Source of the DNA: Mobula hypostoma
Taxonomy: Eukaryota
Direction: 5' to 3'
Length of the DNA: 64,000 bases
Assembly: GCF_963921235.1 (NCBI RefSeq)
Contig: NC_086107.1
Location: forward strand, 110,858,001 to 110,922,000
The notes beneath the pieces are model-generated. The model was not told the origin of the DNA, did no database searches, and was given only the letters and a program-made list of their open reading frames with translations. Positions 1 to 64,000 of the stretch are shown piece by piece (the stretch's first letter is position 1; each line of letters opens with the position of its first letter). The translations under genes and the position numbers were made by a program.

Positions 1-399
1 TGGAATATATTTTATTATTTCTTAACTTATTTGTGGTAATATTACTTCATGCGTGAGTTATATGTTCTGCACCTTGCTCTGGAGGAACATTGTCCCATTT
101 GGCAATATACATGAATGACAATAATCTTGAAGTTGAGTGTTCTACACTCTTCAACGTTTAACAATTTTCAGATCTGACTTTAATCTGCCTTGTCTGGTCA
201 TAAAGAGAAGTATGGTAGAATCAATATGTTTAATGTTTCACTGATTTCATTGTTCTCCTGTAAATGCCTGCAAGAAAATGAATCTCAGGGTAGTATATGA
301 TGACATTTCTGTACTTTGTTAATAAAATTCACTTTGAACTTTTAAAGAACAGGGAGTTCAGAATCAGAATCAGATTTATCACCACCATCTTATATGATG

Positions 400-600
400 T
401 GAAATCTTCTTATTCCCCTCCCTCCACCTTCTTATTCTGACTTCTTTCCCTGTCTTTTCCAGTCCTGATGAAGAGTCCGGGTCTGAAACGTTGACTGTTC
501 ATCCATTTCCATAGATTCTGTCTGACCCGCTGAGTTCCTCCAGCATGTTGTGTGCAAGCTCCTTAAGATTTCCGGCATCTGCAGAATCACTTGTGTTTAT
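400..600 (+). mobile_element. 3' end fragment of a Neptune-type Penelope-like element
   Basis: Same terminal sequence as 36400-36622 (cagtcctgatgaa...gaaacgttgactg...ctgagttcctccagc...catctgcagaatc). Confidence 0.75.
460..497 (+). ncRNA. Minimal type I hammerhead ribozyme motif (PLE-derived), stem II degenerate
   Basis: cagtc-CTGATGA-agagtccgggtct-GAAA-cgtt-gactg; stem I cagtc/gactg is perfect, cleavage triplet GUU. Confidence 0.6.
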
Positions 601-1974
601 GAAGTGAAATTTGTCGTTTTGCGGCATCAAGCTGTTCTCTGTCCTAAAGCAGGCCACTTGATCATTGCTAGCTTGCTATTTCTGACTTGATATGTATGAC
701 TGATGAAACCCTCTGAATCTGAGGTAATAACTTTCTCCCTCCATATGCGCTGCCCGACCTGCTGATTATTTCCAGCTTCTGCAGGTCTTTGCTCATTACA
801 GGATATACACCACTGAGCATAAAACACGTTGGACCACCAGGAGTGGCTGAGGTCAGGATTCAGTCAGTAAAAGGGTGTCTTTGCTTTCCAACGGTGAAGC
901 AACTTTCATGACCCTGACCAAACTCAGGTGCCTCACTGACGTGGTTGATGTTGTTTCTTGCTCAAGGTTAGCCTGGAGCTTAAACTGAGACACGGTAATT
1001 GACACACCTATTGACAGGAGTTCAGTGATGGCCCAAGTGTAGCTGGAAGGACATAGACATGGAATGAATGGTTGACAGGGCTTTCCTAAGAACTGTACCC
1101 AACTAAGAGAAAAAAATAAACGCTAGGCCGACCGGGCCGCAAACTGAAAATTCTCAAACTAACTAAAAACTAAGCTGTCACTGCGGCTCGAAAGCTATAG
1201 AGTCGTAGGATCATAGAAAAGTACAGCACAGAAACAGGTGCTTCGAGTTGTCTTGTCTGTGCCAACCTATTTATACTGCCTACTCCCATCAAACTGCACC
1301 AGGACCATAGTCCTCCATACCCCGACCATCCATGTACTTTTTCTTAAACGTTGAGATCAATCTCGCCTTCGCAGCTTGTTCCACACTCTCAGGACCCTCT
1401 GAGTGAAAAAGTTTCCCCTCATGTTCCCCTTAAACATTTCACCTTTCACCCTCGACCCATGACCTTTAGTTGTAGTCCTACCCAACCTCAGTGGAAAAAA
1501 TCTGATTGCAATTACCCTATCTATACCCCTCATAATTTTGAAACCTGGAACTAAATTAAATCTGCTCCTTGACCAGTGTCTAGCTAAATCATTAATTTTC
1601 TTTCCTGGAATGTGGAATAAGGTAATCAGGGAGCATTGTCATTGCTGTGCTTCTCAATGAAGACTTGACAAGACTGAAACAGAAAGAAGAGGGTTAAATA
1701 CAATTACAAAGAATCCCTAAATGGCTAGAATCCTCACAAGCGTGACTGCCATCTTCTTTCAGCTGCCCACGTGCGCGAGCAGCCAGACTCTGCGGCAGTG
1801 TCCACGGTTGTGACACCTATCACAGCAAGGCAGCTGAAACGTGACTGACATTCCTTTGTCGTTATCAAGACAGTGATTTCCTTGCCTCCATTTTGCTTCC
1901 TTCCTAAAGACAGTCTCGTCCTCAAGGCCTAATATATAATGGATGGGTCTGAAAAATATTTAAAGATTAGTTTA

Positions 1975-2455
1975 ATGAGGCCACCCTCAGGGTGGAAGAG
2001 CAATACCTCATATTCTGTCTGGGTACCCTCCAACCTGGTGGCATGAATATCGCTAATTCCGGTAAACAATATTCCCCCTTCCCTGCTTGTATTCCCCACT
2101 TTGACCTTTTACTTCTTTTCACCTGCCTAATACTTTTCCCTGGGTCCCCTCCTCCTTCCCCGTTTCTCCGATGGTCCACTCTCCTCTGCTATCAGATTCC
2201 TTCTTCTCCAGCCCCTGACCTTTCCCTCCCACCTGGCTTCACCCATCACCTTCCAGCTAGCCTCTTCCCCTCACCCCCCCAGTTTTTTATTCTGGCAACT
2301 TCCCGCTTCCTTCTCAGTCCTGATGATGAAGGGTCTGAGCCTGAAACATTGACTGTTTACTCTCTTCCATAGATTTTGCCCGACCTGCTGGGTTCCTCCA
2401 GCATTTTGTGTGTGCTGCTTTGGATTTCTAGCATCTGCAGTCTTTCTCATGCTTT
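1975..2455 (+). mobile_element. Neptune PLE 3' fragment (GIY-YIG C-terminus, 3' UTR and degenerate hammerhead at 2315-2355)
   Basis: EEQYLIFCLGTLQPGGMNI matches EEQHLIFRLGSLQPDGMNI of the 35-36 kb copy; cagtc-ctgatga...gaaa-catt-gactg. Confidence 0.8.
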
Positions 2456-2489
2456 TAAAAGAAAAAATTAGTTGTACAGTTATTTTAAT

Positions 2490-2722
2490 TTTATTTATTT
2501 AGAGGTACAGTGAGTGCAGACAGCAATCCACTAATTTAACACGAGACTGATCACAGGACAAGTTACAATGACAAATTAACCTACTGACCATTACCTCTTT
2601 GAACCATGCAGTCACAGGGAGAATATACAAACTCCTTACAGGTGACGTTGGAATTGAATTTCAAACTCCGACACCCCAAGCTGTAATAGCGTTGTGCTGA
2701 CCAATACACTACCGTGGCACCC
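2490..2722 (-). mobile_element. tRNA-derived V-SINE (HE1-like), internally deleted
   Basis: Reverse complement of the head ggggtgccacggtagtgtattggtcagcacaacgctattacagc...tgtaaggagtttg. Confidence 0.65.
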
Positions 2723-3359
2723 CAAATTCTACCAGTCTCTAGGGCATGTCAGGTTTGGAGAAGCATGCATCTTAAAGATCGGAGTTTTAAGCCAATGGCT
2801 AAAGGCCTGTGTTTGTGAAGAAAGGCTTCTGTATGAAGTGGGTCATTATCCTGTGAAACTCACTGGCTGAAAATGTGGTGGGGGGGAGGGGGTTGAAGTG
2901 AGAAGCTGGGAGATGATAGGTGGAAATGTATACGGGTTGAAGAAGAAGGAATCTGATAGGAGAGGACAGTGGACCATGGGAGATCGGGAAAGAGGAGGGG
3001 CACCAGACAGAGGTGATAGGCAGGTGAGGAGACGAGAAGGGGTAAGAGGGGAGCCAGACTGGGGAATGGAAAAAGAGAGGAGGACGAGTGGGAGATAAAT
3101 TACTGAAATTTAGAGAAATTGATTTTGGTTGCTGCCAAGTTCAAAGTAAAATTTATTATCAGAGTACATACATATCACCACATACCACCCTGAGATTCAT
3201 TTTCCTGCAGGCATACTCAGCAAATCTATAGAACAGTAACTGTAAACAGGATCAATGGACGACAAACTGTGCAAATACAGATATAAATAAATAGTGATAA
3301 ATAACAAGCATGAAGTAACAAGATAAAGAGACCATGGGTTGTGGGAACAACAAAAATAG

Positions 3360-4312
3360 AATGAGTGTAGCTATTCCCTTTTATTCAAGAGCCTGATGGT
3401 TGAGGGGTAGTAACTGTTCGTGAACCTGGTGGTGTGAGTCCTGAGGCTCCTGTACCTTCTACCTGATGGCAGCAGTGAGGAAAGAGCATGGCCTGGGTGG
3501 TGAGGATCTCTGATGATGGATGCTGCTTCTCTACAGTAACATTTCATGTAGCTGTGCTCAATGGTTGGGAGAGTTTACCTGTGATGTATTGGGCTAAATC
3601 CATTAACTTCTGTAGGATTTTCCACTCAAAGGTATAGTATATCCAGCCAGGGTACTTTCCACCACACATCCATCAAAGTTTGCCAGGGTTTTCGACGACG
3701 TGCCAAATCCCCGCAGACTCCTGAGGAAGGAGAGTTGGGGTCGTGCTTTCTTTGCATTTGTATTTATACGTTGGGTCCAGGACAGGTCCTCTTAGATAGT
3801 TACACCCAGGAATTTAAAGTTATTGACCCTCTCCACCTCTGATCCTCCGATGATTACTGGCTCATGGACCTCTGATTTCCACCTCCTGAAGTCTACAATT
3901 AGTTCCTTGATCTTGTTGACATTGAGTGAGAGGTTGTTGTTATGACACCACTCTGCCAGATTGTCAATCTCCCTCCTGTGTGCTGATTCATCACCACCTT
4001 AGATGCAGCCCACAACAGTGGTGTCTTCAATAGACTTATACTGCATATGGTGTTGGAGCTGTACTCAGCCCCACAGTCATGGTTGTAAAGCGAGTAGAGC
4101 AGGGGGCTAAGTACACATCCCTGCGGTGCTCCTGTGCTGGTGGAGATTGTGGAGCAGATGTTTCTGCCAGTCTGAACTGACTGGGTCTACAGCTGAGAAA
4201 ATCCAGGATCCAATTGCACAAGGAATTATTGAGACCCAGGTCATGGAGTTTACTGATTAGTTTTGAAGGTACGATGCTGTTAACTGCTGAGCTGTAATCA
4301 ATGAAGGGCATC
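3360..4312 (-). mobile_element. Rex1/Babar-type LINE remnant (RT and 3' region)
   Basis: [39 protein letters not shown] motif in ORF 4036..4377; 3' part shared with copies at 18.4-19.2 kb and 42.8-43.1 kb. Confidence 0.8.
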
Positions 4313-4677
4313 CTACTGGAGGCTAGCCAGGTGAAATATAAGGTGTTGGTTCTCCACCCACCTACCTTCCCCCTCACCTGGTTTCACCCATCGCCTTCCC
4401 TTCGCCCGTCTTCTTTTTACTGCTTCCCCTTTCCTTTCCAGTCCTGATGATGGGTCTCAGCTCAAAACATCGGCTCTTTATTCCTCTCCATGGATACTGC
4501 CTGACCTGCTGAATTCCTCTAGCATTTTGTGTGGGTTGATCTGGATATCCAGTATCTGCAGAATCTCTTGTGTTTTGGGTGTTGAAGTTGAACGTTATGT
4601 TGGACTCAGTGTCCAAGAACATCTTAAAAGATCTTAAAGATTAGCTTTATTTCTCACATGTACATCGAAACCTCACA

Positions 4678-5108
4678 GGTGGCGGGGTGGAGATATATTT
4701 TTACCAAAGGAGGTGTAAGGTGCTCCTTCCCTCTGCTAGCCTGCAGGTCACACTTGGGCAAGGTGTAGCACCTGCTTAGTCCCCTATCATGGTCTTGTGA
4801 AGCCATGGTAGCAGGTGGCAGATGGTCGTCTGAGCAGTTGGTGCATATCACAAGTCCTGGTTATGTGTCCACTGATGCCAGGCGGACAATCTCTGAAGAG
4901 TATTGATAATGGCTGGGGTCACCCGTCTTGTAAAGACACTGCCCAGAAGAAGGCAATGGCAAACTAATTCTGTAGAAAAATTTGCCAAGTACAGTCAAGG
5001 TCAAAGACCACGATTGCCCATGTCATACAATATGGCACATAATGATGATGTTATATGATACGGCACATGATGATGATGTCATACAACACGGCACATGATG
5101 ACGATGAC
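4678..5108 (+). mobile_element. Non-autonomous retroelement with an RTE/BovB-like 3' tail and a triplicated 3' end
   Basis: gaagaaggcaatggcaaac...tctgtagaaaaatttgccaag resembles BovB-type tails; three ~28-bp units (gtcatacaa..ggcacat(a/g)atgatgat) at 5022-5108. Confidence 0.55.
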
Positions 5109-5695
5109 ACTGAAACATACGGTGAAAGATGTCATTTTTTTGTGTCAGTGACCAATGCGGTCCGAAGGTCAGCAGAAACAGGAAAAAAATTCTGTTTCTA
5201 ATCACTATCTGGAATCGAGACTTCCTTTACTGAGTCACTGTGGGGACAAAGGACAAGTACAGGATTGGTTTAGGGTTTCCATATCCTAATGTGAGTTTGC
5301 TGGGGGGGTGGGGGAGGTGGGGAGGGTGAGAAGCAAGAGGGCTGCCATGGTAGCCTAGCAGTTAGAGCGACGCTATTACAGCTCAGGGCATCGGAGTTTG
5401 GTGTTCAATCCTAGCGTTTTCTGTAAGAAGTTTGTGTGCCCTCCCGATGGAATGCATTAGTTTTCTCCAGGTACTCTGGTTTTCTCCCACAGTGCAAAGA
5501 TGTATCGGGTAGGTGAATTGGTTGTTGTAAACTGTCCCATGATTAGCTAGGGTTAAATACTCAGTATACAAAATCCAGTTACCTCTTGTGCAATCGACCA
5601 CGTCTACCTTAGCGTTGTAGCCAGCCCTTTCTGCTTGTTTTTAATTTATTAAAATTATTATCACCTGGTACTTCCTAATTTTAATTTCTAATTTT

Positions 5696-6350
5696 TAGAT
5701 TATGAGAACACTCAGTCCTCTTTTATTGTCATTTAGAAATGCATACATGCATTAAGAAATGATACAGTGTTTCTCCAGAGTGATATCACAGAAAACGAGA
5801 CAGACCAAAGACTAACACTGACGGAACCACATAATTATAACATATAGTTACAGCAGTGCAAAGCAATACCATAATTTGATAAAGAACAGACCATAGGCAC
5901 AGTAAAAACAAGTCTCAAAGTCCTGAGTCCATCGACTCCCAACTTCCCGATAGCAGGTGGCAAAAGGAAGAAACTCCCTGCCATAAACCTCCAGGCACCG
6001 TCAACTTGCCGATACCTTGGAAGCAGCCGACCACAGCCGACACTGAGTCCATCCGTCTGAAAACTCCAAGCTTCCGAGCAGCCTGTCCGATACAGCCTCC
6101 CGAGTGCCATCCTCTGCAGAGCGCCTTTGACCTCTCCCCGGCCGCCGAAACATGCAAAGCCGAGGATTTCGGGGCCTTCAGCTCCGGAGATTCTGGTTAC
6201 CACACAGTAGCAGCGGTAGCAAAGTGGGCATTTCAGAAGTTTTCCAGATGTTCCGCTGTGCTCTCATGTCCGTCTCCATCAAATCAGGATTGTGCACGGT
6301 CCCCTACTTGACAGATAACAGATACTCATCACCGGAGAGGCCGCGCGCAC
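5696..6350 (-). mobile_element. CpG-rich non-autonomous retroelement (same family as 19375-19993)
   Basis: Reverse-complement homology to 19375-19993; shared 3' end aatgacaataaaagagg.ctgagtgt.ctcataatctaa. Confidence 0.7.
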
Positions 6351-6857
6351 TGTTGTTCATTGTGAACTCATGAATTTATCTGTTTTCTGTCATTTAAAAA
6401 AAACTCATCTGTGTTAAACGCAGAGTGAGGAACACACGCTGTGCTACTTTTTTAAAAACTCAAATATCTTGCTGTGCTTTTTAAAAAACTTGAACGTCTC
6501 GCTGAGCTTTTTTTAACTCGAATATTTTGCTGCGATTCAACAGGTAGGTAGTCATATCAGGTTCATTTTAAACTTCCTCAGTGCTACTGGTATGGTTCAT
6601 AACTCCAAAACATAAGAACTAATTGAAAGGAAGACAAGGGAGCCGGGAGATAACTTGTGTACGTTCGTTTTTACTTTAAACGTGGCGCGCTTGTGGCAGT
6701 GTGATGATGTATGCTATTTGCATACTGTTACATATAACTTGTAATGAATTATTTAAACAAAGAATGCTTAATCAAACAATATATTTACAATATCACTCAA
6801 ATGTTACTGAAATATTGAATACGGAGCTCAAACATTAACCCTTTCAATCCCGGGATC

Positions 6858-7700
6858 ATAAGAACGTAAGAAATAGGAACAGGAGTCGGGCATCTGGCCC
6901 ATCGACCCTAAACTGCCATTCAATAAGATCATGGCTGATCTGGCCATGGACTCATCCCCACCTCCCTGCCTTTTCCCCAGCCTCCACTGCTTCATTGAGC
7001 AGAAAATTCCACAGATTCACCACTCTTTGGGAAAAGCAGTTCCTCCTCATCTCCGTCCTAAATTTACTCCCCCAAATCTTGAGGCTATGTCCCTTAGTTC
7101 TAGTCTCACCTATCAGTGGAAACAACTTCCCTGTCTCTATTCTTTCATAATTCTATATGTTTCTATAAGATCTACTTTCATTCTTCTGAATTCTAGCAAG
7201 TACAGTCCCTGGAGACTTAATTGCTCCTCATAGTCTAACCCCCTCATCTCTGGAATCAGCCTGGTGAACCTCTTCTGTACCACCTCCAAACCTAGTACAT
7301 CCTTCCTCAAGTAAGGAGACCAGAACTGCACGCAGTAGCCCAGTGGCATCACCGGTACCTGGTACAGTTGCAGCATATCCTCCCTGCTCTTAAACTCAGT
7401 CCCTCTTGCAACGAAGGCCAACATTCAGTTTGCCTTCTCGATAACCTGCTGCATCTGCGAACCAACCTTTTGCGATCATTCTCGAGAACATCCCCTGAAA
7501 GCACATCCTTTCTTAAATAAGGGGCTCATAATACTCCAAGTGAGGTCTGACCAGTGCCTTATAAAGCCTCAGCATAACATCCTTGCTTTTATATTCTAGT
7601 CCTCTCGAAATGAATGCTGATGTTGCCTTTGCCTTCCCTGGCACCGACTCAACCTGCCAGATAACCTTCAGGGAATCCTGCTCCAGTACTTCCAAGTCCC
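6858..7700 (-). mobile_element. CR1 LINE 3' fragments
   Basis: YCVQFWSPYLRKDVLGLEVVQKRFTRLIPEMRGLDYEEQL and LRLYKALVRPHLEY; 3' tail tcttatg repeats. Confidence 0.9.
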
Positions 7701-8189
7701 CTTGTATGTTGAGAAACTTGTTGTGTTGTGGCAGAGGTGCAATGCAATGCATAAAAACTACTGCAAATAAGAATAATATATCAACTAGGTCAATAAATAA
7801 GCAAAAAAAAAAAGAGCTAAATAGCAAAGTAGTGTCCATGGTCTGTTCAGAAGCAGTTCTTGAAACAGTAAATGTGCACCATCTTCTCTCTGATGGTGGC
7901 AAGAAGAGGGCAGGTCCTGGGTGATGTGGGGTCCTTCATGGTCCTTTTTCAGGCATCGCCATTTGAAGATGTCCTTGATAGAGGGGAGACTAGTGGCCAT
8001 GATGGAGATGGCTCTGCAGCTTCTTTCCATCATGCCTTTTGCCTTTTCTTTGGACGGGGGTGGGGGGGGCGGTGGGTGTGGGGACCAATGAAAAGGGGAG
8101 GGATGGAAAAGGTTAGAATGCAATCAGAAACACTGAACGATGTTCTGTAGCGGAAGGGAGCGTGTCAGTGCAATAGCTGACATGGTCTC

Positions 8190-8430
8190 ATAAGGCGAAC
8201 CATAGCATAGCGGTTAGCAAAACGCTATGAAGTCACCAGTTCAATTCCTGCTATGTCTTCTAAGGAGTTTGTGAGCTCTTCCCGAGAATGCGTGGGTTTC
8301 CTCCAGGTGCTCTGGTTTCTTCCAGGTGCTGCGGTTTCCTCCCACGTTCCAAGGATGTACAGTGTAGTAGGTTAATTGGTCACTTGGGTATAACTGGGCG
8401 GCGTGGGCATTTGGGGACGGAAGGGCCTGT
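8190..8430 (+). mobile_element. tRNA-derived V-SINE (HE1-like) about 50 nt upstream of the GRIN2B acceptor
   Basis: tagcatagcggttagc A-box, gttcaattcc B-box, V-domain gggtttcctccaggtgct...tttcctcccac. Confidence 0.8.
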
Positions 8431-8449
8431 TATAACAAAATTTAAAAAA

Positions 8450-8479
8450 CTAATCCCTCTGCTCTGGTTTGTGTTGTAG
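8450..8479 (+). promoter_or_regulatory. Branch point, pyrimidine tract and 3' splice acceptor of the GRIN2B exon
   Basis: ctaat at 8450-8454, then ccctctgctctggtttgtgttgtag. Confidence 0.75.
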
Positions 8480-9078
8480 GATGACTCATCGATGTTCTTC
8501 CAGTTTGGTCCCTCCATTGAGCAGCAGGCCTCAGTGATGCTGAACGTTATGGAAGAGTACGACTGGTACATTTTTTCCATTGTAACAAGTTATTTCCCTG
8601 GATACCAGGAGTTTATCAATAAGATCCGAAGCACCATCGAGAACAGTTTTGTTGGTTGGGAGATGGAGGAGGTCATGTCACTGGACATTTCGGTGGATGA
8701 TCGTGAGACCAAGATCCAAAACCAGCTGAAGAAGTTACAGAGCCCAGTCATCCTCTTGTTTTGCACTAAGGATGAGGCCACTTATATTTTTGAAGTGGCC
8801 GAGTCCGTTGGCCTGACGGGCTATGGTTATATCTGGATTGTGCCCAGCACGGTGACTGGGAATACAGACATCATTTTACCAGAGTTCCCGACGGGATTAA
8901 TTTCTGTTTCCTACGACGAATGGGATTACGGACTCCCGGCCAGGGTCAGGGACGGAGTTGCCATCATCACCACAGCGGCTTCAACCATGCTGGCCGAACA
9001 CAAGGAGATCATGGAACCCAAGACCAGTTGCTACAGCGTGCAGGAGAGGAGGGCTCACCAATCGAACACCTTGCACAG
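8480..9078 (+). CDS. GRIN2B: Internal coding exon of NMDA receptor subunit GluN2B (amino-terminal domain), equivalent to human residues D138-R337
   Basis: Reads [45 protein letters not shown]...[15 protein letters not shown]...SNTLHR. This is colinear with GluN2B and unlike GluN2A ([22 protein letters not shown]). Acceptor ttgtag|GAT at 8479/8480, donor CACAG|gtaagg at 9078/9079. The 599-bp length and phases 0/2 match the human c.412-1010 exon as I recall it. Confidence 0.97.
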
Positions 9079-9650
9079 GTAAGGCGTGATTCTGAATTTC
9101 TCACTGTTGACTTGCGAGACGGTGATGCAATTGACATGCATAGGATTCACTTTGGAAAACACAGGAGCACCCTGTGGACACACCTTCCTAAAATGTCTGC
9201 ATAAAAACGTATTAACCTTTCAAATTTCTGTATAGCTGTTTATTGGCTTGCATTGTGATTTGCTAATGGTCGCTCATTGACGCTAACCACGGTCTCGGGT
9301 CTGGCGGTGATGTGTAAAATTGGATGTAGTGACGCAGTGCGTGGAACCACAGACTATAACTGAACTATACCATAAAGTTTTTGTACCGTATCCTCTGGCT
9401 GTAATTGAACTGCGCCGTAAGGTTTGCTCCGGTGAGAAGGGTGCAATATTACAACCTGGGTCGTTCTTTGTAGAAGTGTGGCCGGCATTGCAATCCTGTT
9501 ATTGCCATCATTTCACTAGCATAAGGAAATACACAGCCTTGGAGACCTGCATTATGTTGGACCTGTTTACAGCCAATGCCACAAAATTTCATTCCCTCGA
9601 CTAGAACTTGCTGCATTAGCAGAAAAGGACGATGTACTGGGGGTAGGTGT

Positions 9651-9925
9651 GTGGCGTGTGGCCAGGTGGTTAAGGTGTTGGACTAGTGATCTGAAGGTCG
9701 TGAGATCGAGCCCCAGCCGAGGCACTGTATTGTGTCCTTGAGCAAGGCACTTAGTCCACCCAGCTGAAAATGGGTACCGGCAAAATGCTGGGGGTTAACC
9801 TCGCGATAGACTGGCGTCCTATCTGGGGGGCGGGCGTGGAGTCTCGTACTCAGTCGCTTCACGCCACTGAAACCGGCATAAGCACCGGCCTGATGAGCCT
9901 ATAAGGCGGGTGGGTGGGAGACTTG
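9651..9925 (+). mobile_element. tRNA-derived SINE with CORE-like segment and Meta/V-like tail (type A)
   Basis: tggccaggtggttaagg A-box, gagatcgagccc B-box-like, tgtgtccttgagcaaggcactt, ccacccagctgaaaatgggtacc; near-identical copy at 61951-62241. Confidence 0.8.
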
Positions 9926-9959
9926 CGATGCATTTAAGTTACAACGTGGGATCAATCTT

Positions 9960-10205
9960 CCTTTAAGCCCATCACCTCTTACCAGGGGCATAGGCTGCCA
10001 ACAGGAGCTTGCCAGAGTCCTCTGTCCTGGGCCAGTATTTCAAATTGTCCCCAGGTATAGCTCACCTTCGAAGATCCAGCCCCTTGCAGGGAAGAGGTCT
10101 TTGGCGTTTCTGTAGCCCTGGGTTTTTGCGGGATGAAGTTGTGAACCCAATGCCCAACTCTCCTTCTTTCGGAGCCGGGCTTGGGGCCATCCATGGCGGA
10201 GTTAT
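9960..10205 (-). mobile_element. RTE-clade non-autonomous or 3' fragment
   Basis: TWGQFEILAQDRGLWQAPVGSLCPW is an RTE-like ORF C-terminus; related copy at about 37680-37935. Confidence 0.6.
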
Positions 10206-10209
10206 TGGA

Positions 10210-10218
10210 GTAGTAGTA

Positions 10219-10250
<32 letters not shown>
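10210..10250. repeat. (AGT)n(AAT)n microsatellite
   Basis: agtagtagtagt followed by (aat)n. Confidence 0.95.
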
Positions 10251-10252
<2 letters not shown>

Positions 10253-13200
10253 CTCATTTATAGCTCTTCTCATCCAGGCGATGTAGTTCAAAGTACATTA
10301 CAATGGGATAAAATGCAAACATGAAAATAAAAGACAGAAAGATATTAATTAAAAGCCTGGTTAAATAAATAGATTTTGAGCTGGCGTTTAAAAGTGTCAA
10401 CTGAGTCTGGATCCTTTATTGTTTTAGGTATTGAATTGCGCAGTTTAATTTAAAAAAAAGACGACCTGCCAATTAATCATTCATTAAATCTGTGTCAGTG
10501 TTAATTCTGCATGGAATCAAAGAGTTCGAATCATGTTTAGTAACTGTTCCTTTATCCTTTCTGCCCCTTTCCTTCACCCCCTTATCCAATCTAATTCTGA
10601 ATGTTGACTTTGCTTCTATTTTAAGTGAACTCACACCTCTCCGAGCAAAGACATTATCCAGCCCTCAGGTCTATATATTTAATCTCGTACCACTGAACTG
10701 TGGATATTGAGTCCTCAATTAATCCTTCTAATCTGTCTCATCCTTTCATGCTTTTAAACATTCCCAGCAATATTCCACCAAGAGCGTGCAACATTTTAAT
10801 AAAGACTGACTCAATATTCCAAGTCTCTCTTTATATTGGAAGACTATTTTATCAGTCTGCAATGACAGTGGGGCTGTTCAGTACTCTCTTGAAAATATGA
10901 AGATCTTATTAAGATTCTGTAGAATATGTGTGGTTCCCCCCACCCCACTCTCTAGCATACAAATGGTAAGAGTTAACCAAGACTGAGATACTTTCCTAAA
11001 TAATTGGTTTCATTAATATTATAATATGATGGTTTGCAGATAATGTTGCTGACGACTTTATCTGGGAACACAGCCCAGAAGCAAGGGTGATTAACTTCTA
11101 GTTGAGAGAATGTGTTTAATTGTTGAGATCGACTTTGAACTGATTCTGTTAAAAAGCTATATTTTATAACTCTTCATTGCTGACAGAATAAGCTATTTAT
11201 AGTTTCGAATTCTCTCATTATTTAAGAATATAGTTTTCTTTATTATGGTTTGCTGACCTCTTTTGAAATTCTGACCAATCTTGAATGCAGCAGTTAATCG
11301 TCTCTTTTTGTATTCTTTATTCTTAAGCAATAACTTTATCCACAAAACCTTTAAAGTGTGGTTACGTTTACCAGTTGGCTGACACGCCTTGTGATGATGG
11401 TCAATTTAGAATTAATTAAATTCTGATTTCCTATCAATATTTCTAGCTTTACAAAGAGGCATTAAAACCTCATTAAGTTAATGTATCAATTTTTTTCTGT
11501 AGATTCAATGTTGGCAAGCGCTATAACCAGTAAAAACAGATTCTAAAATTTGCTTCAAATACATAAAATTATTGCTCACGTCCAAATCCGAAATGTGAAC
11601 AGAACCTGCCGGAAATGATCTGGAGGTCGGGCAGGATTTTGTGGAGAGAGAAAACGTTGAAGGTTGATGCCATTTCATCTGGATTTTTAACTTAGCAAAT
11701 CAGAAATAAAACGGTTTTGGTAATAAGATAGCGGCGAGGGTCACTTGACGGATAAACTGTATTTTATTTAAGTGCAGCCTTGGTGATTTATAGGTAACAT
11801 TCTAAAATTCAGCTCGTTTTTGCAGGAAAAAAACGAAACTGAGTTGTTCATGGTCTGGTAAGAGTCACATATTACATCAAGAGCGCAGTAGGACGGGAGT
11901 TTATAATTTCAAATTTGCAATTTCGAAGGGGTGACTGAGAAAGCGATCTTTGATGGCACAAATGTAACCTAGTCAAGGATCAGGTGGGATGATCGATCCA
12001 GGAAATATTTTAATTTAAGGGAAACAAACACATCACACAGAAATTAAATCATTGCTACGCGTGCTGTGGTGTGCTCTTATGGCATTAGCTGCCCCTTCAG
12101 GCCCTTGTCTAAAAGGAAGATTCAGAAACTCTAATCAGACCTAGTGTGTTGACTACGTTAGCAGGGAAACAAAGGCATTTCGTGTCCGCTGTATCTGTTG
12201 TTGCATTTTTACTTTTCGTGAGTCAGAAAGGAGCTCGCATTGCAGGCAAGGAACGCACAATTAAAAAGTAATTCTATTTGTCGAAGCTCTGTTGCTGTTG
12301 TGATTTTCCCGATCTGATCTTAAAAGGATCAATTCCGCCATTCTGCAGTCGTTAATGGCACATGTTCATACCCAGAGCGCATTGCGCAAGAGAATACGCC
12401 CAATATGTCTTGGCGGCAACCTGCACACTGCTGCATGGGTGCTCTGTCCTCGGAGGAAGCAGCACAGCAACAGCAGTGCAGTCGATATACTGATTACCGA
12501 ATGCAGGTAGTTTAACCACATGTGCAGCAAATGGTCCTGATTGAAATGACCGTTTGTTAGTTTATAGGGCATGAAACATTTTTGGCGTTGGTTTAAATCC
12601 AATACTTACCGGGAAATATAATAATAATATCAGGATTTGCAAAACGAGTGCATTTACTGACTTGAGTTTTGTCATTCAGCAGCTCGTGTTGATCATTTTC
12701 TATTAAAGGTTGACGTACCAATAGACATAATTATAATGTCATAACAAGGTTTGAGATTATTCAGTAAATTTGCTCAAGCGAAATAAAGGTTTTATTTCTG
12801 AGGCTGTTTATGCATTTAAGGGGCAAAATTGCGGTGTCGCGGGGATGACTTTCGCTGCGATGTGTTTGGATAGACATCGGCGTTTGACCAATGACCGAGG
12901 AGAAGGCGGGACAGTCGACTCATTCCTGACCAATTGGATGGTTAATTTACCGTTACGTTTTCTACTTCGATATCGGAATGTTAATATTTCTACCCTTAAT
13001 ATAATAACTTCTAGCACAAGCAGAACTGCTTTGAAATTTGGTTGATGGAGTCAAGAAATCCGGGCAACTTGGCCCTATCCTGTAGTAACCCTTTCAGGAT
13101 GAACCTTCAGATGGTTTGAGGGTTGGTGAATGGCTATGAACGTTGACATCGGGGAATACACATTGCTTTGAATTGGTGCAGCCTAGTTAAATGACTAATC

Positions 13201-13932
13201 TTTAATCATGAAACATAATGTCGTTATTTTAAGTTCTCGATCCAAACATGTCACAGTATCTCTTTCCAATATTCAGTATGATTGTGGAAGCTCCCCGAAT
13301 GAAGAGCCGGTGTCTCGATGCAAACGGACACGGAGGAAAATACTTTGTATTGGGATTTTATTCTATGCCTTTTTTAGTTGTTGTTTTATGTTCCAAAGAC
13401 GGATATGGACTGCAACCATGGAACCCAGAGTGACAGATGAATTTATCTCTTCCCTGTGGCACTGTCGTTTGTAACCGGCTGACCTTAGCAAGAACAGTGC
13501 ATTAATCGTAGAACACAATGGCGGATCTTCCTACCCAGAATGCAGCGCGTGAAAGAAAGTGCTCTTCTTTTGTAGCGTAAACCGGCATATCCGCAGTGGT
13601 TCTTTGTCTCGGAAACACGCAGCAGGTAAACGTGTTCGAGATTGTTGAATGTCATTTACTGTACACACGTGTAACGAGAACGAAATAATCGTTACTCTGG
13701 ATCCGATACAGCTCAAAAAACACAGAAGAAAAAGAGCTCAGTAATAAAAACCCACACAATAAATATGAATACATAGATTGATTGTACGTCCATAAAGCGA
13801 CACTGGGCTGTACATAAGGTGACTGACGGGAAATAATAAAGTAGTGGTGGAGTCAGTGGGTGGAGGTGTTGATCACCCTTACTGTTTGGGGAAAGGAACT
13901 GTTTTTGACTCTGGTGGTCCTGGTGTGGATGT

Positions 13933-14532
13933 GACATCCCACCCTGCAAAAACTCATTTCAGGGAGGTAGCACCTCGCCCCCCCCCCACCCCCGTCGATC
14001 TCCAAGGGTGTATGTAATACTTCGTTTAGTGATTTTGTCTAATCTGTAAACCAAGTTTGGTATATGCAGAAAATGTGACATTAAGATATGTACTTATATT
14101 GTATTATCATGTTTATTCTATTACAACTTTAAGCAAGTCTACAGGGAGTTTGGCCTCATCATGTAGGACATCAACAGAGTAGCTCCTCAGCAGCTAGCCA
14201 GCTAGTTTAAATAACGTTAGCTATGCTAATGAACGAATGACACCCGTTAAACTCACCTCAACACGCCTTTTACATTTTAACCCACCATGGGCAATAGAAA
14301 AGTCACTGTTGCAAACAGTGCAGCGAGCAACACTGTCATTATTTTTGAGGTCGACTGTAAAGCCCGCCCACAGAGAAAACTGATAGGTCCAATCAGGATG
14401 CTCACTCTCGCTCTCCCTCGCCCTCTCAAAAAAAATCGATTTCCGGGATATTGTATATAATTTCCGGGCGTCAGGGAGCCGCTATCAATATGCGGGAGAC
14501 TCCCAGAACTTACGGGAGAGCTGGGATGTCTG
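13933..14532. mobile_element. Non-autonomous hAT-like DNA transposon inserted into a Rex1-type LINE 3' fragment
   Basis: gacatcccacc...gctgggatgtctg inverted ends; homologous to 40436-40943. Confidence 0.7.
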
Positions 14533-16149
14533 CATAGCATCCTCGCTGATGGGAATGGGACAAACAGTCCATGAGCAGGGTGTGTGGGATCTTTCAGGAT
14601 GTTGCTGGCCCTGATTAAACTGACGTTTCACAAAATGTGCAGCAAGGGATACTGATGGCATGCAATATTACACCAGTAAAAAGTGAGGTACCTCACTTTT
14701 TTAATATACATTATTTTTGTTTTTGCACGATTTTTAATCTATTCAATATATGTATGCTATAATTGATTTACATTTTATTTAATATTATATTTTCTTCTAT
14801 ATTATGTATTGCATTGAACTGCTAAATTAACAAATTTCATGACACATGCCGGTGATAATAAACCTGATTTTGATTCTGTAACCCCAGATAAGGCCTGGTC
14901 TTGGGCACATTTTAAATCATACACAGCTATTCAAGCCTGTGAATGGAATAAGTTATTTTGCAATATTCAGCAATCACGGACAAGGTGTCAGCTGAAATTT
15001 TGCTTATTAAAATCTAAAAACAAATTCAGTGAGTAAGTTCATAATTTAGTTTCATTAGAAGGTACTGCATTTCAAAACTTGTAAAATTATGGAAAGTTAA
15101 ATTTTCTTTGTTGATGGTGTGTGTGTGTTGGGGGGGTGGGGGTGGAGACAGAGGTGGAGGAGGTAGCATTTTTCAAGGCACAGATTTTTGCTTGGAGCAA
15201 GCATTTTGAAAATGTCTGTACTGCAGCAGTTTCGCTGATAGCCAACCGTTAACCACCCGAAGCCTCTGAAAGTGACTGAGTCTACGAAAGCACCACGTGC
15301 ACAGAGAAAAGCTGCAGAACCTTTCCAGGAGCTGTTCTGTCAAAATCCGACTGGCAAATTACCAAGTCGTTAACCTTGCTACTTTTCTTTCATAGCCAGT
15401 ACAAATGGGAACATCATTTTGCAGTGGGCGAGTTTGCTCAGCACAATAGGAGAATCAGGTAATATTACACTTGATTCAGATCGAGGTATCTTTACACAAC
15501 AACATTGAATTAGACTTTTTGATGCAATTAAGATATTGGCGCTGCTGCTAGTATAGAGGAATAAAAGACTAATTACGGATCCAAATCGGGAAGTGAATGG
15601 GTAGATTTAGACTCTATGAGTGGCTTTGCAATATCAAAGAATGAAATGGAAAGCGATCTCGGCAAGGAACCAACCATGGAACAGCAGAAGGATAGTAAAC
15701 TAAAAACCAAAATAGTAGACAACTTTTGGAGGGCTATGATTAATACAAAGTTCCTTTACAGGTATCAACTCGGGCATCTTGTACATAAATGTAAACAAAT
15801 TAAGGCAAGTTCAAAGTACATTTATTATGAAAGAATGTATAAATTGTACAACCTTGAGATTTGTCTGCTTACAGGCAGCCACAAAGCAAGAAACCTGAAA
15901 GAACCCAATTAAAGGAAAAAAAAAGAATAAAAGACCAACAGCCCATGTGCAAGAGAAAGAAAGAAAAAGTAAATTTATTATCAAACTATATACACATGTG
16001 CAACCTTGAGGTACATTTTCTTGCGACAAAACACAGAAATACAGTAGAAACCGCACTTAACAAAGACCTTGTTTACCTGAAGGAGAAATCGATAGTTGTG
16101 CTATAAGGTTGGAAGTTATCCAGATGGAGTATAAGGCATTGTGTCTCCA

Positions 16150-16265
16150 CCCTGAGAGTGAGCCCGCGGGCCGCCTCGACCCCGAGGGTGAGCCCGCGGG
16201 CCGCGGAGACCCCGAGGGTGAGCCCGTGGGTCGCGGAGACCCCGAGGGTGAGCCCGCGGGCCACG
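16150..16265. repeat. GC-rich 30-bp minisatellite, about 4 copies
   Basis: Unit gagggtgagcccgcgggccgcggagacccc. Confidence 0.9.
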
Positions 16266-17235
16266 GAGTCAGTTCAGCGCCGAAGTGAGTGAAACTTGTC
16301 CAGGATGCCGATAGCTGCAGGGCCACAACTGCTCCCGAACCTGGCGGCGTGGGACCCAAGACTCTTGCACCTCCTGCACGATGGCCGCCCGGTGGTGCAT
16401 TCATTAAAAATAGAAGCTCTATGGAGCAATTTCAAATGAGCTCTGTTGTAAACTCTGCCTCTGTCCTCACAGCACTCCCCCACCCCCCCATTTTCTCCCC
16501 CAACCCCGACCTCACTTCTTCAGCCTTATGGGGGAGTCAAATGCAAACCAGGTATATCTGCTTTCACTGCCTCACATCACATGTTCTTGAGGTAGTGCCA
16601 CGGTTACTGCAGAGTCCTTGATTGAGACCAAAGTTGGAACCCCACAATGTCTGCTGTGGAATTCAGGTGAATAACCTGGAAAATGAGTGTAAAAACTAGC
16701 CTGGTTTCCTTCTTTAAGTGAAGAATTCTGCTTTCACCTCAAGGACGAGCTTCTTCCCCTCTGCCATCAGATTTCTGAATGGACAATGAAGCCATGAACA
16801 CTTCCTCACTAATTCTCCCCTCTCTTTTTACACTACTGGTTTAACTTAATCTTATATATATATTTTGTAATTTATAGTTTTTATTATTATGTATTGCAAT
16901 GTCCCTGTAGCCGCAAAACAACAAATTCCATGACATATGCCAACGATTTTAAGCCTGATTCTGATTTCCTTATCCAACCTGTTCTAGAACGACCGGGGGT
17001 GTTTGGCTGTGAAATGGCAGAAAGCCACTTGGTTCAAGGTCAGCTAGGAATAGAACAAATGCTAGACCAGCCAGCGATGCCAGTTTCTGGAAAGGGATTG
17101 GATTCTTTTGAATTTTTAGATGACCATTAACTGTGCTGTATGCCTAAGCCCTTTCATCGTGTGCTTAAACCTGGCCAAGGAAATGAAACAGCACGAGTCA
17201 TGAAATTCTGCTGGAGTCTGACCACTTTGAGAATA

Positions 17236-17850
17236 CGCTCACTGGCCACTTTGACAGGTTATCCTGTGCCTAATAGAGTGGCCACTGAGTGTACGTTCGA
17301 GGTCTTCTGCTGCTGTAGCCCATCCACTTCAAGGTTCAACATGTGTGTTGAGAGATGCTCTTCTGCCCACCATTATTGTAACGTGTGGTTATTTGAGTTA
17401 CTTTTGTTTTCCTGTCAGCTTGAACCAGTCTGGCCATTCTCCTCTGACCTCTCATTAACAAGACGTTTTTGCCCACAGAACTGCTGCTCACTGTTTTTTT
17501 GTATTTTGCACCATTCTCTGTAAACTCTAGAGCAGGGGTTCCCAGCCTGGGGTCCATGGCATAACAAAAGGTTGGGAACCCTTGCCCCAGAGACTGTTGT
17601 GTGTGAAAAATCTCAGGAGATCAGCAGTTTCTGAGATACTCAAACCACCCCATCTGGCACCAACAGTCATTCCATGGTAATGGTCATTTAGATCACATTC
17701 CTTCCCCATTCTGATGTTTGGTCTGAACAACAACTGAAACCTCTTGACCATGTCTGCATGCTTTTCTGCATTGAGTTGCTGCCACATGATTGGCTGATTC
17801 GATATTTGCATTAACGAGCAGATGTACCAAATAAAGTGGCCATTTGAATG
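17236..17850 (-). mobile_element. Tc1-like transposon, internally deleted
   Basis: Degenerate TIRs (ta)cgctcactggccactttg...aataaagtggccatttgaatg; minus-strand transposase N-terminus GMTVGARWGGLSISETADLL and RMARLVQADRK. Confidence 0.85.
17533..17584. mobile_element. 52-bp hAT (Charlie-like) MITE nested in the Tc1 copy
   Basis: TIRs caggggttccca / tgggaacccttg; 8-bp TSD ctctagag (17525-17532) / ccccagag (17585-17592); the copy at 47.3 kb has the empty site aaactctagagac. Confidence 0.8.
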
Positions 17851-18419
17851 CATAGGTTACTGCTGTTCAGCAAGGCACAGTGAAAATGCCCAATTGCTGG
17901 AGGCTCTACTGCGAGGAGACAGAGTCGAAACAATTTTTTTTTCCTCTGAGTTATGAGTTCTTGGCACTCTGCTCCTCAGAAGCTGTTAAAAGCAGAGCCT
18001 TCTATATGTTTAAGAGAGAGACTGATAGATTCTTGATAAGTAAGGGAGTGAGAGATTGGAGACATGCGAGACCTGCAGATGCTATAACCTGGAGCAAAAA
18101 GCAAACTGCTGGAAGAACTCAGCAGGTCAGGCAGCATCTGTGGAGGGAAATGGACAGTCCGTGTTTCAGGTCGAGGTTCTTCATCTGGACTAGAAGGTTC
18201 AAAGTAAGTTTATTATCAAGGTACATATATATCACCATATACAACCCTGAAATTTATTTTCTTGTGGGCATTCACAATAAATACAAAGAAACCCAATTGA
18301 ATCATTGAAAGACTACAAACAACCAATTTTCAAAAGACAACAAGCTGTGCAAATATAAAAAGAAAAATAATAGTAATAAATAAATAAGCCTTAAATACAA
18401 AGAACGTGAGATGAAGAGT

Positions 18420-19170
18420 CCTCAAAAATGAGTCCATAGGTTGTGAGAACAGTTCAGTGATAGGGTGAGTAAAGTTGAGGGAAGTTATCCCCTCTGGTTC
18501 AGGAGCCTGATGGTTGTGGGGTAATAACTATTCCTGGACCTGGTGGTGCAGGTCCTGAGGCTCTTGTACCTTCTTCTTGATGTCAGCAGTGAGAAGAGAG
18601 CAGGGCTTGAGTGGTGGGGGCCCTTGATGATGGATGCTAATGAAGGGGTAATAACTGGGAGAGTGAGGGGTGAAGTCACAGTCAGATCAGGCAGGATCTT
18701 ACCAAATGGTACACCAAGCTTAGTGGTGGGTGCGTTTGTATGTAAGAGTTGGAAGTGAAAACCTTGGGCATTTCTTGCCTTGACAGATGGTGACTGAGAC
18801 ATAATCCTATTTCAAACTCCGTTGGGAGTGGGAGAAGGAGGTGAGAGGTGGGGGGGATCTGAATTCAGTGATCGGGAAGATGTTGGAGTCCATTATTAAG
18901 GACCTAAAGCTTCTGTACCTTCTGCCTGATGGTGGTAGCAGGTAGAGAGCATGGCCTGGATGGTGCAGTTCTTTGATAATGGATGCTGCTTTCTTCTGGC
19001 AGCGTTCCACATAAATGTGCTTAATGGTGGGGAGGGCTTTGCCTGTGATGGACTGGGCTGTATCCACCACTTCCTGTCACTGTTCCTGGGCAACCTGTTT
19101 CCGTACCAGGCCGTGATGCAGCCAGTCAGGGTACTATTCACTGTGCACCTATAGACGTTTGTCAAAGGCA
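18420..19170 (-). mobile_element. Two Rex1/Babar-type LINE 3' fragments with an intervening CR1-like piece
   Basis: LTNVYRCTVNSTLTGCITAWYGN; AASIIKELHHPGHALYLLPPSGRRYRS. Confidence 0.75.
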
Positions 19171-19374
19171 TGCCGAAATCTACAAAAACAAAAGTAAACT
19201 TGGATCTGATACTAACCCTTAGTAAGTCTTGGGCCAGGGCACAGGATTTGTATTTTAAGGTTGTTTAAGGCACCCGAACCAATGCAGTCAACTTGTTCAC
19301 CTCAACTCTGAATTGACTCTACAACCTACAGAATCACTTTTAAGACCTCTACGACTCATGTTTTCAAATAAGGA

Positions 19375-19993
19375 GGGAGGAGAAGATGGCGACGCGACGC
19401 AGTGGGCGCAGCCTCTCCGGTGAAATGATATCGTATTTGTTAAATAGGGGCCATGCACAATTCTGATTTGATGGAGACAGCCGTGAGAGCACGGAGAAGC
19501 ATCTGGAGTAACTTCTAAAATGCCCGGTTCGCTGCCGCTGCTACTGTGCGATCGAGAATCTCCGGAGGGGAAGGCCCCAAAATCCTCGGCTTTGCCTGCT
19601 GCTGACAGCCAGGGCCGGGGTCGAAGTGTTCAGCGGAGATGGTGCTCAGTACTCGGTGTCAGAGCTCGAAGTTTTCGGATGACTCAGAGTTGGACTGTGG
19701 TCGGGTATGGCAGGGAGAGTTTTCTTCCTTCTCCCGTCTGCATGAGATGATGGGACTTTTGAGAGACTTGGAACTTTTTTACCGTGCTAAATGGCCTGTT
19801 CTTCATCAAGTTACGGTATTGCTTGCTCTGTTGTAACTATATGTTATAATTACGTGGTTTTTGTCAGTTTTTCAGTCTTGGTCTGTCCTGTGTTTCTGTG
19901 ATATCACACCGGAGGAATATTGTATCATTTCTTAATGCATGCATTACTAAATGACAATAAAAGAGGCCTGAGTGTCCTCATAATCTAATCTAA
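19375..19993 (+). mobile_element. CpG-rich non-autonomous retroelement starting with aagatggcg and ending in (tctaa)n
   Basis: 5' gagaagatggcgacgcg (YY1-like); 3' aataaaagaggcctgagtgtcctcataatctaatctaa; second copy at 5696-6350 (-). Confidence 0.7.
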
Positions 19994-20708
19994 TTTATTT
20001 AATTTGCACAATTTGTCTTTTGCAAACTGTTTTATTTTTGCCAGTCTTCGTTTATGTATAGTTATTTTCATAAATTCTATTGTAGTTCTTTATTCTCCTG
20101 TTAACGTCTGCATGAGAATGAATGGTGACAGTCACCTGGGATATGCCCTCTTCTCATTGTGACTATCAATGAGGATTAATGGAGCCTGAAGACTCACACT
20201 CAACGTTTCAGGAACAGCTTTTCCCCGTCCACCAGCAGACTTCTGAATGGACAATAAATGCATGAACACTACCTCAGTATTTTTCCCCTCTCTTTTAGCA
20301 CTATTTATTTAATTTAATCAAATTCACTACCCAGTGGCACTGTAGAGTAGTGGTCAGCACAGTGCTTTACAATACAGGAGTTTTACGTTCTCCCTGTGAC
20401 TGCTTGGGTTTCCTTCATGTGCTCCGATTTCTTCCAACAATCCAAAGATGTATTAGTTGGTAGGTTAGTTGGTCATTGTAAATTGTTTCGTGGTTAGGCT
20501 AGGGTTAAATCGGGGATTGCTGGGCGGTGTTCCTTCGAAGGGCCGGAAGGGCCTATTCCGTGCTGTATCATACTAAAGAAATAAATACGTATTTATTGTA
20601 ATTTACAGTTTTTATTACAATGTGCTACTGTCACGTAACAATGGATTTCATGACATATGCCAGTGATGTTAAACCGGATACTGAAAGTTTATTTGTGCAA
20701 GAAACAAA

Positions 20709-20963
20709 AAGCCCGCACCTTCTCCGTGAGCTCTCTCGTGGTCTCCTGGCCTGACAGGAAAGCCCACACCTTCTCTGTAAGCTCTCCTGTGATCTCCTGG
20801 CCTGACAGGAAAGCCCACACCTTCTCCGTGAGCTCTCTCGTGGTCTCCTGGCCTGACAGGAAAGCCCACACCTTCTCTGTAAGCTCTCCTGTGATCTCCT
20901 GGCCTGACAGGAAAGCCCACCCCTTCTCCGTGAGCTCTCTCGTGGTCTTCTGACCTGACAGGG
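20709..20963. repeat. 51-bp minisatellite, 5 units in A-B-A-B-A order
   Basis: Units start at 20709, 20760, 20811, 20862, 20913; A has ccgtgagctctctcgtggtc, B has ctgtaagctctcctgtgatc. Confidence 0.95.
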
Positions 20964-21019
20964 AAGTCATAGCAAGCGTCTTCATTGAACATGAGTTTTT
21001 TAACATGAGTCTGTATCCA

Positions 21020-21490
21020 ATTCAACACACTCAAAATGCTGGAGGAACTCAGCAGGTCAGGCAGCATCTATAGAAATGAATAAACAGTTGTAGATTTGGG
21101 GTGAGACCCTTCTCCAGAACTGGAAAGGAAGGGGAAGGATGCCAGAATAAAAAGATGGGGGGAAGGGAAGGAGGCTGGCTGGAAGGTGGTAGGTGAAGCT
21201 AAGTGGGTGGGAAAGACTGGAGAAGGTAGGAGAGGAGAGTGGACCATAGGAAAAAGGGAAGGAGGAGGGCACCCAGGGGGAGGTGATAGGTAGGTGAGAA
21301 GAGGTAAGAGGGCAGAATAGAAGAAGAGGATGGGGGGAGGGAATTTTTTTTTAGCAGAAGGAGAAATCGATGTTCATACCATCAGGCTGGAGGCTGCCCA
21401 GACGGAATATAAGGTGTTGCTCCTCCACCCTGAGGGTGGCCTCACCTTGGCACAACAACTCATCTTGGACTGACCTGTTGGAACGGGAAT
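21020..21490 (-). mobile_element. Neptune PLE 3' fragment
   Basis: EATLRVEEQHLIFRLGSLQPDGMNIDFS in ORF 21351..21698, followed by the purine-rich UTR complement. Confidence 0.85.
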
Positions 21491-21861
21491 GTCTGTATCC
21501 AGTAAATGTCACCGTGACCTGGCATGAGTACAGAAAGCAAGACTCTGCTTTGAGTGGGCTACGAAGAGCAGCAGGGTCTCGGTGCACCAGGTCTGCTATT
21601 ACCTCAGCCCATGCCAACAGCCACGTGCCGGTTTCTGTCAGTCTGCTAGAGTTTATCTTGCTCCCTAAATCCAAAGAGAAATTGCTGCTGGGCATCAAAA
21701 GTCTCAGCCAGATGCAGCTTGTGAGAAGTTGAGTAACGGACAGAATTTGGAACAGTCCGCGGCTCCTGTGTTTACCAGCAATGCTTCAGTAATTATACAG
21801 CTCATCAAGCAGCACTAATGTCCAACGAATGCTGGAAGCACACAACGCGTGCTTTTATTAT

Positions 21862-22055
21862 AAACACAAGCGGTTCTGCAGATGTCGGAAATCCAGAGTA
21901 ACATGTACAAGATGCTGGAAAAACTCAGCAAGTCAGGCAGCATAAAAAAGTCGATGCTTGGGGCCGACGGCCAACAAAGAGTCTCGGCCTGAAGCGGGAG
22001 ACTCTTTATTGCTCTCTATAGACGTTGTCCGGCCTGCTGAGAGTTTCTCTGGCAT
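21862..22055. mobile_element. Short palindromic element built from two opposed PLE 3' ends
   Basis: aaacacaag...ctcagcaagtcaggcagcat...gggccgac then gtctcggcctgaa...ccggcctgctgag in the opposite orientation. Confidence 0.6.
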
Positions 22056-23629
22056 CTCTCTACTGTTTCTGCCTGTGTGTCTCTGTCTCTCTCACACACA
22101 TGTCCCTGATGCTCATAAGTTGTTGAACCTGCTCCAGTTAATGCAGCCTTAACCCCTCCTGCTGTTCCCAGCAATGATCTATTCCACCCTTGGCAACCTT
22201 TGCAGATGCTGGAAATCCAGGGCAACGCACACAAGATGTTGGAGCAACTCAGCAGGGTCAGACAGCATCTATGGAAATGAATAAGCAGTTGATATTTCAG
22301 GCCGAATCCCTTCATCGGGACTGGAAAGGGAGGGGGAGGGAGCCAGAATAAGAAGGTGGGGGGAGGTGAATAAGAAGATTCCACATCAGAAAAGGTGGTG
22401 CTGCATCACGGCCTGATATGGCGACAGCAACGCCCCAAAAAAGAAAAGCCTCGCAGTGGAGCTAGCCCAGTCCATCACAAGAAAAGCCCTCCCCACCATC
22501 GAGCACATCTGCATGGCGTGCTGCCACAGGAAAGCAGCATTCTTCATCAAAATTCCCGCATCATGGGCCATGCTCTCTTCTCGCTGCTGCCATCAGGAAG
22601 AAGGTCCCACACCACCAGGTTCACGAACAGTTATTATCCCTCAACCATCAGGCTCCTGAACCAGCACGGATGACTCACCTCAACACTGAACTGATACCAC
22701 AACTACAAGGTCACTTTCAAGGTCTCTACAACCCATGTTTTTGATATTGTTTATTTATTATTATTATTATTATTGTAATAATAATAGAATAATATTCAAG
22801 AACAGCCACCACCCCACAATCATCAGGCTCTTGAACAAAAGGGGATAACTACACTCCTTTGTCCATCCATTGAGACGTTTCCGGTGATCTCACGTTAAGG
22901 ACTCTTTATCGTCAGATGGTTCTGGGTTTATGGATTGGACTATTGTGTTTATGCACTGTGGACATTTTTCAGACTTACAGTTTTTATATTCTGCTGTTTT
23001 TTTTTAAAATCGCCCATTCCTTTTCCATTTTGTCGTGTGAGGGGAGGTTATTTGGGGATTGATGTTCTGTTAATTTTTGTGTTGGGGGAGTGGTTGTTTT
23101 TTGGGGGTTGATGTTTCTGTTCCATTTTGTGCGGGGAGGGTTTTTTTGGGGGCGGGTTGATTATTGGGATAACGTTCCTTTTTTCTATGATGGGGATGGG
23201 GTGGGTTTAATGTTTCTCTGTTCTGATCGACTTTCATGTTCTTTCTTTGTTTCATGGCTATCTGGAGAATGCAAATTTCAGAGTTGCATATGGTTACAAG
23301 CTTTGATAATAAATGAACCTTTGAACCTTTAAACCTTTATCTCATGCTCTTGTTATTTATTGCTATTTATTTATATTTGCATTTGCACAGTTTGTTGTCT
23401 TCTGCATTCCGGTTGATCTTTCATTGATCGTTAATCAATGAAAATTCTTTCTTTCTTTCTTTTTCAATCTTTTTATTAAACAATGAAAATTGAAAATAAT
23501 TACTATTTTATGGGTTTGCTGAGTATGCCCACAGGAAAATGAATCTTAGGGTTGTATATAGTGACATATATGTACTTTGATAATAAAATTTACTTTGAAC
23601 TTTGAACATTTTTGAACTTTGTATTTTTA

Positions 23630-24090
23630 CTTTTCTCTCAGCTTAAGTTGGTAAAGTCTAAGTTACGGGCATAGCCAAGCACACTCATTTCTCAATTGCT
23701 AGGAACTTTTGGACCATTCTGGTGGTGTTTAGTATTGTGGCTTTCTGAAGATTTACATCAATATTGCTGTGTAGCCCTAATTGTTTAATACATTATGTAG
23801 TGCCTTTGGGATGATACCAATTCTAGATATTACTATTGGGATAATGTTTACCCTGTTCATGTTCCATAGTCTTTCAATTTCCTCTTTCAATTCAGCATAT
23901 TTCTGGTGTTTTTTACTTATTGATTTCTGTATGTTATGTGTGTTTGGAATGGCTACACTTATTAAGTAAGTTGATCTTGTGTGTTCTGTAATATTAAACA
24001 TGAACAGTAATTATGGATTGTCCTATCTGTAATAATGGCTCGGTCGTAATATAATTTGCGGGACTCTGACTGTAAAACCGCATCAGGCTT
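23630..24090 (-). mobile_element. R4/Dong-clade non-LTR retrotransposon 3' fragment (restriction-like endonuclease domain)
   Basis: KLYYDRAIITDRTIHN... then TYLISVAIPNTHNIQKSISKKHQKYAELKEEIERLWNMNRVNIIPIVISRIGIIPKALHN: RLE pattern with KxxKY and the ivPIVIxxxG motif. Confidence 0.75.
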
Positions 24091-24369
24091 CGGGAGAATG
24101 GCTGAATGGAATGAGGATAAGAGTTGGCGTGGACTGATGGCCCAGACGGCCTTATCCAAAACCATTTTGTTTCTCTAATGACTCTGTTGCCTGCTCTTCA
24201 CAGTGGGAGTTGAATGAATGTTGTGAAGTGAGTCCAGTGGGATTTAATCTGGGGCTGACGCACAAAGCAGCTGTGGATCAGGTGAATGGAGAGGGAGAAA
24301 GAAGAAAACAGGGTGTGGATGAAGGGATTATGTCATGACACCAAAGGTGGACTACATTTGAAACAGTCC

Positions 24370-24705
24370 ATAAGACATAAAGCAGAATCAGGCCATTCGG
24401 CCCATCGTGTCTGCTCCACCATTCCATCATGGCTGATCAACCTCATTCTTCTGCCTTCTCCTCATCATCTTTGACATCCTGACTAATGAAGAACCTATCA
24501 ACTTCCGCTTTAAATGTACCCAGTGAATTGGCCTCCACAGCCGCCCGTGGCGATGAATTCCACAGATTCACCGCCCCCTGGCTAAAGAGGTTCCTGCTCA
24601 TCTCTGTTCGAACGGGACGTCCTTCTATTCCAAGGCTGTGCCCTCAGGGTCATAGATTCCAACAATATAGGGAACGTCCTCTCCACGTCTAGCCTATCTA
24701 GGCCT
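24370..24705 (-). mobile_element. CR1 LINE 3' end
   Basis: cataagacataaagcagaatcaggccattcggcc tail; LSTSALNVPSELASTAARGDEFHRFT antisense signature. Confidence 0.85.
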
Positions 24706-25262
24706 ATTTAGCTAGGACTTTCCACTGGGGACTGACCCAGAAAGGAGCCTTGGGTCCAGGGATGGAGAAAGCAAAAACAAGGTGTGGATAAAAGGAATAT
24801 ATCTGTAGTTATTTGACCCTAATACTGAAGGTGGACTTCATTTGAAACAGTGTAATGCCTCCATTGAAGAGAGGATATCTACACTTGGAGATCCATAACT
24901 ACTGAAGGTAGCCTTTAATACCTCTGTTCTTGGTTCTTTCACATCTTCTTAAGTTTGTAACACCTTTTTTTTTGGTCTCATTTATAGTATTCAAAAATGC
25001 ATTTCTGCAAAAGCCCATGATAGCACCTTTTTGTGACAACCTCACCTGTGGTGAGTGTGACTAGACTGAGAAATTAAACACCTTTGAAGTGGGTTGTTCA
25101 ATCATTCACACTGAAGGAGTTTGGATATTTGAGTATGGGTGAATGACTGAATTGAAGGCCTTTTTGATACCAAGCTGGACCTTTGGAACAGGAGCTATCA
25201 GGTGCACTTTTTACCCAGCATCTGGGGTAAACGGAAATTGCAGAATTCGGTTATCATCAAAT

Positions 25263-25397
25263 GAAAGTTAACTCCGACCAAAATCAGAAAGCATGCTGGG
25301 AAGTTTGGAAAGTTAACTCCGACCAAAATCAGAAAGCATGCTGGGAAGTTTGGAAAGTTAACTCTGACCAGAATCAAACGGCATGTTGGGAAGTTTG
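25263..25397. repeat. 45-bp tandem repeat x3
   Basis: gaaagttaactccgaccaaaatcagaaagcatgctgggaagtttg at 25263, 25308 and 25353 (third copy diverged). Confidence 0.95.
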
Positions 25398-26559
25398 ACC
25401 TTGTACGGAAGGCATGATATTCAAGAAAGTTAAAGTATCGCTACTAACTTCTATTTTCAGGAGGCACTGTGCTTTTGAAGGACAAGTTTAGAGATAAGGA
25501 GAACATATCAAACCCAGCTGTCCTCTCAGACCGAGAGAAAGAACGACTGTTGGTTAACTTGCTTCAGCAATTGCGTATAAAGACAGACATTTTTATAGTG
25601 CTTTCCAGGAGACAGAAGAAGATTAATGGTGTAAAAGAACAATTAACCCCTTGTTCTTTGATTAGAGTGATAGATCAACCTTGTTTTTGATATATGCAAC
25701 TGGATAGGATTGCAAGAAAGTCATTATCTATTAAGCTGCCATGTCAAAATGTAAAGAAAGCCAACTATTTAGAACAGTGTTTCTGTCTTAGATGATCCTT
25801 ATCTCTTGGGCTCTAAAACAGGGCAGAAAAAAGCAATGACACTATAGCAAACTTTAATAAGATCTCAGCTTAAGTAGTGTATATTGCATGCCAAGGTGAA
25901 AAAAGAACTTTAAGACATAAAGTTTAGCCTAACTTTTACAAGTCATAAACACAAGAGATTCTGCAGATGCAGGAAATCTGGAGTAACACAGAATTCTGGA
26001 GGAACTCAGCAGGTCAGGCAGCATCAATGGAGAGGAATAGACAGTTGGTGCTTCAGGCAGAAACCCTTCGTCATGACCCTCTCCATAGAAGCTGCCTGAC
26101 CTGCTGAGTCTCTCCAGCATTTTGTCGGAGGAACTTTCACAAGTTAGGTTCGTGGCCTGTACTGTGGTGCGGCGCTTAGGAGGACGCTATTATAGCTCGG
26201 GGCATCAGAGTTCAAAGTTCAATTCTGACATCATCTGTAAGGAGTCTGTATGTCCTCCCCATGGAATGCGTGGGTTTTCGCCAGGTGCTCTGGTTTTCTC
26301 CCACAGTCCAAAAACAATGTTATAATGACCAATTAACCTGCCAACCAGTACTTCTTTGGACTGTGGGAGGAAACCGGCACACCCAGGGGAAAACCCACAC
26401 ATTGCAAGGGGAGGACGTAGACTCTTTACAGATGGCAGAAGAATTGAACTCTAAGCTCTGATGCCCCGAGCTAACGGCTGCGTTACCATAGCACCCAAGC
26501 TGTTCCTAAAACGCTGAGCGTGACTCTCCAGGCTCCTGTACCTCCGCTCCAATGTGAAT

Positions 26560-26930
26560 GTTGAACGTTGAAAGGCGTGGACACAGCGAATGTGGCAAAG
26601 TTGTTTCCCATGATGGGGGAGTCTAGTACAAGAGGGCATGATTTAAGGATTGAAGGGCGCCCATTCAGAACAGAGATGCAAAGAAATTTTTTTAGCCAGA
26701 GGGTGGTGAATCTATGGAATGTATTGCCACGGGGAGCAGTGGAGGCCAAGTCATTGGGTGTATTTAAGGCAGAGATTGATAGGTATCTGAGTAGCCAGGG
26801 CATCAAAGGTTCTGGTGAGAAGGCGGGGGAGTGGGACTAAATGGGAGAACGGATCAGCTCATGATAAAATAGCGGAGCAGACTCGATGGGCTGAATGGCC
26901 GACTTCTGCTCCATTGTCTTATGGTCTTAT
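26560..26930 (+). mobile_element. CR1 LINE 3' end inserted in a Rex1-type fragment
   Basis: LFPMMGESSTRGHDLRIEGRPFRTEMQRNFFSQRVVNLWN; ends tcttatggtcttat. Confidence 0.9.
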
Positions 26931-27779
26931 AGTGAAGAGGCCACGTCCCAGATGGTGAGAGTCCTTAATGATGGATGCTGCCTTTTTGGGGCGTCACCTT
27001 CTGAAGATGTTCTTGACGGTGGGGAGGGTTGGGTGTGTAATGAAGCTGGCTGAGTCTACAACCCACAGCAGCCGCTTGCGATCCCGTGCTTTGGGGGGGT
27101 GCAGCCAGTCAGAGTGCTATCCATAGTACATCTGTATACATTTGCAGGTCTTTGTTGACATAAAAAAATCAAACTTCTGGCAGTATAGCCACTGACATGC
27201 CTTCTTTGTAATTGCATCTACATGTTGAGCAAAAGGATGCTGGTGCACAGGAACTTGAAGCTGCTCACCCTTTCCGCTCTGACCCCTCGATGAGGACTGG
27301 TGTGTGTGTTCTCCCAGCTTCTGCTTCCTGAAGTCCATGACCAATTCCTTCGTCTTACTGCTGCTGGGTGCAAGGTTTCTGTTGTGGCACCACTCCACCA
27401 GCTGATCTACCTCACTCGTGTATGCCTCTTTGTCACCATCTGAAATTGTGTCGTCAACAGTGGGGGTCATCAGTGAATTTATAGATGGCGTTTGAGCTGT
27501 GCCCGGTCACACCGTCATGGGTGCAGAGAGGATTGAGTGGTGGGCAGTGGCGATTACTGAAATCTGGCTTAATACAGGAAAGCCCGACAGTTCAGCATTC
27601 CCGCTTGTAGGATTTTCAGACTATATAGAAAGATGGTTTAAAAAAGTGTTGTGCGATGGGGGTGTATAATATTGGTTGAGAAAACATTTGCCTCTAGGGT
27701 GGGATGATGTGTGAGAAGGACTGTCAGACGAGGCTTTAAGGGTTGAATAAAACAAGGAAGAATGAGAGCTTCACCTGTG

Positions 27780-28575
27780 ACTCTACGGTGGTCGTCTATT
27801 GTATCCGGTGCCCCCCCCCACCCGATGCGGGCAACTCTGCCCCATCCACCTAAAGCGAATTTCTCGGTAGCCAAAACATTTTAATTCTGATTTCCGTTCC
27901 CTTTCCAACATGTCAGACCGTGGCCTCTTTTTGTGCCAAGATGAGGCCACCCTCAGGGTGGAAGAGCAACACCTTGTATTCCATCTGGGTCCCTCCAACC
28001 TGATGACGTGAATATTGATTTCTCCTTCCGGTGAAATATTTTCCCCCTCCCCCTTTCTTCTTCTGTTCCCCATTCTGCCCTCTTACCTGTTCTCACCTGC
28101 CTATCAGCTTCACCTGGGTTTCCTTCTCCTTCCCTTTCTCCTATGGTCCACTCTCCTCTCCTATCAGATTCCTTCCTCTCTAGCCCTTATACCTCTCCCA
28201 CCCACCTGGCTTCACCTATCACCTTCCAGCTATCCTCCTTGCCCTCCCTCCACCTTTTTATTCTAGCATCTTCCCCCTTCCAGTTCAATCCAAAATGTCG
28301 ACTGTTTATTCATTTCCATAATGCTGCCTGACCTGCCAAGTTCCTCCACTATTTTGTATGCGTTGCTCTGGATTTCTAGCATTTGTCTGACCTTCTCACA
28401 TTATAAACTAACCTAAATGGAATATTGAGACCTGATTGAGTCTTGACGAACGGTCTCGGTCCAAAATGGTGACTCTGTATTCATTTCCATAGATGCTGCC
28501 TGACCTGCTGAGTTCCTCCAGCGTTTTGTACGTGTTCCTCTGGATTTCCAGCATGGGCAGACTCTCTTGTGTAAA
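27780..28575 (+). mobile_element. Neptune PLE 3' fragment followed by a second PLE end
   Basis: GIY-YIG C-terminal homology (gatgaggccaccctcagggtggaagagcaacacc), then two copies of the terminal gctgcctgacctgc..agttcctcca. Confidence 0.75.
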
Positions 28576-28789
28576 TGAAATATTAACAGGTTCATCACCT
28601 TTGTAAATAAGACAAATTACAAGGTACAGATGAAATTTATCTAAGCTGCTACAGGAAGTAAAAGATGAAATTGACTGTCCATTTCCAATTTTCCCTGGCA
28701 ACAAGAGTGGGGCCAGAACATTGTGGTAATGTTTAAAGACATATAAACTGGATAATACCAAGTCAATTGGTTTAACTTTGGTGATTGGC

Positions 28790-29945
28790 GGATTAGTAGA
28801 ATCAATTGTAAGGAACTGAATGAAGTTTCACTTAGACAGGCATGAATTAATCAGGAGTGGTTAGCGTGGATTTGTTAAAGGAAGATAGTGTCTGACTAAC
28901 TCAATTGAATTACTTGAGGAGGTAACAAGGAGAATTGATGGGTGCAGCGTGTTTCATGCTGCTCACGTGGACTTAAAGCAAAGCAACTGATAAGAAGCCT
29001 ATGTGAAAGGCTCGTCAAAACAATGAATGAAATCCTGTGGGGTCCCAGGGAGAGTGACAAATTGGATCCAAAGTCTGATTGACAGGAACAGAAGGGTAAT
29101 GGTTGATGAGGTTTTTTTTTTGTGACCAGAAAGCTGTTCATAGTGGGGCTCCCTAGGCCTCAGCGAAAGATGTAGGAGCAGAATTAGGCCATTTGGCCCA
29201 TCGCGTCTGCTCCGCCATTTCATCATGGCTGATCCAATTATCCTCTCAGCCCCAAACTCCTGCATTCCATCCCCCCCCCCATATCCCTTATGCCCTGACT
29301 AATTCAAAATCTATCAACCTCTGCCTTAAATATACATAATGACTTGGTCTCTACTGCTGCCTGTGGCAACAAATTCCACAGATTCACCACTCTTTGGCTA
29401 AAGAAATTCCTCCTCATCTTCATTCTAAAAGAATGTCCCTCTATCTGAGGCTGTGCCCTCTGGCCTTAGACTCTCCCATCATAGCAAAGATCCTCTCCAC
29501 ATCCACTCTGTTAAGGCCTTTCACCATGCGATAGGTTTCAATTAGGTCACCCCTCATTCTTCTGAATTCTAGTGAGTACAGACCCAGACCCAGCAAACAC
29601 TCTTCATATGACAAGCTATTCAATCCTGGAATCATTTTTGTGAACCTCCTTCGAACCCTCTCCAGTTTCAGCACATCCTTTCTAAGGGGCCCGGAACGGC
29701 TCACAATACTCCAAGTGAGGCTTCACCAGCGCTTTATAAAGTATCAACATTACATCCTTGCTTTTATATTCTGGCCCTCTTGAAACGAATGCAAATTGCA
29801 TTTGCCTTCCTCTCCACAGACTCAACCTGCAAATTAATCTTTGGGGCATCCTGCACAAAGACTCCCAGGTCCCTTTGTGCCTTAGTTTTTTTTGTATTTT
29901 CTCTCCATTTAGAAAATAGTCAACTCTTTCATTGCTTCTACCATT
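28790..29945. mobile_element. CR1 LINE fragments (+ strand RT piece 28790-29160; - strand 3' piece 29170-29945)
   Basis: LRKDVLKLERVRRRFTKMIPGLNSLSYEECL in ORF 29441..29704. Confidence 0.85.
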
Positions 29946-32019
29946 TCTCTATTGTTAGATGCATACAGCAATGAAGTGTAGGGGCCATGCTAAAGAAATT
30001 TACAGATGTAACAATTACCTGTGGGATTGACAGGGGGAGGACAGCTTTAACCTGCAGTATGTCAATGGGTTGCTCATTTAGGTGAAGTTTCAGATGGAAT
30101 TTGCCAAGGGGAGGTGTGAGGAAATACATCTGAGTACACAGCAAGTCGGAGATTATTAAGTAATGCAGAGGAATGGAGGGAAGGAATGTAGGTTATTAAA
30201 GGCAGCAGTACAGTTTGCTATGGTATTTAAAGTATTTACTGGAAGAGGTGTAGCAGTAAGGTCATACAAACTTCTACAGATGTATTGTGGAGAGTATTCT
30301 AACTGGCTGCATCACCGTCTAGTATTGGGTGGGGGGCTGCTGCACAGGATCGAAATAAGCTGCAGAGAGTTGTAAACTCAGTCAGCTCCATCATGGGCAC
30401 CAGCCTTCGTAGTATCCAAGGCATCTTCAAGGAGCGATGCCTCAACAAGGCGGCGTCCATCATTACGGACCCCCACCACCCAGGACGTGCCTTGTCCTCA
30501 TTGCTTCTTCCCCTCTGCCAAACAATTTCTGAATGGACTTTGAACCCATGAACACTACCTCACTACTTTTTTTTCTCTATTTTGCACCACTTATTTAATT
30601 TAACTCCATATATGTATAATTCATGCTTTTTTCACATTATTATGCATTGTACTGGTGCTGCAAAGACAACAAATTTCATGACATATGCTGGTGATACTAA
30701 ACCTGTAATCGTTACTGGAAGCGTAGGATAGGTCGTGGGGCAAGGCCCAGCTGACTGGGACGTTGTGGAGCAATGGGGCCGGACTCATCGGGGTCGGATG
30801 GAACCCTGGCATGTGGTGGTACAGACTGGAGACTGGACATTGGAGGCACGTCCTGTGGTTGGAGGACGCTCCGCGGGTGGGAGGGAGGAACGGGGCTTCG
30901 TGTGCTGTTGCTGTTTTGCTGCTTGTTGTGTTCCCTGTTGCTCTGGCGGGCGTGCCATACTGGCACTGGACTGCGTGGCGACATCCTCGGGTTGTGTTGT
31001 TCATTCAGGCAAACGGTGCATTTCACTGTATGTCTCGGTGTACCCGTGATAAAGAAATAGATCTGAATCTGAACTGTGTTGGACCAGGGGCTGAGCACTG
31101 TGCAGGGACCACGTTGCAAGAGGTGTGGCTGCTCAGGAGTGGGAGCGGAGACTTATGAGAATGGGCCAGGACTGGAAATTTTCACTGCCGTACTAGGAAA
31201 GTTTAGGTGGGTGTGGGCTGCCTTGGAACACAGAAACCAGGCCCTTCAGTCTACTATCCAGACTCGGCCCATTGGCTAACACTTAACCCAAAACTTTCGA
31301 TGCTTCAGTGAATCAAACACCTACTGAGATACTTCGTCAGCGCTGTGAGAGTCCACAACTCTACCACTACCTCAGGCAGCGTGATCCAGATCCCAGTCAC
31401 CTTCTGGGTGAGACATCTTACACAGTCTGGGATACACTTCTGGGGCTGGTTGTTGAGGTGGGTACTTGAGGGTGATTTGAGAGACTCTCAGATGGGCACA
31501 TGGATGAAAATAAAGATGGTTATGGGCTATGTAGGAGGTAAGGGTTAGATTCAATGTTTCCTCTAATTCATAATGACCAGTGTGCACAACAATCTCGTGC
31601 CATGCAGCTTTTTGCCCAGTGACAACAACGCGTGCATACCGAATAATTTATTCAATAAAAACAGTATATGTAAGCCAGCTCTAAAACCTGCAGGCAAATC
31701 ATCGCAAACTCCACGTTGTCAGCCCCATCCGCATCAGAAACCAGAAAAGCAAGTGTGATTGTGGTACGATCGTGAAATATACTTAACATGCCGACGAGGT
31801 AGAGGGTGAGAACCTTTTGTGCGCAGTTTAAATTCCTTTGTGCGCTAGTAGCAGAAGACGTGTACACGCACACCTTAGAGGGAACAGTGGTAAGACTGAG
31901 TGTGGAATAGGTTAAAAAGTTGATGCATCTTGGGCCGAAGGGCATGTACTATGCTGTACTGTGCTCTGTACTTTGGTTTTATTCTACCGCATTCATGTGT
32001 TCAGTGTCTGCTGGTGATT

Positions 32020-33400
32020 TTTTAAATTTCAAAATATACTTTATTCAAAAATAAATATATACAATAAACCATTCAATAACTTTTCATCCTTTACATACGT
32101 TTCCATTATACACAGTACATATCCGTATTTATAGCCACCCACGTCACACTCCAGTAGTTCAGCTTACCACATCATTGTTGAGGGGTATACTCCCCGCCCC
32201 CCGACCCCTCCCACTCCCGCGGGTGGAGAAACCTATACTGTGCTCCTTCCCCACCGGGCCCTTGCGGTGGCTGCACCGAGTTTCAGTGCGTCCCTCAGCA
32301 CGTACTCCTGCAGCCGAGAATGTGCCAGTCGGCAGCATTCTCCCACGGACATCTCCATGTGCTGGTAGATCATCAAGTTTCGGGCCGACCGAAGGGCGTC
32401 TTTCACCGAGTTGATGATCTGCCAGCAGCACCGGATGTTGGTCTCCGTGTGCGTCCCCGGGAACAGCCCGTGGATCAGAGAGTCCTCTGTTACGCAGCTG
32501 CTGGGGATAAAACGTGACACTAGCCCGTCCATCCTCCTCCACACCCTCTCTGCGAACTCACAGTGTGCAAAGAGGTGGGTCACAGACTCCTCCTCACTGC
32601 AGTCCTCCCGTGGGCAGTGGGGTGCGGAGACGACATTCCGGGCGTACAGGAGGGCTCTGACTGGGAGGCCCCTCTCACCGCCAGCCAGGCGAGGTCTTGG
32701 TGCCTGTTGGTGAGATCTGGCGATGAGGCATTTTGCCAGGTGAACTGGACAGTCTGCTCAGGGAACCACCCCACTGTGTCCGTCACGTCCTTCTCCTGCA
32801 GTGCCTGCAGGACACTACGTGCCGACCACTGCCTGATGGCTCTGTGGTCAAAGGCGTTCTCCTGGAAGAACTTTGCTATGTAGGACAGGTATGCCGGCAA
32901 CGACCAGCTGACTGGGGCATTGTGCGGGAGTGGGGCCCGACCCATCCTTCATAGCCAGGGCGACAAGTAGAACCTGGGCACATAGTGGTACTTGGTGCCC
33001 ACATACCTGGGCTCTACACACAAACTGATGCAGCCACATACGAAGCTGGCCATCAGGGTGAGGGCAACATTAGGGACGTCCTTGCCCCCGTTGTCCAGGG
33101 ACTTGTGCATGACGGTCTGTCTCACCCGCTCCATCTTGGATCCCCAGACGAATCTGAAGACAGCCCGGGTGATTTCCGAGCTGTAGGAGCGGGGGACGGG
33201 TCAGACCTGCGCCAAGTACAGCAGCCCTGAGAGCACCTCACACCTGATGACCAGGTTCTTAGCCGTTATCGACAGGGAGCGCCCTCCCCACAGTCCCAGT
33301 TTCTGTTTCACCTTGGCAGTCCGCTCCTGCCAGTTCTTGTTGCACGCCTCAGCCCCTCCGAACCAGATCCCCAACACCTTCACGTGGTCAGACCTGATGT
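32020..33400 (-). mobile_element. L1/Tx1-clade LINE ORF2 3' portion, frameshifted, CpG-rich
   Basis: VKVLGIWFG..NWQERTAKVKQKLGLWGGRSLSITAKNLVI; RVRQTVMHKSLDNGGKDVPNV; HLFAHCEFAERVW zinc-knuckle end; A-rich 3' end near 32020-32060. Confidence 0.85.
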
Positions 33401-34019
33401 GCTGGTGATATGCCAGATGATGCACCCTTATCCTTTATAGGATTTTCATCTTGGTGAGTGTTTCCCATAGCATTCGTAAGTTTCACTGCACAGTTGGGCT
33501 GATTATACTGGAACAGCCTATCTTAGGTGCCTGTTGATGGAAAATTTTCTACTTATTTTAGCGTGACATATTTTGGCTCCAACTTGCTGATAACGAGAGC
33601 TAGGACCATAGCAGCCTAACCGTGCATCATGGGAGAAATCCCCTTAACCAATGAGATTAAAGCATTGTGAAAGAAGCAAAGCAAGGGCAGGGAAGGAGAA
33701 GGAATTAGTGGCTAACTAGGGACAGACAGAGATGGAGTGCGGAAAAGTAGAACCGGATTAAGAGGGGAAATAGTTCAAGGATGGAAGGAAAAGTAAGATG
33801 TAATTAAAAAAAAAGTTAAATTGTGCAGGTTAGAAACTTGGTTGTTATCAGAATGTTTCCCCATGTTAAGAGACAAAACAAGAGGTCATAGCTTTAAGGT
33901 GAGATAAAGGGGATCTGAGGAAAAATTATTTTAAACACTCAGTTGGTTGATATCAGAAACTCACTGCCAGGGAAAAGAGGAGCCATATACAATTACTAAT
34001 AAAAAGTTTTTCGACGGAG

Positions 34020-34615
34020 CAACACACGCAAAATGCTGGAGGAACTCTGAGGGTCAGGCACCATGTACAGGGAGGAGTAAACAGTCCACATTTTGGGCCG
34101 AGACCTTTTATCGGGTCTAGAAAGGAAAGAAAACCAGAATAAGAAGTTGTGGGGGTGGGGGAAACGAGAAGAATACTAGCTGGCAGGTGATAGATGAAGC
34201 CAGGTGAAGGGGAAGGTCAGCAGGTGGTGGGTGGGGGGGGGGAGAAAGTGAGATTGAATGAGAAGTCCGGAGATGAGAGGTCGGAAAGGTAAAAGGATGA
34301 AGGAGAAGGAATCTGATAGGGGATGAGAGTGGACTATAGGAGAAAGGGAAGGAGGAAGGGATACCAGAGGCAGGTGATGGGCAGGAGAACAGAACGGAGA
34401 GTGGGGAGAAATTACCTTAAACTAGAGAAATCAATGTTCATGCCGTCAGGTTAGAGGCTACCCAAACGGGGTATGAGGTGGTGCTCCTCCATCCTGAGAG
34501 TGGCCTCATCGTGGCAGCACTGGAAGCCATGAACTGCTGTCGGAATGGCAAGTAGAATTAAAATGGGTGGCCATCGGGAATCCCGCCTGATGTGGCAGAC
34601 AGAGCAAAGTTGCTG
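34020..34615 (-). mobile_element. Older Neptune PLE 3' fragment
   Basis: HDEATLRMEEHHLIPRLGSL; degenerate hammerhead complement at about 34082-34118. Confidence 0.75.
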
Positions 34616-34772
34616 AGTTAGGACCTTAGACTGGACCGGAATTGGCAAAGTGTAGAAAAGTTATCATCCTAATGCAGGCAAATGGGATTAGTGTGGACGT
34701 GTTGGGGCAAAGCAACATACATCAAAGTTGCTGGTGAACGCAGCAGGCCAGGCAGCTCTGTAGGAAGAGGTG

Positions 34773-34810
34773 CAGTTGACGTTTCAGGCCGAGACCCTTC
34801 GTCAGGACTA
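34773..34810 (-). ncRNA. Minimal type I hammerhead ribozyme motif (antisense to GRIN2B)
   Basis: Reverse complement: tagtc-CTGACGA-a-gggt-ctcg-gcct-GAAA-cGTC-aactg; one stem I mismatch. Confidence 0.75.
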
Positions 34811-36487
34811 ACTGAAGGAAGAGTGAGTAAGGGATTTGAAAGTTGGAGGGGGAGAGGGAGATCCAAAATGATAGGAGAAGACAGGAGGGGGAGGGATAGA
34901 GCCAAGAGCTGGACAGGTGACTGGCAAAAGGGGATACGAGAGGATCATGGGACAGGAGGTCCGGGAAGAAAGACAAGGGGGGCGGGTGACCCAGAGGATG
35001 GGCAAGAGGTATATTCAGAGGGACAGAGGGAGAAAAAGGAGAGTGAGAGAAAGAATGTGTGCATAAAAATGAGTAACAGATGGGGTACGAGGGGGAGGTG
35101 GGGCCTTAGCGGAAGTTAGAGAAGTCGATGTTCATGCCATCAGGTTGGAGGCTACCCAGACGGAATATAAGGTGTTGTTCCTCCAACCTGAGTGTGGCTT
35201 CATCTTTACAGTAGAGGAGGCCGTGGATAGACATGTCAGAATGGGAATGGGAATGGGATGTGGAATTAAAATGTGTGGCCACTGGGAGATCCTGCTTTCT
35301 CTGGCGGACAGAGCGTAGATGTTCAGCAAAGCGGTCTCCCAGTCTGCGTCGGGTCTCGCTAATATATAAAAGGCCACATCGGGAGCACCGCACGCACCCC
35401 AGTCGACTCACAGGTGAAGTGATGCCTCACCTGGAAGGACTGTTTGGGGCCCTGAATGGTGGTAAGGGAGGAAGTGTAAGGGCATGTGTAGCACTTGTTC
35501 CGCTTACACGGATAAGTGCCAGGAGGGAGATCAGTGGGGAGGGATGGGGGGGACGAATGGACAAGGGAGTTGTGTAGGGAGCGATCCCTGCGGAATGCAG
35601 AGAGAGGGGGGGAAGGAAAGATGTGCTTAGTGGTGGGATCCCGTTGGAGGTGGCGGAACTTACCGAGAATCATATGTTGGACCCGGAGGCTGGTGGGGTG
35701 GTAGGTGAGGACCAGGGGAACCCTATTCCTAGTGGGGTGGTGGGAGGATGGAGTGAGAGCAGATGTACGTGAAATGGGGGAGATGCGTTTAAGAGCAGAG
35801 TTGATAGTGGAGGAAGGGAAGCCCCTTTCTTTAAAAAAGGAAGACATCTCCCTCGTCCTAGAATGAAAAGCCTCATCCTGAAAGCAGATGAGACCCGACA
35901 CAGACTGGGAGACCGCTTTGCTGAACATCTACGCTCTGTCCGCCAGAGAGAGACCCGACGCAGACTGGGAGACCGCTTTGCTGAACATCTACACTCTGTC
36001 CGCCAGAGAAAGCAGGATCTCCCAGTGGCCACACATTTTAATTCCACATCCCATTCCCATTCTGACATGTCTATCCACGGCCTCCTCTACTGTAAAGATG
36101 AAGCCACACTCAGGTTGGAGGAACAACACCTTATATTCCGTCTGGGTAGCCTCCAACCTGATGGCATGAAAATTGACTTCTCTAACTTCTGCTAAGGCCC
36201 CACCTCTCCCTCGTACCCCATCTGTTACTCATTTTTATGCACACATTCTTTCTCTCACTCTCCTTTTTCTCCCTTTGTCCATCTGAATATACCTCTTGCC
36301 CATCCTCTGGGTCACCCCCTCCCGTCTTTCTTCCCGGACCTCCTGTCCCATGATCCTCCCGTATCCCCTTTTGCCTATCACCTGTCCAGCTCTCGGCTCT
36401 ATCCCTCCCCCTCCTGTCCTCTCCTATCATTTTGCATCTTCCCCTCCCCCTCCAGCTTTCAAATCCCTTACTCACTCTTCCTTCAGT

Positions 36488-36525
36488 TAGTCCTGACGAA
36501 GGGTCTCGGCCTGAAACGTCGACTG
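36488..36525 (+). ncRNA. Intact minimal type I hammerhead ribozyme motif (sense to GRIN2B)
   Basis: tagtc-CTGACGA-a-gggt/ctcg/gcct-GAAA-cGTC-gactg: full core, stem II, palindromic ACGT stem III; predicted cleavage after C36520. Confidence 0.85.
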
Positions 36526-39042
36526 CACCTCTTCCTACAGATGCTGCCTGACCTGCTGCGTTCACCAGCAACTTTGATGTATGTTGCTTGAATTTCCAGC
36601 ATCTGCAGAATTCCTGTTGTTTGTGTTGGGGCAAAGAGCTCGTTTCTTTGATGTATGGTTCTATGATTCTATTATAGGTGGAAAACAATGTACATCTGCT
36701 CCTGTTATCCCACATTATTGCAAATAGTTGATGATATATTTCTATTGCTTATAATTTGTAATCTGCAACAATAATTCATTGTCTGGACAAGTGAGAGTGA
36801 AAGGCTTAAATGGGTTTCTCTCTAAGCTGGTTAGTTGGCCTCTTTCAGTTCTACTTTTTTTTTGTGTTCTTGTTGCTGATTGGTGGGCTGGGGGTTTGGG
36901 GTTTTGTGTTCTTGTTGTTGTTTTTCCATGTGGGTGATCTCTTAGTTTTTGTGCAGGGGGGAGAGTTGTGGGGGTGGTTTGGTTTCCGCGAGTTTTTGTT
37001 TCTCTTTCTTTTTGTGCAGCGGGGTGAGATTGACATCTTTCTTTCAACTACTTCTATGGTTTTTTATATCCTGTGGCTATCTGGAGAAGACAGATCTCAG
37101 GGTTGTATTCTGCATATACACCGTGATAATAAATGAACCTTTGAACCTCTGGTGTTGCATTAATGGGCTGTGTGGAAATATGTATTGACCTTTGTGTTTT
37201 TTGTATCCATTTGATGTAACAAAATGGAGTAGACAATCCCAGAGTACTAAGCTAATATGTTGCAATATATGTATGTGGTGACAGGAAAAGTGCGTACTAA
37301 AGGAATACGTGACTGCAAGCACCTGATGTACTGAACGTTGTGCAAGAATAAAGAAGCAGCAGAGATGAGTCAACTGCAACAGCAGATTACAACAAATGTA
37401 TTGGAAGGACTGAGCCTGCTGGAAATAGTAACCATGTCTCGTTTTTATGTCTAGAAAGAACACTTTGTAAACAGTGTGTAAGGGGATTAGAGGTGAACTT
37501 TCCACTTGAAAGTAATAAAGAGGCATGATAAAGACCCACTCAGTGTAGGTATTGTGTTCTTGTGACTCCTAGCGGAGAAACATTCAACAGTTGCCCAGCT
37601 TTAAATTTTTTTTTCCCATTGCCTTTAATGTGCAAATCCTACCATTTCAAACCTACAGGGAAGCCCAGGGTTAGTTAGTTAAGGCCCATAAACCCTACTG
37701 GAGCATAGGCTATCAACAGTAGCTCATCAGAGTCCTCTGTCTGGGCCAGTCTTTCACAATGTCTCCTAGTGGAGCCCATCTTTTTGGTTTTCCTTCCGCT
37801 ACCCAGGGATGAAGTCTTTAGAGTTTCTGTTGGTGTTTCTGTAGCACCGGGTCTTTACAGGATAAGACTGGTAGCCTCACGCCCAAATCTCTTCATTCCA
37901 CAGCCGGGATCGGGGCTGTCCATGGTGGGGTTAACCCCAGGCTGAGATCAGGGTTTTGGAGGAGTCTGGACAGGCAAGTTTCTTGAGCACAAACACAAGA
38001 GATTTTGCAGATGTTGGAAATCCAGAGCAACAGACACACAATGCTGCAGGAGCTCAGCAGGCCAGGCAGCATCCACGGAAAGGAATAAATAGTCCTGTTG
38101 ATGTGTCTCAGGCCAAAACCAACTGTTTATTCCTCTCCACTGTCACAGACGATGCCTTTGGATATGATTAACTGAGAGACTGTTATCTCTTTCAGCTTGT
38201 GGTAAAGAACTCTTAGTAATAACAGTGAATTCTTCACAGTTAGCCTGGCCAATTTTGATCTCTGAGCCAATGCCGCCACATCAAAACCGGTTCCAGTTCG
38301 TGGGACATTGTAAAAATATGGTTAGAAAACGATGTGTTGTCATCAATCAGTGATGCAAAGCAAATGGCGTGGGAGATCGGATCAGTGCAGACGCGGCAGC
38401 CCGCAGTAGCCACAAGCCCACTCACCAGAGTTTCCTGGCAAAACTCTGAGCCTCTGGGTTGTTCCCGCACTGATCCGGCTTCATTGGGCTGGTGGCTATG
38501 GGCAGGATTCCCCTGGTTGTCATGGGAACGCTGAATTTCTTGTCAGCTTGTTTGATCTTGCTGTGTGAGAGTTGTGGCCTTCCTGAGACGGCTGTGGCAG
38601 TGGAGTTGGTCACAGCATTCAGTCTTTTATGGTGGGACCTCCTTCCACACACATTGGTCACAGCTTATCCCAAGTCAAATAAGAGATGGGGGAATATTTG
38701 ACTGTAGCTTTGGGAGACCATGGCACCAACCAACAACAAGGGTGGCATGCCAGTGAAGTGGTTAGCGTAATGCTATTATAGTGTTGGTAACCCAGGTTCA
38801 GTTCCCGCCCCTGCCTTTAAGGAGTTTATATGTTCTCCCTGTGACCATGAGTGTTTCCTCCAGGTGCTCTGGTTTCCTCCCACAGTTCATAGATGTATCA
38901 ATTGGTAGGTTAGTTGGTCACATGGGTGTAATTAGACAGCGGGTGTTCATTGGGCCCATCTCATTACTCTGGTGTATTTCTAAAATAAATAACATTCTTG
39001 TGATCAATATCAAAATGTGCTTCTGTTATGGATCATTGGATA

Positions 39043-39400
39043 ACATTGGACAACAAAGATTCAGTTTCCTGAATACTTTTGGATGCAAAAGTGGTTAAGG
39101 TGTTCGTCTAGTGATCTGAAGGTTGCTAGTTCGAGCCTCAGCTGTGGCAGCGTGTTTGTGTCCTTGAGCAAGGCACTTAACCACACATTGCTCTAGTGTC
39201 TGTGTGAGGAGTGGTGCCCCACACAGACTTCCAATCTGCGCCTTGTAAGGCATGAAAATGCCCGACGCAGGCCTCTCATGGTCTGAGTTGAAGTTCCTTC
39301 CCCTCCCTTATGGATTTTGGACTACTGATCATGGAAAATCACCATGAAATTTCCCTATCATGCAGAATTTATTTGAAATTGCCTATATTTGTTATTTCAT
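39043..39400 (+). mobile_element. Chapaev3 left-end fragment interrupted by a type C SINE (about 39090-39308)
   Basis: taa-cattggacaacaaagatt...ttcctgaata.ttttgg.tg, resuming ttatggatttt...aaaatcaccatgaaatttccct, homologous to 44080-44230. Confidence 0.75.
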
Positions 39401-40435
39401 GTTATTTATTTGTTATCTCTTGATATTCTTGACAAAGTGTTGTCTTGAACTATTTTACGAAGTTTCTCCTGGTGTGTGGTGAACTGGAGGATCTGACAAA
39501 CAAGGAATGGTGATGTTGGGTGATGCTGTTTCTGGCCGCAAAATATTAAGACCATAGGCACAGAATTAGGCCATTCGGTCCATCAAGTCTTCTCCACCAT
39601 TCCATCATGGCTGATTTATTACTCCCCCTCAACCCCACTCTCCTGCTGCCTCCGCGGAACCTTTGACACACTTCCCAATCAAGAACCTATCAATCTCTGC
39701 TTTAAATATGCCCATTATTCCGCGAGTATGTGAGGGGGACAATAGCAGAAAGTTGTGACCCAAGACAGAAGCAGATAGAGAGGAAGCCATCAACCTCTTC
39801 TATTGAAGCTGCTGAGAGCCGAGTCACACCGGACAGAAGTTCCCTTCTACGTTGTCACCAGAGAGTCTTCGGCGTATGGAGGGGTAAAAACCATTTGACC
39901 CTTGACAGCCGGTAACCTCTCAACAAGTCCAACCTCCAACAGTTGACTTAAAAGCAATTCTTGGACTTCTGCTGCACAATCCAACACAAGACTTCATCCT
40001 GAGTGCTAAGTACAGAGTATAGACAATTCCCATTGCAAAATGTATTGGCTGAATGCCCCGTTAAAAACTCTTCGGCTGACAGGAAAACTAGAACATTAAT
40101 AAATCACTCAGTCCAGGCAGACACCTTGGACTCTCTCTGCTCACGAGAGTTAACTAAGGCTGGGTGGGTTTATATTTTAAAGGCACAATAAATAGTGTGG
40201 TAGCTTCTTCAGTGATATGATCAGATGTCGACTGATAGAGTTACCAAGCACTGCAGCACAGTAACAGGCCCTTCAGCCCATCTAGTTTGCTGAACTATTA
40301 TCCTATCTGGTTGCACCGACCTGCACCTGGACCATAGCCCTCCACCCCGCCTCCCCCAATCCACATACCCATCCAAATTTCTCTTAAATGTTGAAAGCCA
40401 ACTCTGCATTCACAACTTTTTGCTGGTGGCTCATT

Positions 40436-40943
40436 CAGACATCCCACCCTACAAAAACTGGTTTCAGGGAGGTAGCACCATCAATTTCCAGGAGAGGTGG
40501 GATGTCTGCAATAGAGTAGCTCCTGAGCAGCTAGCCAGCTAGTTTAAATAACGTTAGCTATGCTAATGAACAAATGACACCTGTTAAACTCACCTCAACA
40601 TGTCTTTTACAGTCTTAACCCACCACGGGCAATAGAAAAGTCACTGTTGCAAACAGCGCAGCGAGCAACACTGTCATTATTTTTGACCCCTATTAGGCAG
40701 GGGTACACTTTAGTGTAGTCTGGGGTGACGCATGTTTTATATTTTCTTTTTTTTCTGGAACACTCTGCCATGGCGCGCTCTCGCTCTCTCTTTTGTGGTC
40801 GCTGTCGTGCTCTCGCTTGCTTTCTCTCGCTCGCTCTCAAAAAAAAATGATTTCCGTGATATTGTATATAATTTGCGGGCATCAGGGAGCCACTATTCAT
40901 ATGCGGGAGACTCCCGGAACTTCCGGGAGAGGTGGGATGTCTG
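40436..40943 (-). mobile_element. Non-autonomous hAT-like DNA transposon keeping the transposase N-terminal zinc finger
   Basis: TIRs cagacatcccacc / ggtgggatgtctg; flanking duplication (g)ctcatt(c); MAECSRKKRKYKTCVTPDYTKVYPCLIGVKNNDSVARCAVCNSDFSIARGG on the minus strand. Confidence 0.8.
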
Positions 40944-41194
40944 CTCATTCCTCACTCTCAACTGCCCTCCGAATGAAGACGTTCCCTCTCATGTTCCCCT
41001 TCAACACTTCAGGTGCCCCTGGCTGCTGTACTCCACGCCTGCTAATACGATGAACAGACACCGAGGCTTTGGGCCTGCTGTGGGCTGCTCTGGGGTTTGG
41101 ATCCAAGGACTCACTTTGGTTTGGAATGCTGTTGCCCGCTTCCATTGTTTGTATGGCTTGAGTTTTTCTTTCTTTCTCTGCACATCGATTGAAA

Positions 41195-41580
41195 CCAATT
41201 GAATATTGAAAAGCCCAGGCAGAGTGGACGTGGAGTCGATGTAGGAGAGTCCGGGACCAGAGTGCACAGCCTCTGAATACAAGGACGTGCGTTTAGAACG
41301 GAGATGGGGAGGAATTTTTTTAGCCAGAGAGTCGCGGATCTGTGGAATTCATAGCCACAGCTGGCTGTGGAGGCCAAGTTTTTGGGTATATTTAAGGCAG
41401 AGTCATTGGGTATATTTAATTGGGCATTTTTAAACATTTTTGATTAGTAAGAGAGTCAATAGCTATGGGGAGAAGGCAGGAGAATGGAGTTGAGATGATT
41501 AATAAATCAGCCATGATGGAATGGCAGAGCAGACTCAAAGGACCGAATGGCCTAATTCTGCTCCTATGTCTTATTGTCCA
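41195..41580 (+). mobile_element. CR1 LINE 3' end
   Basis: ggaccagagtgcacagcctc...ttttttagccagagagt...ggcctaattctgctcctatgtcttat. Confidence 0.85.
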
Positions 41581-43204
41581 GGTGCAAAATATTTAATTAT
41601 TTATTTACTTTCTTTAGAGATACAACATGGAATAGGCCCTTCTGGCCCTTCAAGCTGGACCGGTTGATTTAACCCCAGCCTAATCACGGGACAATTTACA
41701 ATAACCAATTAACCCACTAACTAATATGTCTTTGGACTGTGGGAGGAAACTGGAGCACCCATGCATTCCACGGGGAGGACGTACGGAGTCCTTACAGATG
41801 ACATCGGAATTGAACTCTGAACTCCGATGCCCTGAGCTGTAATAGCGTTGCGCTAACCACTGCGTTGCCATGGCGACGGAAGGAGACTAGCTGGGAAACT
41901 GTGACATAAGTCAGAACTATAGAAATAGGAAAAGGATGCCCGGGAATCAGAACACAAAGGAACTTGATAGGAGTTAAAATGTAGGTCCTTAAAGATTATA
42001 GTCACTAGGAAACATTCAATGCCACGTGCTGGTGAGAGTAGAAATAGATGTGCTCATTAGTGCGTGTTGCAAGAGAAAGCGTTTGAATTCTTAGGACATG
42101 GCACCTTTTCAAGATGGATGGGTTGCACTTGAAGAGAGCTGGAATCGATTTTCTTGCAGGCAGGTTAACTGGTTCTGTAGGCACGGCTTTGAATTATTGT
42201 GCAAGGGTTTAGTCATCTGGACAATATATAAAAAATATTGCAACAAAGTCCCAGAGAATTGGGAGAGACAAAGAAAATGCAGAACAACGTAAAATAATAG
42301 AAAATGTAAGCGATTTAAAATGAGTTTTAATTAATTTAGAGAAACAGCATGGTGACAGGCCCTTCGGCCTAGCAACCCCCATGTGACCAATTAACCAACT
42401 AACCTGTATATCTCTGGAATGTGGGAGGAAACCAGAGCACCAGGAGGAAACCCATGCGGTCGCAGAGAGAAGGTACAAACTCCTTACAGACAGTGGTGGG
42501 AACTGAACCCCAGCGCCATAATACGGGTCGCAGCGCTGTAATACAGTTAAGTTAACCTCTACGCTACCATGCTGCCTTCAGGCTTGCATCAAAGCTCAAA
42601 GTTCAAAGTTCAAAAGTTCAAAGCAAAATTTATTATTGAAGTACATTATTTTTCCTGTGGGCATACTCAGCAAATCTATAGAAAAGTAACTATAACAGGA
42701 GTGCAAATATAAATAAATAGCTCTAGATAATGAGGTAAAAAGTCCTTAAAGTGAGATCATTAGTCCTGGGAACTTCTCAATGATGGGGCAAGGGAGTGTC
42801 GTTATCCCCTTTTGTTCAAGAGCGTGATTGTTGAGTGGTAGTAACTGTTCTTGAACCTGGTGGTGCGAGTCCTGAGGCTCTCGTACCTTTAACCTGATGG
42901 CAGCAGCGAGAAGAGAGCATGGCCAGGGTGGTGAGGACTTTTGATGATGGACGCTGCTTTCTTACCACAGTGTTTCATATAGATGTGCTCAATGGTAGGG
43001 AGGGCTTTACCCGTGATGTACTGGGCCAAATCCACTACCTTTTGTAGGATTTTCCGCTCAACAAACTTCTTGCTGTTACTAAGTTTGATAAGTTATGGAC
43101 ACTTGTGAATATGATAGAAAACTGTGATAGTGAAGGTGTGGCTCAAAAGTTGAGATGCTCGATATCAGAATTCAGAATTATTTGGAAGACAATAAAGAGA
43201 TATT

Positions 43205-43790
43205 GTTGAGTTGAGCTGAGGCCTCCACTGGTCAGGGTCAAGCATGGATGTTGTGTCCTAGCTGTCTAGATACGCAAGCCTGACAGTACAATGTGGAGAA
43301 CAAGCTGTTGCCCCTGCAGCAGGCTTCCCCTCTCCACACATCTGATGAACCCAAAAGAGTGGCAGAGACTGATACAGTTTGGCACCAGCAGCATCTCTGG
43401 AGTTGACAGTCAGCTCTGAACTCAACGTAGGTCTGCTTTAAGGACTCCAGCTCCATTCTTTCCCTCAGGATTTACTCCCAAAACCTTCCGCATGAGTGCG
43501 TATAGCCGCAAGGCAGCAGATGTTTGAGACCCATGTTTTCTTTCTCCTAGACAAGCTGCCAACCACGGCTGATTAGCCCCATCTGCCAGAAGCGACTGGT
43601 TTATAAGGCACCAGTAACATGCCTTTTCCCCTTCTCCTGTTAGTGGAAATGGTTCTGCTAGGCTTAGTAGTTAAGCCACATGTGAAGGTCAGGAGCTGGA
43701 CTTGGATGTCAGAGGCTATTTGAGGCCTATGTCACCGGGAGTGTTTAATAAGTAGTGGGAGCTTATCCCCACTAAAACTCCCGGCTATAA
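43205..43790 (-). mobile_element. Probable RTE-derived non-autonomous element (second copy about 55445-55965)
   Basis: Two colinear ~550-bp copies with no tRNA head; RTE assignment is from remembered similarity to RTE UTRs only. Confidence 0.5.
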
Positions 43791-44079
43791 GGAACCAATA
43801 GATACTTGGATGACAGGAAATTGAATTGCTGGAATGAAATAACATTTTTGAGGTTATTGGTGGATTAATTAGTTGGAATTGAGGAATACCTTACAGAGGA
43901 GTAGTATACCAGGAAAATCTTTCTCTGAGCATTTACCTCAAGTCCTTCAAGCATTACTTTACTCTGCTGTTATAGTAAACCCTCAATAAGCATTTTACTC
44001 TCTTAGTGCAATCTATAAGCCTCAGTGTTTAATAACTTTAGCATCATTTTTCAAAGATTCTCATTGTAACCACAGATAA

Positions 44080-45015
44080 CACTGGACAACAAAGATTTTT
44101 GCTTCCTGAATATTTTTGGCTGTATCTTATGGATTTTTACCCACTGATCATTAAAATCACCATGAAATTTCCCTATTGCTCACCATTTTATTGAAATCAT
44201 ATATATTTGTTTCAATTCATAACTCAAGTCAATTAAAATGTTGCCCACATGTAAGCTGAAAAGTTTTCTATCTTGTCCAAGCATGCCTGGGCATTCTTAG
44301 GCAGGATAGAATTTAGAAAGGCTATACATTTCTGTGCAGGATTTTGATATTTGATACAGATGTTTCTCAGAATAACTAATGCCAAAATTTAAGGAAGGCA
44401 TTTTTGTTTGTCCACTAATCAAACAGATCATCAATGACAGGCAATTTGAAGAACTACTAGTGGGCCTAGAGAAAATCACATGGAAGGCATTGAAAGATGT
44501 CGAAAATTTTCTTGGCAACTATGGAGCACCAAACTACATGCAGCTGGTTGACAACATGCTTCAAGCACACAAAACCATGAAGTGCAACATGTCCCTAAAG
44601 GTTCATTTTCGGCATTCCCATTTAGACTTCTTCCCTGCAAATCTTGGTGCTGTCAGTGACGAGCATGGTGAAAAGGTTCACCAGGATATTGTGGTCATAT
44701 AGAAATGGTATCAAGGCAACTGAAATCCATCAATGCTGGCTGATTATTGTTGGATACTTAAGTAAGAGGCCTCAAACATTGAGTACAAATGAAAATCACC
44801 CCCAAAACATTTTTTAGCTTAGTTGAATAGTGCAGAAAAGTGTCAACACTATTATATAATTAGGCACATTATATTCAATAAATGTTCATTTCTTGTTCCT
44901 CCAAATTCCTACATTATTCAATAATTGGAAATAATATTTATGTTCAGCTTCACTTGCTATATCATAAACAAAAAAAATTCTGAGGAAGCAACACGAAAAG
45001 ATTTGCTGTCTAGTG
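44080..45015 (+). mobile_element. Chapaev3-type (CMC) DNA transposon, internally deleted, with transposase C-terminal pseudogene
   Basis: Termini cactggacaacaaa / tttgctgtctagtg (CAC...GTG); 3-bp TSD TAA at 44077-44079 and 45016-45018; KEGIFVCP...FLGN...CNMSLKVHFRHSHLDFFPANLGAVSDEHGEKVHQDI, continuing past stops to MLADYCW. Confidence 0.88.
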
Positions 45016-45685
45016 TAATTCATTGGAATTGCAGAATACCTTACAGAGGAATAGTATTCCAGGAAAATCTTTCTCTGAGAGGATTCAACACAAGTCCTTC
45101 AAGCTTTCTTTATTCTGCTTTTATGGTACATCCTCAGAGTGTATATTTCTTCTCTTAGAGCATTCTATATGCTTTAGCATATTTAATAACTTTAGCATCA
45201 CATTGCAAGATTTCTCAGTGTAACCTCTGATATTTTACTAAATTATAAGATGCTGCATTTCTACTTGAATGTTTATAAATTCCCGTAACGTTGTACCTTG
45301 ATGCAATGTAATTATTTCTGTTTTTATAAAGTATTGCCAAAGTGCAGCATGACTCGATCTATTTGGTTCTGACTTGTCGTTATTGCATCTGTGCCAATTC
45401 TGGTTTTTATTTTAGTAACGTGTTATTAACCAGCCCTGATGCTCAGTCTTATTTTCACTTGCTGTCGAGGTCTTGCACTTACTCCTTCTATAGTTTGCAA
45501 TGAATTGCCTTTTGACCTCAGTTTCTATACAGTTTTGAGTATTAATCTTGCCTGTTGCATACTGCATTACTTCTGTGTTGATCCGCAAGTTATTCTACAT
45601 TCACTTAATTTACCAATACATCACCCAGATACACATTCTAATCTGTGTAAGTTCAAAGATTCAGAGAGTCAAAGTACAGTTATTA

Positions 45686-45840
45686 CACTGGACAACAAAA
45701 TCTTTTGAAGGATTAGTTTCCTCAGAAATTTTTTTGTTTATGATAAACCACTTGAAGATGGACACAAATATAATTTCAGATTACTTGTATAATGTAGGAA
45801 TTTGGAGAAACTAGAAATGAACTTTTATTGAATATAGTGG
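45686..45840 (-). mobile_element. Chapaev3 right-end fragment, inverted
   Basis: cactggacaacaaaatctttt...ttcctcagaa...aggaatttggag.aac.agaaatgaac is the reverse complement of 44870-45015. Confidence 0.75.
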
Positions 45841-46380
45841 TACAGAAGCCTGAGGGCACACCCTCAGTAATTCAGGGAAAGGTTCTTCCCTTCTACCATC
45901 CAATTTCTGAATGGAAATTGAACCCATGAACAGTACCTCACTACTTTTTTATTATTTCTGTTTTTGCACTACTATTTTGAATTTAACAACTTAATATACA
46001 TACATATACTTACTGTAATCCATTCATTGTTTTCTATATTTATCACGAATTGCATTGTACTGCTGCCACTAAGTTAACAAGTTTCACGACATATGCTATT
46101 GTCGTTAAACCTGATTCTGATTCTAATGTGTTTAATTGCATAATGGTGCTGGCGCTTTGCAATAGTTCAATTAAGCTAAAAATGTTTTGTTGGTGATTTT
46201 CATTTGTACTCAGTGTCTGAGGCTTCTCGTCTAAGTGTCCAACAATAATCAGCCAGCAATGATGGACTCCAGTTGCCCTGATACCGTTTCTCCATGACCG
46301 CAATGTCCTGGTGAAACCTTTCACCATGCTCGTCACTGACAGCGCCAAGAAGAATCTCAGGGTTGCATACTGCACACATA

Positions 46381-46615
46381 CATTGGACAACAAAGATTTT
46401 ACTTCCTCAACATTTTTGTGTGTATCTTATGGATTTTTTTGCTGCTGATCATGAAAAACACCATGAAATTTCCCTACCATGCACCATTTTTTAAATCACT
46501 TATATTTGTTATTTCATTTCATAATTTGTCAATTAAAATGTTGCCCACAATCTAAGTTAAACCGTGAAGTGCAACATGTCACTAAAGATTCATTTTCTAC
46601 ATTCCCATTTAGATC
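46381..46615 (+). mobile_element. Chapaev3 left end fused to a transposase snippet
   Basis: cattggacaacaaagatttt.cttcct... then tgaagtgcaacatgtc.ctaaag.ttcatttt (KCNMSLKIHF). Confidence 0.75.
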
Positions 46616-46710
46616 TTAGTTTAACTTAGATTGTGGGCAAGGTCTTGAAGCTTATTGATTCGTTTTGAGGAGATGGTAGTAATGAATGCTGAACTATAGT
46701 CAGTAAAGAG

Positions 46711-46822
46711 CATTGTGATGTATGCGTCTTTGCAGTCCCATTGTGATGTATGCGTCTTTGCAGTCCCATTGTGATGTATGCGTCTTTGCAGTCCTATTGT
46801 GATGTATGTGTCTTTGCAGTCC
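46711..46822. repeat. 28-bp tandem repeat x4 inside a Rex1-type RT remnant
   Basis: cattgtgatgtatgcgtctttgcagtcc at 46711, 46739, 46767 and 46795. Confidence 0.95.
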
Positions 46823-47064
46823 AACTATTCCAGAGTTGAGCGAAGAGCCATTGAAATAGCATCTGCTGTAGACCTGTTGCTTTGGTTGGCAGATTGGAGT
46901 GGATTGAAGTCACTTCTCAGGCAGGAGTTGAGAGTTCATCACCAACCTCTCAAAGCTCTTCATCACAGTGGATGTAAGTGCTTCTAGGAAATAGTCATTG
47001 AGTAGGTTCTTCTTGGGCACCAGTATAGTTGAAGCCTGCTTGAAGCAGGCAGGTACTTCAAACT

Positions 47065-49304
47065 ACCCATGTTCTGCCACTGTGGTCTATCTCCTTCAAG
47101 GTTCGACGTGTTTGTACATTCAGAGATGCTCTTCTGCACATCACTGTTGTAACACATGGTAATTTGAGCTACTGTCGCCTTCCTGTCCTTTGAACTTGTC
47201 AGGCCATTCTCTTCTGACCTCTCTCATTAACAAGGTTTTTTTGCCCACACAACTGCCCCTCAGTGTTTATTGTACCATTATTGGAAAACTCTAGAGACTT
47301 GTGTGTGAAAATCCCGGGAGATCAGCAGTCTCTGAGATACTCAAAGCACCCTATCTGGCACCAACAAACATTCCACAGTCAAAGTCACTTAGATCACATT
47401 ACTTCCCTGTTCTTTCCCATTGTGTGTTTAATGTCTGAGGATATACATTGTATCAAAAGGACAGGCAGGAGGCAACATTGCTCTGTTGGTAAAAAATGAA
47501 ATCAAATCATTAGAAAGAGATCAAAAGGTGTTGAATCATTGTGAATAGAGCTAAGGAACTGCAAGGGTAAAAAGACCCTTTTGGGAGTTATATACAGACC
47601 CTTAGTGTGGGCACGTGGCCAAGTGGTTAAGGCATTGGACTAGTGACCTGAAGGTCGTGAGTTCGAGCCCCAGCCAAGGCAATATGTTGTGTCCTTGAGC
47701 AAGGCACTTAATCACACATTGCTCTGCGACGACACTGGTGCCAAGCTGTATGGGTCCTAATGCCCTTCCCTTGGACAACATTGGTGTCATGGAGAGGGGA
47801 GACTTGCAGCATGGGCAGCTGCTGGTCTTCCACACAACCCTGCCCAGGCCTGCGCCCTGGAGAGTGAAGACTTTACAGGCGCAGATCCATGGTCTCGCAA
47901 GACTAACGGATGCCTTTTACAGACCCTTAAACAGCATTAAGGATATAGTCTACAAATTACAATGGGAGATAGAAACTACATGCCAAAAAGCACAATGCTG
48001 CAGAAATTAGAGGAGTGGGAAGTTTTTAGAAACCAACAGAAGGCAACTAAAAGGGTCAATAAGAAGGTAAAGATGGAATATAAAAGTAAGCTAGCCAATA
48101 ATATTAAAGAGTATACCAAAAGTTTCTTCAGATACATAGAGTGTAAGAGAGAGGTGAGAGTGGACATTAGACCACTGGAAAATGGTGGGGGGGGGGCGGT
48201 CAATGAAATAGCAGATGAGCTGAATAAGTATTTTGCATCAGTCTTCACTGTGGAAGACACTAGCAGTGTGGTTGAAGTATCAAGTCTCAGGGGAATTGAA
48301 GTGTGTGAAGCTACCATTACTAGGGAGAAGGTTCTTGGGAAACCAAAAGGTCTGAAGGTAGATAAACCAGCTGAACCAGGTGGATTACACCCCAAGGTTC
48401 TGAAAGAGGTGGCTGAAGAGATCTTGGAGGCATTAGTAATGATCTTTCAAGGATCACTAGATTCTGGAATGATTCCAGAAGACTGGAAAACTGCAAATGT
48501 CACTCTACTCTTCAAGAAGGGAAAGAAATTATAGTTTGACCTCAGTGGTTGGGAAGATGTTAGAGTCAATTATTAAGGGTGAGGTCTCAGGGTACTTGGA
48601 GGCATACAATAAAATAGACCATAGTCAGCATGGTTTCCTCGAGGGAAAATCTTGCCTGGTAAATCTGTTGGAATTCTTTGGAAACTGGAGAGGGTTCAAA
48701 GGAGGTTCACAAAAATGATTCCAGGTTTGAATGTCCTGTCATATGAGTGTCTAATGACTCTGGGCCTGTACTCACTAGAATTCAGGAGAATAGGGGTGGC
48801 CTTATTGAAATCTATCGAACGGTGAAAGGCCTTGATAGAATGGATGTGGAGAGGATCTTTCCTATGTTGAGAGAGTCTAACACCAGAGGACACAGCTTCA
48901 GCGTAGAGGGGCATCCTATTAGAGCAGAAACGAGGAGGAGAGTGGTGAAACTGTGGAATTTGTTTCCACAGGCAGCTGGGGAGGCCAAGTCCTTACGTAT
49001 TTTTAAGGCAGAGGTTGATAAAATCTTGACTGGTCAGGGCGTTGAAGGGATACAGGGGGAAGTCAGGAGATTAGGGCTGAGAGGAAAAATGGATCAGCCA
49101 TGATGAAATGGCAGAGCACACTCGATGGGTGAAACGGCCTAATTCTGCTCCTATATCTTGTGATCTTATTGTCTATTCTGTTATCTGGTCTGAACAGCAA
49201 CTGAAACTCTTGCCCATACCTGCATGCTTTTATGCATTGAGTTTCTGGCACATGATTGCCTGATCAGATATTTGCATTTCCGAATAAAGTGGCAACTGAG
49301 TATA
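47065..49304 (-). mobile_element. Tc1-like element (47065-47420 and 49175-49304) split by a + strand CR1 remnant (about 47430-49170)
   Basis: Tc1 sequence stops at cacttagatcacat and resumes at tctggtctgaacagcaactgaa, ending in TIR aataaagtggcaactgagtata; CR1 ORF2 in 47962..48534 (LNKYFASVFTVED...HPKVLKE...PEDWKTANV). Confidence 0.85.
47605..47917 (+). mobile_element. tRNA-derived CORE-like SINE, type B tail, 12-bp TSD
   Basis: TSD tacagaccctta at 47593-47604 and 47918-47929; A-box tggccaagtgg, B-box gagttcgagcc; second, interrupted copy at 57762-58337. Confidence 0.9.
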
Positions 49305-50184
49305 GTTATTAGTTACTCTGGTAACCTGATGTAATCAGTAAATTTAATTTCCACAACAATGCATTACCATGATGTCTACTTACTTTGTTAATGGTTTGTA
49401 TATGAAACCCATTTTGGGGTACTATCCTACCTTGCAGATGTGGTTGACAGCTTAAAGTATGCCAAGTGGGTGTCACAGTAGTGACACTATTACAGCCCGG
49501 CGTGTCAGAGTTCAGAGTTCATTTCTGATGTTGTCTGTAAGGAGTTTGCACATCCTCTTTGTGGAATGCATGGATATTCTCCAGCACCCCACCCCGCCGC
49601 AGTTTCTTTCTACCACAGTCCAAAGACCTACCGGTTATTAGGTTAATTAGTCATTGTACACTGTCCAGTGATTGGGCGGGTGTTAAGTCGGGGGTTGTTG
49701 GGCAGTGTGGCTCGAAGGGCCGGAAGGACCTGTTCTGCATGGTACCTCTCCAAATAAGTAAAGTTTAAAATAAGATGCAGCCTCGAACCACGTCCTAGTT
49801 ACAAACTTCATCAATCATCGCCGTGACAACCTACCGCCCCAGTGGGTTCTTTACTGGAGGAATGAGTCACCAAGGTATATTTTGTTTCCTTACTGCACTC
49901 ATTAACATGGCAGGATTTGCTATAATGAACACAGATCCTTTGTACCTTTACTTATTGTAGTCAGGTATTGCTACGATGCACTCCATTACAACGAGATTAT
50001 ATTCCACAAAGTACTTTGAGGTTTGGTGTATTTACTAATGTTAGTAACATGTATGTGGATGAATTTAGTGAGGATTTCTGTGAGGTAGTTTGAGTATGGT
50101 TATTAAGATTGTAATCAGCTGCCTTGAAATACACTATAGATTTGAAAATCAGTTACATATTGTTTTAAAACTCTTTATAAACCT

Positions 50185-50528
50185 CATCAGTGGCTTTTGG
50201 AAATGCCTGGTGAAGGAAGCCATTGAAATAAAATGAGAGAAAAAGAATTTTAACAAAGACAAAGATCTTGCTCTAAGTAAGAACTGGAATTCGATTGCAC
50301 ACAAGGTGGGACAGTGGAAACCTGATTGGATGAGGACTAACCAATCAGGAGCGATGGACAATGGGGGTATAAATACCACCGGACTAGACATGCTTTGGCA
50401 TTATCCCTGATGAAGATGGCAGAGTTTGTCATTGAAATGTCGGTTAAATCGATACCTGTACCCAGATGGAAGCCAGAGAGGAGTTTATTCGTCGTATATA
50501 CAGGGAAAGCACTAGATCCTTTACAGTA
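50185..50528 (+). mobile_element. Second PLE family (Penelope/Poseidon-like), 5'-truncated, with a 12-bp TSD
   Basis: TSD ctttataaacct at 50173-50184 and 50529-50540; reads GFWKCLVKEAIEIK*EKKNFNKDKDLALSKNWNSI (GIY-YIG C-terminal EAIEI...NFN.D motif); TATA at 50368-50375; hammerhead at 50401-50447. Confidence 0.8.
50401..50447 (+). ncRNA. Minimal type I hammerhead ribozyme motif, second family
   Basis: ttatcc-CTGATGA-a-gatggcag/agt/ttgtcatt-GAAA-tGTC-ggttaa. Confidence 0.7.
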
Positions 50529-50899
50529 CTTTATAAACCTGTTTATTTATTTGTTATGAGATACAGCGTGGAACAAGCCCTTCTAGCGCAACGAGCCGCA
50601 CACCCCAGCTATTTAACACTAGCCTAATCACAGGATAATTTACAGTGACCAATTAACCTACTAACTGGTTCATTTCCAGACTGGGGGAGGAAACCAGAGC
50701 ACCAGGAGGAAACCCACGTTGTCAAAGGGGGACACACAAATTTTTTACAGATGGTGCTGGAATTGAACGTCCACCTCTGTAATGCCTCAACCTGTTATAA
50801 TGTCACACTAACCACTCTGGTTAGCCTTTAAACATTCCTGCAATGTGTATCATCCCTTAGTCTCAGCATTTTATAGTCATTTTTGGCCACGATAACTAG

Positions 50900-51350
50900 T
50901 TTAGATTAGATTCAACTTTATTGTCATTGTGCTGATACAAAGCCAATGAAATGCAGTTAGCATCTGACCAGAAATACAAAGAATAGTGTTATTTACAAAA
51001 TAACTGCGAATAAAAAAAGTGCTACAGCACATAAATATAAAAGTACTGAGACAGTACAATATGGGTGCAATACTGCTTAGCGCTGTGATGAGAGGTTCAG
51101 CAGGGTCACAGCCTCAGGGAAGAAGCTCTTCCTGTGCCTGCTGGTGCGGGAGCGGAGGCTCCTGTAGCGCCTACCGGATGGGAGGAGAGTAAAAAGTCCA
51201 TGGTTAGGGTGAGATGCATCCCTGATAATGCTTTTCGCCCTGCCCAGGCAGCGTTTATGGCAGATGTTCTCAATGGTGGGCAATTGGGTGCTGATAATCC
51301 GCTGGGCAATTTTCACCGCACGATGGAGCGCTTTGTGGTCTGATACGGGA
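50900..51350 (-). mobile_element. Rex1/Babar-type LINE 3' end
   Basis: AQRIISTQLPTIENICHKRCLGRAKSIIRDASHPNHGLFTLLPSGRRYRSLRSRTSRHRKSFFPEAVTLLN. Confidence 0.85.
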
Positions 51351-51574
51351 CCTTGGTATAGCCTTGGTATATTTATTTATATTGACCATAAGTTACCAAA
51401 ATACTGATGAAAGTTTAAAGTTCCTTTCCCAACTTTCCCATCTGTAATGATTGCTTCAGCCATCCTCTGTGATGTAGGTATGTTTTTTAATGGTCATAAT
51501 TGGCAGCAATAATGTGCCCAATCATCTCCGTATGATGACTATAAGCTGTTGCTATATAACTTCCAACACTTGTT

Positions 51575-52420
51575 TAGAAGAATGAGGGGGATCTCAATTT
51601 GAATATTGAAAGGCCTCAATAGAGTGGATGTGGAGAGGATGTTTCCTATAGTGGGGGAGTCTAGGACCAGAGGACACAGCCTCAGAATACAAGAAAGCCC
51701 CTTTAGAACAGAGATGAGGTGGAATTTCTTCAGCCAGAGGCGGGTGAATATGTGGAATTCATTGCCACGGACAGCTGTGGAGGCCAAGTCATTGGGTAGA
51801 TTTAAAGCAGAGGTTAATAGGTTCTTGATTAGTCAGGGCATCTAGTATGCTGACATTGGAGATGGAGAAAGGAAATTCGCTAAAATGATTCTGGGATTGA
51901 GAGGCTTGTCATATGAAGAGAGTTTGATGACTCTGGGCCTCTACTCACTGGAATCTAGAAGAATGAGGGGTGACCTCATTAAAACCTATCGAATATTGAA
52001 AGGCCTTGATAGAGTGGATGAGGAGAGGATATTTCCTATGGTGGGAGGGTCACCAGACCAGAGGACACAGCCTCAGAAAAGAGGGGTGTCCTTTCAGAAC
52101 AGAAATGAGGGGGAATTTCTTTAGCCAGAGAGTGGTGAATCTGTGGAATTTGTTGCTACAGGCGGCTGCAGAGGCCAAGTCAAAGGGTATATTTAAGGCA
52201 GAGATTGATAGATTGGGGCTGAGAGGAAAAATAATCAGCCATGATGAAATTGCAGAGCAGACTTAATGGGCCAAATGGCCTAATTCTGCTTCTCTATCTT
52301 ATGGTCTTATGATTATGGGAAGAGTGGGGTTGAGAGGAATAATAAATCAACCATGATGGATTGGTGGAGCAGACTCGATGGGCTGAATGGCCTAATTCTG
52401 CTCCCATGTCAAGGTCTTAT
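51575..52420 (+). mobile_element. Tandem CR1 3' fragments
   Basis: ORFs 51606, 51885 and 52006: RMFPIVGESRTRGHSLRI...FFSQR. Confidence 0.9.
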
Positions 52421-53462
52421 GGCATTTACTAGAATCTCTCCAGTGAGGAATGATTTCATGATGTTGGACTTGAAAAGCTGGTATTGAGAGATACAGGAAC
52501 ATACTTATAGGATAAGCAGAGGAGAGAGATGGAACAGCAGATGCTGGACACAATCTATTGGAGGAACTCGGTGGGCCAAACAGTGTCAGTGGTGGGAAAG
52601 GAATACTCAACATTTTGGGTCAAAACCCTGTATCAGGACTGAGAATGGAGGGGGGAAATTCTCCAGTCTTGGCAATCCATTTGCTAACGTCTCATCACCA
52701 TATGAGGAGACATCATCAGTGCACTGTTCACTTGTGGTGTGTCCTCCTAATGCTTGGCCTTTATATACTTGGCAATCAGCTGGATGGTTGTCATTAAGGA
52801 AACTCAGTTGTGACATAGGGAGAGGGTCTCATTTGTTGGTTGGTTGTGTGGCAGATTTTATGCGTTGTGGTCTGGAATTTTGCCTGCATGGGCTTATAAA
52901 TAGAATCAAGGTCAACAACGCAACTCAGAGAACAAGTCAACCAAACCATCAACCACCCAAGCCACACACTTTCCCAGTAATTTCCATGGCCAGGAGAACG
53001 AGGAGAGGGTTGAGACAGGAGCTCAAGGTGACTGGAGGGCTAGACAATGATGCGCAGGGGACACACTGGTAAGGGGACAGATGGAATTGGGACGCAAGTG
53101 TGTGATGGGTGGAGGCAGAGGACAAAAAGGGAGATGGACTTCGAGGATGGTGGAAGGCAGGAGAGAGGAGAGTGAAGGTGGAGACAGAGGGCGATAAGCA
53201 GGAACACAAAACAGAGAGAAGCCGCTTTCAATCGCGGATGCTTCACGATCTGAAACTGATAAGGTTATTTATTAATCATATGCGCATTGGAACATACCAA
53301 TTAACATTGCACTGCATTAACAACCAATGTAGTCTGAGGTCGTGCCGGGTGACACAGCCCACATGTGTCGCTACACGCTCCAGTGCCAAGGTAGCATGCC
53401 CACGATGTGCAGAACGACAACAGCAAAATGAACCCGCTCCCATCCAGCCACCCCCCATCCTC

Positions 53463-54375
<913 letters not shown>

Positions 54376-55307
54376 GTCCTATCAAATATCCCATGACGAG
54401 GGCTACAAACACACAAGATCCTGCAGACGCGGGAAATCTTAAGCAACATGCATAAAATGCTAGGGGAACTCAGAAAGTCAAACAGTATCTATGGAATGGC
54501 CTGATAAAGGGTATTGGCCCAAAATGTCTACTGTTTACTCCTCTCCATGGACGCCGCCTGGCCTGCTGAGTTCCTCCAGCACTTTGTGGGTGCCGCCTGT
54601 TTCAGCTTAATGGCTTTAATCGGAACTGACTGGACCTTAATAAATATAGAAACCATTGTAAGTTTGGTTGAAGTACGTGAGCCACACACACAGAGTGCAG
54701 GAGGAACTCAGCAGGTCAGGCAGAGTCAGTGCAGAGGAACAAACAATGGATGCGTCAGGCTGAGCCTCCAAGTGGGCCACAACCTTGTCGTGGTTCAATG
54801 ACCCAGAGAGCTCTGTTGGTTTTGCTCTTGGTAGGGTCACACATGCCAAACAGGTCAGAGGGCAGAGGGCAGAGGCCAGACTAAGAGTGGTTCATCTGTC
54901 CTCCAGGTTTGGGGTTCAGCTCAGGGCTAACAACCCTGACTGGTAAAACAAAACTGTTATGGAAACAGCAATGAGGAATCCCCCTATGCCTGTGTGTGAC
55001 GGTGTGGCCAGTCAGAGATGGAGGGTCTGCTTTGCTGCCCTAAATGGCAGAGGTGTAATGGGCAGTAAGTACATTTTCAGACTGAGCTAGGAGAAATTCG
55101 AATAGGAAATGAGGAAATTGCAATGAAGAATCCTTCTACATCTGAGTGTGATGGTATTCCTGAGTCTCCACCCAGGACTTGCATGACTGACAGTAGTGAA
55201 AACCAAGAGGAAGTCACTGACATGATGAAGAAAGCTCTGAACACCGCCAGAGATGGAGGACCTTCATTGCTGCCCTAAACGCCAGCAGCGTGATGGACCG
55301 TACGTAA

Positions 55308-55445
55308 GTTTCAGGTCGAGACCCTTCATCAGGTCTCGACCTGAAACATTGACTGTTGCTCACCATCGATCCTCCCTGACCTGCTGAGTTCCTCCAGCAT
55401 TTTGTGTGTGTTCCTCATGACTTCCAGCATCTGACAAACCTCTTG
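55308..55445. mobile_element. PLE end with fold-back fusion inside the hammerhead core
   Basis: Perfect 16-bp inverted repeat gtttcaggtcgagacc (55308-55323) / ggtctcgacctgaaac (55332-55347), followed by the standard PLE terminal sequence. Confidence 0.7.
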
Positions 55446-57249
55446 TTGAGGCCCTCCGTTGATTGGGATCGATCAGAGATATTGGGTCCTAGCTGTTTAT
55501 GTGACGCACAGGCCAGGACAGTATGGAGAGTGAGTTGTTGCCCATCTAGCAGGCTCCCCCTCTCCACGCAGCTGATGAATCCAAAGGAGCGGCAGAGACC
55601 GATAGAGTTTGGCACCAGCGGTGCCATAGGAGTTGCCAGTCAGTGTTGAACTCAACATAGGACTACCTTACGGACTCCAGCTCATGAGTGGTTATAGCCG
55701 CGAGGCAGCGGAGGTTTGAGATCAGAGCTCTTCCTTCTCCTAGATGAGCTGACCATCTGCCTGAAGTGACTAGTTTTCAGGGCCAGTAACCTACCTCTGC
55801 CCCTTCTCCTGTCAGTAGAAACAGTTCTGTTGGGCTTAGTAACTAAGCCACACGTGAAGGCCAGGAGCTGGACTTGGTTGTCAGAGGCTATTTGAGACAC
55901 ACGCCACTGGGACCATTTTATAGATAGTGGGAGTTTATCCTCACCAACACGCCCAGCAATAACAACCTCCAGGAACTAGAATCTCTTGTATCTATAAAAT
56001 AAATGAGGGTTGGAGCTTTGACATCATATTTTGGGTAAGTACTCCAGGGAAAATGAGAGAAAGTTATCTTGTTACTCAGACTGTAGGGACAGTGGAAACA
56101 CAATCTATCTTTGTCTTCAAATGAGAAATAGATTGGTATGTGAGAAAGAATAACTTGCAGGGCTGGCTTGGCGTTAAAGTGGAAGAATTAGACCGATGGG
56201 ATTGCTTCGATCGGAGCCAGCACATTCACGATGGACCGAATAGCCTCTTTCTGGCACTCCTGAAAGAGATGTGTCAGTATATTAAACTACTGTAATAAAG
56301 AGGTTTCAATAGGTATATTTAATGTTAGAGAAATGTATACAAAATATACATCCTGAAATTCTTTTTCTTCACAATCATCCGCGAAAACAGAGGAATGCCC
56401 CAAAGAATGAATGGCAGTTAAACATCCCAACCCCAAAGCCCCCTCCCCAACGCCCCCTTCCCAAGCATAAGCAGCAGCAAAGCAACGACCCCCCCCCAAT
56501 CAGGACCCCGCACCGAGCACTCAAGCGTGCAGCGAAGCATCAATTAAGACACAGACTTGCAGTACCCCAAAGCCTACTCGTTCACCCGGTGTTCGACATA
56601 GAGGGATACTGTAGTTGCAGAGAATCTGAAAGCAGAGGCAACAGCTCTTATGAAAAGTCTTCAAACTGAAGCATTTGCTTATCCATGTTTACCACCTTTC
56701 CACCTTCTCCTGTACTTAATGGCAGGAGTACCTTTTAATATTATGGTAACGTGCAGGCCACAGTCTCATATGTTTTTTACCGTTGAGAGCAGATTTGGCA
56801 CCATTCACTCTAAAGTTTGGTCAGTGTAACTAGTATGGCACAGTGGCATAGCAGATGGTGCATCGCTTCACAGCACTGGCGATCACCGGTCTGGGTTCAA
56901 TTCCTGCTGTTGCATGTAAGAATCTTCTACATCCTCCCTGTGACCTCTTGGGTTTCCTCTGGGTGCTCCAGTTTCCTCCCATGTTCCAAAGACGTACGGG
57001 TTATGGTTAGTGAGTTGTGGATTTACTACGTTGGCACCGGAAGTGTGGCGATGCTTGCAGACTGCCCTCAGCACGATCCTTACTGATTTGATCTGTTGCA
57101 AGCAACAGGTTTCAATTATGCTTCAATGTTACAATAAAGCTATTCTTTAATCTCTTGTTTGAAGATGCAGCATTCTCACGAACTGTGGTGTGGACTGTGA
57201 TGTTCCTGTTGGCTTGCATTCATTTACCAATATTAGGGTGGTACAGTCT

Positions 57250-57430
57250 GTGCCGATGGTGCAGTGGTATCCGCACCGGACTTCGGAACAAGAGGTCCTG
57301 CGTTCGAATCTGGCTTGCTCCTTGCATGCTTTCCATCTGTGCTGGGTTGAGCATCAAACCAGAAACTCGGCCTCGTAATAATCAGACAAATGCTAAAGGA
57401 ACGGCAAGGTTGTCGCCCGAAGTGAGACGA
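57250..57430 (+). mobile_element. Additional tRNA-derived SINE-like element
   Basis: tggtgcagtggt A-box and gttcgaatc B-box followed by a non-tRNA body. Confidence 0.55.
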
Positions 57431-58696
57431 AGATCAACAAACTGTCATGATGTAGCTTAAAGCCTCATTAGCTATTTTATGCTGTATACCATCAACCTCA
57501 CTCTTTACTGATACAAATAAGATACAATGGTTCAATGGTCCCACTTAATATCAGAGAATGTATACAGAATACAACCTGAAATTCTTACTCTTCACAGACA
57601 TCCATAAAACAGAAACACCCCAATTGTTGCCATTATACTTAGAAATCCATTATTGAATTAGCAAGATATTCCCCTTAATCTTGGTATATTTTAAATCATT
57701 GATTTATTGGTGTGACACAGCCTGAAACCTTAGCTGGTTTATTTATTGTGTCACCTACTGTTGGCACGTGGCCAAGTGGTTAATACTTAATACTTTACAC
57801 TTTATTGTCGCCAAACAACTGATATTAGAATGTACAATCATCACAGCGATATTTGATTCTGCACTTCCGGCTCCCTGGAGTACAAATGGATAGTAAATAT
57901 TAAAAATTTAAATTATAAGTCATAAATAGAAAATAGAAAATGGAAAGTAAGGTAGTGCAAAAAAAAACCGAGAGGCAGGGCTGGATATTTGGAGGGTACG
58001 GCCCAGATCCGGGTCAGGATCCGTTCAGCAGTCTTATCACAGTTGGAAAGAAGCTGTTCCCAAGTCTGGCGTTCGTCTAGTGATTTGAAGGTCGCTAGTT
58101 CGAGCCTTGGCTGAGGCAGCACGTGTGTCCTTGAGCAAGGCACTTAACCACACATTGCTCTGCAATGACACCGGTGCCAAGCTGTATGGGTCCTAATGCC
58201 CTTCCCTTGGACAACATCGATGGCATGGAGAGGGGAGACTTGCAGCATGGGCAACTGCTGGTCTTCCATGCAACCTTGCCCAGGCCTGTGCCCTGGACAC
58301 TTTCCAAGGCGCAAATCCATGAGACTAACGGACGCCTATAAATATTGCTGTGACATGTCATCACGGCCCAATGTACTGCAGGATGAGGGTTGGCAATGGA
58401 TTACTTAAAGGCAAATTTATCTGTTTATTGATACAGCATGGAGTAGACTCTTTGAGGCGCACCACCCCAGCAACCCCTCAATCCTGGTCAACCTAACCTA
58501 ATCTGGGGACAATTTACCTACTTGGTACATCTTTGGACTGTGGGAGGAAAACTGGAACACCCGGGGAAAACATACAGCGACGACGTACAGAATGGCGCTG
58601 GAATTGAACTCCAAACTCCGGAATGCCTCGAACCGTAATGGCATCGCGCTAACCGTTATTGTCATATGTACGAGTACATATAGACACAGGTGCACT

Positions 58697-58970
58697 GGGG
58701 CGGCACGGTAGTGTGGTGGTTAGCACATCGCATAACAGTTACCAGCGACCCGGGTTCAATTCCCACTGGTGCCTGTAAGCAGTTTGTACGTTTTCCCCGT
58801 GGCCGCGTGGTTTTCCTCTAGATGCTCTGCAATCCAAAGACATACTGGTTGGTAGGTTAATTAGTCATTGTAAATTGTCCTGGGATTAGGCTAGGGTTAA
58901 ATTGGGCATGGCTGGATATCGGAGGCCCAGAGGACCTATTCCATGTTGTATCCCAATAAGTAAATAAAAT
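58697..58970 (+). mobile_element. HE1-like V-SINE. Other copies at about 5340-5560, 20335-20580, 26155-26495, 38742-38990, 41600-41875, 42325-42575, 49465-49760, 50545-50815, 56835-57140, 58420-58655, 61548-61820 and 63020-63290
   Basis: gggcggcacggtagtgtggtggttagc...gggttcaattccc...tttgtacgtt.tccccgtg.ccgcgtgg...ggttaattagtcattgtaaattgtcc; A-rich tail. Confidence 0.85.
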
Positions 58971-60336
58971 TAATTTACCATGAAAGTTCAGCTAATTGGG
59001 GCAACTGCATAACTGGGTCGAAATGTACTGGTTCCGATGTGTCCCAATTAACTGGAATCTACTATATTTGTAAACTAATAAATATAAAACACATCTATCA
59101 AATCAGGTCTCATCCTCCCTCGCTCCAAAGAGAAAAGTCTTTGCTCATTCAACCAATCCACATAAGACATGTTCTCTAATCCAGGTAGCATCCTGGTAAA
59201 TTTCAGCAGGCCGGGCAGCATCTATGGAGAGGAATAAATAGGTGCTTCATCAAGACCTATTTACTCATTTCCATAGATGCTGCCTGACCTGCCAAGTTCC
59301 TCCAGCATTTTGTGTGTGTTGCTCTGGATTTCCAGCATCTGCAAAATCTCTTGTGTTTAAGCTGGTAAATCTCTGCTGCACCCTCTCTGAAGTTTTCACA
59401 TCCTTCCTATAATGAGGTGCCCACTGAGAGTGTCTTGACTAGCCACATCACCACGTCTGGTACAGGAATTGCAAGACATCTGACCGCAAGAACCCACAAA
59501 ATACTGTGAGAACCGCTGAGAGGAACATCTGGGCATCTCTTCCATTCTTCTGCGATATTTATCAGGAGCGCCGCATATGTAGGACCCTTAGCATTATCAA
59601 GGATCTGACCCATCTGTCCAACAATCTCTTTGACCCCCTACCATCAGGCAAGAGGTACAGTAGCATTCAGAACAAGGACTGTTAGGATGGAAAACTGCTT
59701 CTTCCCCCAGGCCATGAGATGACTGAACTCCCTGCCACCACCCAGCCCTCATAATGTGTGAAGGGCCAGTGCCATTATAGTGATTACTTTTTAACTTGCA
59801 TCGTAAATATACCTTATACTAAATATCAATCTTATTATTTGTTAATTTATTTGTGGTAATATTACTTTATGTGTTGTGTGTATGAGTCACATGTACTATG
59901 CTGTGTACCTTGGTCTGGAGGAGCATTCATTCGTAAGGCCAGTGATGTTGTGGGGATGGAACTGGACTCTCTGACGGTGGTGTCTGAAAAGAGGATGCTG
60001 TCTAAGTTGCATGCCATCTTGGACAATGTCTCCCATCCACTACATAATGTACTGGTTGGGCACAGGAGTACATTCAGCCAGAGACTCATTCCACCGAGAT
60101 GCAACACAGAGCGTCATAGGAAGTCATTCCTGCCTGTGGCCATCAAACTTTACAACTCCTCTCTTGGAGGGTCAGACACCCTGAGCTAATAGGCTGGTCC
60201 TGGACTTATTTCCTGGCATAATTTACATATTACTATTTAACTATTTATGGTTTTATTACTATTTATTATTTATGGTGCAACTGTAATGAAAACCAATTTC
60301 CCCCGAGATCAATAAAGTATGACTATGACTATGACT

Positions 60337-60545
60337 AGGAGGGGAATGTTGACTCAGACCATGAGAGGCCTGCGTCGGGCATTTTCCTGCCTTACAAGGC
60401 GCAGATTGGAAGTTTGTGTGGGGCGCCACTCCTTGCATAGACATTAGAGCAATGTGTGATTAAGTGCCTTGCTCAAGGACACAAACACTCGAACTAGCGA
60501 CCTTCTGATCACTAGAAGAACACCTTAACCACTTGGCCACATGCC
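60337..60545 (-). mobile_element. tRNA-derived CORE-like SINE, type C tail
   Basis: Reverse complement has the same head and CORE as types A and B, then cttccaatctgcgccttgtaaggca..aaatgcccgacgcaggcctctcatggtctgag, as at 39090-39308. Confidence 0.8.
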
Positions 60546-61149
60546 CAACACAAGGTATAGGGTGATCTTGAACTGAACACATGACACTAAGTGTTACCAT
60601 GCTGGGTGGCTGCCCCCAGTTTATCAGTGTCTTTGTTATACTGTCTCCTCCCAAGCCTTGACAAGCTGCCTCGAGCCCCTGAGTGGCTTCCAGTCCCTGC
60701 TGTATTGACACTGCTTCTTGGCCCGAACAGTGCAGCTGCTTGGGCTTGGCTCTAGCCAGTCGCGGAGCCGTGCGCACATAGACACATGAAGCCAGTCAGC
60801 AGCAGCGTCAGAGCTGCCGGACTGCTGGCAACTGATAATGAGGCCGAAGCCTGAATTTCATTCTGACCAGTCGCACGGTTTTGTTGCTATTTGGTGCTCA
60901 GTTACAGTACGCCCTGTGTCCAATCTCTTCATCAGATGGGCGCCCCAGCTGCGTAGCGGTTAGGTCATTCGTACTATCGAGTCTGCTCTCCCGTTTGGTC
61001 ATGGCTGATTTATTTTCCCTCTCAGTCTCATTCTCCAGCCTTCTCCCTGTAACCTTTTGATGCCCTTCCTAATTTAAATGTACTAATTAAGCATACTTTG
61101 AATCTTTGAATTAAGAACCTATCAATTTCTGCTTTAAGTATAAAGGTGA

Positions 61150-61500
61150 GACAATCTGCGAATGCTGGGAATCAAAGCAACACACACAAAACGCTGGAGG
61201 AACTCAGCAGGCCAGGCAGCATCCATGGAAAAGAGCACAGTCGATGTTTTGGGCTGAGATCCTTCTTCAGGCCTCCAAATTCAGTTAATGTTGGGGAGGG
61301 GAGACTTGATGGCCTCAATCTCCTTAGGAGGTGGAGGCGCTGCTGTGCTTTCTTGTTCAGGGAGGTGATATTGGAGAATCAGGCGAGGTCATCCACGTTT
61401 GTGAACTCCTGATGAAGGGTCTCGGCCCGAAACAGCGACTGCTCTGTCCCATTGATGCTGCCTGAACTGCTGAGCTCCTCCAGCATCTTGTGTGTGTTGT
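61150..61500. mobile_element. Palindromic PLE-end element with about 135 bp of LINE-like filler between two opposed hammerhead motifs
   Basis: Minus motif at about 61238-61271; plus motif CTGATGA-a-gggt-ctcg-gccc-GAAA-cagc-gactg at 61409-61441; inverted arms acacacaaaacgctggaggaactcagcag / ctgctgagctcctccagcatcttgtgtgt. Confidence 0.7.
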
Positions 61501-61950
61501 CTGCTTTAAACACACCCAGTGGCGTTGTCTCCACAGCACCTGCGGCAATGGGCACCATGGCAGTGCAGCGCTGTTACTGGTCGGGGTGTTGGAGTTCGGA
61601 GTTCAGCTCTGACATCGCCTGCGAGGAGTCTGTACGCGGAATGCGTGGATTTCCTCCGGACGCTGCGGTTTCCTCCCACAGTCCAAAGACATGCCGGTTA
61701 GTAGGTTAATTGGAAGTTGTAAATTGTCCCGTGATCAGGCTGGGGTGAAGTCGGGGATTGCTGCAGGGGCACGGCTCGATGGGCCTATTCCGCACTGTAT
61801 CTCAATAAATAAGTAAATAACTAACATGTTGTTTACAAGCCTGGGCTTTTATCTATTCATGTATCGCTATAATCTGTTTTCCAAGTTGACCAATTTAATT
61901 CAGATGATAAAGCATTGTCATGATTAAAGTAACACCTATTTTAATGATAG

Positions 61951-62241
61951 TGTGGTGCGTGGCCAAGTGGTTAGGGCGTTGGGCTCACGATCTGAAGGTC
62001 ATGGGTTCGAGTCTCGGCCAAGGCAGCGTGTTGTGTCTTTGAGCAAGGCACTTAACCACACAGTGCTACAGTCCACCCAGCTGAAAAGGGGTACTGGCAA
62101 ATGCTGGGGGTTAACCTCGCGATAGACTGGCGTCCTATCCGGGGGGGGGAGGAGTCTCGTACTCTCAGTCGCTTCACGCCACAGAAACCGGCATAAGCAC
62201 CGGCCTGATGGGCCACTAAGGCTCGGGACAGACATTAACTT
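61951..62241 (+). mobile_element. tRNA-derived SINE, type A tail
   Basis: Homologous to 9651-9925; A tail and approximate TSD attttaat(g/a)ata. Confidence 0.85.
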
Positions 62242-63519
62242 AAAAAAAATTTTAATAATATGTTCCTGTGGAAGAGCGTGCAGTATGTTTATTGAAGCTG
62301 CTGTTTTGTCCTCCCGATTGAATTATTGATACATCTCACGGCCTCAGTATGTTTACTGATCTTAGTGATGAGAAAACGGGGTTCAAAGCAACACACACAA
62401 AATGCTGGAGACCTCAGCAGGTCAGGCAGCATCTGTGGAAATGAATAGATAGTTGATGTTTTGGGCCGAGACACTTCTTCAGAACTGAGAAGGAAGGGGG
62501 AAGATGCCAGAATGAAAAGATGGGGTGGAGGGGAAGGAGGCTATACTTTACACTTTATTGTCGCCAAACAGTTAGTACTAGAACGTACATTCATCACAGC
62601 GATATTTGAATCTGCGCTTCACACTCCCTGGATTACAAATATTAAATATTAAAAATATTTAAAATAGTTAAAATTAGTAAATATTAAAAATTTAAATTAT
62701 AAATCATAAATAGAAAATAGAAAAATGGGAAGTAAGGTAGTGCAAAAAAACTGAGAGGCAGGTCCGGATATTTGGAGGGTACGGCCCAGATCCAGGTCAG
62801 GATCCGTTCAGCAGTCTTATCACAGTTGGGAAGAAGCTGGTCCCAAATCTGGCGATCTGGAAGGTGATAGGTGAACTGAAGTAGGTGGGAAAGGTCAAGG
62901 GCAGGAGAGGATCTGATAGGAGAGGAGAGTGGACTATGGGAGAAAGGGAAGGAGGAGGGGACCCAGGGGGAAGTGACAGGCAGATGAGAAGGAGTAAAAG
63001 GTCAGAATGGGGAATAAAGGGAGTTCAATTCCCGCCGCTGACTATAAGGAGTTTGGACGAACTCCCTGTGACCATGTGAATTTCCTTCCGGAGCACCAGT
63101 TTCCTCCCATATTCCAAAGATGTACAGGTTAGTATTTGTAAGTTGTCGTGAAGCTATTTTGGTACCGGCAGCATGACCACACTTGTAGGCTGCCGCCCAG
63201 CACATCCTCGGACTGTATTGGCTACTGACACAAAACAATGCATTTCACTGTGTGTTTCGATGTACGTGTGACAAATATAGCTCATCTTTATTCCTCAACG
63301 TATGGGATAACCACAAAGAGGAGAAAGGAACTTAGCTCAGGAAATCAAAAAGTGGAAACCTAAGCTGTCTAAAGTCCCCATACTGTAATAGTAATGTAAT
63401 GCATTGTATAGATGAATTACTGCGAGTTTACCTATATGTGGACGGAGTAAAACAAAGGAGCAATAATATTATGGAAGGGGAATTCATGGAGTGCATCCAA
63501 TAGATTTTTAGAACAACTT

Positions 63520-64000
63520 TATTAGTTACACCTGTTCTTTAATGCAAATATCTAATCAGCCAATCATGTGGCAGCAACTTAGTGCATAAAAGCATTCAGA
63601 CATGGTCAAGAGGTTCAGTTACTGTTCAGACCAAACATCAGAATAGGGAAGAAATGTGATTTCAGTGACCTTGACTGCGGAATGATTGTTGGTGTCAGAT
63701 GGGGTGGTTTGAGTATCTCAGAAAATGCTGACCTCCTGGTATTTTCACACACAATAGTCTCCAGAGTTTACAGAGAATGGTGTGAGAAACAAAAATTATC
63801 CAGTGAGTGGCAGCTCTGTGGGCGAAAATGCCTTGTTAATGAGAGAAGTCAGAGGAAAATGGCCAGACTGGTTCAAGCTGACAGGAAGGCTACAGTAACT
63901 CAAATAACCATTCGTTACAAGAGTGGTATGCGGAAGAGCATCTCTGCACGCACATCATGTTGACCCTTGAAGTGATTGGGGTACAGCAGCAGAAGACCTT
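63520..64000 (+). mobile_element. Tc1-like transposon 5' part (transposase N-terminal HTH region), running off the window
   Basis: MIVGVRWGGLSISENADLLVFSHTIVSRVYREWCEKQKLSSEWQLCGRKCLVNERSQRKMARLVQADRKATVTQIT. Confidence 0.88.

What the first reader, a model, noticed from the sequence alone, without database searches (positions are those of the whole stretch)
460..62488. Dispersed array of PLE-derived minimal hammerhead ribozyme motifs on both strands of GRIN2B introns
Seen: the motif cagtc-CTGA(T/C)GA-a-gggt-ctcg-gccy-GAAA-CGTC-gactg or decayed versions recurs about 15 times. Plus strand: 460, 2315, 4439, 28438, 36488, 61409. Minus strand: about 18155, 21085, 22286, 26042, 34082, 34773, 52605, 55308, 61238, 62450. 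Established: PLEs carry minimal type I hammerheads whose loopless palindromic stem III (here ACGT) favours cleavage as dimers; an extra A between A9 and G10.1 is tolerated in natural hammerheads. Inference: several sense copies share one pre-mRNA, so they could pair in cis as dimeric hammerheads and cut the intron co-transcriptionally, influencing processing of a neuronal transcript. Most copies have core mutations and are probably dead.
Basis: partly seen in the sequence, partly recalled or inferred. Interest (0 to 1): 0.72.

Follow-up and report, generated by a model that had tools for sequence, protein, structure and literature searches.

The report
Dead retroelement hammerheads in GRIN2B introns
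The repeated motif is real, but it is the known small "dimer-type" hammerhead ribozyme carried at the tail of a very abundant Penelope-like retroelement, scattered through this stingray-type GRIN2B gene at the ordinary genome-wide density and mostly decayed, so it is an ordinary leftover with no sign of a role in the gene.

Summary
Observation confirmed. The motif is far above chance: 6 matches against 0.19 expected.

The repeat is the 3' tail of a Penelope-like element (PLE). Sister copies carry a reverse transcriptase and a GIY-YIG endonuclease. The motif has every published feature of the PLE minimal hammerhead (PMC4209133).

The host gene is GRIN2B on the + strand.

There is no support for the functional idea:
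- Only 3 of 18 motif-bearing copies in the window are structurally complete. The two sense ones lie in different introns.
- The best sense copy pairs over all 38 bases with an inverted sister copy 1.7 kb away.
- Modelled dimers prefer an inactive duplex.
- Density equals the genome average: 3 observed, 2.96 expected.
- There is no strand bias in number or integrity over 254 kb of the gene.
- Decay is mainly CpG loss.

Cleavage itself could not be tested.

The scan has met PLE-type minimal hammerheads before in other genomes. The only unusual point is the load: at least 160,760 motif copies in 3.48 Gb.

The parts
8480..9082 (+). GRIN2B (GluN2B) coding exon, amino-terminal domain, residues about 137-337. 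It sets the + strand as the sense strand.
   Evidence: Pfam ANF_receptor E 9.8e-11. PDB phmmer: GluN2B 2e-109 against GluN2A 3e-83. 100% identity to P0001, named GluN2B-like. tblastn 137-336 at 8480-9079.
421..630 (+). PLE tail copy, sense, in the upstream intron. Hammerhead at 460-497: core intact, ACGT palindrome, H17=T, helix II weakened (3 of 4 positions paired, all wobble).
   Evidence: nhmmer E 1.4e-48; per-position scoring; passes the descriptor.
2276..2471 (+). PLE tail copy, sense, preceded by an endonuclease C-terminal remnant (1971-2372). The hammerhead starts at 2315. It has a 3-nt TGA insertion in the core region and ACAT in place of ACGT.
   Evidence: fails the descriptor.
4406..4614 (+). 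PLE tail copy, sense. Hammerhead at 4439-4476 with G12 changed to A; dead.
18050..18207 (-). PLE tail copy, antisense. Hammerhead at about 18155-18192 with 3 core changes.
20947..21161 (-). PLE tail copy, antisense. Hammerhead at about 21085-21122 with 4 core changes. The endonuclease remnant 21351-21785 (-) lies upstream.
21837..22056 (.). Abutting head-to-head pair of tail fragments: 21967-21837 (-) and 21974-22056 (+). The junction lies inside the hammerhead, and both motifs are partial.
22145..22362 (-). PLE tail copy, antisense. Hammerhead at about 22286-22323 with U4 changed to C.
25907..26125 (.). Tail copy 26089-25907 (-), hammerhead at about 26042-26079 with 3 core changes. A short inverted arm, 26078-26125 (+), abuts its 5' end.
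28248..28612 (+). Two tail copies in direct tandem, sense. In 28248-28398 the 5' half of the hammerhead is deleted. In 28430-28612 the hammerhead at 28438-28475 has 3 core changes.
33947..34152 (-). PLE tail copy, antisense. Hammerhead at about 34082-34119 with 4 core changes.
34635..35928 (-). Left arm of an inverted PLE pair, antisense to the gene. It holds endonuclease-domain ORF remnants (35106-35426 and 35359-35928) and a tail with the hammerhead at 34773-34810. The core is intact; position 1.1 is A instead of G.
   Evidence: blastn 95.4% over 505 nt to the right arm. ORFs. 97% identity over 72 aa to the GIY-YIG-bearing ORF of L012..
35773..36652 (+). Right arm of the inverted pair, sense. 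It holds an endonuclease C-terminal remnant (35773-36195) and a tail with the only perfect hammerhead, 36488-36525. The predicted cleavage site is between 36520 and 36521. The repeat ends at about 36627.
   Evidence: The 3' boundary comes from contig loose ends at 36624-36627 and from no cover on 36646-36815.
37979..38156 (.). Head-to-head pair: 38120-37979 (-) and 38089-38156 (+). The + arm carries a hammerhead with 3 core changes. The junction runs through helix I.
52548..52667 (-). PLE tail fragment, antisense. Hammerhead at about 52606-52643 with 3 core changes.
54404..54766 (.). Three-armed cluster of tail copies (-, +, -) next to a (CA)n array. The + arm, 54488-54669, carries a hammerhead with 2 core changes.
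55307..55445 (.). Fold-back: 55346-55307 (-) holds the 5' two thirds of the hammerhead and is joined to 55332-55445 (+), which starts in helix II.
59202..59370 (.). Head-to-head tail fragments, 59241-59202 (-) and 59257-59370 (+). Most of the hammerhead is missing.
61102..61299 (-). PLE tail copy, antisense. Hammerhead at about 61238-61275 with G12 changed to A.
61392..61539 (+). PLE tail copy, sense. Hammerhead at 61404-61441 with U16.1 changed to G (ACAGC) and helix I at 3 of 5 pairs.
62320..62525 (-). PLE tail copy, antisense. Hammerhead at about 62450-62487 with G12 changed to A.

Best explanation
The motifs are the terminal module (hammerhead plus a tail of about 110 nt) of a very abundant Penelope-like retroelement. 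The element encodes a reverse transcriptase followed by a GIY-YIG endonuclease. Copies were inserted at random, in both orientations, into the long introns of the GRIN2B gene of a stingray-type genome. Most are 5'-truncated, and many have the abutting inverted partner copy typical of PLE insertions. In the element's own life cycle the minimal hammerhead is thought to help process tandem element transcripts. It would do so as a dimer, probably with help from the element's protein; this step is inferred from the literature and not shown here. Once inserted, the copies decay neutrally, chiefly by CpG loss, which removes G8, G12 and the ACGU palindrome. In the GRIN2B pre-mRNA they are inert passengers. 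Antisense copies cannot form the ribozyme. Most sense copies are mutated. The few intact sense copies lack a nearby intact partner and sit next to complementary inverted copies that would hold them in double-stranded RNA.
For: Shown here.
(1) One repeat family: 28 profile hits at E<1e-3 in the window and 70 in 264 kb.
(2) PLE identity. ORF remnants upstream of the motif in window copies are 97% identical to an ORF of a sister copy with GIY-YIG (PF01541, 19.9 bits); another sister copy scores 22.1 bits against a cut-off of 22.6. That ORF is contiguous with an RT ORF, which is 94% identical to a 745-aa ORF with RVT_1 at 24.6 bits.
(3) PLE-type architecture: 14 abutting head-to-head pairs against 2 tail-to-tail, binomial p 0.004, and the 502-bp inverted pair.
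(4) Motif features match the published PLE minimal hammerhead: 5-bp helix I, an extra nucleotide after A9, 4-bp helix II, loopless ACGU.
(5) Ordinary density. The genome holds 48,862 exact and 160,760 three-mismatch copies, with 0 in the control. That predicts 0.90 and 2.96 per 64 kb; the window has 1 and 3.
(6) No strand bias: 28 + against 35 - in 254 kb of gene body (p 0.45). Intact copies are 4 of 15 on + and 6 of 23 on - (Fisher p 1.0).
(7) Decay pattern: CpG columns are 0.60-0.66 conserved, against 0.87-0.92 for non-CpG hammerhead columns.
(8) Sequestration: all 38 nt of 36488-36525 pair with 34773-34810, and a 121-nt duplex scores -252.5 kcal/mol.
(9) Folding: the monomer MFE is an inactive rod (-11.0 against -7.0 for the hammerhead-like fold). 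The dimer MFE is -30.3 against -11.5 for the double hammerhead, and the probability of the helix III pairs is 0.0000.
From papers: low in vitro activity even as dimers or trimers (PMC4209133, text read). The Anolis PLE hammerhead is inactive without the element's protein, and no RNA-seq ends were found at its site (PMC11167929, passages).
Against: Cleavage was not measured. All runs found were assembled contigs of uncertain kind, and contigs cannot show RNA ends. The energy model ignores tertiary contacts and proteins, so it cannot rule out a protein-assisted active fold. The family looks young: there are 48,862 perfect 33-mers and long open ORFs in sister copies. The element's protein may therefore be available in some cells. 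Non-CpG core columns are somewhat better kept than the tail (0.915 against 0.816). I attribute this to selection in the source elements, but it could also reflect constraint after insertion. Strand statistics cover one gene only. The Pfam scores for RVT_1 and GIY-YIG lie just below the curated cut-offs.
Confidence: 0.9

Rival explanations
1. One reading: sense copies in one pre-mRNA pair in cis as dimeric hammerheads and cut the GRIN2B intron during transcription, which affects processing of the transcript.
For: Two window copies on the sense strand pass a full minimal-hammerhead descriptor: 460 and 36488. Their helix I strands and ACGU palindromes are mutually compatible on paper. In the 171-kb intron a second perfect sense copy lies 78 kb downstream, at ext 114955, in L019. 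Dimer-dependent cleavage is documented for related motifs (PMC4209133; PMC7229834, passages).
Against: The two window copies are 36 kb apart and in different introns, and the 460 copy has a crippled helix II. Both perfect sense copies of the long intron have an inverted partner beside them, 1.7 kb and 45 nt away. The double hammerhead is 19 kcal/mol worse than the inactive dimer. There is no enrichment and no strand bias. Published activity of this class is low even for adjacent tandem copies.
Confidence: 0.03
2. Part of the short copies are not truncated autonomous PLEs. They are short non-autonomous units (hammerhead plus tail, about 150 nt), of the retrozyme or SINE-like kind, mobilised by the PLE machinery.
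For: Of 70 profile hits, 36 start at profile positions 25-58, in or next to the hammerhead (positions 40-77), and 8 start exactly at positions 38-40. A direct tandem of two tail units lies at 28248-28612. A 2026 preprint argues that animal non-LTR retrozymes derive from PLE terminal repeats (10.64898/2026.07.22.740005; abstract and Results part 1).
Against: The apparent 5' starts may be an artefact of subfamilies that share the hammerhead and tail but differ upstream. Twenty contigs of run X1 diverge exactly at 36489 into another upstream flank. No tandem arrays of the unit occur in the window. Copies with upstream ORF remnants show that truncated autonomous elements are certainly present.
Confidence: 0.15
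3. The relevant feature is not the ribozyme. The inverted PLE pairs would form long RNA hairpins in the pre-mRNA and could attract editing or silencing, or promote back-splicing.
For: A 502-bp inverted repeat of 95% identity lies 875 bp apart and is predicted to be fully paired. There are 14 abutting head-to-head pairs in 264 kb.
Against: No expression, editing or small-RNA data were obtained. Such pairs are a general by-product of PLE insertion (PMC8557442, passages) and occur genome-wide.
Confidence: 0.05
4. Chance resemblance to the hammerhead core in a repeat unrelated to ribozymes.
For: No Rfam hammerhead model matches: not at gathering score, not at E<=10 over the window, and not on the 131-nt stretch around the best copy. 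Covariation is thin: one helix I pair has a double change, in 2 of 43 copies.
Against: All 13 invariant core positions (C3, U4, G5, A6, G8, A9, G12, A13, A14, A15.1, U16.1, plus H17 and the free N7), both helices, the extra nucleotide after A9 and the palindrome occur together in a PLE terminal region. This is exactly the published arrangement. The descriptor finds 0 in the controls. Rfam models require a helix III stem-loop, which this class lacks by design.
Confidence: 0.01

Closest known systems
Minimal hammerheads (min-HHR) in the pseudo-LTRs of metazoan Penelope-like elements (Cervera and De la Pena 2014, PMC4209133; text parts 1-2 read)
   Same: Type I topology. Helix I of 4-5 bp. An unpaired nucleotide between A9 and 10.1. 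A G at 10.1 paired with C or U. No helix III loop, with a palindromic 15.2-16.2. Located in the terminal repeat of an RT plus GIY-YIG element. Mostly single dispersed copies from truncated elements, with some close pairs on opposite strands. [quoted passage not shown]
   Different: Nothing in kind. Helix II is 4 bp here, whereas 7-8 bp is described for the Schistosoma families. Most intact copies have a G-U pair at 10.1-11.1 and C at position 7, which allows an inactive GACG/CGUC pairing. The copy number is far higher than the 4,000 and 9,000 quoted there.
Protein-assisted hammerhead of the Anolis Poseidon element PAc (PMC11167929; passages read)
   Same: A PLE hammerhead in the terminal repeat of a vertebrate element. 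It gives a tail signature at the 3' end of insertions.
   Different: In PAc the motif overlaps the ORF start, and cleavage was shown in vitro, only with the protein. No cleavage data exist for the present family.
Non-LTR retrozymes and amphibian satellite hammerheads (PMC7229834, passages; preprint 10.64898/2026.07.22.740005, abstract and Results part 1)
   Same: Type I hammerheads of vertebrates that work better as dimers and are related to PLE terminal repeats.
   Different: Those are tandem arrays of 150-450 bp units with a short helix III stem-loop, and they are expressed as circular RNAs. Here the copies are dispersed, loopless and mostly single or inverted.
[quoted passage not shown]
   Different: Those are single-copy, conserved between species and active as monomers. 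The present motifs are multi-copy transposon remains, mostly mutated and dimer-dependent.

Membership tests
Hammerhead ribozyme, minimal type I variant of PLEs | Invariant core: C3 U4 G5 A6 N7 G8 A9, G12 A13 A14, A15.1-U16.1, H17 not G | tested here: met
   Met in 4 of 18 motif-bearing window copies (421, 2276, 34848, 36449). The other 14 have 1-4 core changes. In 264 kb, 17 of 42 scored copies have no core change.
Hammerhead ribozyme, minimal type I variant of PLEs | Helices I and II flank the core, with the ends open at helix I (type I) | tested here: met
   In the best copy, helix I is 5 of 5 and helix II is 4 of 4. Over all copies, 27-39 of about 43 form Watson-Crick pairs at the four inner helix I positions, and 26-43 of about 54 at three of the four helix II positions; the fourth is mostly a wobble pair.
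Hammerhead ribozyme, minimal type I variant of PLEs | No helix III loop; palindromic 15.1-16.1 (ACGU), so that helix III forms only between two copies | tested here: met
   ACGT is present in 421, 34848 and 36449. It has decayed to ACAT, ATGT and the like in most others.
Hammerhead ribozyme, minimal type I variant of PLEs | An unpaired nucleotide between A9 and G10.1 | tested here: met
   A in 16 of 18 window copies and T in 2.
Hammerhead ribozyme, minimal type I variant of PLEs | Compensatory changes that support the helices | tested here: inconclusive
   One helix I pair shows a double change (C-G to T-A) in 2 of 43 copies. Most variation is one-sided CpG decay.
Hammerhead ribozyme, minimal type I variant of PLEs | Self-cleavage 3' of H17 | not testable with these tools
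   No raw RNA reads were available. Contigs cannot show ends.
Rfam hammerhead families (curated covariance models) | Match to a curated model | tested here: not met
   No hammerhead hit at gathering score, at E<=10 over 64 kb, or at E<=10 on 36440-36570. This is expected for a class without a helix III stem-loop.
Penelope-like element (EN+ PLE) | Reverse transcriptase domain | tested here: met
   RVT_1 E 2.4e-5, 24.6 bits (below the cut-off of 29.6), in the 745-aa ORF of sister copy L011. It is linked by 94% identity to the RT ORF of L012. The window itself holds only C-terminal remnants.
Penelope-like element (EN+ PLE) | GIY-YIG endonuclease C-terminal to the RT | tested here: met
   PF01541 E 1.9e-4, 22.1 bits (cut-off 22.6), in L009; 20.5 bits in L007; 19.9 bits in L012. 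The window ORF 35359-35928 (-) is 97% identical over 72 aa to the L012 ORF. The window ORFs alone gave no Pfam hit at E<=0.01.
Penelope-like element (EN+ PLE) | 5' truncation, partial tandems and an adjacent inverted 5'-truncated copy | tested here: met
   14 abutting head-to-head pairs against 2 tail-to-tail. Inverted pair 34710-35213 / 36088-36590. Direct tandem 28248-28612. The arrangement is described in PMC8557442 (passages).
Penelope-like element (EN+ PLE) | Hammerhead motif in the terminal repeat | tested here: met
   The motif lies about 290 nt after the end of the endonuclease ORF remnant and about 100 nt before the 3' end of the repeat.
Functional intronic ribozyme of a host gene (CPEB3 type) | Single conserved copy, active as a monomer, under selection in the host gene | tested here: not met
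   The motif is multi-copy at genome-average density, shows no strand bias and decays at CpGs. Conservation between species could not be tested.

The most novel reading that the evidence does not exclude
The family is young and enormous: at least 160,760 motif copies, 48,862 of them perfect. Thousands of intact sense copies must therefore sit in introns across this genome. If the element's protein, or a host chaperone, lets even a small share of them cleave, this species would carry a transcriptome-wide layer of ribozyme cuts in pre-mRNAs, GRIN2B included, at sites such as 36520|36521.
Probability: 0.04. Interest if true: 0.6.

Novelty: already known. Interest (0 to 1): 0.12.

Why it matters
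As it stands the finding matters little. It is a correct recognition of a published class of transposon-borne minimal hammerheads, present here as decaying passengers in a long neuronal gene. Two points have some value.

First, the load is very high. The motif occurs about 46 times per Mb, roughly ten times the density I calculate for the 126,247 hammerheads reported in axolotl (PMC7229834 passages; genome size from the 2026 preprint). This genome would be a good place to ask whether PLE hammerheads ever cleave in vivo.

Second, most copies sit in inverted pairs whose junctions lie in or next to the hammerhead. This bears on how PLE insertions are made.

Tried and rejected
- **Fuzzy regex search:** a search for the 38-nt motif timed out. 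I replaced it with blastn and nhmmer.
- **Rfam:** no hammerhead family matched at any threshold. The sub-threshold hits (miRNA-like, twister-P1 at 27.1 bits against a cut-off of 67.2, tRNA-like) are taken as chance or repeat-derived.
- **Pfam on window ORF remnants:** no GIY-YIG hit at E<=0.01. The domain was found only in better-preserved sister copies.
- **Protein searches:** The search for homologous proteins with the endonuclease ORF gave 5 unnamed or unrelated-named relatives, carrying RVT_1, DUF8422 or HTH_animal. The protein atlas gave RVT_1/DUF8422/HTH_animal clusters at score 0.96. Both are leads only, and neither names the element.
- **RNA evidence:** no RNA holder was listed. Runs X1, X2 and X15 are contigs of guessed kind. 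Thousands of contigs cover 36000-36645 and several bridge the predicted cleavage site, but contigs cannot show RNA ends or strands. The table of molecule ends was empty.
- **Upstream fetch:** The upstream part of the gene was therefore not examined.
- **Earlier notes:** there are none on this genome.
- **Literature:** a search for Penelope + stingray + transposable returned 0 papers. A search for Penelope, cartilaginous, retrotransposon and genome size returned nothing specific among the 10 listed. I therefore cannot say whether this particular family has been described. Supplementary figures of PMC4209133, which hold the motif alignments, were not opened.
- **5' ends at the cleavage site:** I considered whether 5' ends of copies mark the ribozyme cleavage site, between profile positions 72 and 73. 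Only 3 of 70 hits start at positions 71-75, and these junctions are explained equally well by the self-complementarity of helix I.

Full report
**Observation**

The pattern CTGAYGA-N13-GAAACGTC occurs 6 times with up to 2 mismatches. The expectation is 0.19, and none of 100 dinucleotide shuffles reaches 6. A blastn of the best copy with 400-nt flanks against the window showed that the motif is part of a longer repeat. An alignment of 16 copies showed conserved sequence on both sides of the motif.

A profile of that alignment was built from 15 of the 16 rows; one chimeric row was dropped. With nhmmer it finds 32 hits at E<=10. Of these, 28 have E<1e-3: 13 on the + strand and 15 on the - strand.

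Eighteen of the 28 hits carry the hammerhead columns (8 on +, 10 on -). The other 10 are fragments.

**Host gene**

The open frame 8480-9082 (+) matches Pfam ANF_receptor. Among solved structures it matches GluN2B at E 2e-109, against 3e-83 or weaker for GluN2A. It is 100% identical to a 1452-aa protein that its source names GluN2B-like of Hemitrygon akajei.

I ran tblastn with that protein on the window plus the next 200 kb of the same contig. The following exon lies 171 kb downstream and the last exon ends at 254 kb, all on the + strand. The whole window apart from one exon is therefore GRIN2B intron, and + copies are sense.

**What the repeat is**

Upstream of the motif, the longer window copies carry ORF remnants with a GIY-YIG-like sequence. 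Pfam did not recognise these at E<=0.01.

Better-preserved sister copies were fetched from the same genome:
- GIY-YIG (PF01541) scores 22.1, 20.5 and 19.9 bits against a cut-off of 22.6.
- A 745-aa ORF carries RVT_1 at 24.6 bits against a cut-off of 29.6.
- The RT ORF and the endonuclease ORF belong to one element (94% identity).
- The window ORF 35359-35928 (-) is 97% identical to that endonuclease ORF over 72 aa.

RT followed by GIY-YIG is the architecture of endonuclease-bearing Penelope-like elements. The motif sits about 290 nt after the ORF remnant and about 100 nt before the 3' end of the repeat. That 3' end is placed at about 36627 by the loose ends of many contigs.

The insertion architecture is also that of PLEs. 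In 264 kb there are 14 abutting head-to-head pairs against 2 tail-to-tail, p 0.004. There is also a 502-bp inverted pair at 34710-35213 / 36088-36590 with 95% identity. This is the arrangement described by Craig et al. (PMC8557442, passages).

**The motif as a hammerhead**

The best copy, 36488-36525, reads as follows:
- helix I, 5 bp
- the core CUGACGA
- an extra A
- helix II, 4 bp, with a CUCG loop
- GAA
- then ACGU with no loop
- C17
- the 3' strand of helix I

Cervera and De la Pena (PMC4209133) describe exactly this for metazoan PLEs. [quoted passage not shown] They report thousands of copies per genome, mostly single and from truncated elements, with some close pairs on opposite strands.

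No Rfam hammerhead model matches, even on a 131-nt stretch at E<=10. This is expected, because those models contain a helix III stem-loop.

A descriptor of my own that encodes the published features finds three complete motifs: 460 (+), 36488 (+) and 34773 (-). It finds none in the reversed sequence and none in 50 shuffles.

**State of the copies**

In the window, 4 of 18 copies have no change in invariant positions. One of these four (2276) has a 3-nt insertion and a broken palindrome.

Columns that were CpG are only 0.60-0.66 conserved, against 0.87-0.92 for the other hammerhead columns. CpG loss accounts for the common lesions: G12 to A, G8 to A, ACGU to ACAU or AUGU, and G1.1 to A. Non-CpG core columns are a little better kept than the tail (0.915 against 0.816). 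I read this as selection in the source elements.

Covariation is thin: one double change, in 2 of 43 copies.

**Is the gene special?**

The genome (3.476 Gb) holds 48,862 exact copies of the 33-nt motif and 160,760 within 3 mismatches. The reversed control gives none. That predicts 0.90 and 2.96 per 64 kb. The window has 1 and 3.

Over 254 kb of gene body:
- There are 28 sense and 35 antisense profile hits (p 0.45).
- Of 38 copies with complete motif columns, 15 are sense and 23 antisense.
- Structurally intact copies are 4 of 15 sense and 6 of 23 antisense, Fisher p 1.0.

**Could sense copies cut the intron?**

- The two complete sense copies of the window lie in different introns, 36 kb apart. 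The one at 460 has a helix II of wobble pairs and a mismatch.
- The long intron has two perfect sense copies 78 kb apart: 36488 and ext 114955.
- Each of these has an inverted partner beside it. In a fold of the two arms, all 38 nt of 36488-36525 pair with 34773-34810, and a 121-nt stretch of the duplex scores -252.5 kcal/mol.
- Even an isolated pair is predicted to prefer an extended inactive duplex (-30.3 kcal/mol) over the double hammerhead (-11.5).
- The monomer prefers a rod in which G5-G8 pair with 15.2-17.

These energies ignore tertiary contacts and proteins.

The literature points the same way:
- Activity is low even for tandem dimers and trimers, and mostly at unphysiological magnesium (PMC4209133).
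- The Anolis PLE hammerhead does not cleave without the element's protein. No RNA-seq ends were found at its site, and core mutants have no effect on insertion in vitro (PMC11167929, passages).
- Xenopus retrozymes are depleted from introns relative to intergenic DNA (2026 preprint, Results part 1).

**What could not be done**

Laid on 36000-37000, thousands of contigs cover the repeat and none covers the unique flank 36646-36815. This fixes the repeat boundary but says nothing about cleavage. The upstream 200 kb of the gene could not be fetched.

**Verdict**

The proposed action on the GRIN2B transcript has no support and several points against it. The kind is already known, and the scan has met it before in other genomes.

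The only unusual aspect is quantitative: about 46 motif copies per Mb. That is roughly ten times the density I calculate for axolotl from published numbers.

Noticed in passing
whole genome G000: The genome carries at least 48,862 perfect and 160,760 near-perfect (up to 3 mismatches) copies of this 33-nt hammerhead, about 46 per Mb. The highest count in the papers I read is 126,247 in the much larger axolotl genome, about 4.5 per Mb by my arithmetic.
   Followed up: partly
window 21837-22056, 25907-26125, 37979-38156, 54404-54766, 55307-55445, 59202-59370; also seven pairs (six abutting) in L014-L033: Short fold-back units: two tail copies head to head, with the junction in or next to the hammerhead (profile positions 30-85). 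In one case the junction runs exactly through the self-complementary helix I. This looks like snap-back or template switching at the 5' end of the element RNA.
   Followed up: partly
window 36488-36525: With C at position 7, the monomer is predicted to fold into a rod in which GACG (positions 5-8) pairs with CGUC (15.2-17). This fold scores -11.0 kcal/mol, against -7.0 for the hammerhead-like fold. It may help explain the low activity of this class.
   Followed up: partly
window 36489 (loose ends): Twenty contigs of one run match the repeat from 36489 onward but continue upstream into a different flank. Several subfamilies therefore share the hammerhead-plus-tail module and differ just upstream of it.
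   Followed up: partly
window 53463-54375: A 913-bp (CA)n array lies directly beside the three-armed PLE cluster at 54404-54766. PLE-type elements are reported to favour microsatellites as insertion targets (PMC8557442, passages).
   Followed up: no
window 35890-36009: A 60-nt direct duplication (2 copies, 96% match) lies inside the endonuclease-coding remnant, near the inner end of the inverted pair.
   Followed up: no
window 3899-4383 (-), 1357-1638 (-), 7137-7424 (-), 29441-29722 (-), 48747-49103 (+), 51846-52124 (+): Remnants of another retroelement family: a weak RVT_1 hit (18.7 bits) and recurring C-terminal ORF pieces. These are probably LINE 3' ends unrelated to the PLE.
   Followed up: no
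window 47609-47671 (+), 61957-62025 (+): Two sub-threshold tRNA-like matches (22.7 bits against a cut-off of 29). Similar ORF-like sequence lies at 47602-47916 and 58095-58400. This may be a tRNA-derived SINE.
   Followed up: no
window 10154-10208 (-): A weak twister-P1 match: 27.1 bits against a cut-off of 67.2, E 0.14. It is most likely chance.
   Followed up: no
window 20708-20966, 16149-16268, 25263-25397, 46711-46822: Minisatellites with periods of 51/102, 30, 45 and 28 nt.
   Followed up: no
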